The notes beneath the pieces are model-generated. The model searched no databases and had not been told where the DNA came from. It saw only the letters and a program-made list of their open reading frames with translations. This document shows, piece after piece, positions 1-64,000 of a DNA stretch of 64,000 nt. The DNA lies in the NCBI GenBank assembly GCA_043812975.1, contig JBDRLP010000027.1:32001-96000 (forward strand). Reading direction: 5' to 3'. Source of the DNA: Candidatus Iainarchaeum sp. Lineage in GTDB: Archaea > Iainarchaeota > Iainarchaeia > Iainarchaeales > Iainarchaeaceae. Position 1 is the first letter of the stretch. Each line of letters opens with the position of its first letter. The position numbers and the translations under genes are program-made.

Positions 1-395
1 TAGCTTCCAATTCCGGTTTTGAAATAATTCAATCAGACCCTATAATTGCATTCGAATCGATTGACTCAAGTCCAGGAGAAACAACTTCTATTATTTATTC
101 TTTAAAACAAGCGCTTACTAAAGAGCAGGCAGATATTTTGCTTTCATCAAATGTAATGAACTTTTATATTTCCCCGCCTATTCTAGTCGATTCAACAACT
201 GACTTATCCTCAGTTAAGCTTTCTTCGTTACTGAACTTTAATTCATTAATATCTTCTTTACCTCCGATTGAATGGACTACGACTAATCTGGTTATTGTAG
301 GAATAGCGATTCTTGCAATTTTGTTTATAATTTTAGTTATTGTATTGTTGGCAGTATTTGCAGGGTATTATTTTTTCATAAGAAAAAAACACTGA
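1..395 (+). CDS. Partial (5'-truncated) membrane-anchored protein
   Basis: Frame open from position 3; C-terminal TM helix followed by RKKH. Confidence 0.7.
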   Translation, partial: ASNSGFEIIQSDPIIAFESIDSSPGETTSIIYSLKQALTKEQADILLSSNVMNFYISPPILVDSTTDLSSVKLSSLLNFNSLISSLPPIEWTTTNLVIVGIAILAILFIILVIVLLAVFAGYYFFIRKKH

Positions 396-401
396 TTTAC
401 A

Positions 402-1454
402 ATGAGTTTTGAAAAATTTTTAAAAGAATCTGCTAAGAATATTGATGAAGAACTGGAGAAATTTTTCCCTAAAAAAATCACTGCTAAATGGGTTTCTGAA
501 TATTTAGGTAATCCAGAATTTAGTTTTGATGAAAATTCTTCGCAAAAAGCAGTTGTTGATCCGATTTGGGATTTTTTAGCTCGGGGTGGAAAACGATGGA
601 GGCCAACTTTAATGTTACTTGCATGTGAAGCAGTTGGCGGAAATAAAAAAGAAGCAATGCCTTTTACTGTTATTCCTGAACTTGTTCACAATGGGACGAT
701 AATGGTTGATGATGTGGAAGATAATTCTTCACTGAGAAGAGGTAAACAATCAACTCATTTAATTTATGGGGCGGATGTTGCAATAAATGCAGGAAATGCA
801 ATGTACTTTCTGCCGTTAGTAACACTAATCAATGACACTAATATTTCTGCTGAACAAAAAGCAACTATTTATGATTTGTATGCAAAAGAACTTCTGAAAC
901 TTTCTTTTGGGCAGGCAATGGATATTTATTGGCATAATGGCCATTCTGATGTAACAGAACAGCAGTACTTACAGATGACTTCTTACAAAACAGGGTCCTT
1001 ATCAAGATTAGCTGTTGGTTTGGGAGTAATATTAGGAAAAGGATCAGAAAAACAAATTTCTGTTTTGTCTGATTTTGCAACTAGTTTAGGAGTTGCTTTT
1101 CAGATTCATGATGATGTTTTGAACCTTAAACCTGCGAAGGATTGGGGTAAAGAAACCGGGGATGATATCCAGGAAGGTAAAAGAACTCTAATAATTATTC
1201 ATGCTTTTTCAGTAATTAGCCCCGATAAAAAGGATCGATTAACAAAAATTTTGGATGCTAAAAAAAATACTGCGGCAGAAATAAAAGAAGCAATTTCTAT
1301 TTTGGATGAATCAGGTTCGATTGATTATGCTAAAAAGTTTGCAAAAGATATTGTTGTTGAAAGCTGGTCAAATCTTAGTAAGTCTCTTGACGAATCTGAC
1401 GCAAAAAAAATGCTGAAAGAATTTGCAGATTATGTTATTAAACGAGAAATTTAA
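402..1454 (+). CDS. idsA: Polyprenyl (geranylgeranyl) diphosphate synthase
   Basis: GGKRWRP, DDVED..LRRG, YKTG, FQIHDD motifs. Confidence 0.92.
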   Translation: MSFEKFLKESAKNIDEELEKFFPKKITAKWVSEYLGNPEFSFDENSSQKAVVDPIWDFLARGGKRWRPTLMLLACEAVGGNKKEAMPFTVIPELVHNGTIMVDDVEDNSSLRRGKQSTHLIYGADVAINAGNAMYFLPLVTLINDTNISAEQKATIYDLYAKELLKLSFGQAMDIYWHNGHSDVTEQQYLQMTSYKTGSLSRLAVGLGVILGKGSEKQISVLSDFATSLGVAFQIHDDVLNLKPAKDWGKETGDDIQEGKRTLIIIHAFSVISPDKKDRLTKILDAKKNTAAEIKEAISILDESGSIDYAKKFAKDIVVESWSNLSKSLDESDAKKMLKEFADYVIKREI

Positions 1455-2197
1455 ACATCGTATTCTTTGTCTACTTTTTTGATGTTCATCCCTTTAGAAT
1501 CAATTTCTATTGGGTGTAAATCTTCCGAATGGTGTGTCGCACGCATTTTTCTTATGTGAAGAGTTCTGTTGCTTCTTGTTCCTATGCCCATGTAGTGTAA
1601 CACTATTACTCCGTCAACAACATATTCTTCTATTCCGTATTTTCCGAATTTGTTTTCTCCTTCAAAGACTTCTGAAGTCATCAATGTCGTAACTCCTATT
1701 CTCATTAAAAGATAAGAAAGTTTCAGAATCGCGTTTCTGATTTCGTTTTCATTTTCATAATTCATTCCCATTGCAGGAATAGAATCAATCACCAGTCTTT
1801 TTGCGCCTATTCTTTTTGTAGTGCGCATTATTTCAAGCAAAAGTTTGTCAATATCAAATCCGGTTGCAGGCATTGCAAATTCTTCTTCGCTAGGAATCCC
1901 GATTTTTGCCAGACTTCCATCAATAATGTGTATCAGGTTGTTTTCTTCAAGTTTTCTTAAATCCCAGCCGAATCTTTGCATGTCCTGTCTTATAAGTTCA
2001 GGTCGTTCATCAAGAGTTACATAAATGCCTGGTTCTTTGTATTTAGAAGCCCCCTCGTAAAGGTATTGGGCGCAAAAAATAGTTTTTCCTGTACCGCAAG
2101 CCCCTGATATTAAGGTTGTTCTCCCTTCTAGAAAACCGCCTTCGATAAGCTTGTCTAATCCGTTTATCCCTGTCGGGACTCTACCCATTTCAGTCAA
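1451..2197 (-). CDS. KaiC/RAD55-like single-domain RecA-superfamily ATPase
   Basis: TGINGLDKLIEGG, Walker A GACGTGKT, RLVIDS, IRKMR. Confidence 0.88.
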   Translation of the reverse strand: MTEMGRVPTGINGLDKLIEGGFLEGRTTLISGACGTGKTIFCAQYLYEGASKYKEPGIYVTLDERPELIRQDMQRFGWDLRKLEENNLIHIIDGSLAKIGIPSEEEFAMPATGFDIDKLLLEIMRTTKRIGAKRLVIDSIPAMGMNYENENEIRNAILKLSYLLMRIGVTTLMTSEVFEGENKFGKYGIEEYVVDGVIVLHYMGIGTRSNRTLHIRKMRATHHSEDLHPIEIDSKGMNIKKVDKEYDV

Positions 2198-2247
2198 AGT
2201 ATCACGTTATAGTTTGCTTTGAACTTGTATTTATATCTTTTCAAAAT

Positions 2248-2331
2248 GATTAAATTGCATTGATTAAACCGCATAGGTTAAACCGCATAGGTTAAATCGC
2301 ATAGATTAAACTGCATTGAATAAATCACATT
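2248..2331. repeat. Six imperfect tandem 14-bp repeats (GRTTAAAYYGCATW-like)
   Basis: Units gattaaattgcatt, gattaaaccgcata, ggttaaaccgcata, ggttaaatcgcata, gattaaactgcatt, gaataaatcacatt. Confidence 0.9.
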
Positions 2332-2359
2332 TATAATAATTTACTTCTTTAATAAAATA

Positions 2360-3583
2360 ATGAAAAAATATCTATTGGCTCTATTACTAGTTTTGTTCGT
2401 ACAACCTGCGTTTGCTGGTCAATTATTTATTTTAGATGTATCGTCTCATACCTCAATTCCTTCAACAATTTATGCTGGAGATTTGGTCACAGTTAATGTC
2501 AATGTTACTAATACAAGTGGTGTTGGTCAGGCTGCAGATGATATTGGTGTTTCATTACTGCTTAATGAAAACGATTTTGAAATAATTGATGTTGATGAAA
2601 ATATTGATTCAATAAAATCTAAAGGATCAAAAACAGTTTCTCTTAGATTCAGAGTGAAAGAGGATACTCTTCCTGGGATTTATAAAATTCCTGTATTTTT
2701 GGATTATTTTTCAGGATCTGATGAATTAAATCAGGTTGAAACTATCGATTTAACAGTAATTTCATGTAATACTCTGAACATCAATGAAATAGATTTAAGC
2801 AATTTTAAACCACATATTAATGATTCTCTTGTTATTACTGCAACCATTAAAAACAACTGTTCAACTGCCGCAAGAGATGTTGAAATAAGTTTGACTCCGA
2901 TAACTAATGCGACAATTGATCCGTTTATTGTTGCGGCGGATTCCTTAAAGATAGGGGATATTTTGTCAGGAGAGCAGGAACAGGCAAAATTTAATTTACA
3001 GATAACTGATAAGGTCGATTCTCAAACTTACGTTTTCTCAATTGATGCCAACTGTGATAGTTGCACAACAACTTCCAATTCTTTTTCGTTTCAGGTTTTA
3101 GGGAGACCTGAACTTGTTTTTTCAAACATAGAGTATTCTGTTGATGATGTTTTAGGAAACGATTCGCAAATAATGCAGGGAAGTATATTCACTTTATCTG
3201 TACAGCTTGATAACATTGGTGATGAAAAAGCTAAAGCAGTTAATATTTCTGTTGACTTTGATGAAGCTATTGTAGGAATCAGTAAATCATTCTTAGGGAA
3301 TATAGACCCTGATGATTCGGGAGCAGCTATATTCAATTTAAGTGCTGCTTTTGATGCAAAAGCAGGAGAAACACCAGGGATAATTACAGTTAATTATATT
3401 GATGAACTTGGGGTGGAACGATCTTTTACCGAGAATTATTCACTTTACATTAATGCAGTTCCTCCAACAAGCCCAATAGTTTGGATTTTCATACTGATAT
3501 TAATTATTGTTGTATTGGTTTTGGTTTATTTTATAGTGAAATTTGTTTTCAGGCAACTCGTGCTTAGGAAGCAATCGCGATGA
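2360..3583 (+). CDS. COG1361-like S-layer/CARDB-domain membrane-anchored protein
   Basis: Signal peptide, repeated Ig-like modules (LDNIGDEKA, LGNIDPDDS), C-terminal TM; upstream of ABC genes. Confidence 0.75.
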   Translation: MKKYLLALLLVLFVQPAFAGQLFILDVSSHTSIPSTIYAGDLVTVNVNVTNTSGVGQAADDIGVSLLLNENDFEIIDVDENIDSIKSKGSKTVSLRFRVKEDTLPGIYKIPVFLDYFSGSDELNQVETIDLTVISCNTLNINEIDLSNFKPHINDSLVITATIKNNCSTAARDVEISLTPITNATIDPFIVAADSLKIGDILSGEQEQAKFNLQITDKVDSQTYVFSIDANCDSCTTTSNSFSFQVLGRPELVFSNIEYSVDDVLGNDSQIMQGSIFTLSVQLDNIGDEKAKAVNISVDFDEAIVGISKSFLGNIDPDDSGAAIFNLSAAFDAKAGETPGIITVNYIDELGVERSFTENYSLYINAVPPTSPIVWIFILILIIVVLVLVYFIVKFVFRQLVLRKQSR

Positions 3584-4716
3584 TAAAATTATCTTTCCTT
3601 AATTTATTCAGAAGAAAAACCAGGACTTTTTTGGCAATTGCTGGTATAGCAATTGGAGTAGCAGCAATAATTGTTCTTGTTTCTCTTGTTGACGGTTTTA
3701 CTCTGGAGTTCGATGAAATTATTGGGCAATATAAAGCAATCACTGTTATGGAAAAAGACGCTCAGGATCAGACTCTATCAAAAGTGGATATTTCTTTTGT
3801 ATCAAAACTCGAATCCCTTCCTTATGTAAAAACAGCAGTACCTGAAATAATGTTTCTCCCCCAAAAAATTGATGGCAAAGCCGCAGGCATGAATTCGATT
3901 TCTCCACCAAGTGTTTATGGGATGGATCCTGATAAGTTTTTTTCAACTGGAGGGACTACTTTTCTAGGAGAACTTGACAAAGGTTCATTAATTAGAAACT
4001 CTGATTTAGGCCAGGTAGTAATCGGGAAAAGCATTGTGGAAAACTATAAAAAATTCGTTGGTTCCACAATAAAAATTAACGACAAAAAATTCAGAGTAAA
4101 AGGGACCTTGAAAGCGGACAGTGATTTGTTAGCCGGAATAATTGTAATGAACCTTGCCGATGCAAGAGAATTAAGCGGTTTTGACGAAGATAAATTAACT
4201 TCTATTACAATTTTTTTAACTGACACTTCTAAAGACACTTATGTCGGCGATTTAATAGGGCTTAAGTATGGTGAGGATTTAAGTGTTTTTACTCAGGCTG
4301 ATATGTCTGAGATGTTCGGAGAAGTTATTGGAAACCTAAGACTCTTGGCAATTGCTGTTGCATTAATTTCAGGAATTGTTGCAGGCATAGGAATAGCAAA
4401 CACTATTCTAATGAGTGTTCTTGAAAGATTTAAGGAAATTGGTGCATTGAAAGCAGTTGGCTGGACAAATAGCAATGTATTGAGAATGATTCTTTATGAA
4501 GCTTTTTTCCTTGGAGTGATAGGAGGAGTTATTGGAATAATCCTTGGTTTTGTTGTTGCTGAATCAATTTCATCTCTTACAGGTATTGGCTATTATGCAA
4601 GCCCTGCGCTTATAATAACAAGTTTTTTATATGCAATTTTATTAGGCATTATTGCAGGAGTATATCCTGCGTATAGGGCTTCAAAGCTCAATCCAATAGA
4701 GGCATTAAGGAGTTGA
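3580..4716 (+). CDS. MacB/FtsX-family ABC permease
   Basis: NLFRRKTRTFL, SVLERFKEIGALKAVG, YPAYRASKLNPIEALR. Confidence 0.9.
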   Translation: MIKLSFLNLFRRKTRTFLAIAGIAIGVAAIIVLVSLVDGFTLEFDEIIGQYKAITVMEKDAQDQTLSKVDISFVSKLESLPYVKTAVPEIMFLPQKIDGKAAGMNSISPPSVYGMDPDKFFSTGGTTFLGELDKGSLIRNSDLGQVVIGKSIVENYKKFVGSTIKINDKKFRVKGTLKADSDLLAGIIVMNLADARELSGFDEDKLTSITIFLTDTSKDTYVGDLIGLKYGEDLSVFTQADMSEMFGEVIGNLRLLAIAVALISGIVAGIGIANTILMSVLERFKEIGALKAVGWTNSNVLRMILYEAFFLGVIGGVIGIILGFVVAESISSLTGIGYYASPALIITSFLYAILLGIIAGVYPAYRASKLNPIEALRS

Positions 4717-4720
4717 TGAA

Positions 4721-5431
4721 ATGAAAGAAACCCCCGTGATAGAAATTAAGGACGTAAAAAAATATTATGAATTAGGCGAAGTAACTGTAAAGGCTTTAGA
4801 TGGAGTTTCACTTAAAATATTTGAAGGAGATTTTGTTGTTATAGTGGGGCCGAGTGGTTCAGGAAAAAGTACTTTGATGCACATTCTTGGAACGCTTGAT
4901 TATCCAACTGCCGGTGAGGTTTTCATTGATCAAGAAAATTTAAAAGATTTGGATGAGTGGGAACTTGCCATGCTCCGTAGAAAAAAAATCGGTTTCATTT
5001 TTCAGTCATTTAATCTAATTCCGACTCTTAATGCTCTTGAGAATGTAGTTATTCCAACAGAACCTCTTCCAGGGGATAAAGAATATCTTGAGGACCGAGG
5101 AATAGAACTTTTAAAATCAGTTAAATTAGGAGACCGAATGCTTCACAAACCAGATGAACTTTCAGGAGGGCAAAGACAAAGAGTTTCAATTGCCAGAGCT
5201 TTAATTAATAATCCTGAAATAATTTTTGCTGATGAACCAACAGGCAACTTAGATTCTGTTACAGGAAGACAAATAGTGGATTTAATGTACGATCTTAACC
5301 AAAAAGAGAACAAAACTTTTGTTTTGGTTACCCATGACCCCTCATTGCTGGATTATGCAACCAAACGAATTTTTATTTTGGATGGGAAAATAACCAAAAT
5401 AGAGGAAAACAAAAGAAAAAAACGAAAGTGA
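4721..5431 (+). CDS. ABC transporter ATPase (LolD/MacB type)
   Basis: GPSGSGKST, LSGGQRQR, ADEPTGNLD. Confidence 0.93.
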   Translation: MKETPVIEIKDVKKYYELGEVTVKALDGVSLKIFEGDFVVIVGPSGSGKSTLMHILGTLDYPTAGEVFIDQENLKDLDEWELAMLRRKKIGFIFQSFNLIPTLNALENVVIPTEPLPGDKEYLEDRGIELLKSVKLGDRMLHKPDELSGGQRQRVSIARALINNPEIIFADEPTGNLDSVTGRQIVDLMYDLNQKENKTFVLVTHDPSLLDYATKRIFILDGKITKIEENKRKKRK

Positions 5432-5437
5432 TTTTAA

Positions 5438-6574
5438 ATGTTAAAACTCAGTTTAATCAATCTCACAAGACACAAACTCAGAACTATTCTTTCAGTTTTG
5501 GGGATTGTTATCGGCGTTGCCTCTTTAATTGCGTTAGTTTCAATTGTTGACGGAATAAAATTTGATATTACTGATGCTTTAAGCAATGCTCAAGGAGCAA
5601 GAGTTACTCCAATAGGAAGCACTGATCCTATCTTTGGTTCTTTTGATGAGTCATGGGGTGATAAAATCGAAAAAATTCAAGGCGTAAAAGTCGCGGTGCC
5701 AAATATAATGCAGCTTGCTAAATCTATTGAAGGCAAACCTGTGGATATAGGAACCGGAGCAAGGCTTATAGGGATAAATTTGTTAAAAAATTCTAAAGCA
5801 GGAGCCAGTGGTTTTGATGGAGAATTATTAGAGGGAAGAGATTTTGTTGTTTCAGATGAAGGAAAAAGTGTTGCGATGATTGGAGAAATTGTCAAAGATA
5901 CTCACAATAAATTTCTGGGTTCAAAAATAGAGGTTAATGGGAAAAAATTGCAGATAATAGGAGTTTATAGTACTGGGTCAGATTTGCTTGATAATTCAAT
6001 TTTAATGCCTATTGAAACAGCAAGAGATGTAACTGGGTTTCCTAAAGGCAAAGTCAGTTACATTAATGTGATGGTTAATGTTCCAAGCGAGGATCAAAAA
6101 GTTGTTGATAAAATAAATCTGATTTACGGTGACGAAATCAAAGCCACTAGTTTGAGCGATTTTTCTACACAGTTTGGTGCAATTTTTGACAGCATTACTG
6201 CTTTGGTTGTTGTAATTGCATCAATCGCATCGATTGTTGCAGCAGTAGGCATAATCAATACAATGCTCATGAGTGTTCTTGAAAGATTTAAGGAAATTGG
6301 TGCATTGAAAGCAGTTGGCTGGACAAACAGCAATGTATTGAGAATGATTCTTTACGAATCATTGTTTATTGGAATAATTGGCGGTTTTTTTGGGATTATT
6401 TTAGGTTTGATAGTGTCAATTTTTATAGAAGAATTTGGTTTAACAACTGTTGTTACGCCTGAATTGATTATTGGGTCATTTTCAGGAGCAGTTTTTGTCG
6501 GAGTAATTGCAGGCATATATCCCGCAGTTAGTGCTTCAAGAATGAATCCGGTTGATGCTTTAAGAGCAGAGTAA
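5438..6574 (+). CDS. MacB/FtsX-family ABC permease (second paralog)
   Basis: Same family motifs as 3580-4716. Confidence 0.9.
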   Translation: MLKLSLINLTRHKLRTILSVLGIVIGVASLIALVSIVDGIKFDITDALSNAQGARVTPIGSTDPIFGSFDESWGDKIEKIQGVKVAVPNIMQLAKSIEGKPVDIGTGARLIGINLLKNSKAGASGFDGELLEGRDFVVSDEGKSVAMIGEIVKDTHNKFLGSKIEVNGKKLQIIGVYSTGSDLLDNSILMPIETARDVTGFPKGKVSYINVMVNVPSEDQKVVDKINLIYGDEIKATSLSDFSTQFGAIFDSITALVVVIASIASIVAAVGIINTMLMSVLERFKEIGALKAVGWTNSNVLRMILYESLFIGIIGGFFGIILGLIVSIFIEEFGLTTVVTPELIIGSFSGAVFVGVIAGIYPAVSASRMNPVDALRAE

Positions 6575-8425
6575 TTATTCTCTATAAACATTGGTAACTC
6601 CTTCTACTTTTGAAATTTTTTTAAACAATTCTTCTAATTGAGAAACATTTTTGATTTTCAAACCAAATTTACATTCCACTGCATTGTTTGTAATAATTTT
6701 AGCATTTGCAGAACTGACGCGGATGTCGATTTTTGAAATTACCTCAAGCAGGTCTTTTAACAACCCAATCCTGTCAGAAGCATTGACTATAAGCTCTGTT
6801 TCATATGCGCTTTCAGAACCATGCCACGAAACTCCGATAAGAGTTCCTTTGTATTTACTAACTTCATTGCAGTCAATTCTATGAACTGATATTTTTCTTT
6901 TAGTTGTTTTTAAACCTACTATGTCATCTCCTGGAAGAGGAGAACAGCATTTAGCAAGTCTAATTTTTTTATCGCTGATTTTTATTTTTTGTGTACCCGT
7001 CTTGTTTGTTAAAGGCATTTTTTTAGATGTTTGAATTTGTAGCTTAGCTTTTATTTTCTGTTTGGCTTTTGAGGTTTTTACAAAACCAAGCCAGCTCATT
7101 TTAGGACTCTGTTTTTGAGAAGTAACTATCTCAATAATATCACTATTTTTTATAATTGCATGTAAAGGAGCAATACTCCCATTTATTTTTGCATTTTGAC
7201 AATGATCTCCAATATCAGAATGAACTGCGTATGCAAAATCAATTACTGTTGATCCTTCTGGTAATTCAATCACTTGGCCCTTTGGGGTTAATGCAAAAAT
7301 TTCTTTTTTGAATATGTTGGTTTCAGTTTGATCAGTAGATGTTTTTTGCCAGTCTAAAATCTGTTTTACCCATTCAATTTTTTTGTCAAATTTGGAATCC
7401 GTTTTTCCTCCTTTGTATAGCCAGTGAGAAGCTAGGCCGTATTCTGCAGCATCGTGCATTTCTTTTGTTTTGATTTGAATTTCAATAGGGTTTCCCATGT
7501 GGCTTTGAATTGCAGCGTGCAATGCTTTGTAACCATTTCTTTTTGGCTTTACAATATAGTCATCAAATTCCCCAGGTATTGGTTTCCAGACACTATGGAT
7601 AATTCCAAGAACTTCATAACAATCTTTTACTGAATCAGTTATAACTCTTAATGCAATCAGATCATAGATTTTGTTTAACCCTGTTTTTTTTAGCTCCATT
7701 TTTTTGTAGGTGCTGTAAATTGTTTTTACTCTGCCTGAAATCTTGGCATTTATTTTTTCTTTTTTTAGTTCTTTTTCTAATATTTCTTTTGTTTTTTTAA
7801 TATCTTGGGTAACGCCTTTAGCTGTTTTATTTATTGCACTGCTAATTAAAGAATAATTTTTAGGATCTTTATACTTGAATGCGAGTTCATTTAGTTCAGA
7901 ACTAATTTGGTATATTCCTATTTTATGTGCTAATGGGGCAAACAGTTCCTGTACATCAGAAACAAATTCTTCTTTATTTTCTATTGACGTTTCAGGAAGA
8001 TTTCTAAGAATAGTAAGAATATCTGCAAGATGCAGTATTATTACCTCAGGATTTGCTGATACTACTACTAAAAGTTTTTTTCTGAAATCTTCTTTATTCT
8101 CTGATTTTACTTGCAATGCTTTTCCAAATCGGATTTCAGAATCCAGTAAACTTGCAATATTTTTCCCAAATTCGTTTTCTACTTGTTTCAGGTATTTTTC
8201 AATGTTTTTTGGTGAGTGGATTAGGCCAGTAATTACAATGTCTTTTCTTTGCTTAAGGCTTAGTAAGAGATTTGCTAATTCTAGCCCGCGGGCTAAACAA
8301 CTGCTCTTTTTTGGACTTTCACTACACGCATTCGAAATAAATTCTATTCCTTTTTCTGCCTCTTTAATAGAGCCATATGCGGATTCAAATTTTTTAAGGA
8401 AGTCTTTCTGCAGGTTAGATTCCAT
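6575..8425 (-). CDS. relA: Long RelA/SpoT homolog: degenerate HD, SYNTH, TGS, ZFD, ACT
   Basis: GRVKTIYSTYKKM, DLIALRV, EFDDYI.KPK.NGY, EIQIKT, TPKG..IELPEGST.IDFAYAVHS, CCSPLPGD. Confidence 0.88.
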   Translation of the reverse strand: MESNLQKDFLKKFESAYGSIKEAEKGIEFISNACSESPKKSSCLARGLELANLLLSLKQRKDIVITGLIHSPKNIEKYLKQVENEFGKNIASLLDSEIRFGKALQVKSENKEDFRKKLLVVVSANPEVIILHLADILTILRNLPETSIENKEEFVSDVQELFAPLAHKIGIYQISSELNELAFKYKDPKNYSLISSAINKTAKGVTQDIKKTKEILEKELKKEKINAKISGRVKTIYSTYKKMELKKTGLNKIYDLIALRVITDSVKDCYEVLGIIHSVWKPIPGEFDDYIVKPKRNGYKALHAAIQSHMGNPIEIQIKTKEMHDAAEYGLASHWLYKGGKTDSKFDKKIEWVKQILDWQKTSTDQTETNIFKKEIFALTPKGQVIELPEGSTVIDFAYAVHSDIGDHCQNAKINGSIAPLHAIIKNSDIIEIVTSQKQSPKMSWLGFVKTSKAKQKIKAKLQIQTSKKMPLTNKTGTQKIKISDKKIRLAKCCSPLPGDDIVGLKTTKRKISVHRIDCNEVSKYKGTLIGVSWHGSESAYETELIVNASDRIGLLKDLLEVISKIDIRVSSANAKIITNNAVECKFGLKIKNVSQLEELFKKISKVEGVTNVYRE

Positions 8426-8523
8426 AGTATTATTTTACTAGTGTAATTATTATAGTATTAATCCTATTTTTGCCTTCAGGTAATCTTTAAATACTACCCT
8501 TCTTTTTCTATACTTGAAGCAAT

Positions 8524-9480
8524 ATGATTCAGTCAATAATTGTGCCAGAAAACGGCAAAGTAAAAAACATCACTTCTGCCCAGCTTTCCGATGTAATAAA
8601 TAAGACATTTGTCTGGATAGATGTTGAAAATCCTAAAGAGGAAGATTTTGAATTTTTAAAAAAGAATTTTCCTTTACACCCTTTAGCAGCCGATCCTATT
8701 TTTGAATCAAGGTTAAGGCCAAAAATAATTGATTTTCAGCAGCACTTATTGTTAGTTTTTCATGAACCAATTATGGAACAAAATAAGTTGTCTTTTTCAA
8801 GAGTTATATTTTTTATAGGAAAAGATTTCCTCATAACTATACACAACAGAAGTCTGCCTTCAATTGATGCAATCAAAGAATTAGTAAACAACAATACAAA
8901 TTTTCTGAAGAAAGGCCCGTCTTTTTTGGTTTATAATATGCTTGATCAGATAACTGATAATTATTTTCCTATTTTGGATGAACTTGATGATGAACTTGAC
9001 AATTTGGAAAACAAAATATTTTTAGGAAATGAAAAAGATACGTTGAGAAAAGTTTTTTCATTAAAGCGTAAAATCCTTGAAATAAAGCGTAAAATTTCTC
9101 CGACAAGAGAAGTTCTTTCAAGCTTGTCAAGACACGAATCAAAAATAATCGATAAAAATGCGTTGATTTATTTCAGGGATGTTTATGATCATGCAATAAG
9201 AATTTCTGACACTATTGATATTTATCGCGATCTATTAACCAGTGTTCTGGATGTTTACATTTCTTTGCAATCAAACAAGTTAAATGAGGTTATGAAAGTT
9301 CTTACTGTAATTGCCACAATTATGATGCCTCTGACTGTAATTACTGGGTTTTACGGAATGAATATTATTTTTCCCGAGGTGGGTTTCTTTAAGGCAGACT
9401 CTTACTTTTTTATTTTGTTCATAATGCTAATAATTTCAGGCCTGATGCTGTTATATTTTAGGAAGAAAAAGTGGTTATAG
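8524..9480 (+). CDS. corA: CorA magnesium/cobalt transporter
   Basis: NEVMKVLT, GFYGMN signature, two C-terminal TMs. Confidence 0.93.
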   Translation: MIQSIIVPENGKVKNITSAQLSDVINKTFVWIDVENPKEEDFEFLKKNFPLHPLAADPIFESRLRPKIIDFQQHLLLVFHEPIMEQNKLSFSRVIFFIGKDFLITIHNRSLPSIDAIKELVNNNTNFLKKGPSFLVYNMLDQITDNYFPILDELDDELDNLENKIFLGNEKDTLRKVFSLKRKILEIKRKISPTREVLSSLSRHESKIIDKNALIYFRDVYDHAIRISDTIDIYRDLLTSVLDVYISLQSNKLNEVMKVLTVIATIMMPLTVITGFYGMNIIFPEVGFFKADSYFFILFIMLIISGLMLLYFRKKKWL

Positions 9481-10145
9481 TGAAAAATTATTTATTTGTT
9501 AATTTCAAAACTTATGAGGAAGCAACCGGAAATAAAGCTTTGGCTCTTGCGAAAATCATTTCAAGTCAGATTACTGAAGAAGTAGAAATAATTCCTGTGG
9601 TCCAGGCTCTTGATTTAAAAGAAGTAGCTTCAAATGTTTCACTTAAAGTTTTTGCCCAACACATTGATCCTATTTATTTTGGTTCCAATACAGGAAAAAT
9701 ACTTCCAGAGGCAGTCAAATCTGCAGGGGCTGTAGGTACTGTTCTTAATCATGCGGAAAATAAAGTTGAAAATGATTTTATTGAAAAAGCAGTTCAAAGA
9801 TGTAAAGAAGTTGGTCTTACAATAATGCTTTGCGCCGAAACTTTAGAAAGAGCCAAACAATTAGCTGTTTTTAATCCTGATTTTATTGCTGTAGAACCTC
9901 CAGAACTTATCGGAGGAGATATTAGTGTTAGCACTGCTAATCCAGAGCTGATTTCCAATTCAGTGAAAGCAATCCATAAAGTGAACAAAGAAATAATTGT
10001 AATAACCGGAGCAGGTGTCAAAAATTCAGACGACGTTAAAAAAGCAGTTGAGCTTGGTTGCCAAGGGGTTTTTGTTGCGTCAGGAATAGTTTGTTCTAAG
10101 AACCAAGAAGCGTCATTGAAAGAACTTTTAAACGGATTTAAATAA
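9471..10145 (+). CDS. tpiA: Triosephosphate isomerase (archaeal type)
   Basis: NFKTY, NHAE, AVEPPELIG, GAGV. Confidence 0.93.
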   Translation: MVIVKNYLFVNFKTYEEATGNKALALAKIISSQITEEVEIIPVVQALDLKEVASNVSLKVFAQHIDPIYFGSNTGKILPEAVKSAGAVGTVLNHAENKVENDFIEKAVQRCKEVGLTIMLCAETLERAKQLAVFNPDFIAVEPPELIGGDISVSTANPELISNSVKAIHKVNKEIIVITGAGVKNSDDVKKAVELGCQGVFVASGIVCSKNQEASLKELLNGFK

Positions 10146-10146
10146 T

Positions 10147-10593
10147 TCAGTGCTTATGCGGTGTTCTTTTTATTCTTTCATGCTTTTCTGTTAGTTCTAG
10201 TGGTATCTCCATGCTATTTTTTTCTAAATAATTATAAATTGCTTCTATTAGTGCGTCAGTGGCCAGAATGGAGCAATGTAATTTTACTGCAGGAAGGCCC
10301 CCTAATTCGTCAGCAACTTCTTGTTTGGTCAGGTTACTGGCTTCGTTAATTGTTTTCCCCTTTGCCAGTTCAGTTACCATTGAAGAGGTTGCTATTGCTG
10401 CTGCGCATCCCATTGTTTTGAATTTTACGTCCTCAAGAATTGTTTCATTGTTCGTATTTTTCCCTACTTTAATATAAACCCACATAACATCTCCGCATAC
10501 TGGGTTTCCAACCTTTCCAATTCCATCAGCTTCTTTTATTTCACCCATGTTTCTTGGGTTTCTGAAGTGATCCATTACTTTTTCACTGTACAT
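10147..10593 (-). CDS. iscU: Fe-S scaffold IscU/NifU-N
   Basis: YSEKVMDHF.NPRN, GNPVCGD, GCAAAIA, KLHCS. Confidence 0.93.
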   Translation of the reverse strand: MYSEKVMDHFRNPRNMGEIKEADGIGKVGNPVCGDVMWVYIKVGKNTNNETILEDVKFKTMGCAAAIATSSMVTELAKGKTINEASNLTKQEVADELGGLPAVKLHCSILATDALIEAIYNYLEKNSMEIPLELTEKHERIKRTPHKH

Positions 10594-11743
10594 TTTTTAG
10601 CCCCCCCATAGGGCTCATTTCCCTGAGTTTTTCCACGGTTTCCTTGATACTTTTTATTGCATATTCTATTTCCTTTTCATTGTTGTCCTTTCCAAGTGTC
10701 AGTCTTAAACTTCCATGTGAGACTTCCGGTTTGAGGCCTATAGCGATTAGAACATGACTTGGTTTAAGGGAATTTGTTGAGCATGCTGATCCTGTTGAAC
10801 CCATTATACCTTTTGCATCAAGCATGAGGACAAGTGATTCTCCCTCGATGTAGTCGAACGAAAAATGGACATTATTTGCCAGTCTGTTTTTTCTGTCCCC
10901 GTTTAGCTTTGTGTCGGGTATCTCGAGGATTTTTTTTATTAAAATTTCCCTGAGTTTTTCCATTTTTTCTACATCCCTTTTCATTGTTGTTTCTGAAGCT
11001 TTTGCAAAACCAACTATTCCCGCAATATTTTCTGTTCCCGACCTGAGTTTTTTTTCATGACCTCCTCCGTGATGCAGTGCATCTATTTTTGTCCCTTTTT
11101 TGATGTATAGTGCCCCGACTCCTTTTGGACCATAAATTTTATGTGAATTAATTGTAACCAAATCAAGTTTTTGCTTTTTTACATCCAAGGGAACCTTTGT
11201 AAATGACTGACATGCATCAGTGTGAAAGTAAACCTTGTTCTCATTACAGATTCTGCTTATTTCTTCTATCGGCTCTATAGTTCCTATCTCGTTGTTGGCA
11301 TGAATAACCGAGACCAGTATAGTATCTTTCCTTAAGGATTTTTTTAATTCATCTATCTTTACAAATCCTTTTTCATCCACTGGAAGGTAAGTAACTTCGA
11401 AACCCTGTTTTTCAAGCCACTTGCAGGAATTCAGGACACAATCATGTTCTATTTGAGTTGTAATAATGTGCTTTCCTTTTTCTTTGTTTGCGAACGCTAT
11501 TCCTTTTAATGCAAGATTGTTTGACTCTGTTCCGCCTGAAGTAAAAATTATTTCCTCCGGATCCGCATTAAGTTTTCTTGCAATTGTTTTCCTTGCTTTT
11601 TCCAATGCCTGTTTTACTTTTCTTCCTTCGGAGTGAAGTGAGGATGCGTTTCCGAAATTTTTGTCAAAATAAGGAGCCATCGCGCTTATTACTTGTTTAT
11701 CAACTTTTGTTGTCGCGGCGTTATCAAGATAAATTTTTTTCAT
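10583..11743 (-). CDS. iscS: Cysteine desulfurase
   Basis: IYLDNAATT, SHKIYGPKG, STGSAC; start reassigned to MKKIYLD. Confidence 0.93.
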   Translation of the reverse strand: MKKIYLDNAATTKVDKQVISAMAPYFDKNFGNASSLHSEGRKVKQALEKARKTIARKLNADPEEIIFTSGGTESNNLALKGIAFANKEKGKHIITTQIEHDCVLNSCKWLEKQGFEVTYLPVDEKGFVKIDELKKSLRKDTILVSVIHANNEIGTIEPIEEISRICNENKVYFHTDACQSFTKVPLDVKKQKLDLVTINSHKIYGPKGVGALYIKKGTKIDALHHGGGHEKKLRSGTENIAGIVGFAKASETTMKRDVEKMEKLREILIKKILEIPDTKLNGDRKNRLANNVHFSFDYIEGESLVLMLDAKGIMGSTGSACSTNSLKPSHVLIAIGLKPEVSHGSLRLTLGKDNNEKEIEYAIKSIKETVEKLREMSPMGGLKNVQ

Positions 11744-12072
11744 TTTTTGTTTCTCTCCCTGGTTTCTTTCATGATTTGGTGAGGTGCGTTGAATTCTTTG
11801 CATATAAAACATTTTCTTTCGGAGTTGTTGTTTTTTTCTATGATTGAATCTGCCAGTTTTCTGATTTTTGCCATGTCGGTTTTGCTGAACTCGTGTTTTT
11901 TCCCTCTTTTGTTTTTTAGATATTGGCATATGGCGGCTTCAGTGAGCCCGAGTTTTGATGCAACTGCTTTTCTTGACATTTCCTTATCTTTTATAAGGTA
12001 AAGTGCGATTTCTCTTCTCATTGCTGGAAGAATTTTCCAGTTTACTAGTTCGCAAGGGAATGTTAAATCCAT
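11740..12072 (-). CDS. HTH transcriptional regulator with Cys motifs, first gene of isc operon
   Basis: PCE...LPAMRREIA, VASKLGLTEAAICQYL, CFIC. Confidence 0.8.
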   Translation of the reverse strand: MDLTFPCELVNWKILPAMRREIALYLIKDKEMSRKAVASKLGLTEAAICQYLKNKRGKKHEFSKTDMAKIRKLADSIIEKNNNSERKCFICKEFNAPHQIMKETRERNKK

Positions 12073-12205
12073 AAAAATACCACTTATTAACAATTGTTAA
12101 TACTGTTTTTAAATTTGTTGGTCCATTTCCCATTTTCTTTTTCAATTACATTCATGTTTGCTTTTACGTGGGCATTTTAAAGCATTTTGTTATTTTAGTT
12201 GAAAG

Positions 12206-12856
12206 ATGAGTAAATTAAAAGAAATGAAAAAAACTAAAGAACAATCTGACTCAAGTCCAATTTACACTATTATAGGAATTGCGGTTATACTGATTGGAAT
12301 TGCTGTGGTTTATTTGGCTTTATTTGGTTCAGCTCCGGTAATTGATCTTGATCAGTTAGAAGGAAACGGTCACTTTAAGGGCAATCCTGATGCGCAAGTC
12401 AGAATTGTTGAGTTTTCAGATTTCCAGTGTCCAGCCTGTGGTTTTGGTTTTGATCAACTACAACAAGTTTTGCCTCAGTACTTGGATAAAATAAAACTAA
12501 CTTTCCGACACATGCCTTTGAGCAATATTCACCCTTATGCGCAAAAAGCAGGTGAAGCTTCTGAGTGTGCTGCTGATCAGGATAAATTTTGGGAAATGCA
12601 CGATACACTTTTTACAAATCAGGATAATCTGAAAATTGCAGACTTAAAATCTTATGCTCAGCAATTAGGCCTTAATCAGGAAGAGTTTGATGTTTGTTTA
12701 GATTCAAGTAAATATGCTTCAAAAGTGGCTTCTGACTTTTCTTACGGTGCATCAATTGGAGTTAATTCAACCCCGACATTTTATGTTAACGGAGAAAAGT
12801 TTTCAAATCTGACAGCTGAAGAATGGAAACAAGTTTTAGATTCAAGATTAGCTTGA
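12206..12856 (+). CDS. Membrane-anchored DsbA-family thioredoxin-fold protein
   Basis: EFSDFQCPAC, STPTFYVNG, N-terminal TM. Confidence 0.9.
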   Translation: MSKLKEMKKTKEQSDSSPIYTIIGIAVILIGIAVVYLALFGSAPVIDLDQLEGNGHFKGNPDAQVRIVEFSDFQCPACGFGFDQLQQVLPQYLDKIKLTFRHMPLSNIHPYAQKAGEASECAADQDKFWEMHDTLFTNQDNLKIADLKSYAQQLGLNQEEFDVCLDSSKYASKVASDFSYGASIGVNSTPTFYVNGEKFSNLTAEEWKQVLDSRLA

Positions 12857-13011
12857 ATAATTCAACTTAGAAAAAGAATTGATATTTATATCTTTCCATT
12901 ATAGAGTATAATATTGCATCTGTTTTAGGGGTTAGAAACCTTTATATAGCACCTAAACACAATATATGTAATCGATTAATGTTAACAAGTTAACTTTTGG
13001 AGGTTTTAGGA

Positions 13012-13761
13012 TTGGATGAAAAATTATATTTATCAGTAAGTTTAATTGTTTCTGCATTAGTTTTATCAGGGGCAATTTTTTTAGTAGGAAATAGTGTCAA
13101 TGATAACCTAACCGGTTTAACCGTTGCAATAGAAAATTCTTCTGCGCCAGTAGCAGCAGGAAATAATGATGGTTCAGGAGATACAGGAACAGTGGCTCCG
13201 CCTGAACAACCAATAGCTCCATCAAATCCAACAATAGATATGGAAGCACTTTTGGATGATGATGCTGTTGAAGGAAATGCTGATGCACCAATAACAATTG
13301 TTGAGTTTTCAGATTTCCAGTGTCCGTTCTGTAGTAGATTTTACACAGATACTTTAGGCAAGTTAAGAGAAAACTATGTTGATACAGGAAAAGTAAAAAT
13401 AATTTACAGGGACTTTCCATTAAGTTTCCATCCTGAAGCAACACCAGCCGCTGAAGCTGCCGAGTGTGCTGGAGATCAGGGAAAATTCTATGAAATGCAT
13501 GACAAGATTTTTGAAAATCAGGAATCTATAAGTGCTGCATCATACAAACAATGGGCTGCTGATCTTGGCCTTAACACAGAACAATTCAATTCTTGTGTTG
13601 ATGATGGCACTCACGCTGCTGAAGTAAGAGCAGACTTTGCAGATGGACAGGCCGCAGGAGTTTCAGGAACACCAACTTTCTTTATCAACGGCCAGAAAGT
13701 TGTCGGAGCTCAACCATACAGTGTATTTGAACAAATAATAGAAGCAGAACTCGCAAACTAA
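13012..13761 (+). CDS. Membrane-anchored DsbA-family protein (second paralog)
   Basis: EFSDFQCPFC, GTPTFFING; TTG start after GGAGG. Confidence 0.9.
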   Translation: MDEKLYLSVSLIVSALVLSGAIFLVGNSVNDNLTGLTVAIENSSAPVAAGNNDGSGDTGTVAPPEQPIAPSNPTIDMEALLDDDAVEGNADAPITIVEFSDFQCPFCSRFYTDTLGKLRENYVDTGKVKIIYRDFPLSFHPEATPAAEAAECAGDQGKFYEMHDKIFENQESISAASYKQWAADLGLNTEQFNSCVDDGTHAAEVRADFADGQAAGVSGTPTFFINGQKVVGAQPYSVFEQIIEAELAN

Positions 13762-13906
13762 TTGCGGGTTCCAAATTTCTTTTTTTAGTATCCTTTAAAT
13801 AGTTTAAAATACTTTATTTTTTTATGGGAAAAGTTAGAAATTTCTTTCTTAGAGTTCCTCTTGTGTCAAAATTTTTTAATAGAAGAAAATCAGAAAGGAG
13901 AACTGG

Positions 13907-14062
13907 TCAAGAATCAAGGGAAGGTTCTACTTTAACTTTTTCAGCTTCGCTTAAACCCTTATCACTTGGTATTAAAATTATTTTTTCAGTGGGAAATTCC
14001 CGTAGTCCCACAAATAATGTTTCAGTGTTTCCTCCTAAAGGAGCAATAATTATGGTTTTCAT
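13907..14062 (-). pseudogene. Truncated 51-aa N-terminus of a CARF-like (DUF6293/Csa3-type) regulator
   Basis: Hand-translated MKTIIIAPLGGNTETLFVGLREFPTEKIILIPSDKGLSEAEKVKVEPSLDS*. Confidence 0.5.
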
Positions 14063-14210
14063 GTAAATACTATTGTTTTTTAATTTTAAAAGGAGTTGTT
14101 GAATGTATTCAACTATATTTAAATCAGTTAATGTAAGTTTTAATATGGGATTTAAGCCATAATTAATGTTAAATAAGAGGTTTACTCTGTATATTTAGAG
14201 GTTTTTGATT

Positions 14211-14444
14211 ATGAGTGAAGTAACAATATACACAACCCCTACCTGTGTTTACTGTAACCTTGCTAAGGAGTTTTTTAAAGAAAATAAAATCGAATACAAA
14301 CAAGTGGATGTTTCAACTGATTCACAGAAAGCTCAGGAAATGTTTGAAAAATCAGGGCAGATGGGAGTTCCTGTAATAGAAATTGACGGTAAAATAATAA
14401 TTGGGTTTGATAAGGAATCAATTAAAGAAGCTTTAGGCATTTAA
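14211..14444 (+). CDS. Glutaredoxin-like protein (YruB/NrdH type)
   Basis: YTTPTCVYC, GVPVI. Confidence 0.9.
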   Translation: MSEVTIYTTPTCVYCNLAKEFFKENKIEYKQVDVSTDSQKAQEMFEKSGQMGVPVIEIDGKIIIGFDKESIKEALGI

Positions 14445-14464
14445 TTTTTTCAGGATCTGATTTG

Positions 14465-15364
14465 ATGGAAAAGTACGATTTTATTATTGTTGGAGCTGGT
14501 TCTGCTGGGTTACCTGCTGCAGTTTATGCTGCAAGATTTAAACTAAAAACATTAGTAATAGGGGCAGTTGTTGGTGGAACAATAATTAATACTCACGTTG
14601 TTGAAAACTGGCCCGGCATTATTGAGGTTTCTGGCTGGGACTTAATGGAAAAACTAAAAGAACACGTTAAAGCCAATGATGTTGAAATTGTAAATGATAA
14701 AGTTATTGATGTCAAAAAAGAAAATAATTTTTTCATTGTAAAAACTAATGAAAAAGAATTCAAGGCAAAAACAATTCTTATTGCAACAGGAACTGAAAGA
14801 AAAAAACTGAATGTTAAAGGCGAAAAAGAATTCACAAACAAAGGAGTTAGTTATTGCGCTGTTTGTGATGGGGCCTTATTTAAAGACAAAATTGTTAGCG
14901 TCATTGGCGGATCAGATTCTGCAGCAAAAGAAGCATTATTCTTATCAGAGCATGCAAAAAAAGTTTACATTATTTACAGGGGGACAAAGATTAAAGCCGA
15001 ACCAATTAATGCTGAGCGTGTTGAAAAAAACAGCAAGATAGAAATTCTTTACGAAAAAAATATTAGTGAAATTTTTGGAGAACAACTGGTTACTGGCATT
15101 AAGTTCAAGGAAGGCGGAGAACTAAAATTATCCGCAGTATTTGTAGAGGTAGGTGCAATTCCAAATTCTGAGTTAGCGGAAAAACTTGGGGTTAAACTTA
15201 CTGATAAAAAGGAAATAATTATTGATGCTGAAAGCAAGACAAACGTTCCCGGGGTTTTTGCGGCAGGAGATGTTGGTAATAAACATTTCAAACAGGCAAT
15301 CACAGGAGCCTCTGAAGGCGTCATTGCAGCTTTTTCAGCTTATGAGTACATTAACAGTAAATAA
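14465..15364 (+). CDS. trxB: Thioredoxin reductase
   Basis: GAGSAG, GVSYCAVCDG, VFAAGD. Confidence 0.92.
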   Translation: MEKYDFIIVGAGSAGLPAAVYAARFKLKTLVIGAVVGGTIINTHVVENWPGIIEVSGWDLMEKLKEHVKANDVEIVNDKVIDVKKENNFFIVKTNEKEFKAKTILIATGTERKKLNVKGEKEFTNKGVSYCAVCDGALFKDKIVSVIGGSDSAAKEALFLSEHAKKVYIIYRGTKIKAEPINAERVEKNSKIEILYEKNISEIFGEQLVTGIKFKEGGELKLSAVFVEVGAIPNSELAEKLGVKLTDKKEIIIDAESKTNVPGVFAAGDVGNKHFKQAITGASEGVIAAFSAYEYINSK

Positions 15365-15396
15365 TCCTAATGATATAATCCCGAACAAGATTCAAT

Positions 15397-16095
15397 TTAA
15401 ACAAGAAGCTTTACTAATTGTGCAACAATTAAACTGATAAAAAACCCAGTCACAAAAAATGAAAGCTTTCCTTCTTTTTTGTAAGGAAGCATATCCCTAA
15501 TACTCACATAAAGCAAAGCCCCAAGCACAAGGGAAAACACGATATAGTAAAGAGTTTTATCCGGGTGCAATAAACCTGCAAAAATAACCCCTAGTAACGG
15601 AGCAATGGAAAGTAAAATATTCACTGTTTGACTTTGTTTGAAATAATTATCAATATGGGTTAATGATACTGATGATGCTAAAGTATGAAGAAGTAAAGCA
15701 AAATAAATCACGATTCCAAGTAACATGTTTGTTGACTGGAAAGCAAACACTATTGCTATTCCTACCACAAAATGGTCAATAAAAAAACCAATTGCATGAA
15801 CCTCAGCAAGATCTTTCATTAGTTTATCTTTGTCCGTAATATGCTGATAAATAAATTTTTCCGATACGTGGAACAAAACAAATCCAAGAATTAAGAGAAT
15901 AAAAATATTATCCCCGATAAAATTCTGTCCTTTGAAGAATTCAGGCATCAAAAAAACAAAAATTTGAGTAATAAATAATCCTGCTGAAAAACTGATTAGT
16001 TCATCATGGAATTTTTCAATTTTATTAGAAAATCTTTCGGAAAAATAATGCAATAAACTTAAAATTGCGGCTAAAGTAATTTCAAAGAAAACCAT
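15397..16095 (-). CDS. ZIP-family-like metal transporter
   Basis: Multiple TMs, ISFSAG, His-bearing helices, LYVSIRDMLP. Confidence 0.7.
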   Translation of the reverse strand: MVFFEITLAAILSLLHYFSERFSNKIEKFHDELISFSAGLFITQIFVFLMPEFFKGQNFIGDNIFILLILGFVLFHVSEKFIYQHITDKDKLMKDLAEVHAIGFFIDHFVVGIAIVFAFQSTNMLLGIVIYFALLLHTLASSVSLTHIDNYFKQSQTVNILLSIAPLLGVIFAGLLHPDKTLYYIVFSLVLGALLYVSIRDMLPYKKEGKLSFFVTGFFISLIVAQLVKLLV

Positions 16096-16365
16096 GGAAA
16101 GTATATGTTTTAACTGGTTAAAAAAGTTTACATGTTGTTTTAATTTTTTCAATCATTTTTGAATGATTAAACATAAGTATTTATTTGATTAATAATCCCA
16201 ATTACTGCTGATTTAACGGAAGTGTTTCCAATATGAATGGCGGTGGTGGTTGCGGTTATTAAAGTAGCTAAATAAAATTCCCTGCAGACTAATGCATTTT
16301 GCATTTGGATGTACCCTGCATTTGGATGCAGGTAAATAAATACTCTTTTCTTCTAATTTTTTATT

Positions 16366-17355
16366 ATGGAAAAAATACCAATTAAAGGAGATTCAGAAAA
16401 TCAGGTTTTTGATGCCTTAAAAAAAGCCTGTTCAGGAGTAGAATTTAGTTCTTTTGAAGTAGGTGTTTCTAGTGATTCACTAGAAACTAAATATGAAATA
16501 AGAAAAAAATCAATCGATTTTATAAAATCCACGTTCAAAACAAAACACGACCCTGAAAATTTTGAAATCTATATTCTAATTCACTTTGATCGAGGATTTA
16601 TTGAAGCTACTCCTACAAATGTTCTTGTTGAAGGGGCTTATAATAAAGTTTCAAGAGAAATTGCTCAGACCTTTCATTATTGTTTTAAGTGCAGGGGCAG
16701 GGGTTGCAAAAAATGTAACAAAACAGGAAAACTTTCAGAGGAATCAGTTCAGGAACTAATAGAAAAAATAGTTCTGCCGGAGTTTAAATCATCTGAATCT
16801 AAATTTCATGGTTGTGGAAGAGAAGACAAAGATGTTTTGATGTTGGGTAAAGGAAGGCCTTTTGTAATAGAATTGGTCGAACCAAAAAAACGTTCAGTTA
16901 ATTTGAAGAAACTTGAAGATACAATTAATTCAAAAAATAAGAACAAGATTTCAGTTAATGGTGTAAAGTTTGTTGAAAAGCAAAGGATTGTAGAAATAAA
17001 AAATACGCCATTTGAAAAAATTTATCTTGCAAAATGTTCGTGTTCAGAAATTTCAAAAAAAGAAACTGAATCGCTAATTAATAAAGAAATAAAGATTATT
17101 CAGCGTACTCCTGTTCGAGTTGAAAAAAGACGGGTTGATAAGGAACGTGAAAAAACAGCAAAAATAATTAAAGCAGAAATTCTAAACAAAAAAGAATTTT
17201 TATTAGAAATACTTTCATCGCATGGTCTTTATATTAAAGAGTTTATTTCTGGAGATGAAAAAAGAACTGAACCGAGCATTTCTTCTATGCTCGGAAAAGA
17301 ATGTATTTGTAAAGAACTTGCTGTTTTAGAAATAGTGTTACCTAAAAAAAATTAG
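16366..17355 (+). CDS. pus10: tRNA pseudouridine(54/55) synthase Pus10
   Basis: FHGCGREDKDV, GRPFVIE, QRTP.RV, GLYIKEFISGD. Confidence 0.9.
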   Translation: MEKIPIKGDSENQVFDALKKACSGVEFSSFEVGVSSDSLETKYEIRKKSIDFIKSTFKTKHDPENFEIYILIHFDRGFIEATPTNVLVEGAYNKVSREIAQTFHYCFKCRGRGCKKCNKTGKLSEESVQELIEKIVLPEFKSSESKFHGCGREDKDVLMLGKGRPFVIELVEPKKRSVNLKKLEDTINSKNKNKISVNGVKFVEKQRIVEIKNTPFEKIYLAKCSCSEISKKETESLINKEIKIIQRTPVRVEKRRVDKEREKTAKIIKAEILNKKEFLLEILSSHGLYIKEFISGDEKRTEPSISSMLGKECICKELAVLEIVLPKKN

Positions 17356-17454
17356 ATATCCTCTATCCCCCGCTCCGCCACCGTTGCGTCGGTGGGGTAC
17401 GCGTCCACCTCACTTGTGTTCGGTAGGACTAAATATCCTCTATCCCCCGCTCCG
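17356..17454. repeat. 22-bp direct repeat of radA 3' end flanking a GC-rich hairpin insert
   Basis: atatcctctatcccccgctccg at 17356-17377 and 17433-17454; hairpin ccaccg-ttgcgt-cggtgg between. Confidence 0.9.
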
Positions 17455-19912
17455 TTACCCTGTAAATGGCTTCTCCGTCAGGTAATGAAGGGCTATCAAC
17501 TAATTTTGCAACTCTTTTATCTTCCTTGCTTTTCCTCAAATACAGTCTTGTTTTGGAAGCGTGTGCAACCACGTTTCCTCCAACAGGTGCTGTTGGGTCA
17601 CCAAACATTATGTCAGGTCTCTCCATAACCTGGTTTGTTACAAGCACTACAACATTTGACATTTCTGCAAGCTTTTGCAGAGTGCGCATATGTGTGTTAA
17701 GTTTCTGTTGTCTTTCTGCAAGAGTTCCTCTTCCAACGAACTCAGATCTGAATTGTGCCATGAGAGAATCCACTATAACGAGTTTAATATTTTTCTCTTT
17801 CACGAGTTCTGATGCTTTTTCAGCCAATAACATTTGGTGGTCACTATTGTATGCTCTTGCCACATAAATGTTTTTCAAAACTTCTTCAGAGTCAAGTCCC
17901 TGGGCTTCTGCAATTGCAACAATTCTTTCAGGCCTGAAACTGTTTTCGGAATCAATGTAAAGACATGATCCGTCTAAACCTCCTTTTTCTTTTGGTAATT
18001 GTACTGTTACTGCTGTTTGAAAACACCATTGGGTGTTATGCAAGTACACTGGTTTGTTTCCGCCTATGAAACTGTGCACTCCCGGAACCACTAAATCATA
18101 CACCCAGTCATTATATTTTGTGTTGCTAATTTTTGTTATTTTTTCCCATTTTACCTTGCTTTTATGGATTAGTTCAAGCATTCCAAGGTCTTTTTTGAGT
18201 TCTTTGTTTTCAATTAATGTATTTGTCATTTTTGCGAGTGTTTCTGTAATTTCACCTGCTTTTTGCGAACTCATTTTTCTGCTAATGTAGTTTTGGAATG
18301 TGCTTTTGTTCAGATTCATTTCATTTCTTATTTCTTCTGTACTAAAAGGGAGCAGTTCCAATGCTTTGAATACGTGTTTTTTTGAGGGGGTTTCCAGAAA
18401 TTCTTTTGCTTCCCTTATTTCCCACAGCCTTGTTTTGAAAAAATCCTGCATGTCCTCAAGAGTTTTGTGCGTTATTCTTTCCATTGCAGGTTTTTTTGCA
18501 AAAAAACTCACAAACAGTGTTTTGTATCCCTTGTTAAACATTGTTTTTTTGTTCCACTTATTGAATCTTCTTCTTGAACCGCTTAGTTTTGAATAGATTC
18601 TTTTGTAAACAGGTTCAATTGCTTTTAAGGGCAAGCAATATTTTGTCGAAATATTTTTTCCACCGGTAAGCAAATCCTCTTTTTTTATTAAACTATACTC
18701 TTTCATTAGTTTGCCAATAATCATTTTTGCTTTTGGTTCTGTTATAAAGTTTTTGTAAAACTCTTTTTCTTTAATAATGCTTGTTTTTGCCGTAACACTA
18801 ACTCCTGTTCTTGAGAACAAGTAAGCAAGTCCTGTGCTTAATTTTTTCGATCTTGTCCCTGTAATAATACTATTGCTAATTTCCCCGTCACCATCAAGGT
18901 AACCTGCCAAAAATGATTTTATTGTTTCTTCTTTTGCAGTTAAAATTTCTTCTGGGACAAATTTTGTGTAGGAATTGGTTTTGCCAAGTTCTTTCAGGAA
19001 TTCTTTTGTTGGTTTTTGGAAAATAATTAATTGTTTTTTTTCATTAAAAGATGGGGTGTAACCGAATCTTTTTTCAATGTAATTAAGTATCCACTTTTGT
19101 GCTTTTTTGTTAAAAATTGTTATACTGCAAGGATTAGCACAGCCTTCTGCTGAAAACAACCCTAAAAAGTAAGCGTCATCTATTGAAAGTTCTTTTCCTT
19201 CAAAATCAATTTTTTCAGGCACTCCAATAAAATCCCCTTCTTTCAGAAGGCCACTCGATTTCCATCGAATTCCTTCTTCATCGATAGTAAGGAGAGGGTG
19301 ATTTTCTGTTAATTTTATTTCTGCTCCTCTTTCGGTTTCAATTGCCCTGAGTGTTTCACAATACTCTTTGAACAACTTTGAAGCAGACGCTTTTTTCGGG
19401 TTTCCTTGTTTGTCTATTCCAATTACTTGAACAGGTTTTTTTAATTCCGCTAAATAACCTCCATCAAATTTCTTTTCATTAACCGCATAATTTTCGTACA
19501 CTTCCTCAATTGACCTCAAATGTGCCCTATCAGGATTAAAATAAAGAATGTTAGTGTCCTTTGAAACACATTTTCCTGAAGCAAACTTTCCATAAATTTC
19601 TGTAATGCTTTGGGTTTCTATTCCACCGCCTATGAGATTATCTACTTCTTTACTTCCCATAGTTAGTTTTCCTACGAGTTTTCTTTTTTCAGCTAAAACA
19701 GATGCGGATTCATAACCCATTTCTAAAGCATCCCTTGCTGCTTTGATTGCTTTATCAGCTGTGCCATCCCCCAATCCAGCTATTTCCTTTAATTCCTTTG
19801 GAGATGCAACTGCAATATTTTCCAGGGTTTTGTAGCCTGCATTAATTAGTTTTTCACTTGCCAGTGGTCCTACACCAGGCAAATCTTCGATTTTTTTAAT
19901 TTCTTTAGTCAT
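17429..19912 (-). CDS. radA: DNA repair recombinase RadA with intein
   Basis: HhH N-domain, GGGIETQSITEIYGKFASGK|intein|TQ, VDSLMAQFRSE, TNQV. Confidence 0.95.
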   Translation of the reverse strand: MTKEIKKIEDLPGVGPLASEKLINAGYKTLENIAVASPKELKEIAGLGDGTADKAIKAARDALEMGYESASVLAEKRKLVGKLTMGSKEVDNLIGGGIETQSITEIYGKFASGKCVSKDTNILYFNPDRAHLRSIEEVYENYAVNEKKFDGGYLAELKKPVQVIGIDKQGNPKKASASKLFKEYCETLRAIETERGAEIKLTENHPLLTIDEEGIRWKSSGLLKEGDFIGVPEKIDFEGKELSIDDAYFLGLFSAEGCANPCSITIFNKKAQKWILNYIEKRFGYTPSFNEKKQLIIFQKPTKEFLKELGKTNSYTKFVPEEILTAKEETIKSFLAGYLDGDGEISNSIITGTRSKKLSTGLAYLFSRTGVSVTAKTSIIKEKEFYKNFITEPKAKMIIGKLMKEYSLIKKEDLLTGGKNISTKYCLPLKAIEPVYKRIYSKLSGSRRRFNKWNKKTMFNKGYKTLFVSFFAKKPAMERITHKTLEDMQDFFKTRLWEIREAKEFLETPSKKHVFKALELLPFSTEEIRNEMNLNKSTFQNYISRKMSSQKAGEITETLAKMTNTLIENKELKKDLGMLELIHKSKVKWEKITKISNTKYNDWVYDLVVPGVHSFIGGNKPVYLHNTQWCFQTAVTVQLPKEKGGLDGSCLYIDSENSFRPERIVAIAEAQGLDSEEVLKNIYVARAYNSDHQMLLAEKASELVKEKNIKLVIVDSLMAQFRSEFVGRGTLAERQQKLNTHMRTLQKLAEMSNVVVLVTNQVMERPDIMFGDPTAPVGGNVVAHASKTRLYLRKSKEDKRVAKLVDSPSLPDGEAIYRVTERGIEDI
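18035..19570 (-). mobile_element. 512-aa LAGLIDADG intein in RadA Walker A
   Basis: Starts CVSKDT, block B TENHP, FLGLFSAEG and FLAGYLDGDG, ends VYDL...LHN/T. Confidence 0.93.
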
Positions 19913-20009
19913 TTTGGTTCCTCCCTAAAACCTGTACCTTTGCGAGGAATCTCCTTTGACCTAGAGTTCCACCTGAGCACGGTCTTTTCATTAAAATAAG
20001 TGCTTTTGA

Positions 20010-20044
20010 TTTATAAATACTTTTAGGGTTAGTTGCCGGTGTGG
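20010..20044 (-). promoter_or_regulatory. radA promoter: CCACACCGGCAA, 15 nt, TTTATAAA
   Basis: Motif 20044-20033; TATA-like box 20017-20010. Confidence 0.65.
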
Positions 20045-20056
20045 GATTTTATTAGT

Positions 20057-20269
20057 TTATTTAAAATTTGGAGGAAGCCCAGATTTAAAAAATTCCATTG
20101 GAGATATCCCAAGTTTTTCTAATAAAGGAAGCATTTCTTCTCTTATTCTATCTACTTCTTCAGTGGTTTTAGCGACTCTAATTCTGGCGTCGTAATTTTT
20201 AATCTCGAGTATAGTTCCTCTTCTAGTAAAAGGAGTTTTACAGCCAAATTTTCTCCATAATCTTGGCAT
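20057..20269 (-). CDS. Small basic orphan protein
   Basis: 70-aa ORF with TTTAAATA close upstream (leaderless). Confidence 0.55.
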   Translation of the reverse strand: MPRLWRKFGCKTPFTRRGTILEIKNYDARIRVAKTTEEVDRIREEMLPLLEKLGISPMEFFKSGLPPNFK

Positions 20270-20307
20270 TATAAAATTTAGTCTTTAGTCCTATTTAAAG
20301 GAAACCC

Positions 20308-21138
20308 TTATTCGCTTTTATCCGCAAAAATCCTTGCACTCCACCCAAGGTGAAGCTCTATTCCGTCTCTTCCTTCTTTAGTGTAACATCCTTCAATCAA
20401 AACTTGATCGCCCTCAGAAAACCTTTCAACTTCATCACACATTTCATTCCATGCAGTCCCCCTTATTTCATTTACTCCTTCGCCAATCATAAAATTCATT
20501 ACTTTTCCTTTTCCTTTCCCGGTTTCGAATTCTTTTGCAGGAAAAACTCTTTTAATTTCAACTTTAACATTAACATCATTCATATTTAAATCAAGATCAG
20601 TTATACTCACAATATTTTTTTCAATTTCAGGAAGTTCAGCAGTTTCATCTTTTGCAAAAGAACTATTATAATTCAGGTTCAGTTGCAAAGTATTATTATA
20701 ACTGGTTACTGCGCAGTTGCTAAGTTTTAATGCAGTTCCTTTTTGGAGCCCCATTTCTGAAAACTTGTCAACATCTTTGTTCCAGAGGGTGGCTCTTATT
20801 TCTCCAGTGTCATCAAGCAGAATAACACTCTGTAATTTTCCCGTTCTGCCATTTTTGTCAAAATTTTTTGGAGCATAAGCCTGTTTTAGCCTTGCGATTA
20901 CATCAATATTATTCATTCCTTCTTTCAGAGAATTAATCTTTATAGCTTCAGTAGGCCTGCTATTCAAGTTAACCCCTAGTTCTTTGGCAATCATAAAAGC
21001 CGCACCTGAATCAGTTAATAATCCTGAAAATTTCTCTTTTTTCTGATCTATGAGCTGTTTAACCTCCGCATTCGTTTTTCCGCTTGAAGAAGCTATTGTT
21101 TCAACTATTCCTTGTTCTGCTGTCGCATTCATTTCCAT
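20308..21138 (-). CDS. Replication protein A-like, two OB folds
   Basis: DDTGEIRATLWN and IRGTAWN OB motifs; N-terminal IAKELGV helix. Confidence 0.85.
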   Translation of the reverse strand: MEMNATAEQGIVETIASSSGKTNAEVKQLIDQKKEKFSGLLTDSGAAFMIAKELGVNLNSRPTEAIKINSLKEGMNNIDVIARLKQAYAPKNFDKNGRTGKLQSVILLDDTGEIRATLWNKDVDKFSEMGLQKGTALKLSNCAVTSYNNTLQLNLNYNSSFAKDETAELPEIEKNIVSITDLDLNMNDVNVKVEIKRVFPAKEFETGKGKGKVMNFMIGEGVNEIRGTAWNEMCDEVERFSEGDQVLIEGCYTKEGRDGIELHLGWSARIFADKSE

Positions 21139-21190
21139 CCTAAAAGTCAAGTGCTTAAAGAATAAATAACTTACTCTCAAGAAAGCTATT

Positions 21191-21838
21191 ATGTTCGAAA
21201 AAATCACTGAAAACCTTTACCGGCTCATAGTGCAGGGAAATAGCAGCAATGTTTTTCTCATAAAAGCAGATCAAAATATTCTAATTGATACCGGTCTTGA
21301 AGCTGATTCAAAAAAACTTGAACAGGCTCTTGAAAATGAGAATCTAATCCCAAAAGATATTTCATTGATTTTACATACCCATGGCCATGCTGACCACATC
21401 GGAGGCGATATTTTGTTTCCTCGTGCTGAAAAATGGATGTCAAAGTTTGACGGTGAATTAGTAAATGAAAAAGACGATTCTTTTGTTCTTGCTTCGTGGT
21501 TTAATCAGTATCATTACCCGGAAATAAATAATTTTTACAAAAAAAATCAGGTTTTTGAATTCGGAAACTTTTCTTTGAAAGTTATTGAAACCCCTGGTCA
21601 TACTCGTGGAAGTGTTTCATTTTATGATGAAAAAAACAAAATTCTTTTTTCAGGAGATACTTTGTTCAAAGGAACAATAGGCCGTTATGATCTTAATTCC
21701 TCAAGCAAGGAAGAACTAACTGAAAGCATCAAGAAAATTTCCCAGTTGGATTATAAGATTCTTTTACCCAGCCACGGAGAAATATTACGGGAAAACCAAA
21801 AAGAGAATATAGAAGCCGCATTTAAGTTGCTTGAATAA
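21191..21838 (+). CDS. Metallo-beta-lactamase fold hydrolase
   Basis: THGHADHIG, TPGHT, FSGD. Confidence 0.9.
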   Translation: MFEKITENLYRLIVQGNSSNVFLIKADQNILIDTGLEADSKKLEQALENENLIPKDISLILHTHGHADHIGGDILFPRAEKWMSKFDGELVNEKDDSFVLASWFNQYHYPEINNFYKKNQVFEFGNFSLKVIETPGHTRGSVSFYDEKNKILFSGDTLFKGTIGRYDLNSSSKEELTESIKKISQLDYKILLPSHGEILRENQKENIEAAFKLLE

Positions 21839-21914
21839 ATTAAACTCCTTAAAAAGCTTTCCAATCCAGATTACATTTTTATATGGTTTAGAAGTTAGTT
21901 TATTAGTTGATTTT

Positions 21915-22694
21915 ATGGATGATGGCAAAATCTACAAGCAGATATTAAAGAGAATTCAGGAAAAAGGCGGTCTGGCTTTTACAGTAATAGACCCTCCAAA
22001 CCAGGAACCAGTAACCTCAGGAAAATTAGCAAAAGTAGCTGAAGAAGCAGGAATAGACGCAATTGCTGTTGGTGGTTCTGTAGGAGCGCAAGGAGAACTT
22101 TTAGATAATACTATTCTTCAAATAAAGGAAAATTGTTCTTTACCTGTTATTTTATTCCCTGGGAATATTGCTTCAATCAGCAAGCATGCCGATGCAATTT
22201 ATTTTATGTCAATGCTTAATTCTTTAGACCCCTATTATATTACTGGAGCTCAGATAGCGTCATCTTATCCTTTAAAAAAAACAGGGTTGGAAATAATTCC
22301 AACTTCTTATATTATTGTTGAGCCTGGCAGAGCCGTAGGATGGGTTGGCAGAAGCCAACCAATACCAAGAGAACTTCCTTACTTAGCAGGAATAACCGCA
22401 CTTGCCGGTGAATACATGGGTTCAAAGTTAGCAATTTTAGAATCAGGAGGAGGAGCCCAAAGCCCTGCCCCAAAAGAAATGATTGCTTATACAAGAAAAC
22501 TAATTGATATTCCTATTTTAGTTGCCGGCGGAGTAAAAAATGATAAATATGCTTATGATTGCATAAAAGCAGGAGCCGACATTGTTCATATTGGTACAGC
22601 AATTGAAAATGAATCCACTAATTTTTCAAAAGCAAAAGACTTAATGAAAAAACTAGCAACTGCGGTTACAAAAGCAGGAAAAGAAAAACAATAA
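21915..22694 (+). CDS. Geranylgeranylglyceryl phosphate synthase
   Basis: IDPP, VGGS, LFPGN, LESGGGA, GGV (PcrB/GGGPS family). Confidence 0.88.
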   Translation: MDDGKIYKQILKRIQEKGGLAFTVIDPPNQEPVTSGKLAKVAEEAGIDAIAVGGSVGAQGELLDNTILQIKENCSLPVILFPGNIASISKHADAIYFMSMLNSLDPYYITGAQIASSYPLKKTGLEIIPTSYIIVEPGRAVGWVGRSQPIPRELPYLAGITALAGEYMGSKLAILESGGGAQSPAPKEMIAYTRKLIDIPILVAGGVKNDKYAYDCIKAGADIVHIGTAIENESTNFSKAKDLMKKLATAVTKAGKEKQ

Positions 22695-23567
22695 TCAGTT
22701 CATTATTTTTCTCAAAGATTCTTTAGTTGAAAATTTAAAATCGAATCCCAGAGATTTAATTTTTTTGTTAGAATAATACCTGTCTCTTACCATCCTTTTC
22801 AGATAATCCAAGTCTAATAAAGGAACGATTTTCAAGTAACCATTAATGAAAGCAATAATTTTCCCTAAAAACAGAGGAACCTTTTTCAAAGGCTTTTTCA
22901 TACCGCTTTCTTTTCTAATGAATTCAGCAAGTTCTTTCAGAGTCATTGCTTCGTCATCGCAAAGCATAAAAGTTTCCTCAAAACAATTTTCATTGTTAAT
23001 AGAAAACAATATAGCATTCACAACATTTTCCAATGAAACAAGCTGCCAATGATTGGAACCGTCTCCAATAAGCGGAAAATCCTTTCTTATTATTTTGATT
23101 ATTTTATCCCAATAATGGCCTTTTCCTATTATTATTGCAGGTCTGAAAATTGTCACGGGAAAAATTTCCTGATAAGAAAGAACTTTCTGTTCTGCCTCCC
23201 ATTTACTTCTTTCATACCTAGTTTCAGGGTTTGGTTCTGTTTCCTCATTTTTTAATCCATGGGTTTTCCCAAAAACAGCTACACTACTCAAAAAAATAAA
23301 TTGTTTTACTCCATTTTCTGATGCTGCTTCTAAAACATTTTCAGTTCCTTTAACATTAACATCAAACAAATCAGCAGCATGTTCATCAAGCTTTGCTGCA
23401 CAATGTACAACAATATTAGCTCCCTTTAGAGATTTCTTAACCTGTTCAGTTTTAGTAACATCACAGTTCTGGCGGTTGCATTCAATAACATCAAAATGCT
23501 TTGCTTTTAGTTTTTTGACAAGTGCTTTTCCAACTAAACCATTGCTTCCTGTTACTGCAATTTTCAT
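22695..23567 (-). CDS. NAD-dependent epimerase/dehydratase
   Basis: VTGSNGLVG, YERSK. Confidence 0.88.
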   Translation of the reverse strand: MKIAVTGSNGLVGKALVKKLKAKHFDVIECNRQNCDVTKTEQVKKSLKGANIVVHCAAKLDEHAADLFDVNVKGTENVLEAASENGVKQFIFLSSVAVFGKTHGLKNEETEPNPETRYERSKWEAEQKVLSYQEIFPVTIFRPAIIIGKGHYWDKIIKIIRKDFPLIGDGSNHWQLVSLENVVNAILFSINNENCFEETFMLCDDEAMTLKELAEFIRKESGMKKPLKKVPLFLGKIIAFINGYLKIVPLLDLDYLKRMVRDRYYSNKKIKSLGFDFKFSTKESLRKIMN

Positions 23568-24607
23568 TTTGAATTCCTCATAATCAACAATAAGTCTTTT
23601 CCAAGTTTTTTCTTTTTCACAATTCGTATTTTTAAAGTCTTTTTGAGTTTAAACGCCTTTAAACCCTGTTTAATTTCTCTGTCAGCAATAATAAAAACCA
23701 ATCTATCAAACATTTTTTTTTCTAATAATTCTGAAGCAAGTCTGTTTCCTGGTTCAATCAAAACTGTTTTGATTCCAAAAGAATAAAGCTTTCCAAAAAC
23801 ATCATCCAAATCAACCCCCTTCTTTGAATCTTTTACAGTAACAACCTTTGCACCTTTCTCAAGTAACTTTTTGACTTTATTTTTCGGAGCTTTTTTTGTA
23901 CAGAAAATAATTATAGTTCCTTTTTCAGAAAACAATTTAGAATTCAAAGGGATTCTTGCTTTCGAATCAAGCACAATCCGTACAGGATTTCTTCCCTTTC
24001 TCACACTCAATTTTGGGTTATCTTTCAAAACAGTATTGATTCCAACAAGTATTGCATTATTTTGTGTCCGCAGTTTCTGAACAAATTCTAATGCTTGTTT
24101 TCCCGAAATTTTCTTTTTTTCCCTGTTTCCGAACGAAATAAATCCGTCATTGCTCATAGCAATTTTGATTGTTATTGTTGGGGTTTTAGTCTCACAATAA
24201 TTTGTTATGTAGAAGTCATATAGTTTTTTAGCTTCTTTTTCATTTGTAATCTTTACAATAATTCCGTGTTTTCTTAATTCTTTAACTCCGTTTCCTGATT
24301 CTTTGTTTGGGTCTCGCCAAGCAATAAAAACACGCTTAATTCCGGCTTCGATAATAGCTTTTGTACAGGGGGATTGCTTTCCATAATGATTACAAGGTTC
24401 AAGTGTCACAAAAAGGTCTGCTCCTTTGGCCTTTATGCCTGCTTTTTCAAGTGAGGTAGTCTCAGCATGTTTACCCCCAAATTGCTCATGAAACCCTTTT
24501 CCAACTACTTTTCCTTCCTTAACAACAATCGCTCCAACCATTGGATTTGGCCATGCATCTTTTCCTTTTTTGGCTAGTTTAATAGCTTCTGGCATGAAAT
24601 TTTTCAT
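23564..24607 (-). CDS. ribD: Bifunctional riboflavin deaminase/reductase RibD
   Basis: PNPMVGA, HAE, TLEPCNH...PC, GINTVLKDNP. Confidence 0.9.
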   Translation of the reverse strand: MKNFMPEAIKLAKKGKDAWPNPMVGAIVVKEGKVVGKGFHEQFGGKHAETTSLEKAGIKAKGADLFVTLEPCNHYGKQSPCTKAIIEAGIKRVFIAWRDPNKESGNGVKELRKHGIIVKITNEKEAKKLYDFYITNYCETKTPTITIKIAMSNDGFISFGNREKKKISGKQALEFVQKLRTQNNAILVGINTVLKDNPKLSVRKGRNPVRIVLDSKARIPLNSKLFSEKGTIIIFCTKKAPKNKVKKLLEKGAKVVTVKDSKKGVDLDDVFGKLYSFGIKTVLIEPGNRLASELLEKKMFDRLVFIIADREIKQGLKAFKLKKTLKIRIVKKKKLGKDLLLIMRNSK

Positions 24608-25434
24608 TAAAATCCTCCGGCTAATAAAAGACCCAGTTCAGGAAAAGCAAATGCCAATAAAACCCCTAAAAAAATAAAAACACCAAATCTAGGAAGATTC
24701 CTGTAAACAAAAATTTCTTTAATTCCTTTTTTTTCAAGTTCTTTTTTTTCTTTTTCCCCATAAACTCCTTTGAAGCCTTTCCCAAATTTTTCCCTTTCTT
24801 TTTCACTCATAAAATCAAATGCAATTATTTCATCTTCCTCAATGTCTTTCAATTTTATTTTTTTGAGAAAAAATTCTTTTCTGATTCCTTTTTCAAATGC
24901 AATAAAAAGAAGTCCAAAACTAAGAGGCAGTCCGAACATAAGCAAATAATTTATTGAAACAAAACCTGTTTTTGAAAGAACAAACAAATAAACAATCAAA
25001 ATTACTAGGAAACCAAGTGCTCTCATTATCCCTTGTTTGTTATACTGAAAGTTAATGCCTTTTCTGAAATATTTTATCATGTAATAAGTTGAAAGAAAAA
25101 TTATTGAAGTTAAAGCAGATAAAAGAACCGCTTGAATAATGAAAACGCTATTGTTGAAGAAAGGCAAAGCCAAAGCAATTCCTGTGTAAAGCTTTACATC
25201 GCCACCGCCGATTTTTCCTGTGTAATAGAGCGCATAACCAATTCCGAAAACTAATAATCCTAAACCTATCCCTAAAAATTCTTGTTCAATAAGGTTCATG
25301 AACAAGCCAAAAACAATTAGCGGGATTGTTATCCAGTCATAAATGTAACCGGTTTTAAAATCAACATAACCCCCGACTCCCGCGGCAAGAAGTATCGCTA
25401 GTTGTCTTAGTAAAATAAGTTCCATGTTTATCAA
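24607..25434 (-). CDS. A24-family prepilin peptidase
   Basis: YVDFKTG.IYD and IGGGDVKL aspartate motifs, multi-TM. Confidence 0.85.
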   Translation of the reverse strand: MINMELILLRQLAILLAAGVGGYVDFKTGYIYDWITIPLIVFGLFMNLIEQEFLGIGLGLLVFGIGYALYYTGKIGGGDVKLYTGIALALPFFNNSVFIIQAVLLSALTSIIFLSTYYMIKYFRKGINFQYNKQGIMRALGFLVILIVYLFVLSKTGFVSINYLLMFGLPLSFGLLFIAFEKGIRKEFFLKKIKLKDIEEDEIIAFDFMSEKEREKFGKGFKGVYGEKEKKELEKKGIKEIFVYRNLPRFGVFIFLGVLLAFAFPELGLLLAGGF

Positions 25435-26777
25435 CGAATTTTGAATTTTTTCTTTTTAGCAAACATTCCCTGTAACTTTTTCATGTTCATTCCTTTTCCG
25501 TCTTCAAACTTTTTAGCATCAACATTGCTGAATTGCTTGAAAACTTTTTTCATTTTCTTAAAACTTTTTATAAGCTCTCTTACTTCTTCCTGGTTAACTC
25601 CTGAGCCTTTTGCAATCCTCGCAATCCTGCTTTTGTTCATTATATCAGGATTTGTTTTTTCTGGTTTAGTCATCGAATCAATTATAACTCCAAATTTATC
25701 CAGTTTTTGTTCTCCTACTTCTGCCATTTCTTTTGGCAGTTGCTGGCTCATCCCCATCATGTCAAGGACTTTTCCCATTGGCCCCATTTTTCTTGCGGCT
25801 TTCATCTGCTGATAAAAAGTTTCTAAAGTAAATTCTCCTTTCAGGAGTTCTTCAGGATCTAATTGTTCTTCTTCCTGAACTTCTTTTGCTTTCTCAAGCA
25901 ATGATTGAAGGTCACCATAACCCATTATTCTGCTTAAATAACGTGTTGCATCAAACTCCTGCAGGTCATCAGGTTTTTCTCCGGTTCCAATAAAATAAAC
26001 ATTTGAATTTGTTAAATGACAAGCAGCTAATGCACCTCCTCCTTTTGCTGATCCATCCATTTTCGTTATTATAACTCCATTAACGCCGACACTTTTGTGG
26101 AATGCTTCAGCCTGTTTCTTAGCTACTTGTCCGACATCTGAGCCAATCACAAGCCATTTTTCTTTTGCTTTGAAAACATTTTCAATTGCCTTTATTTCTT
26201 TTGTGAGTTCTTCATCCAGAGCACTTCTTCCTGCAGAATCACAAATAACCAAATCATAATCTTTGAATTCTTTTAACCCTTGTTCAATTATTCTCGTTGC
26301 ACTCTTTTCTTTTTTATTCCCGTAAAAACCCGCTTTCACTTTTTCTGCAATAGTTTTTAGTTGTTCAAATGCAGCAGGCCTGAAAACATCTGCGGCAATA
26401 ACCCCTACTTTTAATCCTCTTTTGATGTACCATTTTGCAAGCTTTCCTGTTGTTGTGGTTTTTCCGCTTCCGAACAATCCAACAAGCAAAATCTTTTCTG
26501 GTTTTTCCGGGGGTTTAACATGCCCTCCAAGAATCTCTGCAAGATTATCGTGTGTGGCTTTAATCACATGCTCTCTTCTGTTAATTCCTTTTGGCAAGTC
26601 CTGGAATGCTTCTTCTTCTATTTTTTTGCTTAATTTTAGAACTAGGTTTATTTCCATGTCAGAACTAATGAGTGCTCTTTGCAGTTCCTTGATTACTTCT
26701 TTAACCGCGGCTTTGTCAATTTCGGAACTGTTTCTCAGTTTTTCCATTGCTTTTCTCAGGTTTTCTCCAAGTCCCAT
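25431..26777 (-). CDS. srp54: Signal recognition particle protein SRP54
   Basis: GLFGSGKTTT, DSAGR, TKMDGSAKGG, M-domain SRIARIAKGSG. Confidence 0.95.
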   Translation of the reverse strand: MGLGENLRKAMEKLRNSSEIDKAAVKEVIKELQRALISSDMEINLVLKLSKKIEEEAFQDLPKGINRREHVIKATHDNLAEILGGHVKPPEKPEKILLVGLFGSGKTTTTGKLAKWYIKRGLKVGVIAADVFRPAAFEQLKTIAEKVKAGFYGNKKEKSATRIIEQGLKEFKDYDLVICDSAGRSALDEELTKEIKAIENVFKAKEKWLVIGSDVGQVAKKQAEAFHKSVGVNGVIITKMDGSAKGGGALAACHLTNSNVYFIGTGEKPDDLQEFDATRYLSRIMGYGDLQSLLEKAKEVQEEEQLDPEELLKGEFTLETFYQQMKAARKMGPMGKVLDMMGMSQQLPKEMAEVGEQKLDKFGVIIDSMTKPEKTNPDIMNKSRIARIAKGSGVNQEEVRELIKSFKKMKKVFKQFSNVDAKKFEDGKGMNMKKLQGMFAKKKKFKIR

Positions 26778-26851
26778 AGTTATCACTAAAATATAGTAGA
26801 TTGTATAATAAAAAAAGAATTAAATAGAGGGGAAAAACCCTCTTTTTGTTA

Positions 26852-27061
26852 TTAAGCCTTTGCTACTTCTTGGATTACTTTCTTTGCTTCAGTTCCTTCT
26901 TGTACTTCTTTCTTTTTGGTTCTGAAATTAGCATATGGCCTGTATTTTGTTTTAGTCCATGCTTCAGGCTGTTTTTTTCTCATTTTGAATTCTTGTGCTA
27001 AAAGTTCCATTCTGAACTCTTCGTTAGACTCCATTCCTAATAGGTCGTTTAAAGATGTCAT
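26852..27061 (-). CDS. Hypothetical small protein
   Basis: ORF directly downstream of TRAM gene, same strand. Confidence 0.55.
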   Translation of the reverse strand: MTSLNDLLGMESNEEFRMELLAQEFKMRKKQPEAWTKTKYRPYANFRTKKKEVQEGTEAKKVIQEVAKA

Positions 27062-27066
27062 GTGAA

Positions 27067-27474
27067 TCATTCCTCCTTTTTTTCTTCGTTTTCATCAGAA
27101 TCTTCTTCAGAATCATCCTCAGTCTCTTCCTCGGTTTCCTCTTCAGTTTCTTCTGCTTCTTTATCTGCTGTGTCTTCGGTCTCTGTTGCTTCTTCATCTG
27201 TGCTTGGGTCTTCGTCTGAATCTTCCTGAGTTTCTGCCTCACCATCAGCAGCTTCCTCAGAATCTCCAATAACTTCCCCAAAGCTTACTTTGCCTCTTAC
27301 AGCATTAATCTTTACTTTTACTTTATCTCCTTTCTGCACGTTAGGCACTATAATCACATAGTTGTTAACTCTAGCGATTCCGTCGCCTTTTTCTCCAATT
27401 CCTTCAATTTCGACATCATAAATGTCTCCTTCTTTTACCGGAATTGCACCAAATCTTCCTCTTTTTCCGTCCAT
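27067..27474 (-). CDS. TRAM-domain RNA-binding protein with long acidic tail
   Basis: PVKEGDIYDVEIEGIGEKGDGIARV, then D/E-rich tail. Confidence 0.88.
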   Translation of the reverse strand: MDGKRGRFGAIPVKEGDIYDVEIEGIGEKGDGIARVNNYVIIVPNVQKGDKVKVKINAVRGKVSFGEVIGDSEEAADGEAETQEDSDEDPSTDEEATETEDTADKEAEETEEETEEETEDDSEEDSDENEEKKEE

Positions 27475-27646
27475 TTAATTTCCCCCTTTACTTATTTTTC
27501 AAACAACGTGCGGATGCCAATCAAAACCTGTCTAATGAATTATTACTCATAGAATAAGGTTATTTGTTGAAATCCAATCCTATATTAATAGGTGCTTTTA
27601 AACTATTTAAATGAATCCCTTTTTGCCAGAATCAGCTTATATTGAT

Positions 27647-27934
27647 TTATTTTAGCACTTCTAGGGTTCCTTGTCTGCCTGTACCTAACTGCACTTGGCC
27701 TCGGAATTCAGAGCAGTAACCATTAGAAATCTTGATTTTATCGCCCTCTTCGACCTGATCTGTCTGTTCATTCCATAGGCTAAGGCTTACTTCTCCGGTT
27801 TCATCCTTTCCTGCACAGTTACATACTGTTCCGGATCCTTTTTCATTAGCCCATTTCCTGATTTCGCCTTTTGAGGTTATTTCAAGTTCGATTTCATCAA
27901 CTGGCGCTCTTGCTTTTAGTTCTGAAACTTTCAT
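27647..27934 (-). CDS. Single-OB-fold ssDNA-binding protein
   Basis: MKVSELK, DETGEVSLSLWN, KISNGY. Confidence 0.85.
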   Translation of the reverse strand: MKVSELKARAPVDEIELEITSKGEIRKWANEKGSGTVCNCAGKDETGEVSLSLWNEQTDQVEEGDKIKISNGYCSEFRGQVQLGTGRQGTLEVLK

Positions 27935-28037
27935 AGTAAACTCACTTAGAATATGAAAACTATAAATGCTTTTAAAACAACCGTTGCGTCGGTTGGGTGC
28001 GCGGATGTCCAACCCATCTGCGATGGGTTATAATGCC

Positions 28038-28863
28038 AAATTAGAAATCAAATAATTCTATCAATAATAAATTCAGGTTTGAATTCAAGCCCTTCTGCGG
28101 ATTCTTGAAAGTCTTTTTCGAGAAATTTCAAACCCCCACGAGTTTTTTGCTAGTGTTCTGAGAATATTTGGGGGCCTGCCTAAAAGCGAGTTATGGGTTT
28201 TAGCGGGGAGGTATCTTGCGGCAATTCTGTTTCGGGTTCCATGAGGCAGTAATCTTAAAGCACCCCTACTGATGTGTATTTTTGGCGGGTCTAATCTCCG
28301 TGCTGAATAATGTTCTCCTGAAAAGTGTATGAATGCATCTATTAGTGCAGCATCAAAGTTTTTTCCTGTTGCTTTTAGAAAATCTCTTGGACCTTTCCCT
28401 TTTACCCCGTGCATTTCTGATATAATAAATGGCAGGCCAATCCTGATTTCAATCGAGCCAACAATATTGTTGGCCTTGTCTACTATTTGCAGTGTTGGTA
28501 CATTGAAGTGTTCTTTGTCATTCACTATCATAAAATTACTGTATTGGATTCTGTATCCGTTTCCAAGGTCTTTCTTGAATCTTGTCATTGCACTGCAAAA
28601 CGAAAATAAGTCAGCTCTGTCTTTTTCGCTTAAAGATTTCAAATCATGAGATATACTAGATATCGATATATGCGGTTCTATTTTTGTTGAAAGAATTTTT
28701 TCAGTAGTAAGAACCCCAAGTAATTCTCTTAATTGGTCGTCTAATTCTCTTTCAAGATTTTTTTGGTTCTGTCCCATAATTTTATAATGTTCCTTGAGAA
28801 TTTAAATTTTGTTAAAATTAGAAATCAAATAATTCTATCAATAATAAATTCAGGTTTGAATTC
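28038..28863. repeat. 49-bp perfect direct repeat of ftsY 3' end flanking an orphan gene
   Basis: aaattagaaatc...caggtttgaattc at 28038-28086 and 28815-28863. Confidence 0.92.
28085..28777 (-). CDS. Orphan protein with Arg-rich C-terminus
   Basis: 230-aa ORF, own TATA-like TTTAAATT, ends KRLSRIRRRA. Confidence 0.7.
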   Translation of the reverse strand: MGQNQKNLERELDDQLRELLGVLTTEKILSTKIEPHISISSISHDLKSLSEKDRADLFSFCSAMTRFKKDLGNGYRIQYSNFMIVNDKEHFNVPTLQIVDKANNIVGSIEIRIGLPFIISEMHGVKGKGPRDFLKATGKNFDAALIDAFIHFSGEHYSARRLDPPKIHISRGALRLLPHGTRNRIAARYLPAKTHNSLLGRPPNILRTLAKNSWGFEISRKRLSRIRRRA

Positions 28864-30117
28864 TAATAAATCCTCATACCTTTGCCCTGTTCCCACAAAC
28901 ACAATTGGCTTTTTCAATTTGTATAAAAGCGAAATAGCGGTTCCACCTTTTGTATCAGTATCTATTTTGCTTAGTATAAATCCGTCGATTCCAATTGCAT
29001 TATCAAATTCAGTTGCCTGTTGCAGAAGAGCCTGTCCGGTGTAAGCTTCTCCCACATATAATTTCACATCTGGTTTAATCACGCGTTCAATTTTTTTAAG
29101 TTCTTCAATCAGATTTTTGTTGGTGTCCTGTCTTCCTGCAGAATCGATTAAAACAACATCAATATTTTTTGCTTCTGCTGCTTTCACTGCATCAAATGCA
29201 ACAGCTGCAGGATCGCTTCCGTAATTATGCTTTACAACTTTAACTCCGAGTTTTTTCCCGTGTTCTTCTAACTGATCAATTGCTGCTGCTCTGAAAGTAT
29301 CTCCTGCTGCCAGAATAACGCTTTTCCCATGCTCCATAAAGTACTTAGAAATTTTTGCTATTGAGGTTGTTTTACCTGCTCCGTTTGGACCCAAAAATAA
29401 AATTTTTAATGGTTTTTCTGTTCTTGTAAGCAAATCTATTTTTTCTGTTTGCATTATTTTTTCAAGAGAACTTTTAACTTCTGCTTTAAGAAATTCTCCA
29501 ATATCTTCTTTTGCAGAAATATCTTTTCCAATCAGCCGTTCTTTTAATTCATTTACAATTGCTTCTGCAGTATCCTGTTCAACATCAGATTCCAATAAGC
29601 TTAATTCAAATTCATCAAAAAATTCTCCTGCTTCTTTTTCGGTTATTTTTATTTTCCCGCCTACAAAACCGAATAGTTTTTTCCCTAAACCAACTTTTGC
29701 CTTTAATTCTCTTTTCTCATCTTCACGAATTTCTTTTACTTTTTCTTCAGGGGTCTTCTCTTCACCGCCGATAGAAAATTCTCCTTCTTTTATTTCAGGT
29801 TCTTCAATTTCTTCAGTTTGTGGTTCAGTTTCAAGTTCAATTGGTTCCTCAGTTTCCTGTTCCGGTTTTTCAATTATTTCTTCTTTAGAAACAGTTTCCT
29901 CAACAACAGGAGTTTCTTCAATTTCTTTAGTTTCAATAACTTTTTCCTTAACTTCCTGTTTTATTTTAGGTTCTTTTTTTTGTTCCAGAATTGGTTCTTT
30001 TTTCTCCTGAACTTCAGTAATTTGTTCAGGTTCTGGTTTTTTCGGTTCCTGTTTTTGTAGTTTTTCCATTAATTTATCTGTAAAATTAGAGACCTTTTTC
30101 TTTAGGAAATCAAACAT
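28825..30117 (-). CDS. ftsY: SRP receptor FtsY
   Basis: Acidic N-region, GPNGAGKTT, DTFRAAA, DSAGR. Confidence 0.95.
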   Translation of the reverse strand: MFDFLKKKVSNFTDKLMEKLQKQEPKKPEPEQITEVQEKKEPILEQKKEPKIKQEVKEKVIETKEIEETPVVEETVSKEEIIEKPEQETEEPIELETEPQTEEIEEPEIKEGEFSIGGEEKTPEEKVKEIREDEKRELKAKVGLGKKLFGFVGGKIKITEKEAGEFFDEFELSLLESDVEQDTAEAIVNELKERLIGKDISAKEDIGEFLKAEVKSSLEKIMQTEKIDLLTRTEKPLKILFLGPNGAGKTTSIAKISKYFMEHGKSVILAAGDTFRAAAIDQLEEHGKKLGVKVVKHNYGSDPAAVAFDAVKAAEAKNIDVVLIDSAGRQDTNKNLIEELKKIERVIKPDVKLYVGEAYTGQALLQQATEFDNAIGIDGFILSKIDTDTKGGTAISLLYKLKKPIVFVGTGQRYEDLLEFKPEFIIDRII

Positions 30118-30151
30118 AAGGTTAATAGGTCTGCAAGAGAATTACTCAGAA

Positions 30152-30598
30152 TTAATTCTGAGAGGCGTTTTGCTTTTGCATGTGCTGTCTTCCTGCGGCC
30201 AATACTTGTTCAAGCTGGTTTACTCTAGTGATAGCCTTTTGCTGGTCTTCAGCAATTTTTCCTATTGTTTTGTTCATGTTTTCGATTTTATTATCAATAA
30301 TCTTAATCAATTCTTTTGAATCTTTTGTTTTGAAAATATTTCCTGAAAGTGAACTTATTGCTTTTGAAGTTTCATCTATTGCAGCACTCATGTAAATGCC
30401 TGCCCCGAGATTAATTAGAATTTTTTCGCCTTTTTTGGCTTTTCCGATTTCAGTTAAAGCATCTTTAGCCGCTAGTAATTCTGTTTTGAATTCTTGAAAC
30501 CTTTTTACCTGATCATTTATTTGCGCAAGCTTTTGTTTTTCCTGATTTGCCATTTGGATTAACTGGTTTCCGGTTAATTTTACTTTTTTTCCATCCAT
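30152..30598 (-). CDS. pfdA: Prefoldin alpha subunit
   Basis: Coiled coils with ILINLGAG hairpin; conserved position upstream of ftsY. Confidence 0.85.
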   Translation of the reverse strand: MDGKKVKLTGNQLIQMANQEKQKLAQINDQVKRFQEFKTELLAAKDALTEIGKAKKGEKILINLGAGIYMSAAIDETSKAISSLSGNIFKTKDSKELIKIIDNKIENMNKTIGKIAEDQQKAITRVNQLEQVLAAGRQHMQKQNASQN

Positions 30599-30604
30599 TT
30601 TTAA

Positions 30605-30793
30605 TCACTCTTTTTTCTCACTTATTTCATTAATTGTAATATGGTGTCTATTAAGCTTGTGTTTTGAGCCTATTAGGGAGAATGCTTTTTCTTTTGCAAA
30701 GCTTTCATTTACTGCGTTTATTTCTTTTGAAAACTTTTTTTCTTCCTGTTTTTCCTTAAAAATTCCGTTTACAACAAATGTTTTTTCAGTCAT
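30605..30793 (-). CDS. rpl18a: Ribosomal protein L18Ae/LX
   Basis: FSKEI.A.....A.EK.FSLIGSKH; synteny. Confidence 0.88.
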   Translation of the reverse strand: MTEKTFVVNGIFKEKQEEKKFSKEINAVNESFAKEKAFSLIGSKHKLNRHHITINEISEKKE

Positions 30794-30794
30794 C

Positions 30795-31457
30795 TCATTC
30801 CCCTCTCAATCCTTCATCAATTTTTGATAATTCTATTCCTGATGTAAGCTCTCCAACAATAACTCCTTTTGAGTTGGCCAATACACTGTTTCCGACAAAC
30901 AAGTCTCCGTAATTAGCGGTTGTTGCTGCCCCTTTGACTCCAAAAATTTTTTCAAGTTCTTTGAAATCTTTTTCGTTAATATTTGGGTGGGCAATAAACC
31001 CTTTATTTGTTACTGTTACACAAGCCCCTATAACATCGCTGTCCGCAATGTTCATAACTCTGAATTTAACCCCGAAAAAGCCTTCTAATTCATTTACTGC
31101 TTTTTCAGTGAGTAATGTGCTTGCAATTCCGCCATTGTTATTCAATGCCAACAGATTTCCTGTGGCAGTGTAACCGCCAACTTGTAATATTTCAAACCCT
31201 TCTTTTTCAAGAGTTTTAATCTCATTTTTTTCAACGATGCTTGAAACAGCTAATTTATTATCAATGCCTGTTGCAAGAACTCCTAATAGTGAAGTTCCTC
31301 CAAGGTTTGCCTTGACTGATTTTACCTCTAATTTTGTTTCTATTTTTTTGAGTTCTTTCGGTAAAACAGAATTTGGAACTAAAACAAATTCATCAGTTGC
31401 TATTCCAAAGACTCCCACATAAGGGCTGCTTCTCAGATTGCCCCGTTCAAAATTCAA
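30795..31457 (-). CDS. eif6: Translation initiation factor aIF-6
   Basis: PYVGVF, GNL, TNKG, ANSKG; synteny. Confidence 0.9.
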   Translation of the reverse strand: MNFERGNLRSSPYVGVFGIATDEFVLVPNSVLPKELKKIETKLEVKSVKANLGGTSLLGVLATGIDNKLAVSSIVEKNEIKTLEKEGFEILQVGGYTATGNLLALNNNGGIASTLLTEKAVNELEGFFGVKFRVMNIADSDVIGACVTVTNKGFIAHPNINEKDFKELEKIFGVKGAATTANYGDLFVGNSVLANSKGVIVGELTSGIELSKIDEGLRGE

Positions 31458-31466
31458 ATCAAAAAC

Positions 31467-31907
31467 CTACTTTCTTTTCATTTCAACGGCCTTGGCCGCT
31501 GTTTCTTTAGCCTTTTTTTCCTCAAGCTTTTCTTTCTTTCCCTGATCCTCTTCTTTAGTTTCTTTCTTTTCTTCCTTTTTGGATTCTTTTTTCTTTTTAT
31601 CTTCATCTTTTTTCTTCTTATTTTTTGCTTTTTCCTCGAGATAAACTTTCAATTGTTTTCCTTCCTGCAAGAAAACAGTAACCTTATCATTCTCTTTAAG
31701 TAAAACAACATTAACTCTTCTTGGAATGTTCTTTGAGTTCTTGTGTAGTTCCTCATTAATCTCATTGCTGATGTTTGTTTCTTTAGCTCTTGTGTGCTTT
31801 TTTACAAACCTAGTTATTACGTTCAAAGCTTTCCGTATTCTTTTTTTAGGCGGAAACATGAATGCGTTTCTTAATCCAATTGTGTATTCTGCTTGTTCGC
31901 CTTTCAT
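31467..31907 (-). CDS. rpl31e: Ribosomal protein L31e with Lys/Glu-rich extension
   Basis: YTIGLR...KKR..KA...I..FV.KH; synteny. Confidence 0.85.
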   Translation of the reverse strand: MKGEQAEYTIGLRNAFMFPPKKRIRKALNVITRFVKKHTRAKETNISNEINEELHKNSKNIPRRVNVVLLKENDKVTVFLQEGKQLKVYLEEKAKNKKKKDEDKKKKESKKEEKKETKEEDQGKKEKLEEKKAKETAAKAVEMKRK

Positions 31908-32194
31908 TATCTTCGCCCACCGTCTTTTTTACCAGTTCTTCTTTTCTTTAAAGTAGTAATTGCTTTTTTACCGCTTTTTATTTTTTTAATATTTTTAACT
32001 TTCCCTTGTTCCATTTGTTTCTTTTTGAATAAAGTTCCTAAATCAGTTTGTCTCCAGTGTCTGTTTCCTCTTTTATTGTAAATTCTTTTTCCTGCTTTCT
32101 GCAGTATCCATACAGGCGCATTGGTTAAACCTGAACCGATTTCTTTTCTTGCCGAAATCAAAAATTCTTTTTCTTCTTCAGTTTTTCTTCCCAT
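31907..32194 (-). CDS. rpl39e: Ribosomal protein L39e with basic extension
   Basis: APVWI..K...RHWRQTDL; synteny. Confidence 0.8.
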   Translation of the reverse strand: MGRKTEEEKEFLISARKEIGSGLTNAPVWILQKAGKRIYNKRGNRHWRQTDLGTLFKKKQMEQGKVKNIKKIKSGKKAITTLKKRRTGKKDGGRR

Positions 32195-32199
32195 AAAAA

Positions 32200-32514
32200 T
32201 CACTTTCTTGTAATGTTAATGTCCCTTCGAGTGTTCAATTGTCTTAAAATTTCCTTCAATTGTTCTTCGTTTAATTTTCCCTGCACCATTCCTTTTTGCA
32301 TCAAACCCATGATTGCTTGAAATGCTCTGGTGTAAAGTTCCTTGTTAACAAGCCTTACATTGCTCAGCCTTTGTTTTGCCTCCTCTGTTAAGAGGCTTTT
32401 CAAGACGCTTTGCATTTTGGCTTCCATTTCCAAGGATTGTTTTTCTTCCTCCTGTTGTTCTAAATATTTTTGTTTTAATTCTTCAAGCTTTTTTTCCTTC
32501 AGGTCTTGGCTCAT
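32200..32514 (-). CDS. PDCD5/TFAR19-like dsDNA-binding protein
   Basis: LLTEEAKQRLSNVRLV, LKEILRQL; start reassigned to MSQDL. Confidence 0.88.
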   Translation of the reverse strand: MSQDLKEKKLEELKQKYLEQQEEEKQSLEMEAKMQSVLKSLLTEEAKQRLSNVRLVNKELYTRAFQAIMGLMQKGMVQGKLNEEQLKEILRQLNTRRDINITRK

Positions 32515-33112
32515 GCTTTTCCCCTTTAGGTTGTTCTTTTTTTTCTTTTGGAGCTTCTTTAGCTTCCTGTTTTTTTTCTTTCTGCAATTCTGCATTTTCT
32601 TTCTGCACTTGAGCTTTCTTTTCATCTAATCTTTTTTTCATATTTGCTTCTATCCGATTCATTCTTTCCTGTTTTGCCATTAATTTTTTCTTATTGATTT
32701 CATCAACCACTTTCTGAACATCTTTTGATTTTGCGTAAAGCAGTTTTTCTCCTAGGCCTGTTACTATTCTTCCTTTCTTATCTTTCTTAAGCAAACCTTG
32801 TTTTTCAAGCTGCTGTAAACATACTCTGATAACTTTTCCTGATGCTTTTCTTTTTGCTTCAGGTTTAACTCCTCTGTTTTTTCTTCCGCCGTAATAGGTT
32901 CTAAGGCTTCCTGTTCCTGTTGAACCGTGTTTATAAATCTGGTAGAGAATGCTTGCGTTTCTCACATAAAACCAATCAGGATTGTTTGGAGTTCTTTCTT
33001 TATGCGCCCCTGTTTTTATATAAGAGAATAGCTCTGGCTGTTGAATTTTGCCTTTTAGTTCTTTGGCAACTTCTTCTATAAGCATTCCTGCCGGCACGTC
33101 AAATATACCCAT
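32483..33112 (-). CDS. rps19e: Ribosomal protein S19e with C-terminal extension
   Basis: KTGAHKER.P..PDWFYVRNAS, YGGRKNRG. Confidence 0.92.
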   Translation of the reverse strand: MGIFDVPAGMLIEEVAKELKGKIQQPELFSYIKTGAHKERTPNNPDWFYVRNASILYQIYKHGSTGTGSLRTYYGGRKNRGVKPEAKRKASGKVIRVCLQQLEKQGLLKKDKKGRIVTGLGEKLLYAKSKDVQKVVDEINKKKLMAKQERMNRIEANMKKRLDEKKAQVQKENAELQKEKKQEAKEAPKEKKEQPKGEKHEPRPEGKKA

Positions 33113-33299
33113 CAGCGGACACCTCCGCTGGAGAGGTGTGCTGCCTTCGGCACCACGTACTCACTTACGTTCGTTTTTGTCATAATCTTCACCTTTTTCC
33201 CTTTTCAGGGTTGTTTTGTTTCAATCCGCTTTTGCGGATAAACTTCTAAAATCAGAAGTAACAATAATTCGCCTTGAAAACCTTTAAAAAGCTTGGTTT

Positions 33300-33926
33300 T
33301 TATTCCACTACTGTCATTTTTACATTATCGAATATTGTCGAATCGGGCCCCCCATAGAATGTTGGAAATAACCAAACTCTTATGCAATTTGCTCCTGCCG
33401 GAACAAGGTAAGTGAACTCTTTATTTTGCCACGTATTATTGGTTGTGACTTCTCCAGCAGTCCCGGAGTTTCCTGCTCCGCAGCTTCTAACCATAACTAA
33501 TGCTTCTGTTGGCCCTCCTACAGTTCCTTGTTTATATGAAAAGTTTACTTTTACTGTTTTTCCATATAGTTCATTCAAATCATAATCAGTCAAAATAATC
33601 GCCCCGCCTGACGATATAGGAATAATTTCAACTGCATAGTTTCCGTATGGAGTATTAGTGCTCTGTACTGCCGTTACACCAGAGAGTAGGTCCCAGTAAT
33701 CCGGGTAAGTTGTAAGCGTCCAAGTTTCGAAGCTTGAGTTTTTAAGAAAATTTGTTGAAACTCCTGCGGCTTCTCGTATTTTGTCGAATGCTGTTGTTGC
33801 TGATGTTGTGACTTGTGTTTCTCCTGTTCCTGCTATGCTTAGTATTAGTGTGATTACGATTACGGCTACGAGTACTGCTCCGCCTATGAGTAGTAGGTAT
33901 TCTAGTGCTCCTTGTGCTTTTTGCAT
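33300..33926 (-). CDS. Class III signal peptide (pilin-like) protein, CBM-like C-domain, copy 1
   Basis: KA|QGALEYLLL; NSSFE..W and IFDNVKM. Confidence 0.85.
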   Translation of the reverse strand: MQKAQGALEYLLLIGGAVLVAVIVITLILSIAGTGETQVTTSATTAFDKIREAAGVSTNFLKNSSFETWTLTTYPDYWDLLSGVTAVQSTNTPYGNYAVEIIPISSGGAIILTDYDLNELYGKTVKVNFSYKQGTVGGPTEALVMVRSCGAGNSGTAGEVTTNNTWQNKEFTYLVPAGANCIRVWLFPTFYGGPDSTIFDNVKMTVVE

Positions 33927-33971
33927 TTGATTTAGAATTGGTTTTTGAATTATTTATTGGTTTGGGTTTTG

Positions 33972-34595
33972 TTATGTTTTAACTAATTTTATATCATCAA
34001 AATAAACAGTTCCGTTTGGAATTGTTGAACCTAAATTGTCCCACTTGATTTCCACAGTAATGGTTGCTCCTGCTGCTGTGCAGGTTACAGGCCCAGAACC
34101 ATCAGTCCATACATTTGGAAAGCTGCTGGTCATCCAGTCCAGAGATCTGTAACCCTCAGTACAGGAATTACTAAAAGCAATGCGTGCACTTCCGCCTATA
34201 ATATTTGGTTTGGTCCATCCTGATAAAGCATATGTATCTCCGGCTGTGACATTAAGTGTTTGGGATGCATAACCATAAGAAGAACCCGAACCATCATGAG
34301 TCATTTTCAAAGAACTGTTTCCAGTTCTGCGGTCATCTGTTGAAGAGGAAACACTTATTCCTCCTCCTGTAAGCCAACTACTCAATCCGCTTTCAAAGCT
34401 TCCGTTAGCCAAGAGATTATTGCTACCGCCGCCTGCGGCTTCTCGTATTTTGTCGAATGCTGTTGTTGCTGTTGTTGTTACTTGTGTTTCTCCTGTTCCT
34501 GCTATGCTTAGTATTAGTGTGATTACGATTACGGCTACGAGTACTGCTCCGCCGATTAAGAGTAGGTATTCTAGTGCTCCTTGTGCTTTTTGCAT
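33972..34595 (-). CDS. Class III signal peptide (pilin-like) protein, CBM_4_9-like C-domain, copy 2
   Basis: Same N-terminus; NLLANGSFESGLSSW, VYFDDIKL. Confidence 0.85.
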   Translation of the reverse strand: MQKAQGALEYLLLIGGAVLVAVIVITLILSIAGTGETQVTTTATTAFDKIREAAGGGSNNLLANGSFESGLSSWLTGGGISVSSSTDDRRTGNSSLKMTHDGSGSSYGYASQTLNVTAGDTYALSGWTKPNIIGGSARIAFSNSCTEGYRSLDWMTSSFPNVWTDGSGPVTCTAAGATITVEIKWDNLGSTIPNGTVYFDDIKLVKT

Positions 34596-34635
34596 TTACT
34601 TAGAATTGGTTTTTGGATTATTTATTGGTTTGGAT

Positions 34636-35349
34636 TTAGGTCTCTGTTACTTTCACATTATCATAATCAATTGTTTGAGCACCGTAACTTAATAGTCCGA
34701 TTCCGCCTGTAGCATGTCCTGTAAAATTATCTTCTCCTGCATAAACCCCGTTTACATATAATTTTACGTTTTGTCCTATTACTACCAGTTTTATGCGGTA
34801 AGTTGTTCCGTTAACCCAAGCCGCTCCGGTTATTGGGTCAGTAAGATCCACAATTTGACCAGTACTCCAATCGTAGAGCCTCCAATAATTCCAGGCATAA
34901 TACCTGTACAACAACATCGAGTTTGTGCTTCCTGAAGTATTAGAATTTCTGTAAACTGCGCCCATATAACTTGTTCCTGAAACTGGGGTAAAATCAAATT
35001 CAAAAGTATGATCGCCATACGATCCTGTGAGATCCTGTGCAAATTTCCAACCGTCTGCTGTTGCAGCATGCCTGAACTTTCCTCCTGTAACACTCCAGAT
35101 TATATTTGACCCAGTAGTGGTCCAAACAGGATTAGATGTGTAATCCCCATCACTGAAATTATCAAAAAAACTTGCCGTTCCTCCCCCTGCGGCTTCTCGT
35201 ATTTTGTCGAATGCTGTTGTTGCTGATGTTGTGACTTGTGTTTCTCCTGTTCCTGCTATGCTTAGGATTAGTGTGATTACGATTACTGCTACGAGTACTG
35301 CTCCGCCTATGAGTAGTAGGTATTCTAGTGCTCCTTGTGCTTTTTGCAT
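34636..35349 (-). CDS. Class III signal peptide (pilin-like) protein, ConA/DUF1080-like C-domain, copy 3
   Basis: Same N-terminus; FFDNFSDG, LYVNG, GGIGL, YDNVKV. Confidence 0.83.
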   Translation of the reverse strand: MQKAQGALEYLLLIGGAVLVAVIVITLILSIAGTGETQVTTSATTAFDKIREAAGGGTASFFDNFSDGDYTSNPVWTTTGSNIIWSVTGGKFRHAATADGWKFAQDLTGSYGDHTFEFDFTPVSGTSYMGAVYRNSNTSGSTNSMLLYRYYAWNYWRLYDWSTGQIVDLTDPITGAAWVNGTTYRIKLVVIGQNVKLYVNGVYAGEDNFTGHATGGIGLLSYGAQTIDYDNVKVTET

Positions 35350-35390
35350 TTACTTAGAATTGGTTTTTGGATTATTTATTCTTTTGGGTT

Positions 35391-35681
35391 TTATAAGTTT
35401 TTAATTTTCCTTTCAAATCCGCATTCTTTGCATTTTATTATTTTCATTGTTCCTGTTTTTTTTGTTTCAGAATTAGTTTTATTCAAAAAAGAATTGCATT
35501 TTTTGCAGTATTTTGTTTTTAGTTCGTTTGGAAATCTTACTCGGGTTTTTTTCCCAATTTCGATTGCAAGGCAAATATATCTTTTGCTTCGTTTCGGGTG
35601 CTTTTTCAGTTCTTTTTCAGCTAGTTCAAACAACCTGTAAATTCGTTCCAATCCGATTTGCTGCATTTTTGTGTGTTTCAT
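35391..35681 (-). CDS. rnp4: RNase P protein component 4 (Rpp21)
   Basis: ERIYRLFELA, YCKKC...CKECG. Confidence 0.9.
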   Translation of the reverse strand: MKHTKMQQIGLERIYRLFELAEKELKKHPKRSKRYICLAIEIGKKTRVRFPNELKTKYCKKCNSFLNKTNSETKKTGTMKIIKCKECGFERKIKNL

Positions 35682-35730
35682 ATTATTCAGCTTTATTTGA
35701 GAAATAGAATACTTTGGGTTTCAACAGTTA

Positions 35731-36429
35731 TTATTTTTTTTGGTTTTTGTACAATTCTTCAGAATCTTTGATAAGTTTCTTGAATAAAGTGTAGGTTTTT
35801 TCTGCATCTTTTTCATTGACAAGAAAATGCATATCAGGAGGGCTTGTTAATACTTCTATGCTTATTCCTTTTTTTGCAAGCCTGTTTGACATTTCAGCCA
35901 AAATCCCGTAAACAGAAAAAGATTCAAAAGGCATTCTAAAACTCACGAGTGCATTATCTTCTATTGAATAAGTTACATGTTCTTTTAATTCTGCCAAAAT
36001 TTCCTGTATTCTTTTTTTCTTTGTTATAACCATTATCTGGTCTGCTCCCTGAATTAACACTCTCATTTCACCCATTTTCCAGTCTTCGCTTGAAAATAGT
36101 TTTTCTATTCTGTTAATTACTTCAGGGTGCTTTTTGAACTGCACATAACACATATTGTCCTGCAGCATTACTTCAGAATTTGCAAAAGTTTCAAGGTAAG
36201 TAGCATCGGCTTCAACAGGTTTCATTTCATCAGCATATCTTTTGATTGCAACTATTACTGATTCTTCATGAAGCTCTTTTTCTAATTTGGTTTCAAGCTC
36301 GGGAATAATTTTTCTTGCTAAAGCAGAATAATTAATCACTCCTTCGCCTAACGAGTTTTTTATGTGAGGTTGCGATTCAATTTCTCTCCGTACAGCTTCA
36401 GATAAAGAATGGCTGTTATGATTAGGCAT
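35731..36429 (-). CDS. ACT-domain-containing protein
   Basis: INYSALAR N-terminus; C-terminal GILAE...LAKKGISI ACT motif. Confidence 0.7.
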   Translation of the reverse strand: MPNHNSHSLSEAVRREIESQPHIKNSLGEGVINYSALARKIIPELETKLEKELHEESVIVAIKRYADEMKPVEADATYLETFANSEVMLQDNMCYVQFKKHPEVINRIEKLFSSEDWKMGEMRVLIQGADQIMVITKKKRIQEILAELKEHVTYSIEDNALVSFRMPFESFSVYGILAEMSNRLAKKGISIEVLTSPPDMHFLVNEKDAEKTYTLFKKLIKDSEELYKNQKK

Positions 36430-36675
36430 AAATAAATATTTTAGAACAAAACATATAAAAATATTACATTATTTTTAAATTTTGTTAAATTCTGGCCATT
36501 TTTGGCCAAAAGTGTTAAATTTCATGGTTTTATGTTTTATTTTTGATTATTTTTAATTTTTGTTCCTGTTTTTTGGAAAAAACGCCTTAAAATGCCTTAA
36601 ATCTGGTAATACTGCCATTTTCTGGTCGCCAGCTTTATTAATAAAGAAGGGGGCAATGTGATTGGTGTTTTGTTT

Positions 36676-36795
36676 ATGATTGGAAAAATAATAAGACAAA
36701 ATAGAAGAAGTTTCAATCGCGAAGAGGGAGAATTAAGAATCCAAATTGATGGCGAACCTTTTCCTGCTAGGGTAAGATTTCCTAAACGGAGGTGA
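36676..36795 (+). CDS. Possible 39-aa Arg-rich peptide
   Basis: MIGKIIRQNRRSFNREEGELRIQIDGEPFPARVRFPKRR*, GGTG upstream. Confidence 0.3.
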   Translation: MIGKIIRQNRRSFNREEGELRIQIDGEPFPARVRFPKRR

Positions 36796-36968
36796 CTGAG
36801 GATAGGGGGGATGGGATTAATTTAGTTTAAAACAAAAAAATTCTAAAAAAGGGGGGTGTTTATGATGAAAACCGGGGCTTCGGCCCCGCTCATAAACCAA
36901 AAATCTGATTCTTATCTGATTCTTAATTCAAGTTTAAAAATTCAGGTTTTAAAGGTCAAGGTTAAGTA

Positions 36969-37041
36969 TGCAGCCACGGGGATTCGAACCCCGGCCAAGA
37001 GCTTGGAAGGCTCTGATGCTAAACCACTACACCATGGCTGC
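36969..37041 (-). tRNA. tRNA-Gly(TCC)
   Basis: Cloverleaf GCAGCCA.../AGAGC-CTTCCAA-GCTCT/GGTTCGAATCC. Confidence 0.95.
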
Positions 37042-37218
37042 TTTGATAAATTCTTTGTGAGTTGGCACTTTTCCAGTTTTTTTAAAAATCTGGTATTTTA
37101 AGGTGTGCTTAATATTGCTTGGTTTAATTATCTTAAAAAAGGTATCCAATTGTCCTTGATCGTAAATATAAACGGTGTGAACCGTTATCGATTAAAATAA
37201 ACTGCTTCTTTATTTATC

Positions 37219-37851
37219 ATGGAAAAAGGTTTTTGGATTGTGTGGGACGGCATTGACGGTTCAGGAAAAGGCACGGTAATTCTTGAAATTAAAAAATTCC
37301 TTATAAAAAAAGGAATTCCAGAAAACCAAATTTTGGTTACAGCTGAACCCACTAAGGGTTTTTATGGTAAAAAAGTAAGAGAGCTCCTTAATACTCATGT
37401 TAATCCTGATGTTAATGCTCAGCAATTTTTGGATCTTTATGTTGCTGACAGAGAAGAACATCTTGGAAAAGAAATAATGCCTGCTCTGAAAGAAGGAAAA
37501 ATAATTCTCTGTGACCGTTACAAGTACAGTACTTTTGTTTATCAATTACTCCAAGGCATAGAGTTAGAAAAAATAATCGAATTTCACAAGGAAATGCTGG
37601 TTCCTGATTTAATTTTAATTTTAGACCTTCCGGTTGATGTTGCTTTACAAAGAATCGACTCTGATTCAAAAAGATCAGAAAAAGAAGTTTTTGAAAAAAA
37701 AGAATTTCTTGAAAAAGTCCGTCAGGGGTTCCTTTCATTAAAAGAAATTTTTCCTGAAGAAAACATTCGTATAGTTGATTCATCCAAAAACATCGGGGAA
37801 GTAACAAAGGAAACAGCTGATATTTTATGGAACAAGATAAAGGATTTATAG
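37219..37851 (+). CDS. tmk: Thymidylate kinase
   Basis: DGIDGSGK, AEP, CDRY..S..YQ. Confidence 0.93.
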   Translation: MEKGFWIVWDGIDGSGKGTVILEIKKFLIKKGIPENQILVTAEPTKGFYGKKVRELLNTHVNPDVNAQQFLDLYVADREEHLGKEIMPALKEGKIILCDRYKYSTFVYQLLQGIELEKIIEFHKEMLVPDLILILDLPVDVALQRIDSDSKRSEKEVFEKKEFLEKVRQGFLSLKEIFPEENIRIVDSSKNIGEVTKETADILWNKIKDL

Positions 37852-38381
37852 AAAGACACAAGATTGCTATTTTCGGAAGCGGAGCATTACTCGTAATAGG
37901 ATTAATTTTTCTGATAATTGTAATTATTGCAGCACTTGTTTTTTTGATTGGATTTTCAGAGCCCCAGTCTGTGCCTCCCATTATAGGAACTTCAAATCCA
38001 AGTGTAGGAATTCCAAATTCAAATACGGGGACTCCAGATTCTTTACCTATTGCAAACACGCCTAATGATTCCAATGTTCCAAATTCTGTTATTCCAAGCA
38101 ATGATTCTTTATGGGCCGCGATAGAACTTTCGTTTGTTGAAAAAAGCTGTTTAGTTCAAGCAAAAATCCAGGCCGATGATCTTGACTGGGCAGTTAATAG
38201 TTGTTCATGTTCAGAAACAAAAACAGATTCTGAAAAGAATTATTCTTGTGCTGTTTCAGCTCTTGACAGAAAGCACGATTTGCAAGTGAACTGTATTAAA
38301 AAGAATAACAACTGCACGATTATTTCCGAGCAGGGAAATTCCGTTTTCACTTTTGAACAATTGTATTCTTTAGTGCAATAG
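37827..38381 (+). CDS. Membrane-anchored Cys-containing surface protein
   Basis: N-terminal TM, P/S/N linker, six-Cys C-domain. Confidence 0.65.
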   Translation: MEQDKGFIERHKIAIFGSGALLVIGLIFLIIVIIAALVFLIGFSEPQSVPPIIGTSNPSVGIPNSNTGTPDSLPIANTPNDSNVPNSVIPSNDSLWAAIELSFVEKSCLVQAKIQADDLDWAVNSCSCSETKTDSEKNYSCAVSALDRKHDLQVNCIKKNNNCTIISEQGNSVFTFEQLYSLVQ

Positions 38382-38391
38382 AAAAAGTAAA

Positions 38392-38497
38392 TGCGGGCGC
38401 CGAGAATCGAACTCGGGCCACAACCTTATTGCAAATAATCTTACTTAGTTTCGATTCTTTTTGGCAAGGTTGCGTACTACCGCTATACTACGCCCGC
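38392..38497 (-). tRNA. tRNA-Gly(GCC) with 35-nt intron at 37/38 (38427-38461)
   Basis: CAACC-TTGCCA|intron|A-GGTTG; bulge-helix-bulge with TTGC/GCAA central helix. Confidence 0.92.
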
Positions 38498-38537
38498 TTT
38501 ATCTAATAAACTTTCATTGGAAAAGGCTTTTAAATTC

Positions 38538-40247
38538 TCATTTTCTGAGCAGCAGTATTGCCAGTATAAGAATAAATATTATTGTTCCACCTGCTACAAT
38601 AGGAGTTCCCGGATTATCAAAGTCAAGGTCAAAAGCATCTATTATAGGTTCTACAAGGTTATTTTGTGGTTTTATTTCTTTAACTATTATAGGGTCTTCC
38701 TTTTCAGGAATTTGTATTTCAAATATCTTTTCATCAGGGGTATTTATTTTCACTATAACCTTTCCCGGCCTGATGTTTCTAACAATGTAAGCAAGGTTTC
38801 TTTCTTCAAATTCCTGTAAAATAATTTCGTTTTCTTCAACTTGGTTTCCTTCGAATAAAATTTCAACAAAAACCGTGCCTTTTTCATTCCCGAGGTTCTC
38901 TAAACTAATTTTCATTTCCAAATTGTTTTCATTAATAAAAGGACTCACATCTTTTACCCGAATATTTGGACCTTTATTAGTATACTCTTTTGAGGGGATT
39001 ACCTTTATTGCATCGCTTATGTTTCCATCAGGCAGCAATAAAATCAAACCATAAGTATAGAAGCCTTCTTCAAAATTTTCATTTGGTGCCCTTGCTTCCC
39101 AAGTTATTGTTTTGGTTTCTTCTTTTTCAAAGAAAATCAGTTTTTTATTATTATCAATACTGAATTTTTCATGAAGCACAAGTTCAATCGGCATTATTAC
39201 TCTTTCCCCTGAAACATTTTTTATTTCCGCAGTAATTTCAAAAAGTTCTCCCGGAGGAACCTGCTCAGGTTTGTTCAGATTAACTTCAACTAGATTTTCA
39301 AAAAACTCAACTGAATTTATTTCAACTCCAGGAAGCTCAAGATTTGTTGTTATGATTATTGGTTCTCTGCTTCTTGTAATAGCAATAAAATCAATTGCTT
39401 TGTTTGCGTCTGTTGTTTTGGCAATTGTAAAATGAGCGGCATCTAAATAACCAGCTTCCCCATAAGTAGAATCAACCCCTATCCACCCTGTTTTTGGAAG
39501 GTAAACTTCCAGCCACCCATGCAGTCCAAATCTTTGACCATCAAAACTTATTCCTGTAATATACTTTGTCGGTATTCCTTTTATTCTTGTAAAAGCCGCG
39601 GTTAAATTAGCAAATTCATCACATACTCCTGCTCTTGAATTATAAGTGTCTTTTGCAGAATAAACAGCATCATAATAATTTTCAAAATCATACTCGATAT
39701 TGTTGTTTACCCATTCTGTTATCTGTCTCACGGTTTCTATCTGAGAATTTGACGTAAATTCCAAAGAAGCTTTGCTTTTCAATTCCTGGTCATCAACCTC
39801 TATGAAACCTGTTGCTTCTTTAAATTCTGCAAATTCTTTAATTTCGTTTTCCAAGTTATAATCTTCTCCAAGACCTAATACAGCTTCTCTTTTTACTCTT
39901 GCTTTCCTAAGAATTTTGAAAGTGTTTGTTTCCGCATAACTGTAAAGGTCACTGATTTTGTATTGCGCATATTTCAATCCTTCCCTTTCAACATACTTGG
40001 GTTCTATTCTTTTTCCCCCAAATTCCAAATATTCTTCTAAACTAATAAGTTCCTGTTTTGTTTCTTCCTGTATTGAAATAAAAAGTAGCTCAAGTTCATC
40101 TCCTCTTGTTATTGTTCCTGAAAAACTCCCGATTGCTTCAGAGGTTATTGTTACATCCATTGTTTTTACAGTTGAAGGCCTGAACTCTAATGCAAAAACT
40201 GATGAAGCAAACAGCACAAAAAATGCGATTAAAATAATTTTTTTCAT
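38538..40247 (-). CDS. Transglutaminase-like surface protein
   Basis: Signal peptide, GVCDEFA, HGWLEVY, W..VDST, C-terminal TM. Confidence 0.85.
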   Translation of the reverse strand: MKKIILIAFFVLFASSVFALEFRPSTVKTMDVTITSEAIGSFSGTITRGDELELLFISIQEETKQELISLEEYLEFGGKRIEPKYVEREGLKYAQYKISDLYSYAETNTFKILRKARVKREAVLGLGEDYNLENEIKEFAEFKEATGFIEVDDQELKSKASLEFTSNSQIETVRQITEWVNNNIEYDFENYYDAVYSAKDTYNSRAGVCDEFANLTAAFTRIKGIPTKYITGISFDGQRFGLHGWLEVYLPKTGWIGVDSTYGEAGYLDAAHFTIAKTTDANKAIDFIAITRSREPIIITTNLELPGVEINSVEFFENLVEVNLNKPEQVPPGELFEITAEIKNVSGERVIMPIELVLHEKFSIDNNKKLIFFEKEETKTITWEARAPNENFEEGFYTYGLILLLPDGNISDAIKVIPSKEYTNKGPNIRVKDVSPFINENNLEMKISLENLGNEKGTVFVEILFEGNQVEENEIILQEFEERNLAYIVRNIRPGKVIVKINTPDEKIFEIQIPEKEDPIIVKEIKPQNNLVEPIIDAFDLDFDNPGTPIVAGGTIIFILILAILLLRK

Positions 40248-40308
40248 TACAAGAATTAATGTTTTCAATGTATAAATGCTTTTTTAGATAAGAAGGATAA
40301 TGCCTAAT

Positions 40309-41196
40309 TCACATTGCTTCTAATCTTTTTATTCTTTCAGCAGCTGGAGGGTGAGTAGAGAACATTCCGTCCATTAATCCGTTTCTGTTTTTCAAAGGAT
40401 TATCAATGTACAAGTGAGCTGTTGCCTTATTCGCTGCTTCAAGAATTTCTTTATCCCCTGAAATTTTTTTCAATGCATTAGCAAGACCATCCGGATTTCT
40501 GGTTAGTTGAGCTGCACTCGCATCAGCCAAATATTCTCTTTGCCTTGAAATCGCAAACTTGATCAGCATAGCAACAATCGGAGTTAATATTGCCAGAATA
40601 ACTCCTCCAACTAAAAGCAGAATCTGCATCTGTCCTCCGCCTTTGTTATCGTGTCTTCCCCAGAGAACACTTCTCAAAAGAATATCGCTAAGCAGTGCAC
40701 TTAATCCCACAAAAACAACTATCAACATCATAAGCCGAATATCATAATTTTTTATGTGACTCATTTCATGGGCTATTACTCCTTCAAGTTCTTCCCTATT
40801 TAACTTTTGTAAAATTCCAGTAGTAACCACAATAACTCCGTGTTCAGGGTCTCTTCCTGTTGCAAATGCATTCAAAGCAGTATCTTGTATTACATATGCT
40901 TTTGGTTTTGGAATTCCTGCAGCCAGAGCAAGTCCTTCAATTAAGTGAAATAAGTAAGGTTGTTCGTTTTTCTGTAATTCGCGTGCGCCCGAAATACTTA
41001 GTACAACTTTATCTCCGTAAAAATAATTAAACCCCACAAAAATTACTAGAAAAATTACTCCGAGAATTATTCCTATTAATCCGCCTCCGGAGAACCAAAC
41101 TTCTCCAAGCACCCAGGATAAAAGAGTTATAAAAATAGAAAATCCAAGAACAAGCAGGATTGTGTTTCTCTTGTTCTCAGATATTTGTTCGTACAT
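40309..41196 (-). CDS. htpX: HtpX-like M48 metalloprotease
   Basis: NAFATG, AHEMSH, REYLAD, STHP. Confidence 0.92.
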   Translation of the reverse strand: MYEQISENKRNTILLVLGFSIFITLLSWVLGEVWFSGGGLIGIILGVIFLVIFVGFNYFYGDKVVLSISGARELQKNEQPYLFHLIEGLALAAGIPKPKAYVIQDTALNAFATGRDPEHGVIVVTTGILQKLNREELEGVIAHEMSHIKNYDIRLMMLIVVFVGLSALLSDILLRSVLWGRHDNKGGGQMQILLLVGGVILAILTPIVAMLIKFAISRQREYLADASAAQLTRNPDGLANALKKISGDKEILEAANKATAHLYIDNPLKNRNGLMDGMFSTHPPAAERIKRLEAM

Positions 41197-41213
41197 TTAA
41201 TATCAGCTCTGAA

Positions 41214-41777
41214 CTAATCAAACTTTACTTTAACATTTTCTTTTGCAGCTTCTTCAATTTCGAAGTAATCTCGTTTTCCAAAACCGAAAAGTGAAGCTAT
41301 AATGTTGCTTGGTAGTGTTTCTGTTTTAGTGTTGTACTTCAGAACTTCGTCATTGTAAAATTGTCTTGTGTAGGCAATTTTTGATTCGATTCCTGCTAGT
41401 TCTTCCTGAAGCATTAGGAAATTTTTATTTGCTTTCAAATCAGGGTAAGCTTCTGAAACAGCAAACAAAGACTTCAAAGTACTGGACAAAAAGTTTTCTG
41501 CTTCTGCCTGTGCCTTTACTCCTTTTGCTTTTGTTATTGCTGCTCTCGCTTCTGTAACCTGTTTGAATGTCCCTTTTTCGTGCTTAGCATATCCTTTTAC
41601 TGTTTCAACAAGGTTAGGCACTAAGTCAAACCTTTTTTTTAGCTGTACATCTATCTGGCTCCAAGCATTATCAATTCTGTTCTTCAGCTGAACAAAACCA
41701 TTGTATGCAAAAACAAACCAGATTGCTGCAATTATGCCTACTATTACGATTGCTCCTCCAATTAATTCTAATGTCAT
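41214..41777 (-). CDS. lemA: LemA family protein
   Basis: [28 protein letters not shown]. Confidence 0.93.
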
Positions 41778-41858
41778 AAGTGAAAACCTCCAACAAAATT
41801 GGTTCGAAAGATTATAAATAGCTTAGGGTATGAGTTTTTAGAAGTAGCTTTGGAGGGG

Positions 41859-42704
41859 TTATAATTCGCTTCCGCCAGTTGTTCTCAAGTATCTTTGATA
41901 CGCTTCCCAGATTTTTATTGCTTCTTCAACAGAGTATTTTTTCGCATTTTTTGATTTTTGGCTTTTAACTGCGGCTTCAATAGCTTCTTCTATTGATTTT
42001 CCTGGCTCATTTCTTTTAATTATTCTGCCAATTATATCCGCTTCATTAAACGTAAGCCCTGTCCCTTGTTTAACTTCTTCTCTAATAAAGTTTAATGCAA
42101 TAAAATTTATGTTTGTAATTAACCAACCACGTAGTTGTGCTTTTTTTTCAGGATCAAACCTTGCAAATATTGATGCTAATCTTGCATTAACATAACTACT
42201 GAAATCCCTTGTCCTTTCTCCAAAAAAATTGTGCCTCTTACTTGCTTCAAATATTGCTTTTTTAATTATTCCTGTACTTTGTTGCATCAATTGTTCTTGA
42301 GCTTTAGTCAAACGTATTTCTCTATTAATTTTTGGAAGTGTTCCTTCCTTTCTCATTCGATGTTTGTAAGTGCCAACATTAGCGGTGCTGGTTTCAACTC
42401 CATTCTCTCTTAAAATATTTACTATTTCTTCAGGTGTTTTGTTTTGATTGTAAAAAATTGTTCTTCTTATTATTGCATTTCTCGAATTTAATTCATCAGC
42501 TTTAATTATTTTTGGAAGTATTCCGTCTTTTCTCATTTTTGATTTTCTAGTGCCAACAGTTTTGGGAGAAATTCTAATTCCTTGTTTTGCCAGAATAGCT
42601 ACAATTTGTTGACGTGTTTTTACTTGATTTCTAGAAATTGTTCTTTTGATTTTGGCTTGTTTTGAATCCAATCTTACTACAGGTTTGGGTTTTGTTTTTG
42701 CCAT
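41859..42704 (-). CDS. Basic orphan with two tandem HTH-like repeats and a sigma70-region-2-like segment
   Basis: Two ~48-aa repeats ending MRK(D/E)G.LPKI; RFDPEKKAQLRGWL..NI..IALNFIREE. Confidence 0.6.
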   Translation of the reverse strand: MAKTKPKPVVRLDSKQAKIKRTISRNQVKTRQQIVAILAKQGIRISPKTVGTRKSKMRKDGILPKIIKADELNSRNAIIRRTIFYNQNKTPEEIVNILRENGVETSTANVGTYKHRMRKEGTLPKINREIRLTKAQEQLMQQSTGIIKKAIFEASKRHNFFGERTRDFSSYVNARLASIFARFDPEKKAQLRGWLITNINFIALNFIREEVKQGTGLTFNEADIIGRIIKRNEPGKSIEEAIEAAVKSQKSKNAKKYSVEEAIKIWEAYQRYLRTTGGSEL

Positions 42705-42762
42705 TAAAAGATTAGTTATTTGAATCAATAAATAAGTTACTTTTTAGTATAAAAATTAGAAG

Positions 42763-42867
42763 TGGGCCAGGGAGGACTCGAAGAAACTTTTGCCAAAAGT
42801 TTCATCAAAACGTACGAAGCCTGCATTACCCATCCTTCGGATGGGTATGGGCCAGGGAGGACTCGAA
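42763..42867. repeat. 20-bp duplication of tRNA-Val 3' end around a two-hairpin insert
   Basis: tgggccagggaggactcgaa at 42763-42782 and 42848-42867. Confidence 0.9.
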
Positions 42868-42920
42868 CCTCCGATCCTCTCCGTGTAAAGGAGATGTCAT
42901 AGCCACTAGACCACAAGCCC
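42848..42920 (-). tRNA. tRNA-Val(TAC)
   Basis: TCTCC-TTTACAC-GGAGA anticodon arm, GGTTCGAGTCC T-arm. Confidence 0.93.
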
Positions 42921-43043
42921 GACCTTTTCTTTTTCGAGAAAAAGAAAAGCTCGACCAAAAGAAAAAGCTCTTTCCTACTGTAAAGAAAGAATCCTTTTGG
43001 TTACTATGGAAATTCGTTTGAAAACTATTAAAAAGCTTCCAAT

Positions 43044-43301
43044 TCATTTTGTTAGGAATTTTTCTATGTAATCTGATTTGCTTAGCACAGATATTACTCT
43101 TTTTGCCCTTACAAATACGAATGCTGCGGCAATTAGGGCCAACATTGCACTTACATACCGTAAAAATGCCTCAAAACTGTTTCCCTGGATTATTTGGATT
43201 GTAAATCCTTCTATAAATGCTGTAATGAATAATCCTATTGCCACTATTGTAACTACTGAAAAGAAAAATAGTTCAAAAATGTTCCTTGTTAGTATTTTCA
43301 T
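43044..43301 (-). CDS. Small two-TM hypothetical protein
   Basis: ORF with two hydrophobic helices. Confidence 0.6.
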   Translation of the reverse strand: MKILTRNIFELFFFSVVTIVAIGLFITAFIEGFTIQIIQGNSFEAFLRYVSAMLALIAAAFVFVRAKRVISVLSKSDYIEKFLTK

Positions 43302-43403
43302 AATACTCCCTATTGCTTTTCAAATATAATAAGTTAATTGTTCTGTTTTTTGCTTGACGGAACGTTTATATATAAATTAATTGTATTAATTTCAGGTGTA
43401 ATT

Positions 43404-43856
43404 GTGAGAAGACTTATTTATCTTAAAATTGCGGGCAAAGATGTGCATTTACCTAAACTTATAGGTTCTTTCATTATTTTTGCAGCATTTTTGTTATTTG
43501 TTCAGGCTTCAGCTTCTATGTTTGATTCTTGGGATTCAGCTAAGGAAGTTGACAGGTGTTTACAATTAGCTGCTGCTAATGAAGCTAGAGTAGAACCTGA
43601 TGAAAGCATTTATCCTGAATGCAGGGAAATGGCAAGAGATTTTTTAGGAATTTCAGTAAGATCTGATCAGGATGGTTTAAGTCTGAGACAATTCTGGGGC
43701 TCCTTGTTAGGGCCGATAGCTTCAGTGTTAATCTGGTTAGCTTTGTTATTTGTTGGTTTAATTCTTTACAGAAGCGGAGAACTTGTTCTTCCTATTGATG
43801 AAACAATCAGGGAAGTTCCTGATGTAACAAGAAGTTTCAAAAAAAGAAAGAAATAA
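43404..43856 (+). CDS. Hypothetical membrane protein
   Basis: GTG start after AGGTG; two TMs, Cys pair in loop. Confidence 0.65.
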   Translation: MRRLIYLKIAGKDVHLPKLIGSFIIFAAFLLFVQASASMFDSWDSAKEVDRCLQLAAANEARVEPDESIYPECREMARDFLGISVRSDQDGLSLRQFWGSLLGPIASVLIWLALLFVGLILYRSGELVLPIDETIREVPDVTRSFKKRKK

Positions 43857-43963
43857 TTTCTATTTTTAAAAAAAAGAAAATTTAGACAACAACTACAATG
43901 CGCCGTCTGCTCACGGCGGTAGAGCGTCCTGTTTTCAACAGGACTGGCTCACTTCGTTCGCAA

Positions 43964-45373
43964 TTATAACGCTGTTGCCCTTACTTTATCATTAATTTCT
44001 ATCTTTCCTTTTTTTGCACCAATAACAAATTTGGTTTCTGCTTTTTCTGCAGCAGCCATAAGTCTTTTTGTTATTACTCCGTCAAATACTATTGCGTTTA
44101 CTTTCTTTTTGGTTTTTCCAAGTTCTGTTACAAGATCCTTAACCTTGACTTCTTTTACTACTGTATTTTTCTCGTCAAGCATTTTTGCTTTCATTGAACC
44201 TTTTAGTTCATCCAGAATTGGTTTGAATGTTTCTGTTTCTTCTTTAGTTAAAACAGAAATAAACCTAGGTCTCATTGGTCTTGGAGTAGGGGTTCTTGAA
44301 GTTCTTCGATCATCAGTTCTATCGTTTCTTTCATTCCTGTCCCAGTTATTTCTTGGAGGTCCTCTTCCCATAGGTGGTCTTTCGTTTCGCATAGGAGGTC
44401 CTCTTGAAGGTCTGTCCCTATAACTGTTTTCCCTTTGAGGTGCATTTTCTCTTGAGTAGTTATTTTCTCGCGGATAACTTTGTTCTCTTGGATAGTTATT
44501 TTCTCTTGGAGAGGTTTCTCGCGAATAATTATTTCTTTGAGGTTTTCTTTCTCCAAATTCTTCACTCGTTTCTAATTTTCTTTTTAGTGATTGGAGTATT
44601 TCTTTTCTTGTTAGTTCCTCAACTTCTTTTCCATCAGGGGCTTTTGCAATGTAAGCTACTTTTGCAATCTGAATAAGTTTTCTTGCGTTTAAGATTCCGC
44701 CTCTGTCCCCATCAATAAATAATGTTATTTCTTTGGTTTTGCTTAGTTCAGTTATTGTCGGAGAGATATTAGATCCATTCATTCCTATTACATTCTTTAT
44801 CTGATTTTTAAGCATATTAATAACATCAGCTCTTCCTTCGACAACTATTATTTCTTTACTTATTTCAATATCAGGTCCTGCTGGTAACTTATCCGGGCCA
44901 TAGCTTGATATGTCGGATGCTCTTACTTTTTCTCTTAATTCATCGCCAAGCATTTGTGTATCAGGTTTTGACTGGTTCATCATTTTTTTCAAAAGTTCCT
45001 GAGCTCTGGTTTTGATTTCATCTCTTTTGTTTGTTCTGGTATCTTCCATACTAATTATTTCAAATTTTGCTTCACTTGGACCTACTTTATCCACGCTTTC
45101 AATTCCTGCTGCCAATAAACTTGTTTCTGCCATGTCCATTGAAGAGGGAACTAGTACTTCTCCTTTGGTTCTTCCCATTGCAGTTTTGTGTTCAATTTCT
45201 ATTCTTCCGAGCTTTCCATTTTTCTGAAGCTCTTTAAGATCCATTTCGTCTCCAAGTAAACCTTCACTTTGTCCAAAAATTGCGCCAATTATATCTGGTT
45301 TGTCAACTATACCATCAATCTCAAATTTTAGTTTGATAACGTATTTTACTGTATTTACGTATGTTTTTGCCAT
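43964..45373 (-). CDS. dnaG: Archaeal DnaG (TOPRIM, exosome-associated)
   Basis: VDKPDIIGAIFGQSEGLLG, VVEGRADV, DGDRGG. Confidence 0.93.
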   Translation of the reverse strand: MAKTYVNTVKYVIKLKFEIDGIVDKPDIIGAIFGQSEGLLGDEMDLKELQKNGKLGRIEIEHKTAMGRTKGEVLVPSSMDMAETSLLAAGIESVDKVGPSEAKFEIISMEDTRTNKRDEIKTRAQELLKKMMNQSKPDTQMLGDELREKVRASDISSYGPDKLPAGPDIEISKEIIVVEGRADVINMLKNQIKNVIGMNGSNISPTITELSKTKEITLFIDGDRGGILNARKLIQIAKVAYIAKAPDGKEVEELTRKEILQSLKRKLETSEEFGERKPQRNNYSRETSPRENNYPREQSYPRENNYSRENAPQRENSYRDRPSRGPPMRNERPPMGRGPPRNNWDRNERNDRTDDRRTSRTPTPRPMRPRFISVLTKEETETFKPILDELKGSMKAKMLDEKNTVVKEVKVKDLVTELGKTKKKVNAIVFDGVITKRLMAAAEKAETKFVIGAKKGKIEINDKVRATAL

Positions 45374-45402
45374 TTAATCATCTCCTTTGTTTCACTTGAG
45401 AA

Positions 45403-45672
45403 TCAGAGTTTGAATGTGTTTTGGAGTTGTTCTTGAGTTATTTCTTTCAGGAGAATTTTTTTCTTTTTGCTTTTTTCTCCGCTTTTGATTTCTACTTTGG
45501 TTTGAAACAATTTTTCAAGCTCTTGGATCAGCTCTTTGTTGGCTTTTCCTTTCAATGCTTTTCCTTTTACCTTGACTCGCAAGGCGTTTGTCCATTGGTT
45601 CAGGCTAATGCTGAACTCCTTCGAATTCGGAATAACTTCCAAATTCATTTCAATATTTTTCAATTGTTTCAA
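45403..45672 (-). CDS. DUF167/YggU family protein
   Basis: VIPNS, GKANKELI, GEKSKKK. Confidence 0.8.
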   Translation of the reverse strand: MKQLKNIEMNLEVIPNSKEFSISLNQWTNALRVKVKGKALKGKANKELIQELEKLFQTKVEIKSGEKSKKKKILLKEITQEQLQNTFKL

Positions 45673-45833
45673 GTTGATTAATCACTAATAACTCAATAAT
45701 TTTTTCAACTGTAAAAACACAAACCCTAATTCTTGGTTAAGTGTAATTAGTTCCCTTAGGAACTCTATACATAAACCGCCAAGGAAATCTATATTAATGT
45801 TGCCTTTTTCGTATAAAATACCCTAAAAAGGGT

Positions 45834-46025
45834 TTATTTTGGCAATTTAACAATATTTCCACTGATTACTTGATAGGTGGCTCCTCTAATTGTTGTTTTA
45901 GCTGTTTCCCGCAACTGTCCACTATTCGGATCTCTTAAACGCATTAGTAATGTTCTGTAAAATGGGTCTTTTGGACCCATATTTTTATTACGCGAGATTT
46001 TACCTGCATTTCTTTTTTTTATCAT
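45834..46025 (-). CDS. Small basic orphan protein
   Basis: 63-aa ORF, TTTAATTT upstream. Confidence 0.45.
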   Translation of the reverse strand: MIKKRNAGKISRNKNMGPKDPFYRTLLMRLRDPNSGQLRETAKTTIRGATYQVISGNIVKLPK

Positions 46026-46071
46026 TAAATTACCAAGTAAATTAAATACTCGCTAATATATATTCCTTCTT

Positions 46072-46476
46072 ATGCCCCGTTACAATAAAGGTGCAAATGC
46101 AGAACGTGAATTAATCAGAATGTTCTGGAAAGAAGGTTTTGCTGTTGCACGTACTGCTGGTTCCGGTAAGAATGCTTTGCCAATGCCTGATTTAATAGTG
46201 CTTAGTAAAAATCGTAAGATTGTAATTGAGGCTAAAGCCTGGCGTTCTAATTATTTAAATATTAATTTTGAACAAATGGAAGAACTTTTGAAGTGGAAAG
46301 AACTTGCTAATGCAGAGGTTTTTATTGCTTGGAAATACCCTAACAAGGGCTGGTTTTTCATTGACCCTAAGCACTTCAAAAAGAACAAGCATTATTCTCT
46401 TTCATTTCCAAAGGCCCAAAGAGCAGGCCTTCTTTTTGAGGTTTTGGTTGGAAAACAAAGCCAGCTTAAGCCTTAG
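46072..46476 (+). CDS. hjc: Holliday junction resolvase Hjc
   Basis: KGANAEREL, R.AGSG, PD, IEAK. Confidence 0.9.
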   Translation: MPRYNKGANAERELIRMFWKEGFAVARTAGSGKNALPMPDLIVLSKNRKIVIEAKAWRSNYLNINFEQMEELLKWKELANAEVFIAWKYPNKGWFFIDPKHFKKNKHYSLSFPKAQRAGLLFEVLVGKQSQLKP

Positions 46477-46515
46477 CCGAGGTTTTAAAAATACTCCCAA
46501 ACCTATTTCTATTAT

Positions 46516-46647
46516 ATGTTAGAACTCGAATTAGTAATCAATCAGCTCGAAAAACAATATGAAAAAGAAAGGAGCATCAGAAAGAAAATAACTCTCGAAA
46601 ACGCAATCAGTGCTTTGAAAGAATATGAGCGCTTAAATCAGGAATAG
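46516..46647 (+). CDS. Possible 43-aa helical peptide (not in ORF track)
   Basis: MLELELVINQLEKQYEKERSIRKKITLENAISALKEYERLNQE*; TTTTAAAA upstream, T-tract downstream. Confidence 0.5.
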   Translation: MLELELVINQLEKQYEKERSIRKKITLENAISALKEYERLNQE

Positions 46648-46662
46648 TTTTTTTTGCTAATT

Positions 46663-47316
46663 TTAAATCACAGTCGCAACAAAAAGCATTGTTACTGCTA
46701 TTAGTGCCATAATAGTCATTATGATTACAGTGTCAATTGCTAATGGGTTCCCAAAGTTAATGAAGAATAAAAATGCGTCTCCTATTCCAAATAATATTCC
46801 TAATGCAAGTAATGAATTTCCAATCAGTTTGTTCCTCCCCCCTATTCCTTTTATTCTTACTTCATCCATGTCTACCTGAACCTGCCTTACTGCTTCTCCT
46901 AATTCGTTTAGTTTAGTTTTAACACGATCATTAAGGTCATTTACTTTCTGGATGTTATCTCCTATCTGATCTTGGAATGTTTTACTTTGCCCAGTAATAT
47001 CTTTTTCATATTCTTTCAGGTCACCTATTACTGCTTTTGTTAATTGTTGTCTTGAATCATTAGCAGTATTCATTGCTTCTTCCTGAATAAATTTTTTCAG
47101 GGTTGGTTTTTCCTGTTCAAGTTCCTTTTGCACAATTTTTTTTATTTCTGTTTTCAATAACGCAAAAGTATCTGCCTGCCCTAAAAGTAAAAGTCGTTTT
47201 GCTTTTTCAGGTTCAACGCCTAGGTCTTTTAGCGTGCTGATTATTTTTTCTTCGCTTTCACCTTCTCTTACCATCTTTTCGATGATTTCTATAATGCTTG
47301 TTTCTTGTTGTGCCAT
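46663..47316 (-). CDS. Coiled-coil protein with two C-terminal TMs
   Basis: Composition only. Confidence 0.7.
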   Translation of the reverse strand: MAQQETSIIEIIEKMVREGESEEKIISTLKDLGVEPEKAKRLLLLGQADTFALLKTEIKKIVQKELEQEKPTLKKFIQEEAMNTANDSRQQLTKAVIGDLKEYEKDITGQSKTFQDQIGDNIQKVNDLNDRVKTKLNELGEAVRQVQVDMDEVRIKGIGGRNKLIGNSLLALGILFGIGDAFLFFINFGNPLAIDTVIIMTIMALIAVTMLFVATVI

Positions 47317-47975
47317 TATTCCACCAGTATTGGTTGTAATAAACGTTCGTTAGTATTTGAGGAACTCACATTAAAATAGATTGTGGTTTCGCCTTTTTGA
47401 GTTGGTAATAAGGAGTATTGTATTTTTTTGCATTCATCAGGCCCTATAGTAATAACATCTTTTTTAGACTGCTCTGAAAAGAAACCATTTTCATGCTCTT
47501 CTTCTATTTTAAACTGCTCATTCTTTTTTGATTTGTTACAAATATCAAGTGAAAAGCTGAATGTTTTTCCGAATAGTATTTCGCTTGGAAAGTTTGCTTT
47601 TATTGTGGTTGCCCCTTTTGCTCTTATCGCAATTAATTTTTCAAGAGTCATATGGTATGGAGCGCTAACAACCAGGGTAACCTGATTCTGATTAAGTCTA
47701 TTTAAATTAAGCAGTATCTTTTGTTTCGGTGCTAAAAACCTGAATTTGTTAAAATCAATTTCCAGGCCTCCTTCTTTATATTTTACTGAAATATTATGGA
47801 TTACTCGGTCAGTAGTATTAACCAGGTAAACTTCTTTTTCTCCTTCAGCCTCATTGAATTCTTCCTGAATTTCCAGTCCTCCGACAAACAGAAACAGGTA
47901 AACTATTAGTATTGCAAATGCAATATAAACAACTAGAAATACCATAAGTGTTTTTTTTCTTTGTTCTGGAAGCAT
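47316..47975 (-). CDS. Membrane-anchored beta-rich hypothetical protein
   Basis: N-terminal TM; coupled to downstream gene. Confidence 0.7.
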   Translation of the reverse strand: MLPEQRKKTLMVFLVVYIAFAILIVYLFLFVGGLEIQEEFNEAEGEKEVYLVNTTDRVIHNISVKYKEGGLEIDFNKFRFLAPKQKILLNLNRLNQNQVTLVVSAPYHMTLEKLIAIRAKGATTIKANFPSEILFGKTFSFSLDICNKSKKNEQFKIEEEHENGFFSEQSKKDVITIGPDECKKIQYSLLPTQKGETTIYFNVSSSNTNERLLQPILVE

Positions 47976-47997
47976 ACTTTAAGTAGGCTGTTTTTTA

Positions 47998-48747
47998 TTA
48001 TAAAACTATTTTTCCCCTTTGAAAATCAGTTATAAGTATACTTGCTGCTTCATTCAGGTTAGGAGAACCGCCTTTTGCTAGTTTTTTACGTTTAATTGCC
48101 AATTTTTCTAAAAACTCCTCTCCGTCTTTGGCTTTTATTCCGTAAAAATTTTCCATTTTTTCAGGGTTACTTTTCAATAATTCCTCAGCTACTTCTATTC
48201 CTGTTCCTTCTAAATCTTCAAGGCTTTGAATGTTTTTTGCTGAAAGTAAAACCATAAGAATTTCATCTTTTTCTTCAAGCGGAATAACTCCAGGACTGTC
48301 AATAAGCATTACTTTTGAACTTATTCTGACATACTGCATTCCTTTTGTAAAACCTGCAATTGCTCCGACTCCTGAACTTTTTTTTCCTTTAAGCATATTT
48401 ATTACACTGCTTTTTCCAGTATTAGGATAACCAACAATCCCTACTTTTACTTCTTTTTTTCCAGAAAGCTTTCCGATTGCTTCTCTTAATTTTATTGTCC
48501 CCTGTTTATTTTTTGCAGAAACAAAAACACTTCTTACTCCGATTAATTCTTTTTGTTTTTTCACTTTTTCTTCAGAAACAAGATCAGATTTATTCATAAC
48601 CAATAATAATTTTTTCCCGCTTAATTCAACAATCCTTTCAAGTTCAGAATTTCTGCTTTTAGTCGGAAACCTAGCGTCTATTATTTCAAGCACGATATCT
48701 GCTTCATCAACAACCTTTTTCACTATCTGCAAAAAACCTTTTTTCAT
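47998..48747 (-). CDS. Circularly permuted GTPase (YlqF/RbgA family)
   Basis: DAR, NKSD before GYPNTGKSS, DSPG. Confidence 0.9.
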   Translation of the reverse strand: MKKGFLQIVKKVVDEADIVLEIIDARFPTKSRNSELERIVELSGKKLLLVMNKSDLVSEEKVKKQKELIGVRSVFVSAKNKQGTIKLREAIGKLSGKKEVKVGIVGYPNTGKSSVINMLKGKKSSGVGAIAGFTKGMQYVRISSKVMLIDSPGVIPLEEKDEILMVLLSAKNIQSLEDLEGTGIEVAEELLKSNPEKMENFYGIKAKDGEEFLEKLAIKRKKLAKGGSPNLNEAASILITDFQRGKIVL

Positions 48748-48768
48748 TTTTAATCACTTATACTTCTT

Positions 48769-48990
48769 TCACATCGCTCCTTTAATCACATGGCCAGCTG
48801 TATTAAACAAATAAATTCCGCCAAATACTATTATTGCAAAAATCGCAAAAATTCCCATGGGGCTAGATTCGGAAAAAACATCATTTATTGTAAAAATCTG
48901 TTGCAAGTTCGTGAAGAAAGATAATAATACAAAGCTTCCGAAAACAACAAGTAATCCAATTGCTAAAAATATTGTTTGTTTGGGTTTCAT
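48769..48990 (-). CDS. Small two-TM protein
   Basis: Two hydrophobic helices. Confidence 0.6.
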   Translation of the reverse strand: MKPKQTIFLAIGLLVVFGSFVLLSFFTNLQQIFTINDVFSESSPMGIFAIFAIIVFGGIYLFNTAGHVIKGAM

Positions 48991-49076
48991 CAGAGTAACT
49001 TTAGCCTTTTTTCCTATTTATTACAACCTATGCGTTGGAGTTAGAATAATATTGTTGTTCAAACATACTTTTATGT

Positions 49077-49685
49077 ATGGGTACTTCCATTCATGTTAAA
49101 CCAAGAAGAAAACCCAGAATAACTGTTGCTGAAAAATCAACTGTTCATCATTTCCGGCAAAAATTACCAACCACAATCCGTGGTTACCAGCCCATTTATT
49201 CAATGTTTCTAAAACATGCAATGCATGAAGGAAGGGTTTGCGGCAAATTGTTTGAAGTAGGGCCCCTTCACGGCAGGTTCATGAATTTTTTATGCAGAGA
49301 GCCATGTTTTGCACGCAACCCGGATTTTAGCGTGAGTGGCATTGAGTCTATTAAACTTGCGATTGACGCGATGCCAGAACCAGCCAAAAGCAGGACTGTC
49401 CACGCAAAAGTTGAATCCTTTGCTGAACAGCCAGGTGTGAAAGGGAGCGCTGATTTTGTTGTTGCAAGAGACCTGTTCAGTTCTCCCAGTGTATTCAAGC
49501 ATACCAAGCCAAAGATATTTCATGCGATTTCTCGTCTTGTAAGGAAAGGGGGCAAAGTTTTTTTGGAGGTTGGCGAGCCAGGCACCCTCCCAAACAAAAA
49601 GGAAATCTCAGTAGAGGGTTTCCAAGTGATTGATTCTATTTCGCAACCGGCTCTGTACCTTCTGGTTCTTGAAAAAGTTCGTTAA
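49077..49685 (+). CDS. Divergent class I SAM-methyltransferase-like protein
   Basis: LFEVGPLHG (motif I-like), VSGIE, ADFVVARDLF, LVRKGGKVFL. Confidence 0.6.
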   Translation: MGTSIHVKPRRKPRITVAEKSTVHHFRQKLPTTIRGYQPIYSMFLKHAMHEGRVCGKLFEVGPLHGRFMNFLCREPCFARNPDFSVSGIESIKLAIDAMPEPAKSRTVHAKVESFAEQPGVKGSADFVVARDLFSSPSVFKHTKPKIFHAISRLVRKGGKVFLEVGEPGTLPNKKEISVEGFQVIDSISQPALYLLVLEKVR

Positions 49686-49720
49686 ACCACCTCAGAACAG
49701 AATTTATGTTATGTTTGTCT

Positions 49721-50071
49721 TTATAGAAGTTTCAGCTCTTTTGTAAACTTATTAATTTCGCTTTCAGGAACAGGACCAATTCCGACTGCTGTTGGTTCTC
49801 CGCTTGGAATTTGTGTTCTTCCAGCATCTTTAATGAGTGCGGTTGGGAATAAGTTTTTGAGTTTTTCAAACCATTCAAGCAGTTCTTGTTTCGAACCAAC
49901 TTTAAGCACAATTTTTGCCTGTCCCTGGTCCTTCCATTCATCAATCGCTTTTGGGTCTTTTATAAGTGTTTTTTCATAAGCCGACAAAGAAGCATGACTA
50001 GATTGACTGGCAATTTTCCCTTTCCCCATTCCTAAATCACTTCTAATGATTATCACTTGTTTGTATTCCAT
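49721..50071 (-). CDS. pth2: Peptidyl-tRNA hydrolase 2
   Basis: KQVIIIRSDLGMGKGKIASQSSHA, DAGRTQ, GIGP. Confidence 0.95.
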   Translation of the reverse strand: MEYKQVIIIRSDLGMGKGKIASQSSHASLSAYEKTLIKDPKAIDEWKDQGQAKIVLKVGSKQELLEWFEKLKNLFPTALIKDAGRTQIPSGEPTAVGIGPVPESEINKFTKELKLL

Positions 50072-50165
50072 GCAAAAAACAACGCGAACAAAGAATATAT
50101 TTGTTGCTCTTGAAGGGAGATGGAAATAGAATGGCGTTGAAGGTCTTGGAATCTTTTATGACTTT

Positions 50166-50426
50166 TTATTTGAAGCTTTTGAACCATTTTTCGTATTCTT
50201 TGTGATTTTTAAAACACCTAATAATGTAAAGTGTCTCTTCTTCAAAATTATAAATGAGTCTTGCTTGTTTTGTTACTTCTTCAACAAAGTAGGGCATACC
50301 GTGCTTTAAGTGTCTTTTGAAGGGGCTTTTGAATATTTTTTCAGCGTGTTTTATGAACTGTTGTCTCAGGGAATTATCTATTTTTTCTAAGTCACTGAGC
50401 GCATTCTTAGTGTAATAAATTTTCAT
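50166..50426 (-). CDS. RelE/ParE-family toxin
   Basis: MKIYYTKNALSDLEKI, RLIY, small basic protein after antitoxin-like gene. Confidence 0.7.
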   Translation of the reverse strand: MKIYYTKNALSDLEKIDNSLRQQFIKHAEKIFKSPFKRHLKHGMPYFVEEVTKQARLIYNFEEETLYIIRCFKNHKEYEKWFKSFK

Positions 50427-50430
50427 TTAA

Positions 50431-50628
50431 TCACAGGCCAAACTTTTTTTTCACTTCCTCGTGCGTAAAAGTTTTTGTTTTGCCTGAGTGGATTCCTGCC
50501 ATTTCAGCATCAATTCCCTTGTTTACAAGAATCACTTCTTCCCTTTCTTTTTCATAAGCCTTTGCTTTTCTTTTCAAATCCAAATACTCCTTTTCAGGAA
50601 TAGTAACGATATTACTCATACTAACCAT
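50431..50628 (-). CDS. Putative antitoxin
   Basis: VTIPEKEYLDLK and C-terminal GKTKTFTHEEVKKKFGL. Confidence 0.65.
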   Translation of the reverse strand: MVSMSNIVTIPEKEYLDLKRKAKAYEKEREEVILVNKGIDAEMAGIHSGKTKTFTHEEVKKKFGL

Positions 50629-50665
50629 TTGTGCATCACTACCAATATAAGAATTACTTTTTCGG

Positions 50666-50700
50666 TTTAAAAACAAATTCAGGCATCATTGCCGGTGCGG
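50666..50700 (-). promoter_or_regulatory. CCGCACCGGCAA, 15 nt, TTTTTAAA upstream of TA pair
   Basis: Motif 50700-50689; TATA-like box 50673-50666. Confidence 0.55.
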
Positions 50701-50758
50701 AGCCATTTTCCCAAAAAACAGCCCTCTTGGAAACAGCCAATATAAGTCAGTGTTGAAG

Positions 50759-51472
50759 TTATTCCAGCTTCCAATAAATCCGTCTGTTTTCAGCACCCTT
50801 GTTCTTAAAATTCGTAATTCTCATTTTCCCTATTTCAGAAGTGTTTTTCACGTGGGTTCCGCCATCTGCCTGTACATCAAAATTTCCAATAGTAACAATT
50901 CTCAGTTCGGGAATGTTTTTTGGCAATACTCCTTTCAACCGGAATAGTTCAGGTCTTTGCAGTGCTTTTTCTGTTTCCTCATAACTAATAGTTATTTCCA
51001 GATTTTTTCCAATTATTTCATTGCTTTTTTCTTCAAAAGTTTTCAATAGTTCCCTGTCAAATTCCGGTACATTAAAATCCATTCTTGATTCTTCCAACCC
51101 AAGCTGGTTTCCGGTAATAAGTGCGCCAATTTCTTTGTTAATGATTCCTGCAAGAATATGTGCAGAAGTGTGCATTCTCATAAATTTTTCTCTTGGCTCC
51201 CAATCCAGAATACATTTTACTTTTTCTCCTTCTGCAAGAAAATTTTTAGTTTCTATCTGGTGTGAAATTTCATCGCCAAATTGCTTTGCAAAAACAACAT
51301 TTACTTTTGCCCCGTTTTCCTTTACAAGTTTTCCTGTATCTGTGGGCTGTCCTCCGCCTTGCGGATAAAAAATAGTTTTGTCCAGAACAACAAATTTTCC
51401 ATCGTTAACTTTTGTAACAATTGCGTCAGTTTCTTTAAGATATGAATTATTAAGAAAAAGTTTTTCTGTCAT
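50759..51472 (-). CDS. alaXM: AlaX-M alanyl-tRNA editing protein
   Basis: FYPQGGGQP.D.G, HTSAH, GGTHV. Confidence 0.9.
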   Translation of the reverse strand: MTEKLFLNNSYLKETDAIVTKVNDGKFVVLDKTIFYPQGGGQPTDTGKLVKENGAKVNVVFAKQFGDEISHQIETKNFLAEGEKVKCILDWEPREKFMRMHTSAHILAGIINKEIGALITGNQLGLEESRMDFNVPEFDRELLKTFEEKSNEIIGKNLEITISYEETEKALQRPELFRLKGVLPKNIPELRIVTIGNFDVQADGGTHVKNTSEIGKMRITNFKNKGAENRRIYWKLE

Positions 51473-51501
51473 AAAAAACCAGAGTTAAAAAAGTATTTTA
51501 A

Positions 51502-51990
51502 TTATGATTGATCAAAAAGATTTGACATTGGGGTTTCTGCTTCTACAGTTTCATTTTCTGTTCTTGTTTCGGTTTCAGTAGGCGTTTCCTGTACTGGAGG
51601 TTCTTCTTCTGCTTCAGCCTGTTCTGTTTGTTCAGAAATCCTGTTGCTCATTTCTGTAGGAGCTATTCCTTTGTAAATAACTTTTTTGGTCATTCCTTTT
51701 TCGCCCCATAAGTATGCTACTGTTTCTTCCTGGCCTTTAGTTGCCCAAACTGTTTTGTCATTTGCATGGTTTTCACCAGGATTTTTTAACATGAATAATG
51801 GGCTATAACCCAGTTTTACTCTGTCTCCCTGAACCTGAAGAACCTTAAAAACAGTCTCATCATTACCATTTCCTCTTATTCTGTCAAATCCTTCGTTTTC
51901 TGAAGCAGTATATTCTTCAGTAGTAATGTCTTTTTTGAACGGCGGAGCCCAGTCTGCCCTAATGGTTTTAACCTCAAAAATTGCCTTCAT
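51502..51990 (-). CDS. Hypothetical protein with acidic tail
   Basis: Start reassigned to MKAIFEV; TATATAAA upstream. Confidence 0.65.
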   Translation of the reverse strand: MKAIFEVKTIRADWAPPFKKDITTEEYTASENEGFDRIRGNGNDETVFKVLQVQGDRVKLGYSPLFMLKNPGENHANDKTVWATKGQEETVAYLWGEKGMTKKVIYKGIAPTEMSNRISEQTEQAEAEEEPPVQETPTETETRTENETVEAETPMSNLFDQS

Positions 51991-52241
51991 TGAAGAAATA
52001 AGTCTGCCGTGGTTTATATAGTTTGCTGTCGCCGCAGACCCGCGGCGGTAGGGCGTATTATCTTCGTCCCTTAAGGGGGACTCGATAATACTTGCGTTGT
52101 GTAGGAAGTCTGATCTGTGTATAAAGTCTGATTCTTGTGTAAAAAGCAAAACAAGAACAGCACAAATCAACGAATGCTTACTGAAAATATTGTGTTATAA
52201 CATTACTGTTGTGAATCATGAAATGAACGAATTGTCTATCA

Positions 52242-52799
52242 CTATTTCTTTTTGAATGTTAACCACAAAATTACTGGAGGATATGCAATTGCTGAAAGTC
52301 CAAAAAGGAGATATAAAATAGGTATTAAAGCGCTTGATAGGGAAGGAGAAAAAGAAGTAAATAGAAAAATTACCGGAATAAATCCAATTACAATTAAGGC
52401 GATAAATTTCAGGAATTTTAAGAAAACTGGCCAAAATTTTTCTTTTTGGCTAAATTTGAGCCAACCAAAAGTTAGGATAGGCAATATTATTGAACCTAAT
52501 AAAAAAAAGACGTACAAAAAGGGGGCTATGTCAAGTAATTGGGTTAATGGTCCAAATGAAATCATAAGGGCAATACTAAAGAATAGTATAGTTACAAGAA
52601 TAGGGCTTATTACTTTTACTAAGAGTTGATGTTCAGTTTTTAGTCCGTCTAAAATCTTATTATATAAAAAATAACCAAAAAGAAACATGGAATATACAAA
52701 AAGAGGGATTATAAAAATAATCCAAATAACGATTACTACAAGTGAATTAAAGGCGCCCCCAAAAGCAACTTGACCTCTTTGTTCATCTAAAATGTTCAT
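52242..52799 (-). CDS. Polytopic membrane orphan
   Basis: About five TMs; N-terminus RGQ plus hydrophobic stretch. Confidence 0.65.
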   Translation of the reverse strand: MNILDEQRGQVAFGGAFNSLVVIVIWIIFIIPLFVYSMFLFGYFLYNKILDGLKTEHQLLVKVISPILVTILFFSIALMISFGPLTQLLDIAPFLYVFFLLGSIILPILTFGWLKFSQKEKFWPVFLKFLKFIALIVIGFIPVIFLFTSFSPSLSSALIPILYLLFGLSAIAYPPVILWLTFKKK

Positions 52800-52927
52800 T
52801 TAAATCTATTAATATAAGTTTAACTTATTTATAATTAATTCGCCGTGTAGAAAGTCTTGATTCTGTGTAAAAAGCAAAACAAGAACAATAAAACAAGAGT
52901 TATAAACTAGAACAGATTTATATTATT

Positions 52928-53356
52928 ATGAAGCCTTTAGTAAAAAAGTTTTTTCAGGGTTTAATGGGTGATTTCTTAATTGCTATTGGTTTAGTGATTG
53001 GATACGCTATTGCGTTTTTCCTTCTCATTTTTGCAATAATGCTTATGCATCAATATATCGGGCCAGATTTCGTATTTATTTTTTGGCCTGTGCTGTTGCT
53101 TTTGCCTATCCTTGCGGTATTTTTGATTTTTAAATTCATAACTAACTCATGGTTTAGAGGGCTTGCCTTAATCGCTATTTCTTTGGAACTATTTTTGACT
53201 AAAATAATGTTTGGAGTGACTTCAGAAGGACTTGGGGCGACAATTAGCGATGCGGTTTCCTATGTGATGGTAGGAATTTTCTTTTTAGCAGGTCTATTAT
53301 ACTTGTTATCGGCAATTTTCAAATTTTTAAAATTCTCAGTTGGCAGCAATAAATAA
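52928..53356 (+). CDS. Four-TM membrane orphan
   Basis: Hydrophobicity pattern. Confidence 0.65.
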   Translation: MKPLVKKFFQGLMGDFLIAIGLVIGYAIAFFLLIFAIMLMHQYIGPDFVFIFWPVLLLLPILAVFLIFKFITNSWFRGLALIAISLELFLTKIMFGVTSEGLGATISDAVSYVMVGIFFLAGLLYLLSAIFKFLKFSVGSNK

Positions 53357-53400
53357 AGTCTAAGTTGTGTAAAAAGTCCTCGTTCTGTGTAATTAATAAT

Positions 53401-53715
53401 TCACTTCAATTTCACAGCAGTTCCGTATACCATTATTTCTGCTGCCGAAGCCATTATCTGGGAGGTAGTGAATCTCACGTTTATGATTGCGTCTGCTTTG
53501 AGAGCTTCTGCTTCTTCAACCATTCTTTGGGTTGATTCTTGTCTTGCTTCTGTTAGCATTTCAGTATACTCTTTGAGTTCGCCTCCAACAATTTGTCTCA
53601 AACCAGCCATAATATCTTTACCAAACCATTTTGCTCGAATCGTGTTTCCTTTTACAATTCCAATAGTTTTAGTTATTTTTTTTCCTTCTACAAAATCTGT
53701 GTTTACTAATATCAT
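53401..53715 (-). CDS. YbjQ/UPF0145 family protein
   Basis: GKDIMAGLRQIVGGELKEYTEML, YGTAV. Confidence 0.92.
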   Translation of the reverse strand: MILVNTDFVEGKKITKTIGIVKGNTIRAKWFGKDIMAGLRQIVGGELKEYTEMLTEARQESTQRMVEEAEALKADAIINVRFTTSQIMASAAEIMVYGTAVKLK

Positions 53716-53724
53716 TTTTTCACC

Positions 53725-53940
53725 TCAATATTTGTCAAATTTTTCTTTTTTAATATCATTCATTCTTTCCTGAATCAATGATGCAATTATAATTCCTGCG
53801 CCGATTATTGATATTGTCCAGCCTCCAAAAAAGGATATTGTGAAAAAGATTTCTCCAAAAACTCCGAATATTGGAAAAACAGTAAGCAAAATTAATCCAA
53901 TTATTACAATTATTATTCCAATTGATTGTGTTGTGTTCAT
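53725..53940 (-). CDS. Small two-TM protein
   Basis: Two hydrophobic helices upstream of YbjQ. Confidence 0.6.
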   Translation of the reverse strand: MNTTQSIGIIIVIIGLILLTVFPIFGVFGEIFFTISFFGGWTISIIGAGIIIASLIQERMNDIKKEKFDKY

Positions 53941-53988
53941 TGAATAAATTAACTGCAAAGGGATTAAATTAGTATTTGAATTCAGAGT

Positions 53989-54183
53989 CTAGGATTTTGA
54001 TTTCCTAAATCCTTTTCCTTCAAGATTCTCTTGTGCTTTTGTAGCAGCTGTTACTTGAGGATGTTTTTCTACGTTCATTTGATGTCTAAACTCCTCTGCA
54101 TAAGCTTCCCTGTGAGTTAAACCTCGTGTTCTATACAGCCCAATTCGCAAACTTGTTGGAGTTTTAGTAGGTCTTTTTGGCAT
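53989..54183 (-). CDS. Small basic orphan protein
   Basis: MPKRPTKTP...FRKSKS. Confidence 0.45.
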   Translation of the reverse strand: MPKRPTKTPTSLRIGLYRTRGLTHREAYAEEFRHQMNVEKHPQVTAATKAQENLEGKGFRKSKS

Positions 54184-54221
54184 ATTTCCCAAAATAATTA
54201 TGTTTTGATTCTATATTAATA

Positions 54222-54279
54222 TTCGCACCGGCAAGAATTTGAGTTCGCACCGGCAACCAACCCTAAGTTAATTTAAAAA
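54222..54279 (+). promoter_or_regulatory. nurA promoter: tandem TTCGCACCGGCAA, 15 nt, TTTAAAAA
   Basis: Copies 54222-54234 and 54244-54256; TATA-like box 54272-54279. Confidence 0.7.
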
Positions 54280-54300
54280 CCTCGAACCTTTGCTTTTACT

Positions 54301-55386
54301 ATGAATATGTCTAAAGTGATTGATTCTGCGGTTGAAACAATCCATTCAGGAGAACAAAGAAAAAAACTGGTTACTGAAAAGCTCACTCCGTTAAAATATA
54401 AGAAATTTTCTTCTCAGGAGCTCCCGGAAAAAGTATTGGTTCTTCCTGTTGAAAAGTGGATTCCCGATTGTATAATTGGAGGGGTGGATTCTGGTTTTGT
54501 TGCAAAGCGCCTTGCGTCAGTTGACCTTGTTCTGATTAGAGCTATGGGTGTCTGCTTTGATTACAAAAAGGGCATTGTGGATAAAGCCAATTATTATCCT
54601 GGTTATTTTCAGTTTCCGGAACCACATTTAAGCAATAATGCATTGGAAGAAGATGAGGCTGAGCAAAGCAAATCATTAATGCGTTTAAAAGAAGAAGTTA
54701 AAGCGTCAAAAAAATTAATTGAAGAGCATTCTCCGAAATATTTGTTTATTGATGGTTCTATTGTTCCGCAGTACCAAGACAAACCAAGAAAGGAATCTAA
54801 GTTAACTGATAATTATATTAATATTATTCAGGAGTTTGAATCTTTTTATGAATTGGCTGAAAAAAATAATTGCACATTAATTTCTACGGTGGAAGATTCT
54901 AGAGGTTCTAGGTTCAGACAGATTATTCAGGATGAAATTCTTGAGAAGGAAAAAATTCTTGAAAAAGAAAAATTAGATGGTTTGTTTGATTCTTCTTTTT
55001 TGGATTATTTTTTGAACGTAGGAGAACGCTCAAGTTGTTTTACTTACACGAAAAATATTAAACAGCATCCTGTTCTTTCTGATTTCAATGAAAAGTGGAG
55101 CAACCATATTTTTGGTTTGTACATTAAACCTTCTAATTATGACAAACCCTTGAGGGTTGAATTCATCACTAAAGGGGGCATAAAAGAAAAAGCAGATGAA
55201 GTCGCAAAAGTCGCGTTTGCTTTAAGTTCATTACATCGCGAGTATGCTTATCCTTCAATTTTAATAGAGGCGGATATGCATGCTAAATTAAAGCAGGATG
55301 AGATTGAAATTGTTTATAATAAAATAATGGATAAATTGGGTAATTCAATTAAACTAAAAATGAGGCGTGATAATAGGCCTTTTTAG
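54301..55386 (+). CDS. nurA: NurA nuclease
   Basis: GGVDSG, FIDGS, LRVEF, YAYPSILIEAD; upstream of herA. Confidence 0.85.
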   Translation: MNMSKVIDSAVETIHSGEQRKKLVTEKLTPLKYKKFSSQELPEKVLVLPVEKWIPDCIIGGVDSGFVAKRLASVDLVLIRAMGVCFDYKKGIVDKANYYPGYFQFPEPHLSNNALEEDEAEQSKSLMRLKEEVKASKKLIEEHSPKYLFIDGSIVPQYQDKPRKESKLTDNYINIIQEFESFYELAEKNNCTLISTVEDSRGSRFRQIIQDEILEKEKILEKEKLDGLFDSSFLDYFLNVGERSSCFTYTKNIKQHPVLSDFNEKWSNHIFGLYIKPSNYDKPLRVEFITKGGIKEKADEVAKVAFALSSLHREYAYPSILIEADMHAKLKQDEIEIVYNKIMDKLGNSIKLKMRRDNRPF

Positions 55387-55395
55387 GTGATTTTC

Positions 55396-55911
55396 ATGGT
55401 ATTTGAACGTTTCTCAGAAGTTGATTCAACTGTTTTCAGAAGTTCGATTCCGCGAACAAATGAAGACGTGGATTTTTTGGTTTCTAAAGGGATTTCAGAA
55501 GTGATTTCTTTTGAACTTGTTAATAAATCATTGAGCGCCTATGCGGAATCAAAAGGAGTTAAGTTTCATGATTTTTCAACTATTGATCAGGATTATTTGC
55601 CTGATAAGAGAGAGGCAACTGCGTTTTTCAAAGTAATAAAAAACGCTGAAGTTTCAGGAAAGAAAGTTTTGCTTCATTGCAGTGCGGGTTTGCAGAGGTC
55701 TGGTGTGATGGTTGCTGTTTATTTGGTTGGAAAAGGAATGCATCCACTTCAAGCATACCAATTCGCAGGCACTGCCGAAGTTACAATTAAAGAACCATTG
55801 ATGCGTGAGGCGAATGCGTTAAAAGATCTTTACACTAATATTAGAAAAGAGAGGCCTGGTTCAAGAAAATTGAGACATGTTGTAAAAAAACCAAGGAGAA
55901 AATTGAAATGA
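55396..55911 (+). CDS. Cys-based PTP/dual-specificity phosphatase with basic C-tail
   Basis: VLLHCSAGLQRSG (CX5R). Confidence 0.85.
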   Translation: MVFERFSEVDSTVFRSSIPRTNEDVDFLVSKGISEVISFELVNKSLSAYAESKGVKFHDFSTIDQDYLPDKREATAFFKVIKNAEVSGKKVLLHCSAGLQRSGVMVAVYLVGKGMHPLQAYQFAGTAEVTIKEPLMREANALKDLYTNIRKERPGSRKLRHVVKKPRRKLK

Positions 55912-56024
55912 TTTGTCCAAAATGCGGAAATGATTCTTTTGAAGAGCTTCCTTTAGAAAAAGGAAAACAAAAAAGATGCAGAAAGTGCGGTTTTGTGGGA
56001 AATCCGATGAGTGATTTCACGTGA
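55908..56024 (+). CDS. 38-aa Zn-ribbon peptide (not in ORF track)
   Basis: MICPKCG...RCRKCGF; ATGA and GTGA overlaps on both sides. Confidence 0.7.
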   Translation: MICPKCGNDSFEELPLEKGKQKRCRKCGFVGNPMSDFT

Positions 56025-56203
56025 CTCAAAAAGAAAAAAATAAAGTAACTTTTTGTTCAAGCTGCGGTTCTACAAATGTAAAACCAAGTTATGCAATGGG
56101 AACTATTGATAATCGTGTTGAGTGCTTGGATTGTAAAACTTTAGAGTTTCCTGTTGAGGCTGAGGAAAAGTTCAGGAAAAAGTTTATGGAGAGGAAAAAA
56201 TGA
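56021..56203 (+). CDS. Zn-ribbon protein
   Basis: FCSSCGS...ECLDCK. Confidence 0.75.
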   Translation: MTQKEKNKVTFCSSCGSTNVKPSYAMGTIDNRVECLDCKTLEFPVEAEEKFRKKFMERKK

Positions 56204-56592
56204 GCAGATCGCCTTTTTATTATGAGCACTCCCCAAAACTATTTTCAGGAAGGATTTCTTTAATAAAATCCGATTTAGATTATTTGAATAGTAAAGGAAT
56301 CAAAAAATTAGTCTTATTACAGGATGTGAATGATAATATATTGAATGCTCTTAGAACTGCCGGTTTTGCCGTTAAAGTTTTTCATTTAGGTACAAATCCC
56401 CCTTATGATTCAGAAAAATTAAGAGTGGTTTCTCGCGCTATGGCTTCTGCTAGAGTTTCTTTGCAAAAAAATGAAGGAGTGGCTGTTTTATGCAATCAAG
56501 GATTTCGTTCATTTGACATTTGTAAAGAAATTCATAATCCTATTGACAGGAAAAGATTAACCAAAACTCGAATTAGGCGGTTGAGAAAATGA
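56200..56592 (+). CDS. Degenerate PTP-like protein with Arg-rich tail
   Basis: DLDYLNSKGIKKLVLL parallels DVDFLVSKGISEVIS; VAVLCNQGFRS (CX4R). Confidence 0.6.
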   Translation: MSRSPFYYEHSPKLFSGRISLIKSDLDYLNSKGIKKLVLLQDVNDNILNALRTAGFAVKVFHLGTNPPYDSEKLRVVSRAMASARVSLQKNEGVAVLCNQGFRSFDICKEIHNPIDRKRLTKTRIRRLRK

Positions 56593-59500
56593 CCAAAAAC
56601 GAAGAAATAGGAACAGTAATAAGCACTCCAGATGGTCCTTCTCCGAGTGCTTTGGATTTTGTTGTTTATTCAGGAACACTTCACAGAGGAATGTTTGTTG
56701 AATTAGATTATGCTGAAGGCACTCTTGTTGCTTTGGTTACTGATGTTGTTAAAACAAATCGTTATTTTGAAAGAGTTGAATCAGTAAAGGAATTCGAATC
56801 CTCAGGAACAAAATTATTTGAACAATTCCCTACTCATGAATGGGAATTCCTTTTAGCAAAAACAAGACCGCTTGGAGTTTACAATAAAGGGATGATTAAG
56901 CGTTCTAGTTTTCCTCCTTCTCCTGGGGCTAAAGTAAGGGTTGCTTCCAAAGAAACTCTTGAAAACTTTTTAGGTTTAGATTTGGAAAAAGGTTTAATGC
57001 TTGGAGAAATTGAACATCACGATGTTTCAGTAAAATTGAACATGTCAAGATTATTCCAGAAACATTTAGCTATTTTGGCTATGAGTGGAGCAGGTAAGTG
57101 TACAAGTTTTGATGCTGAAATATTGCTTGAAAATAAGGTGCAGGTAAAAATTGGCGAATTAGTTGATTCAATATTAGAGAAAAATAAAAGAGTTGAAGAT
57201 GGTGTTGAATTTTGGGAAGGGGATTTGGATCTAAAAACTTATTCTTTTAATGGAGAAAAAATTGTTCCTGCGGAGGTCAAAGGAGTTTACCGAAGGAAGT
57301 CTCCGCATGAATTGATTAAGGTCACAACTCGGAGTGGTAGGATTTTGAAGGTTACTCCTGAACACTTAATCCCTATGTTTAGTGGTTCTATTGAGTGGTT
57401 GCATGCAAAGGATTTGGTTAAAAAAAACTACTTGATTTTTCCGAGGATAAATTGGAGTGGTTCTGAGCAAGTAATGGATTTTTCTTCAGTTGTTGGCGAG
57501 AAAACCATAGTTCGCGGTGGTTTTGCGGAGTCAAAGAAGTCCGGTAAAAAGGTTAGGTTATTGCAGAGTGTTGACAAGGATTTTGTCAGATTGTTTGCTT
57601 ATCTTTTGGCGGAAGGACATAATACTTGCGGTTCTCAAATTTGGTTTAGTAACGAAGATGAGTTTGTACGAAAGGATTTTTCGAAGCTGGTTTTTGATAA
57701 GTTTGGTTCTCGTGTCAGTGTAGCTAAACATGGGGGCGATTTGATTTTTTATAATAAGTTGTTGGCTCAGGCTCTTTCAAAGAAAGGGTTTACTAATTCT
57801 AGTTGGACTAAATTTGTTCCTCCTGAGATTTTGCGGAGCAGACGTGAAGTTTTGCTTTCTTTTCTTTCTGTTTTTATTGATTGTGACGGGCATATAAACA
57901 AAAGCAAGTCTGAGTTGGAGATAACTTTAGCGAGTAAAAAACTTATTTTTGGTATTGAAGAAATCCTCACAAAGCTGGGTATTGTTTCTTTTAGAGGGAT
58001 CAAAAAGACTGATGGCAAGGTATATCAAAGATTGTTTGTTAGAGGGGCGGAATTGAAAAAGCTGAAGGATCTCGATCTTTTGATTGGTTATAAAAAGAAG
58101 GCTCTTGAGAAATGGATTGCCTCTAAAAACAACCCTAATGTTGATGTTGTTCCCAATTTACATTCTCATTTGTTTGAGTTGTTGTCTTTGTTGAGAATGC
58201 CTCAGCCACAGGCTGAGTCGTCAGGCATTAACAATTATCTTTACCGCCGAGATAACCCTTCTAGGGAAAATTTGAGTGTTTTAATTTCTATTTTTGAGCG
58301 AAGATGTGTTGAGGTAGAAAAGGCAACTGAGGACGCTTATACTCTTTATAAAAGCATTCCTAAAGTTAGCGAAGAAGATGCTTTAGTGGTTGTTCAGGAA
58401 GCTTATTCCAGTGGTTTGGATTTTAATAAAATCTCTTCAGGAAGTGGTGTTTCAAAAACTACTGCAAGAAGGGTTGTTAGAGGTATCACTTCTCCAAAAA
58501 GTAGTGTTTTTTCTTTGGCAAAAAACATTTCTCAGTCTAGGTATGCTGAATTTGGATTCGTTGAAAACTTCGACGGGAATTCAGCTTTAACTTCTATTAA
58601 GGAAATTTGTGAGAGGCTTGGTCATGAGACACAGACTTTTTGTGTTTCAAATGGGGTTTACAAGAATTTTCTATATTCTCATTCAAAAGATAGGGGTGTT
58701 GCTGACCATTCTATTGTACTCAAGTTGTCAGAGTCTCTTTGTGAAATTGCGAGAAAATCTGAGAAAAATTTGGGCTTAGCTAAGGGAATTATTTTTGATT
58801 TGAAGAAAGCGATTGATTTGAATGCTTTTTTTGACGAGATTGTGAAAGTTGAAAAAGTTCCTTCTGAAAACGAGTTTGTTTATGATCTTTCTGTTGATAA
58901 TTCTAGTTTTGTTGCTAATAATTTGTTGATTCATAATAGCTACTTAACTTCCGTTCTCTTTGAAGAACTTTTAGAAAGAAAAAAAGAAGACGGAAGACTG
59001 GCTTTGATTGTAATGGATACTCATGGAGAATATAGGAATTTTGCTGAACCAGTAAAAGATTCAAAGAGTAAAGATTTTTCATCCAAAACAAGATTTGTTA
59101 AAGCAAGCGAAATTAGCATCGGTGTTCCTAAGCTTTCTATCGGAATGCTTTCCATTATGATTCCTGGATTATCAGGGCCGCAGAAGAGAGACCTTGCGAG
59201 AGTTCTTGAAAAATTAAGAAGAGAAATGAAAGACGGTTTAGGCCCCTATGATTTTGGTGCTGTAAAATCTGAAATATTTAAGGATGAGGAAATGAAAGAG
59301 TCAACAAAATTGGCTTTGACTGGATGGATAATTTCATTAGAACAGTTGAAACTTTTCGGAAAAACTGATAATCCAAGTATTAATGATCTTGTAAAACCAG
59401 GACAACTTACAATTGTTGATTTGAGTGATGTCATTGAAATGAAAAAGAAACAGATTATTGTTTCTTATTTTGCTTCGAAACTTTTCTTTGAAAGGCGCCA

Positions 59501-59969
59501 AAAAAGAATTGCTCCTTTTTCTCTTGTTTTGGAAGAAGCACATCAGTATTGCCCTGAAGGCACTTCAAAAGAAGGGGCTATTTCCAGAGGTATTATTGAA
59601 ACAATTGCAAGGGAAGGAAGAAAGTTCGGTGCTTCAATTTGTTTAATTTCTCAGAGGCCGATTAATCTTTCAACAACTGCATTAAGTCAATGCGGCACTC
59701 ATATAATTCTCAGAGTAACAAATCCTTATGATCTTGATCACATTGGTAAAAGCAGTGAAGGTCTTGACAGGCGTTCGCTGGACATGATTACTTCTCTAAG
59801 AACGGGAGAAGCTCTTCTTGTTGGTGAAGCCGTAAATTACCCTACTTTTTTCAAGGTTCGAAAAAGGACTTCTCAGGATTCTATTCATGAAAAGTCTCTG
59901 GAGGAGGCTTCTGTTGAGTTTGAGGAAATAAAGGAAGCATCACAGAAGGATATTGAAGATTTGATGTAA
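56589..59969 (+). CDS. herA: HerA helicase/ATPase with intein
   Basis: HAS-like N-terminus, HLAILAMSGAGK|intein|SY, DTHGEY, LEEAHQY, REGRKFG, SQRP. Confidence 0.92.
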   Translation: MTKNEEIGTVISTPDGPSPSALDFVVYSGTLHRGMFVELDYAEGTLVALVTDVVKTNRYFERVESVKEFESSGTKLFEQFPTHEWEFLLAKTRPLGVYNKGMIKRSSFPPSPGAKVRVASKETLENFLGLDLEKGLMLGEIEHHDVSVKLNMSRLFQKHLAILAMSGAGKCTSFDAEILLENKVQVKIGELVDSILEKNKRVEDGVEFWEGDLDLKTYSFNGEKIVPAEVKGVYRRKSPHELIKVTTRSGRILKVTPEHLIPMFSGSIEWLHAKDLVKKNYLIFPRINWSGSEQVMDFSSVVGEKTIVRGGFAESKKSGKKVRLLQSVDKDFVRLFAYLLAEGHNTCGSQIWFSNEDEFVRKDFSKLVFDKFGSRVSVAKHGGDLIFYNKLLAQALSKKGFTNSSWTKFVPPEILRSRREVLLSFLSVFIDCDGHINKSKSELEITLASKKLIFGIEEILTKLGIVSFRGIKKTDGKVYQRLFVRGAELKKLKDLDLLIGYKKKALEKWIASKNNPNVDVVPNLHSHLFELLSLLRMPQPQAESSGINNYLYRRDNPSRENLSVLISIFERRCVEVEKATEDAYTLYKSIPKVSEEDALVVVQEAYSSGLDFNKISSGSGVSKTTARRVVRGITSPKSSVFSLAKNISQSRYAEFGFVENFDGNSALTSIKEICERLGHETQTFCVSNGVYKNFLYSHSKDRGVADHSIVLKLSESLCEIARKSEKNLGLAKGIIFDLKKAIDLNAFFDEIVKVEKVPSENEFVYDLSVDNSSFVANNLLIHNSYLTSVLFEELLERKKEDGRLALIVMDTHGEYRNFAEPVKDSKSKDFSSKTRFVKASEISIGVPKLSIGMLSIMIPGLSGPQKRDLARVLEKLRREMKDGLGPYDFGAVKSEIFKDEEMKESTKLALTGWIISLEQLKLFGKTDNPSINDLVKPGQLTIVDLSDVIEMKKKQIIVSYFASKLFFERRQKRIAPFSLVLEEAHQYCPEGTSKEGAISRGIIETIAREGRKFGASICLISQRPINLSTTALSQCGTHIILRVTNPYDLDHIGKSSEGLDRRSLDMITSLRTGEALLVGEAVNYPTFFKVRKRTSQDSIHEKSLEEASVEFEEIKEASQKDIEDLM
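57099..58937 (+). mobile_element. 613-aa LAGLIDADG intein in HerA Walker A
   Basis: Starts CTSFDAE, VTPEH, AYLLAEG and FIDCDG, ends VYDLSV...IHN/S. Confidence 0.93.
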
Positions 59970-60006
59970 AAGCAATTATTATTAACTAATTCTTCGTTTT
60001 TTTTGC

Positions 60007-61146
60007 ATGGCTATTGAGTCTTTAGTTTTATTTGCTGTAGGAACTATTCTGCTGATTAAAGCTGCGGATTTTTTTGTAGATGCTGCTGCTAAAATTGCAA
60101 AACTTTTAGGAGTTAGTGATCTTGTAATAGGATTAACAATTGTTTCTATTGGAACTTCTCTTCCGGAAATTGCTTCGGCTATTTTTGCCGCTTTCTCCGG
60201 AGAACCAAGTCTTGCTATTGGAACGGTTGTCGGAAGTAACATTTCTAACATTGCGCTTATTCTTGGTTTGACTGTTTTTGTTGTAGGTACAATTAAAGTT
60301 GATAAAAAAGCTCTTGAAAAAGATCTTTTCATAATGCTAATGGTTACTGTTTTATTTTTTTACTTTTCAGTAGATGGTTTAATTTCTTTTTTGGAAGGCA
60401 TAGTTTTAGTTGTTATTTTTGTCCTTTACATGTTTTTCCTGTTTGGTTTTATGAAACGTTTTGAGGAAATATTTTCATATGATCTTTTCCTGAAACAGTT
60501 TTTCGGAACTGAAAAGTTTTCTGTTTTTAATGTTAAAACGTATTTCAAAATAATGCAGGCCGGAGTGGATCCTGTTACTTATCACAGGCTTCTTGGTTTT
60601 GATGGGAAGAAGTTCAGAGAAAAAATCGGAACCAGAATTGATAAAGGGGAAGTAACCGAAGCAAAAAAACTTTTCAGCAAAGAATTCTTTTCATCAATTA
60701 TCAACCAGTCAGTTATTTTAGTAATAAGTTCATTGGGTGTTTTGTATGGTGCTAAGATTCTGATTGATGGAGCAATAGGTCTGGCTACCTTTTTTGCAAT
60801 TCCAAGTTCAATAGTAGGTTTGTTTTTGGTTGCTATAGGAACTTCGCTCCCTGAATTAGGAGTTTCAATTTCCTCAGCAAGAAAAGGTTACTTTGATATT
60901 TTAATTGGAAACATTATCGGTTCTAATATTGCAAATATACTCTTGGTTATTGGTGCTACTTCTGTTATTTCTGCTTTGAGTTTTTCTTTTGCAGAAATTC
61001 TTGCTCCTATGTTTTTCATGCTTACAATTTCCTTAGTCCTTGGATTTTCAATTCATAGAAATTACGACATCAATAAGGGTGAGGCTCTTTTATTACTGGT
61101 TCTATACGCAGCTTTTGCATATGTAGCTTATATTACCTTGATTTGA
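60007..61146 (+). CDS. CaCA-family Na+/Ca2+ antiporter
   Basis: Two alpha repeats GTSLPE...GSN. Confidence 0.92.
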   Translation: MAIESLVLFAVGTILLIKAADFFVDAAAKIAKLLGVSDLVIGLTIVSIGTSLPEIASAIFAAFSGEPSLAIGTVVGSNISNIALILGLTVFVVGTIKVDKKALEKDLFIMLMVTVLFFYFSVDGLISFLEGIVLVVIFVLYMFFLFGFMKRFEEIFSYDLFLKQFFGTEKFSVFNVKTYFKIMQAGVDPVTYHRLLGFDGKKFREKIGTRIDKGEVTEAKKLFSKEFFSSIINQSVILVISSLGVLYGAKILIDGAIGLATFFAIPSSIVGLFLVAIGTSLPELGVSISSARKGYFDILIGNIIGSNIANILLVIGATSVISALSFSFAEILAPMFFMLTISLVLGFSIHRNYDINKGEALLLLVLYAAFAYVAYITLI

Positions 61147-61150
61147 AATT

Positions 61151-61211
61151 CCGCACCGGCACGAACTTGGAGTTCGCACCGGCAATGTACCCCTTAAAAA
61201 CGCTTTTTAAA
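61151..61211 (+). promoter_or_regulatory. Tandem CGCACCGGCA motif upstream of TTTTTAAA of the PolB-like gene
   Basis: Copies 61152-61161 and 61175-61185; TATA-like box 61204-61211. Confidence 0.65.
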
Positions 61212-61231
61212 TCAGAATCGAAAGTTGTAGT

Positions 61232-62728
61232 ATGCTCCATAATACGCGATTATTCCTGAGCAAGGTTAACTATAACTCTGAGAAAAGACAGATTACTGTA
61301 GAGTTTTCAAAGAAAAATCAGAAATCTTCAAAGAAGTACTCATTTTTTCCAAAAATGTATCTTTCTCTGAAAAAAATTTCTGAAAAACATTTACTTGATG
61401 CTTTAGCTGATTATGATGTAAGAAAATTAAAAATAGATTTTAAAGAAAATACAGCAACTATTTTTGCAGCAACATTTTCTGATTTGAAGAAAGTAAATAA
61501 TCTTCTGAATAATTTTTTTAATTTACATTCAAATTTAATAGAACCTGAAAGGCAATTTCTGCTGGAAAAGAACTGGAGTTATTTTGATTTTTTTGATTTT
61601 TCTTATTCAGAACCCCAACAAATCCACACAACTGAATTTCCTGATGTTTCAATGGACTTCCTTTCAGATTCTTTCAAAGAAACTATTGCTTCTTTATTGT
61701 TGAACAACAGGTCTCTTGCTAAAGAAACAATTGAAAAAATCGTTTTTTCCAAGCTGTTAAGAATTCCTTTAATAGGCCGAGAAGAAGATAAGTCTCTTGA
61801 GGAAATTTTTATTGAAAATATTTTTTTCCTTAGCGAAAAACCAATTTCTATAGGGGGGTATAGAAACAAATCTTATTTTAGGCAAATCCATAAAAAATCA
61901 GTTATAGATTTTTCAAAAATGGTTTCAGTAATGGCTTCAAAGCCGTTCAATAATCTTGGTTTTGAAACCATTAATTGCAGCTGTTGCAAACCATGGGATA
62001 AAGAAGCAAAAAACATTTTGCCTTCTTCTTTAGTCAAGGTTAATTTTTTGAGGGAAGCTTTTTACTTTGACTCTGTTTCAAGTAACTGGGCTGATGCTTA
62101 TCATTTTTCTAATAAGGAAATGCAACAGCGTGAAAAAAGAAAAAGGGAATATTTTTTGGATTTTTATCCTTCAGGCCCGTTTTCAAGAAACTCGTCTGAA
62201 AATATACTTTTAGCTGATGCATTAAATCTTGAACAAAAAGGATTGGTTAAAATAGTTTCTCATGAAAATCCTTCCTGGTTTTGCCTGAAAAAGGAAAGTG
62301 CTTTTTCTTCAGAAGTCAATCGTTTGTATGAATCTCTCATTACTCTTAATTCAGTTGTTGAGAAGGAAAGTAATTCGGTTGTTGCTTCTGCTGGTTTGTT
62401 TTTCTCTCAGTCCCTTGAATCTAGTCCTGGGCATCATTATAGAAAAATTTTAGATAAAACAACTTCTAGGCTTTTAGCTTCTTTTCCAGGGTTGCTTACA
62501 AATTCTTCCGGAAGGTTTTTTGATAAGAATTTTGCAATTGCTTTGGAAGCTATTAATAGCCTTATTTTGAAGGATTTTGAAGAAATTGCCAAAAACTCCA
62601 AAACAAGGGTTACTTTCAAGGATTCTATTGCTTTGGTTGATTCTTCTTCTTTCATGTCTGCCTCTAAAGAGTTCAGAGACCTCTATAAGGTTGACAAACG
62701 CTTGTTGAGCGTCTCCAAAAGCTTTTGA
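61232..62728 (+). CDS. Highly degenerate family-B polymerase-like protein (PolB2-like, probably inactive)
   Basis: FFPKMY, IEPERQFL, IDFSKM...NLGFETINCSCC, WFCLKK; no YGDTDS. Confidence 0.5.
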   Translation: MLHNTRLFLSKVNYNSEKRQITVEFSKKNQKSSKKYSFFPKMYLSLKKISEKHLLDALADYDVRKLKIDFKENTATIFAATFSDLKKVNNLLNNFFNLHSNLIEPERQFLLEKNWSYFDFFDFSYSEPQQIHTTEFPDVSMDFLSDSFKETIASLLLNNRSLAKETIEKIVFSKLLRIPLIGREEDKSLEEIFIENIFFLSEKPISIGGYRNKSYFRQIHKKSVIDFSKMVSVMASKPFNNLGFETINCSCCKPWDKEAKNILPSSLVKVNFLREAFYFDSVSSNWADAYHFSNKEMQQREKRKREYFLDFYPSGPFSRNSSENILLADALNLEQKGLVKIVSHENPSWFCLKKESAFSSEVNRLYESLITLNSVVEKESNSVVASAGLFFSQSLESSPGHHYRKILDKTTSRLLASFPGLLTNSSGRFFDKNFAIALEAINSLILKDFEEIAKNSKTRVTFKDSIALVDSSSFMSASKEFRDLYKVDKRLLSVSKSF

Positions 62729-62792
62729 ATCAGGTTTTTAATCATTTGCACGGAGAAAATAGTAATAAATCCTGATTTTTAAGTGATTTTAT

Positions 62793-62999
62793 ATGACTAT
62801 TTTAACAAGATTTGAAATAACTCGTCTTATAAGCGCTAGGGCATTACAGCTTTCGCTTGGCGCTCCAGGAATGATTAAGGCTTCAAAAGAATCTAGCATG
62901 ATTGATATTGCTAGAGAAGAGTTTGATAAGAAAGTTATTCCTATTTCAGTTTTAAGGGAATTTCCTGACGGAAGAATTGAAAAAATTGAGGTGGATTAG
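62793..62999 (+). CDS. rpo6: RNA polymerase subunit Rpo6 (RpoK)
   Basis: LTRFEITRLISARALQLSLGAP. Confidence 0.93.
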   Translation: MTILTRFEITRLISARALQLSLGAPGMIKASKESSMIDIAREEFDKKVIPISVLREFPDGRIEKIEVD

Positions 63000-63000
63000 A

Positions 63001-63192
63001 TTGGGTAAAGCAGTCCCTCAGAATATTAAAAGTAAGGCAAATATACTTTTGCAAACTTATCCTAATGATGTGCCAAATGATTTTGATTCTATTAAGAAAT
63101 TTATTGATACTTTTAAAATGCCGATGAGTAAATCACAGAGAAATCTTGTTGCTGGTTTTTTGGCTAGAAAAAAGTCTCAGTTAAAAGCCTAG
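63001..63192 (+). CDS. rps17e: Ribosomal protein S17e
   Basis: MGK....IK..A..L, SKSQRNLVAGF; TTG start after GAGGTG. Confidence 0.85.
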   Translation: MGKAVPQNIKSKANILLQTYPNDVPNDFDSIKKFIDTFKMPMSKSQRNLVAGFLARKKSQLKA

Positions 63193-64000
63193 TACTTTTG
63201 TAGGTGCATCTTTTTCTTTTTCTCTTTCTAATGAATATAATTTTCCTGATGCTGCATTTTCCATTTCTTTATCGTGGGTGATAATAAAAATTTGTTCAAT
63301 CAATTCAGGTAAATGATTTCTCATTGTTTCGCTTAATTCCTTAACCGCGTTCACGTCTAAATTGTGGGTTGGTTCATCCAGAATAATCCAGCCTAAGTTT
63401 TGGGTTAATACGAGGGAGATTGCAATTCTCAGGGTTATTGCTGCTGCACTTCTTTCTCCGCCTGAAAGTATTCCTTCTACTCTTGCCCATTGTTCGTTTC
63501 TTTGTTTAACCATTACTTCGTAGCTTCCTTCTTCCACGATTATTTTTACACTCAAAAAATCTTTGTAAGGGTAAATCCTTGGCCAGATTTCTCCCATTGC
63601 CTGATTAACTGTTTCCACCATCATGTTTCTTAGTTCTCCTTGCGTGGATTTTAATGCCGAAGTAAAGATTGCTAGTTTTTCTGTTGTTTTTTCGTTTTCC
63701 TTAACTTGGGTTTCAAGTTCTTTAATCTGATGTTCTATTTCTTTTATTCTTTTTACACTTTCATTGAGTTCTTTTAATAGTTCTTTTCCGCTTGAAATTT
63801 CAGTTCTGAGTTCAGCACTCTTTTCTTTTAAACCTAAAAACTCTTTTTCGTGCTTTTCGTGTTCTTTTTCATCAAACCCTGTTTTTTTCATCATTTCTCT
63901 TACTTTTTCTATTTCTTTCTCAAGGTCATTTTTTTGTTTTTCTTTTTCACTTAATTCTGCAGCAATTTCCTTCAGTCTTTTAAGTTCGTTAAGTTGCTTT
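63181..64000 (-). CDS. rad50: Rad50/SMC-like ATPase, C-terminal part (runs off window)
   Basis: Coiled coil, LSGGER, ILDEPT.NLD, IITHD; frame open to window end. Confidence 0.85.
   Translation of the reverse strand, partial: KQLNELKRLKEIAAELSEKEKQKNDLEKEIEKVREMMKKTGFDEKEHEKHEKEFLGLKEKSAELRTEISSGKELLKELNESVKRIKEIEHQIKELETQVKENEKTTEKLAIFTSALKSTQGELRNMMVETVNQAMGEIWPRIYPYKDFLSVKIIVEEGSYEVMVKQRNEQWARVEGILSGGERSAAAITLRIAISLVLTQNLGWIILDEPTHNLDVNAVKELSETMRNHLPELIEQIFIITHDKEMENAASGKLYSLEREKEKDAPTKVLGF

Follow-up and report, generated by a model that had tools for sequence, protein, structure and literature searches.

A directional promoter word common to radA, nurA-herA and other genome-maintenance genes in an uncultivated DPANN family

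To our knowledge, archaea are without LexA, and the Orc1-2/DDRE system of Sulfolobales is the only archaeal damage regulon that has been worked out, one by which classical repair genes are not raised. The PolB-type polymerase Dpo2 forms part of the damage response in this order. The DDRE has been described as a word without palindromic symmetry that precedes the core promoter and activates when Orc1-2 binds it (PMC6061795; PMC5817253); its sequence is 5'-ANTTTC-3' (PMC6061795), and the regulon is also treated in PMC9738581 and PMC12490963. In Sulfolobus the set is made up chiefly of tfb3, the ced DNA importer and the ups pili, and UV does not raise repair genes (PMC2246294). This is the closest known system to the promoter word reported here (referred to as the box), which is likewise short, directional, situated upstream of the core promoter and common to a set of promoters. 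The box lies 15-19 nt from TATA, at about -46 to -57 from the inferred transcription start, a place similar to the -46 to -39 stretch examined in upsX (PMC6061795), and extra Orc1/Cdc6 paralogues are encoded in both cases. Unlike the DDRE, the word is GCACCGGCAA or a lineage variant rather than ANTTTC, and the core of the set is radA, nurA-herA, Hef, Hel308, RecJ and MCM.

As in the bacterial SOS system (LexA/RecA), one cis word joins a recombinase, nucleases, a polymerase-like protein, toxin-antitoxin (TA) pairs and mobile-element genes. In contrast to that system, the word is directional and upstream of TATA, forms no palindrome over the promoter, and belongs to promoters of the archaeal TBP/TFB type; moreover, no match to the LexA-type S24 peptidase (PF00717) was obtained in the scanned genome, a 1.24-Mb DPANN/Iainarchaeia-like assembly that is 94% complete (G000). 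The set also takes in MCM, Hef, RecJ/GAN, Hel308 and nucleases and omits the core replisome, so the label "SOS-like", proposed in a sequence-only reading of the locus, is retained solely as an analogy of gene content. At promoters activated by Ptr2 and TrmBL1/SurR, as here, a site with constant spacing immediately precedes BRE/TATA, and some promoters carry it in tandem with a period of about two turns of the helix. The Ptr2 and TrmBL1/SurR sites differ from the box in being either palindromic or rich in AT and in having metabolic genes as targets. No published description of the box or its regulon was found in the literature.

The box and its promoters in the window

In the window (the whole stretch of 64,000 nt that was analysed), C(G/A)CACCGGCA(A/C) occurs in six copies with 0.47 expected: CRCACCGGCAA with at most one mismatch gave six matches, the mean after dinucleotide shuffling was 0.47, and none of 100 shuffles reached six. 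These are the copies listed by the sequence-only reading, all of which were recovered, each directed toward its downstream gene. The features are as follows.

17429-19912, minus strand: radA, 827 aa, with a LAGLIDADG intein (Pfam Rad51 9.9e-87, Intein_splicing, HHH_5)
19913-19987, minus strand: long radA 5' leader, about 75-85 nt, ending in the Shine-Dalgarno sequence GGAGGAA (start inferred from the TATA position)
20010-20017, minus strand: radA TATA box TTTATAAA, 15 nt after the box, read from the sequence
20033-20043, minus strand: radA box CACACCGGCAA, from the motif search
50166-50426, minus strand: ParE/RelE-type toxin ORF of a TA-like pair, 86 aa
50434-50628, minus strand: antitoxin-like ORF of the same pair, 65 aa
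50666-50673, minus strand: TATA-like sequence TTTTTAAA of the TA promoter, 15 nt after the box
50689-50699, minus strand: TA promoter box CGCACCGGCAA, from the motif search
54224-54234, plus strand: nurA distal box, from the motif search, not conserved in relatives
54246-54256, plus strand: nurA proximal box, from the motif search
54272-54279, plus strand: nurA TATA box TTTAAAAA, with the nurA ATG 29 nt after its first base
54301-59969, plus strand: nurA operon, namely nurA (54301-55386; Pfam NurA), a PTP/DSP phosphatase (55387-55911; PTP-SAK/DSPc), a 130-aa ORF (56200-56592) and herA with an intein (56589-59969; Pfam DUF87 (HerA), Intein_splicing)
61152-61162, plus strand: distal box CGCACCGGCAC of the PolB-like gene, from the motif search, one mismatch, ending in C
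61175-61185, plus strand: proximal box of the PolB-like gene, from the motif search
61204-61211, plus strand: TATA-like sequence TTTTTAAA of the PolB-like gene, 18 nt after the box, with the ATG 28 nt after its first base
61232-62728, plus strand: gene for the 498-aa PolB-like protein, with a predicted family-B DNA-polymerase fold

The gap between box and TATA is exactly 15 nt at radA, nurA and the TA pair and 18 nt at the PolB-like gene; the proposed spacing holds within the window, and over the genome it ranges from 15 to 19 nt and is not strictly constant. Tandem copies are 22 nt apart at nurA and 23 nt apart at the 498-aa gene, so that the proposed 22-23 nt period is present here, but it is not conserved: among the nurA promoters compared, only that of G000 has the 22-nt tandem. 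The box is not palindromic; its symmetry, judged by eye, goes no further than a degenerate YRCCGGYR. From one site to the next the stretch separating box and TATA varies, and no terminal repeats or target duplications were found around the sites. The boxed promoters have seemingly strong TATA boxes, a feature not required where transcription depends on an activator, and one that counts against the activator reading. The length of the radA leader and its GGAGG are conserved in relatives, and the nurA mRNA is probably leaderless given the distance of its ATG from the first TATA base. While the names radA, nurA and herA are backed by Pfam, that of the toxin stands on weaker ground (ParE_toxin, E 6.7e-4, 20.6 bits against a cut-off of 23); the 65-aa ORF upstream of it matched no family, and homologous box-driven pairs are present in G003.

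The name PolB-like is supported by fold and not by family searches. The 498-aa protein has no Pfam or NCBIfam match even at E 10, its 68 homologues are all annotated as hypothetical, and a PF00136 search of the genome matched only an 835-aa gene on another contig (C23). Its AlphaFold2 model (pLDDT 89, pTM 0.89) supports a PolB fold, since nearly all of the top Foldseek matches listed from the PDB are polymerases of family B or proteins engineered from them (E 6e-8 to 1e-6, TMq 0.36-0.49 among the matches listed). By eye, no DTD-type catalytic carboxylate motif is found among the invariant residues of the family.

Genome-wide sites and conservation in relatives

A core PWM score of at least 16 was reached by 38 matches in G000, versus 3, 0, 8, 5 and 1 in five shuffles. 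A TATA-like hexamer follows at +12 to +25 in 19 of 64 relaxed boxes, as against 903 of 20,000 random windows (4.5%) and 2 of 19 boxes in the reversed genome. From the PWM matches, 29 box-plus-promoter sites were chosen by eye for an AT-rich box and an intergenic place: 20 are 15-19 nt from TATA (mode 15, eight sites), one is at 8 nt by way of an earlier TTAAAA, and eight do not match a simple TATA regular expression. At ten of the 29, an ATG falls 44-47 nt past the end of the box, which fits leaderless mRNAs. The functional tally of these sites is not blind, as they were picked by eye; it comprises nine repair, replication or recombination units, five homing-endonuclease or intein-like ORFs, nine TA-like pairs, four others and two doubtful cases. 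The boxed genes in G000 include radA, nurA-herA, MCM, Hef, RecJ/GAN, the Hel308 operon, nucleases (PD-(D/E)XK nucleases among them) and the 498-aa PolB-like gene, together with free-standing homing endonucleases and the nine TA-like pairs, while no box was found in G000 upstream of PCNA (two genes), PolD DP2, the replicative PolB, RPA or in RFC-L's own upstream region. XPD is boxed in G023 and not in G000, so membership varies.

Comparison with relatives revealed that the box keeps its place. At a PWM score of at least 12, it is found at radA in 16 of 19 family genomes (-121 to -141 from the ATG), at nurA in 15 of 18, at mcm in 13 of 18 and at the PolB-like gene in 15 of 16 (-54 to -60), compared with 23 of 400 random 150-nt windows of the same loci; the nurA, mcm and radA counts were recounted by hand. 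For nurA, the best match is forward at -54 to -56 from the ATG in all 18 family genomes with sequence, and the flanks of the box are not conserved. The sequence-only reading had named two outcomes that would speak against it, and neither occurred: the genome-wide hits are tied to gene function, orientation and TATA position rather than behaving as an unrelated repeat, and the box is not absent from the relatives' promoters. A sample of relatives taken by the exact word only, which favours strong sites, yielded 49 further sites, at genes including Hef, RecJ, Hel308, XPD, HerA, the PolB-like gene, a DNA methylase, Bro-N proteins, LAGLIDADG ORFs and many TA pairs.

In distant families of the order, a different word occupies the same place and is altered in concert before several genes per genome: TTTCAGGGGAAAC before radA, mcm and the PolB-like gene in G027, TTCAGCGGAAA before radA and the PolB-like gene in G030, CNGGCATGG before radA, nurA, mcm and the PolB-like gene in G028, and ACCGGAA(A/G)T before the same four genes and orc1-b in G022. 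Such concerted change within genomes points to one trans-acting factor. The distant-family words TTCAGTGG.., TTCAGCGGAAA and TTCAGGGGAAA resemble the Pyrococcus mini-ORB TTCCAGTGGAACT (PMC1904270), and the variants in G025, G027, G029 and G030 have TTC..GGAAA. The variants have one base fewer than that mini-ORB in the stretch separating the cores, and the canonical box is without the TTCC and GAA cores (PMC1904270). In apparent contrast to ORBs, the sites are single, promoter-bound and scattered rather than origin-clustered; besides the one or two boxes at orc1-b, the roughly 27 others are single promoter sites on many contigs.

A probable factor reading the box and competing explanations

This site, which has a fixed geometry and a defined set of genes, is conserved in relatives and varies jointly from lineage to lineage, is probably bound by one sequence-specific factor and probably marks a recombination, resection and fork regulon. 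A common word at a fixed place before repair, recombination, helicase and selfish genes suggests that one regulator switches them together. The site would be the 10-12 nt word (T/C)C-GCACCGGCA-A, located upstream of the expected BRE, from where the factor would activate by aiding TBP/TFB recruitment. The centre of the putative regulon would be recombination, double-strand-break resection and stalled-fork processing (radA, nurA-herA, Hef, Hel308, RecJ/GAN, MCM, the PolB-like protein and PD-(D/E)XK nucleases), with free-standing LAGLIDADG endonucleases, TA pairs and, in relatives, Bro-N proteins attached as selfish genes. That the bound factor activates rather than represses is fairly likely, judging from its position and from archaeal upstream activating sites. 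Gene content tips the balance slightly toward DNA damage or replication stress, rather than cell-cycle stage, as the signal.

The same site and regulon might instead serve a replication-onset programme, in which MCM, Orc1-b/RFC-L, RecJ/GAN (the Cdc45 counterpart), RadA and the helicases are turned on once per cycle, comparable to eukaryotic E2F/MBF; we regard this as possible, if on the unlikely side. The presence of MCM and orc1-b in the set is also compatible with a cell-cycle regulon. Such a programme would agree with the box at MCM and RecJ/GAN, with a box that 13 of 16 family genomes carry next to the promoter of orc1-b, with a forward variant box at the canonical place before this gene in G022 and with RFC-L lying after orc1-b. 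However, the replisome genes listed above carry no box in G000, the majority of members are repair or fork-restart enzymes, and no E2F_TDP domain was found (best E 0.18).

A LexA-like operator, whose factor blocks the promoter until a signal removes it, is rather doubtful. The nearest precedent, the DDRE, activates (PMC6061795). In its genes, with TA pairs and a polymerase among them, the set does resemble SOS regulons of bacteria, the TATA boxes seem of sufficient strength to function unaided, and the reverse box at orc1-b is just some 11-12 nt from TATA; even so, the box is upstream of BRE/TATA and not over TATA or the start, and G000 has no S24 peptidase. Archaeal repressors usually act over TATA or the transcription start.

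TFB3 takes part in the Sulfolobus damage response, and the box could be an extension of the core promoter, recognised by a second TFB or TBP acting as alternative general factor, given its fixed distance to TATA, a CCC/CTC element between box and TATA that could extend the BRE, and a 111-aa single-repeat TBP-like ORF (C21:14190-14390). This is very improbable: the 94%-complete assembly yielded a single TFB gene and a single full TBP, which calls for a separate factor, and the box lies some 8-20 nt upstream of where BRE contacts end, taking the usual BRE position. Equally improbable is a mobile promoter cassette or dispersed-repeat end spread with selfish genes, which would explain why about half of the sites precede TA pairs, LAGLIDADG ORFs, TnpB or an integrase and why a mobile GC-rich hairpin element lies between box and orc1-b promoter, but which is largely refuted by the orthologous radA, nurA, mcm and PolB-like promoters that keep the box in position with unconserved flanks and, in other families, change it in concert. 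The differing box-TATA sequences and the lack of terminal repeats and target duplications around the sites also count against it.

For the preferred reading of one activating factor, Orc1-b, one of two Orc1/Cdc6 paralogues in G000 (contig C44, 6560-7675), is the leading but weak candidate, and an unlikely one as matters stand. One or two boxes are found beside this gene. Counted against it, the initiator class Orc1-1 (2qby_A, 191 and 240 bits) is a far better match for both paralogues than ORC2 (1w5s, 59 and 69 bits), neither being of the Orc1-2/ORC2 class, and the gene is followed by the RFC large subunit, as expected of a replication gene. Its winged-helix residues do not separate genomes with the canonical box from those with the genus-g5 variant. 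That the canonical box is without the two mini-ORB cores (PMC1904270) is a further point against Orc1-b. Tentatively, an initiator-class Orc1-b may have been recruited as master regulator independently of Sulfolobales Orc1-2, reading an ORB-derived word. Such a paralogue, conserved throughout this DPANN order beside a box of its own, would read a word that drifted from TTCAG(T/C/G)GGAAA to GCACCGGCAA, and would turn on recombination, resection, fork-restart helicases, MCM and a dead polymerase.

Implications for the family

One promoter word links radA, nurA-herA, Hef, Hel308, RecJ/GAN, MCM and a polymerase-like protein across an uncultivated DPANN family, and provides a concrete, testable handle on genome-maintenance control: a defined bait of some 12 nt, a small number of candidates and a prediction of where transcription starts. 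Two proteins that had no name, the 498-aa one with the PolB fold and the one of 74-86 aa encoded first in the Hel308 operon, thereby gain a likely repair role, and the word ties selfish genes (homing endonucleases and TA pairs) to the host repair programme. If the Orc1-b reading is true, Orc1-type control of genome-maintenance genes would be an ancient and repeated archaeal theme.

Box copies and promoter geometry in the genome

The box, a short GC-rich word of the CRCACCGGCAA type, is directional and conserved, co-evolves, and stands at a fixed position before the TATA element in a defined set of genes. Six copies had been claimed in the window as marks of an SOS-like regulon, and a search for CRCACCGGCAA with at most one mismatch returned exactly six matches in the 64 kb, all at the claimed places, whereas chance expectation for the window was 0.47 boxes and none of 100 shuffles reached six.

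Matches to CRCACCGGCAA in the window
20033-20043, - strand: box, radA promoter
50689-50699, - strand: box, promoter of the toxin-antitoxin (TA) pair
54224-54234, + strand: box, nurA promoter
54246-54256, + strand: box, nurA promoter
61152-61162, + strand: box ending in C (found within the one mismatch allowed), promoter of the 498-aa PolB-like gene
61175-61185, + strand: box, promoter of the 498-aa gene

Reading of the sequence confirmed that every copy in the window is oriented towards its downstream gene, with a 15-nt gap between box and TATA before radA (TTTATAAA), nurA (TTTAAAAA) and the TA pair (TTTTTAAA), and an 18-nt gap before the 498-aa gene (TATA-like TTTTTAAA). The tandem copies, 22 and 23 nt apart at nurA and the 498-aa gene, are real in this genome but are not conserved in relatives.

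The records of homologous proteins name the group Candidatus Iainarchaeum or Diapherotrites. Across the assembly (1,237,545 bp in 68 contigs, 35% G+C, 94% complete, the window lying within contig C27), a core matrix of 14 nt, derived from 25 sites, reached a score of at least 16 at 38 places, versus 3, 0, 8, 5 and 1 in five mononucleotide shuffles. The relaxed word [GAT]CA[CT][CT]GGCA[AC] occurred 64 times and was followed at +12..+25 by a TATA-like hexamer in 19 cases, versus 2 of 19 on the reversed genome, with a background of 903 in 20,000 random 14-nt windows. From the matrix hits, 29 sites were chosen by eye for a position between genes and an AT-rich box downstream, two of them doubtful (C40 28016 and C52 7150). 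Measured from the end of the box, the first T[TA][TA]A[TA]A came after 15 nt at eight sites, 16 at three, 17 at four, 18 at two and 19 at three; one further site matches an earlier TTAAAA at 8 nt and eight have no match to the simple TATA expression. The fixed TATA distance of the sequence-only reading thus survives as a range of 15-19 nt at 20 of the 29 sites, and not as one value. At 10 of the 29 the ATG lies 44-47 nt past the box end, as expected for a leaderless mRNA starting about 25 nt after TATA, a geometry that would place the box at roughly -46 to -57. Alignment of the sites revealed a weaker CCC/CTC element 4-8 nt past the box.

Genes behind the box

Assignment of the ORFs downstream of the 29 sites by Pfam, NCBIfam and BLAST clustering gave nine repair, replication or recombination units, five of homing-endonuclease or intein-like type, nine TA-like, four others and the two doubtful sites.

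Genes behind the picked sites
Repair unit: radA with intein, window 17429-19912, - strand (Pfam)
Repair unit: nurA, PTP phosphatase, 130-aa ORF and herA with intein, herA at 56589-59969, + strand (Pfam)
Repair unit: 498-aa gene, window 61232-62728, + strand (no family match)
Repair unit: MCM with intein, L017:472-4137 (Pfam)
Repair unit: Hef, helicase plus ERCC4 (Pfam/NCBIfam)
Repair unit: archaeal RecJ/GAN (NF053576, E 7e-154)
Repair unit: 78-aa ORF, 58-aa RHH ORF and Hel308-type helicase, the unit being divided between the ends of contigs C9 and C38
Repair unit: 73-aa ORF and PD-(D/E)XK_1 nuclease
Repair unit: PDDEXK_5 nuclease and integrase
Homing-endonuclease or intein-like: five free-standing ORFs
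TA-like pairs (9): ParE-like, a paralogous pair on C10, HicBA, VapBC, DUF4258/MazE, MNT/HEPN, DUF5678 with an Asp protease, two DUF7718/HVO_A0114 pairs
Others (4): non-coding element, 70-aa ORF before kae1, TnpB, 251-aa unknown

In this genome the 220 nt upstream of the two PCNA genes, PolD DP2, the 835-aa replicative PolB, RFC-L, RPA, XPD and two SMC/Rad50-like genes showed no box; the upstream check of orc1-a, one of the two Orc1/Cdc6 paralogue genes, covered 92 nt of sequence. An RPA-like OB-fold ssDNA-binding gene (window 20308-21207, - strand) lies directly upstream of the radA promoter, and no box was seen before it.

The "PolB-like" label of the 498-aa gene proved correct at the level of fold. 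Its product matched nothing in Pfam or NCBIfam, even at E 10, nor any PDB sequence, and its 68 homologues are all unnamed. A model built from a 39-sequence alignment (pLDDT 89, pTM 0.89) retrieved with Foldseek, among the top PDB matches listed, almost exclusively family-B DNA polymerases or engineered derivatives (E 6e-8, query-normalised TM 0.42-0.49), so that a family-B DNA polymerase fold is predicted. Aside from this protein, the first gene of the box-driven Hel308 operon encodes, in six genomes, a conserved 74-86-aa protein (L010:7153-7386, + strand; C38 ~3470-3809, - strand, in the genome under study); its model, four strands and a long helix (pLDDT 83), has weak fold matches, the best being a PC4 homologue by Foldseek (E 0.29) and a YbaB-like protein by VIA (Z 6.1). 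The end of this operon adjoins orc1-a, where contigs C9 and C38 overlap.

Several further features of these units were recorded. LAGLIDADG inteins (Intein_splicing and LAGLIDADG_3, Pfam) interrupt three box-driven genes, radA, herA and MCM; radA is intein-free in most relatives (open frames of ~320-350 aa), and in the relative G003 an intein sits in RecJ instead. The nurA-herA interval holds two ORFs, a PTP/DSP-type phosphatase (55387-55911, Pfam) and an ORF at 56200-56592 with no family match and, by eye, a CX5R-like CNQGFRS; this phosphatase pair within a resection operon hints at possible phospho-control. The radA leader (window 19913-19987), ~75-100 nt and ending in GGAGGAA, is conserved (L083-L104), whereas nurA and the PolB-like gene are probably leaderless. 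When 17 leaders were aligned with MAFFT, RNAalifold yielded only four pairs, and Rfam returned nothing at gathering score on eight loci with long leaders or without an ORF.

Conservation and lineage variants of the word

In a 31-genome sample of the order, the exact word followed by TATA (GCACCGGCAA-N13-17-TTWAWA) occurred in 18 genomes (15/18 of the same family, f1, the others in families f4 and f6), and the pattern reversed as a control matched once. In a 151-genome sample of the class it was found in 21 genomes (13/17 of the family, plus a few other families of the order) and in none of the 19 from other orders, with two matches for the reversed control. Orthologue searches and upstream extraction, at a matrix score of at least 12, gave the counts below.

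Box before orthologous genes (genomes with box/genomes with sequence; f1 is G000-G018)
nurA: f1 15/18; all 18 best matches forward, -54..-56 from ATG; other families 2/8
mcm: f1 13/18; mostly -56..-66 from ATG; other families 3/10
radA: f1 16/19; forward, -121..-141 from ATG; other families 2/11
PolB-like: f1 15/16; -54..-60 from ATG; other families 2/10

With per-gene counts of 13/18 to 15/16, the box thus keeps its position before radA, nurA, mcm and the PolB-like gene within the family, and the regions flanking it are not conserved among relatives. Random 150-nt windows of the same loci reached this score in 23 of 400 cases, a background inflated because those loci contain real sites. Many relatives (L057-L071) also have, 20-60 nt upstream of their mcm box, a second conserved word (ACGCAAATTCTCCCAA-like, in some cases doubled), which is kept only in part and does not recur within the genome under study.

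Where the canonical word is absent or weak, lineage variants take its place. Low-scoring genomes of genus g5 carry CA(A/G/C)TGGCA at the box position, and G029 and G030 carry TTCAGCGGAAA there. Before radA and mcm, G025 has the core TTCAGGGGAAA and G027 has TTTCAGGGGAAAC, the latter also before the PolB-like gene; G028 bears CNGGCATGG before all four genes, and G022 shows ACCGGAA(A/G)T, often doubled, before these four and orc1-b. No such word was seen in G020, a 0.8-Mb single-contig genome. A change shared by several unlinked genes within a genome is the outcome expected of a drifting factor-site pair, and these concerted variants are the strongest argument for what would be a single trans-acting reader.

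Beyond the sites explained by nurA, radA and mcm, 49 further exact sites of relatives were followed by 114 listed ORFs, of which 74, mostly the first two per site and excluding third and very short ORFs, were submitted to Pfam.

ORFs downstream of exact sites in relatives
Hef: G012
RecJ with intein: G003
Small ORF and Hel308: G010, G014
Same small ORF and RHH-wHTH ORF: G002, G003, G007
XPD: G023
HerA: G021
PolB-like gene: G023
DNA methylase: G007
Bro-N proteins, 232-288 aa (Pfam): G006, G008, G011, three in G021 (L113, L119, L124, L153-L155)
LAGLIDADG ORFs: G001, G011, G023
TA-like pairs: VapBC, MazEF, AbiEii, DUF7718/HVO_A0114, others

A tblastn search with two of the Bro-N proteins found none in the genome under study. 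The regulon thus has a stable core and a variable selfish periphery across relatives.

Candidate readers and proposed mechanism

Since the genome encodes a single TFB and a single full TBP, the box calls for a factor of its own, and an alternative TFB/TBP was rejected as reader. Besides the normal two-repeat TBP gene there is a 111-aa ORF (C21:14190-14390) that has one TBP repeat (23.9 bits, just over cut-off).

Orc1-b leads the candidates, although we consider it unlikely to be the reader. The two Orc1/Cdc6 paralogues are 30% identical to each other. Of the 31 genomes sampled from the order, 28 contain a match to Orc1-b at orthologue level; the other three are 63-78% complete. Its candidacy follows from the boxes beside orc1-b together with Orc1-2 of Sulfolobales, described as binding and activating from the damage-response promoter element DDRE (PMC6061795): of the 16 family genomes with sequence, 13 have a reverse-oriented box 50-210 nt ahead of the orc1-b ATG and the remaining three are genus-g5 variant genomes, and G022 carries its own variant in forward orientation at the usual box position. 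Several findings speak against Orc1-b: similarity to solved structures groups both paralogues with the initiator (Orc1-1) type, RFC-L comes next after orc1-b, the promoter to which the reverse box belongs is a divergent one, and the TTCC/GAA cores given for mini-ORB elements (PMC1904270) are missing from the canonical box. In 24 Orc1-b orthologues, the winged-helix and ISM stretches do not tell canonical genomes apart from those of the genus-g5 variant.

The divergent promoter drives a unique conserved small element, followed by a membrane protein and a membrane-anchored ArsR-type wHTH; the latter, syntenic with orc1-b, would be a remote candidate reader. The element (C44 ~5690-5765, L003; GGCTCATTGG..GTTAAGGGAAC..CCCCTTAACTCCC) has no ORF and is conserved in 10 genomes (relatives L169-L179). 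Because its 9-bp inverted repeat never varies, covariation is uninformative; the word GTTAAGGG is not clustered there and no tRNA was found on L003. It may be either a small RNA or protein-binding DNA, perhaps origin-like. Between the reverse box and the orc1-b TATA, a GC-rich hairpin-type insert (L003 6465-6530, C44) is present in this genome only.

The RHH(-wHTH) ORF of the Hel308 operon is too patchy: at E <=0.01 it matched in 13 of the 31 genomes, clearly so (E <=1e-30) in 10, and none was found in G004, G010, G012, G016, G021 and G023, all with canonical boxes; the HVO_A0114-type wHTH partners of DUF7718 are multi-copy and patchy. Profile searches of the genome gave no match for LexA-type (PF00717) or WYL/DriD-type (PF13280) regulators and nothing over cut-off for E2F/DP (PF02319, best E 0.18).

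By its position, and by analogy with DDRE and other archaeal upstream activating sites, a factor bound at the box would help TBP/TFB and activate transcription, and where a further copy stands two turns of the helix upstream, as it does here at nurA and the PolB-like gene, it would add a binding unit on the same face. The gene content suggests DNA damage or stalled replication as the signal, the main rival being a cell-cycle programme. Under a damage or stalled-replication signal, homing endonucleases and TA pairs might, speculatively, gain by firing while the recombination machinery is up.

Within the literature searched (the word and its complement, DPANN promoter motifs, and nurA/herA/radA regulons), no paper on the box or on promoter regulation in Iainarchaeia/Diapherotrites was found. 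New here are the exclusion of LexA, WYL, E2F and a second TFB as readers, the concerted lineage variants, the per-gene counts, the core replisome lying outside the set, and the orc1-b link with its limits. The closest known system, DDRE/Orc1-2 of Sulfolobales, has another word and gene content, belongs to another lineage and uses a regulator of a different class.
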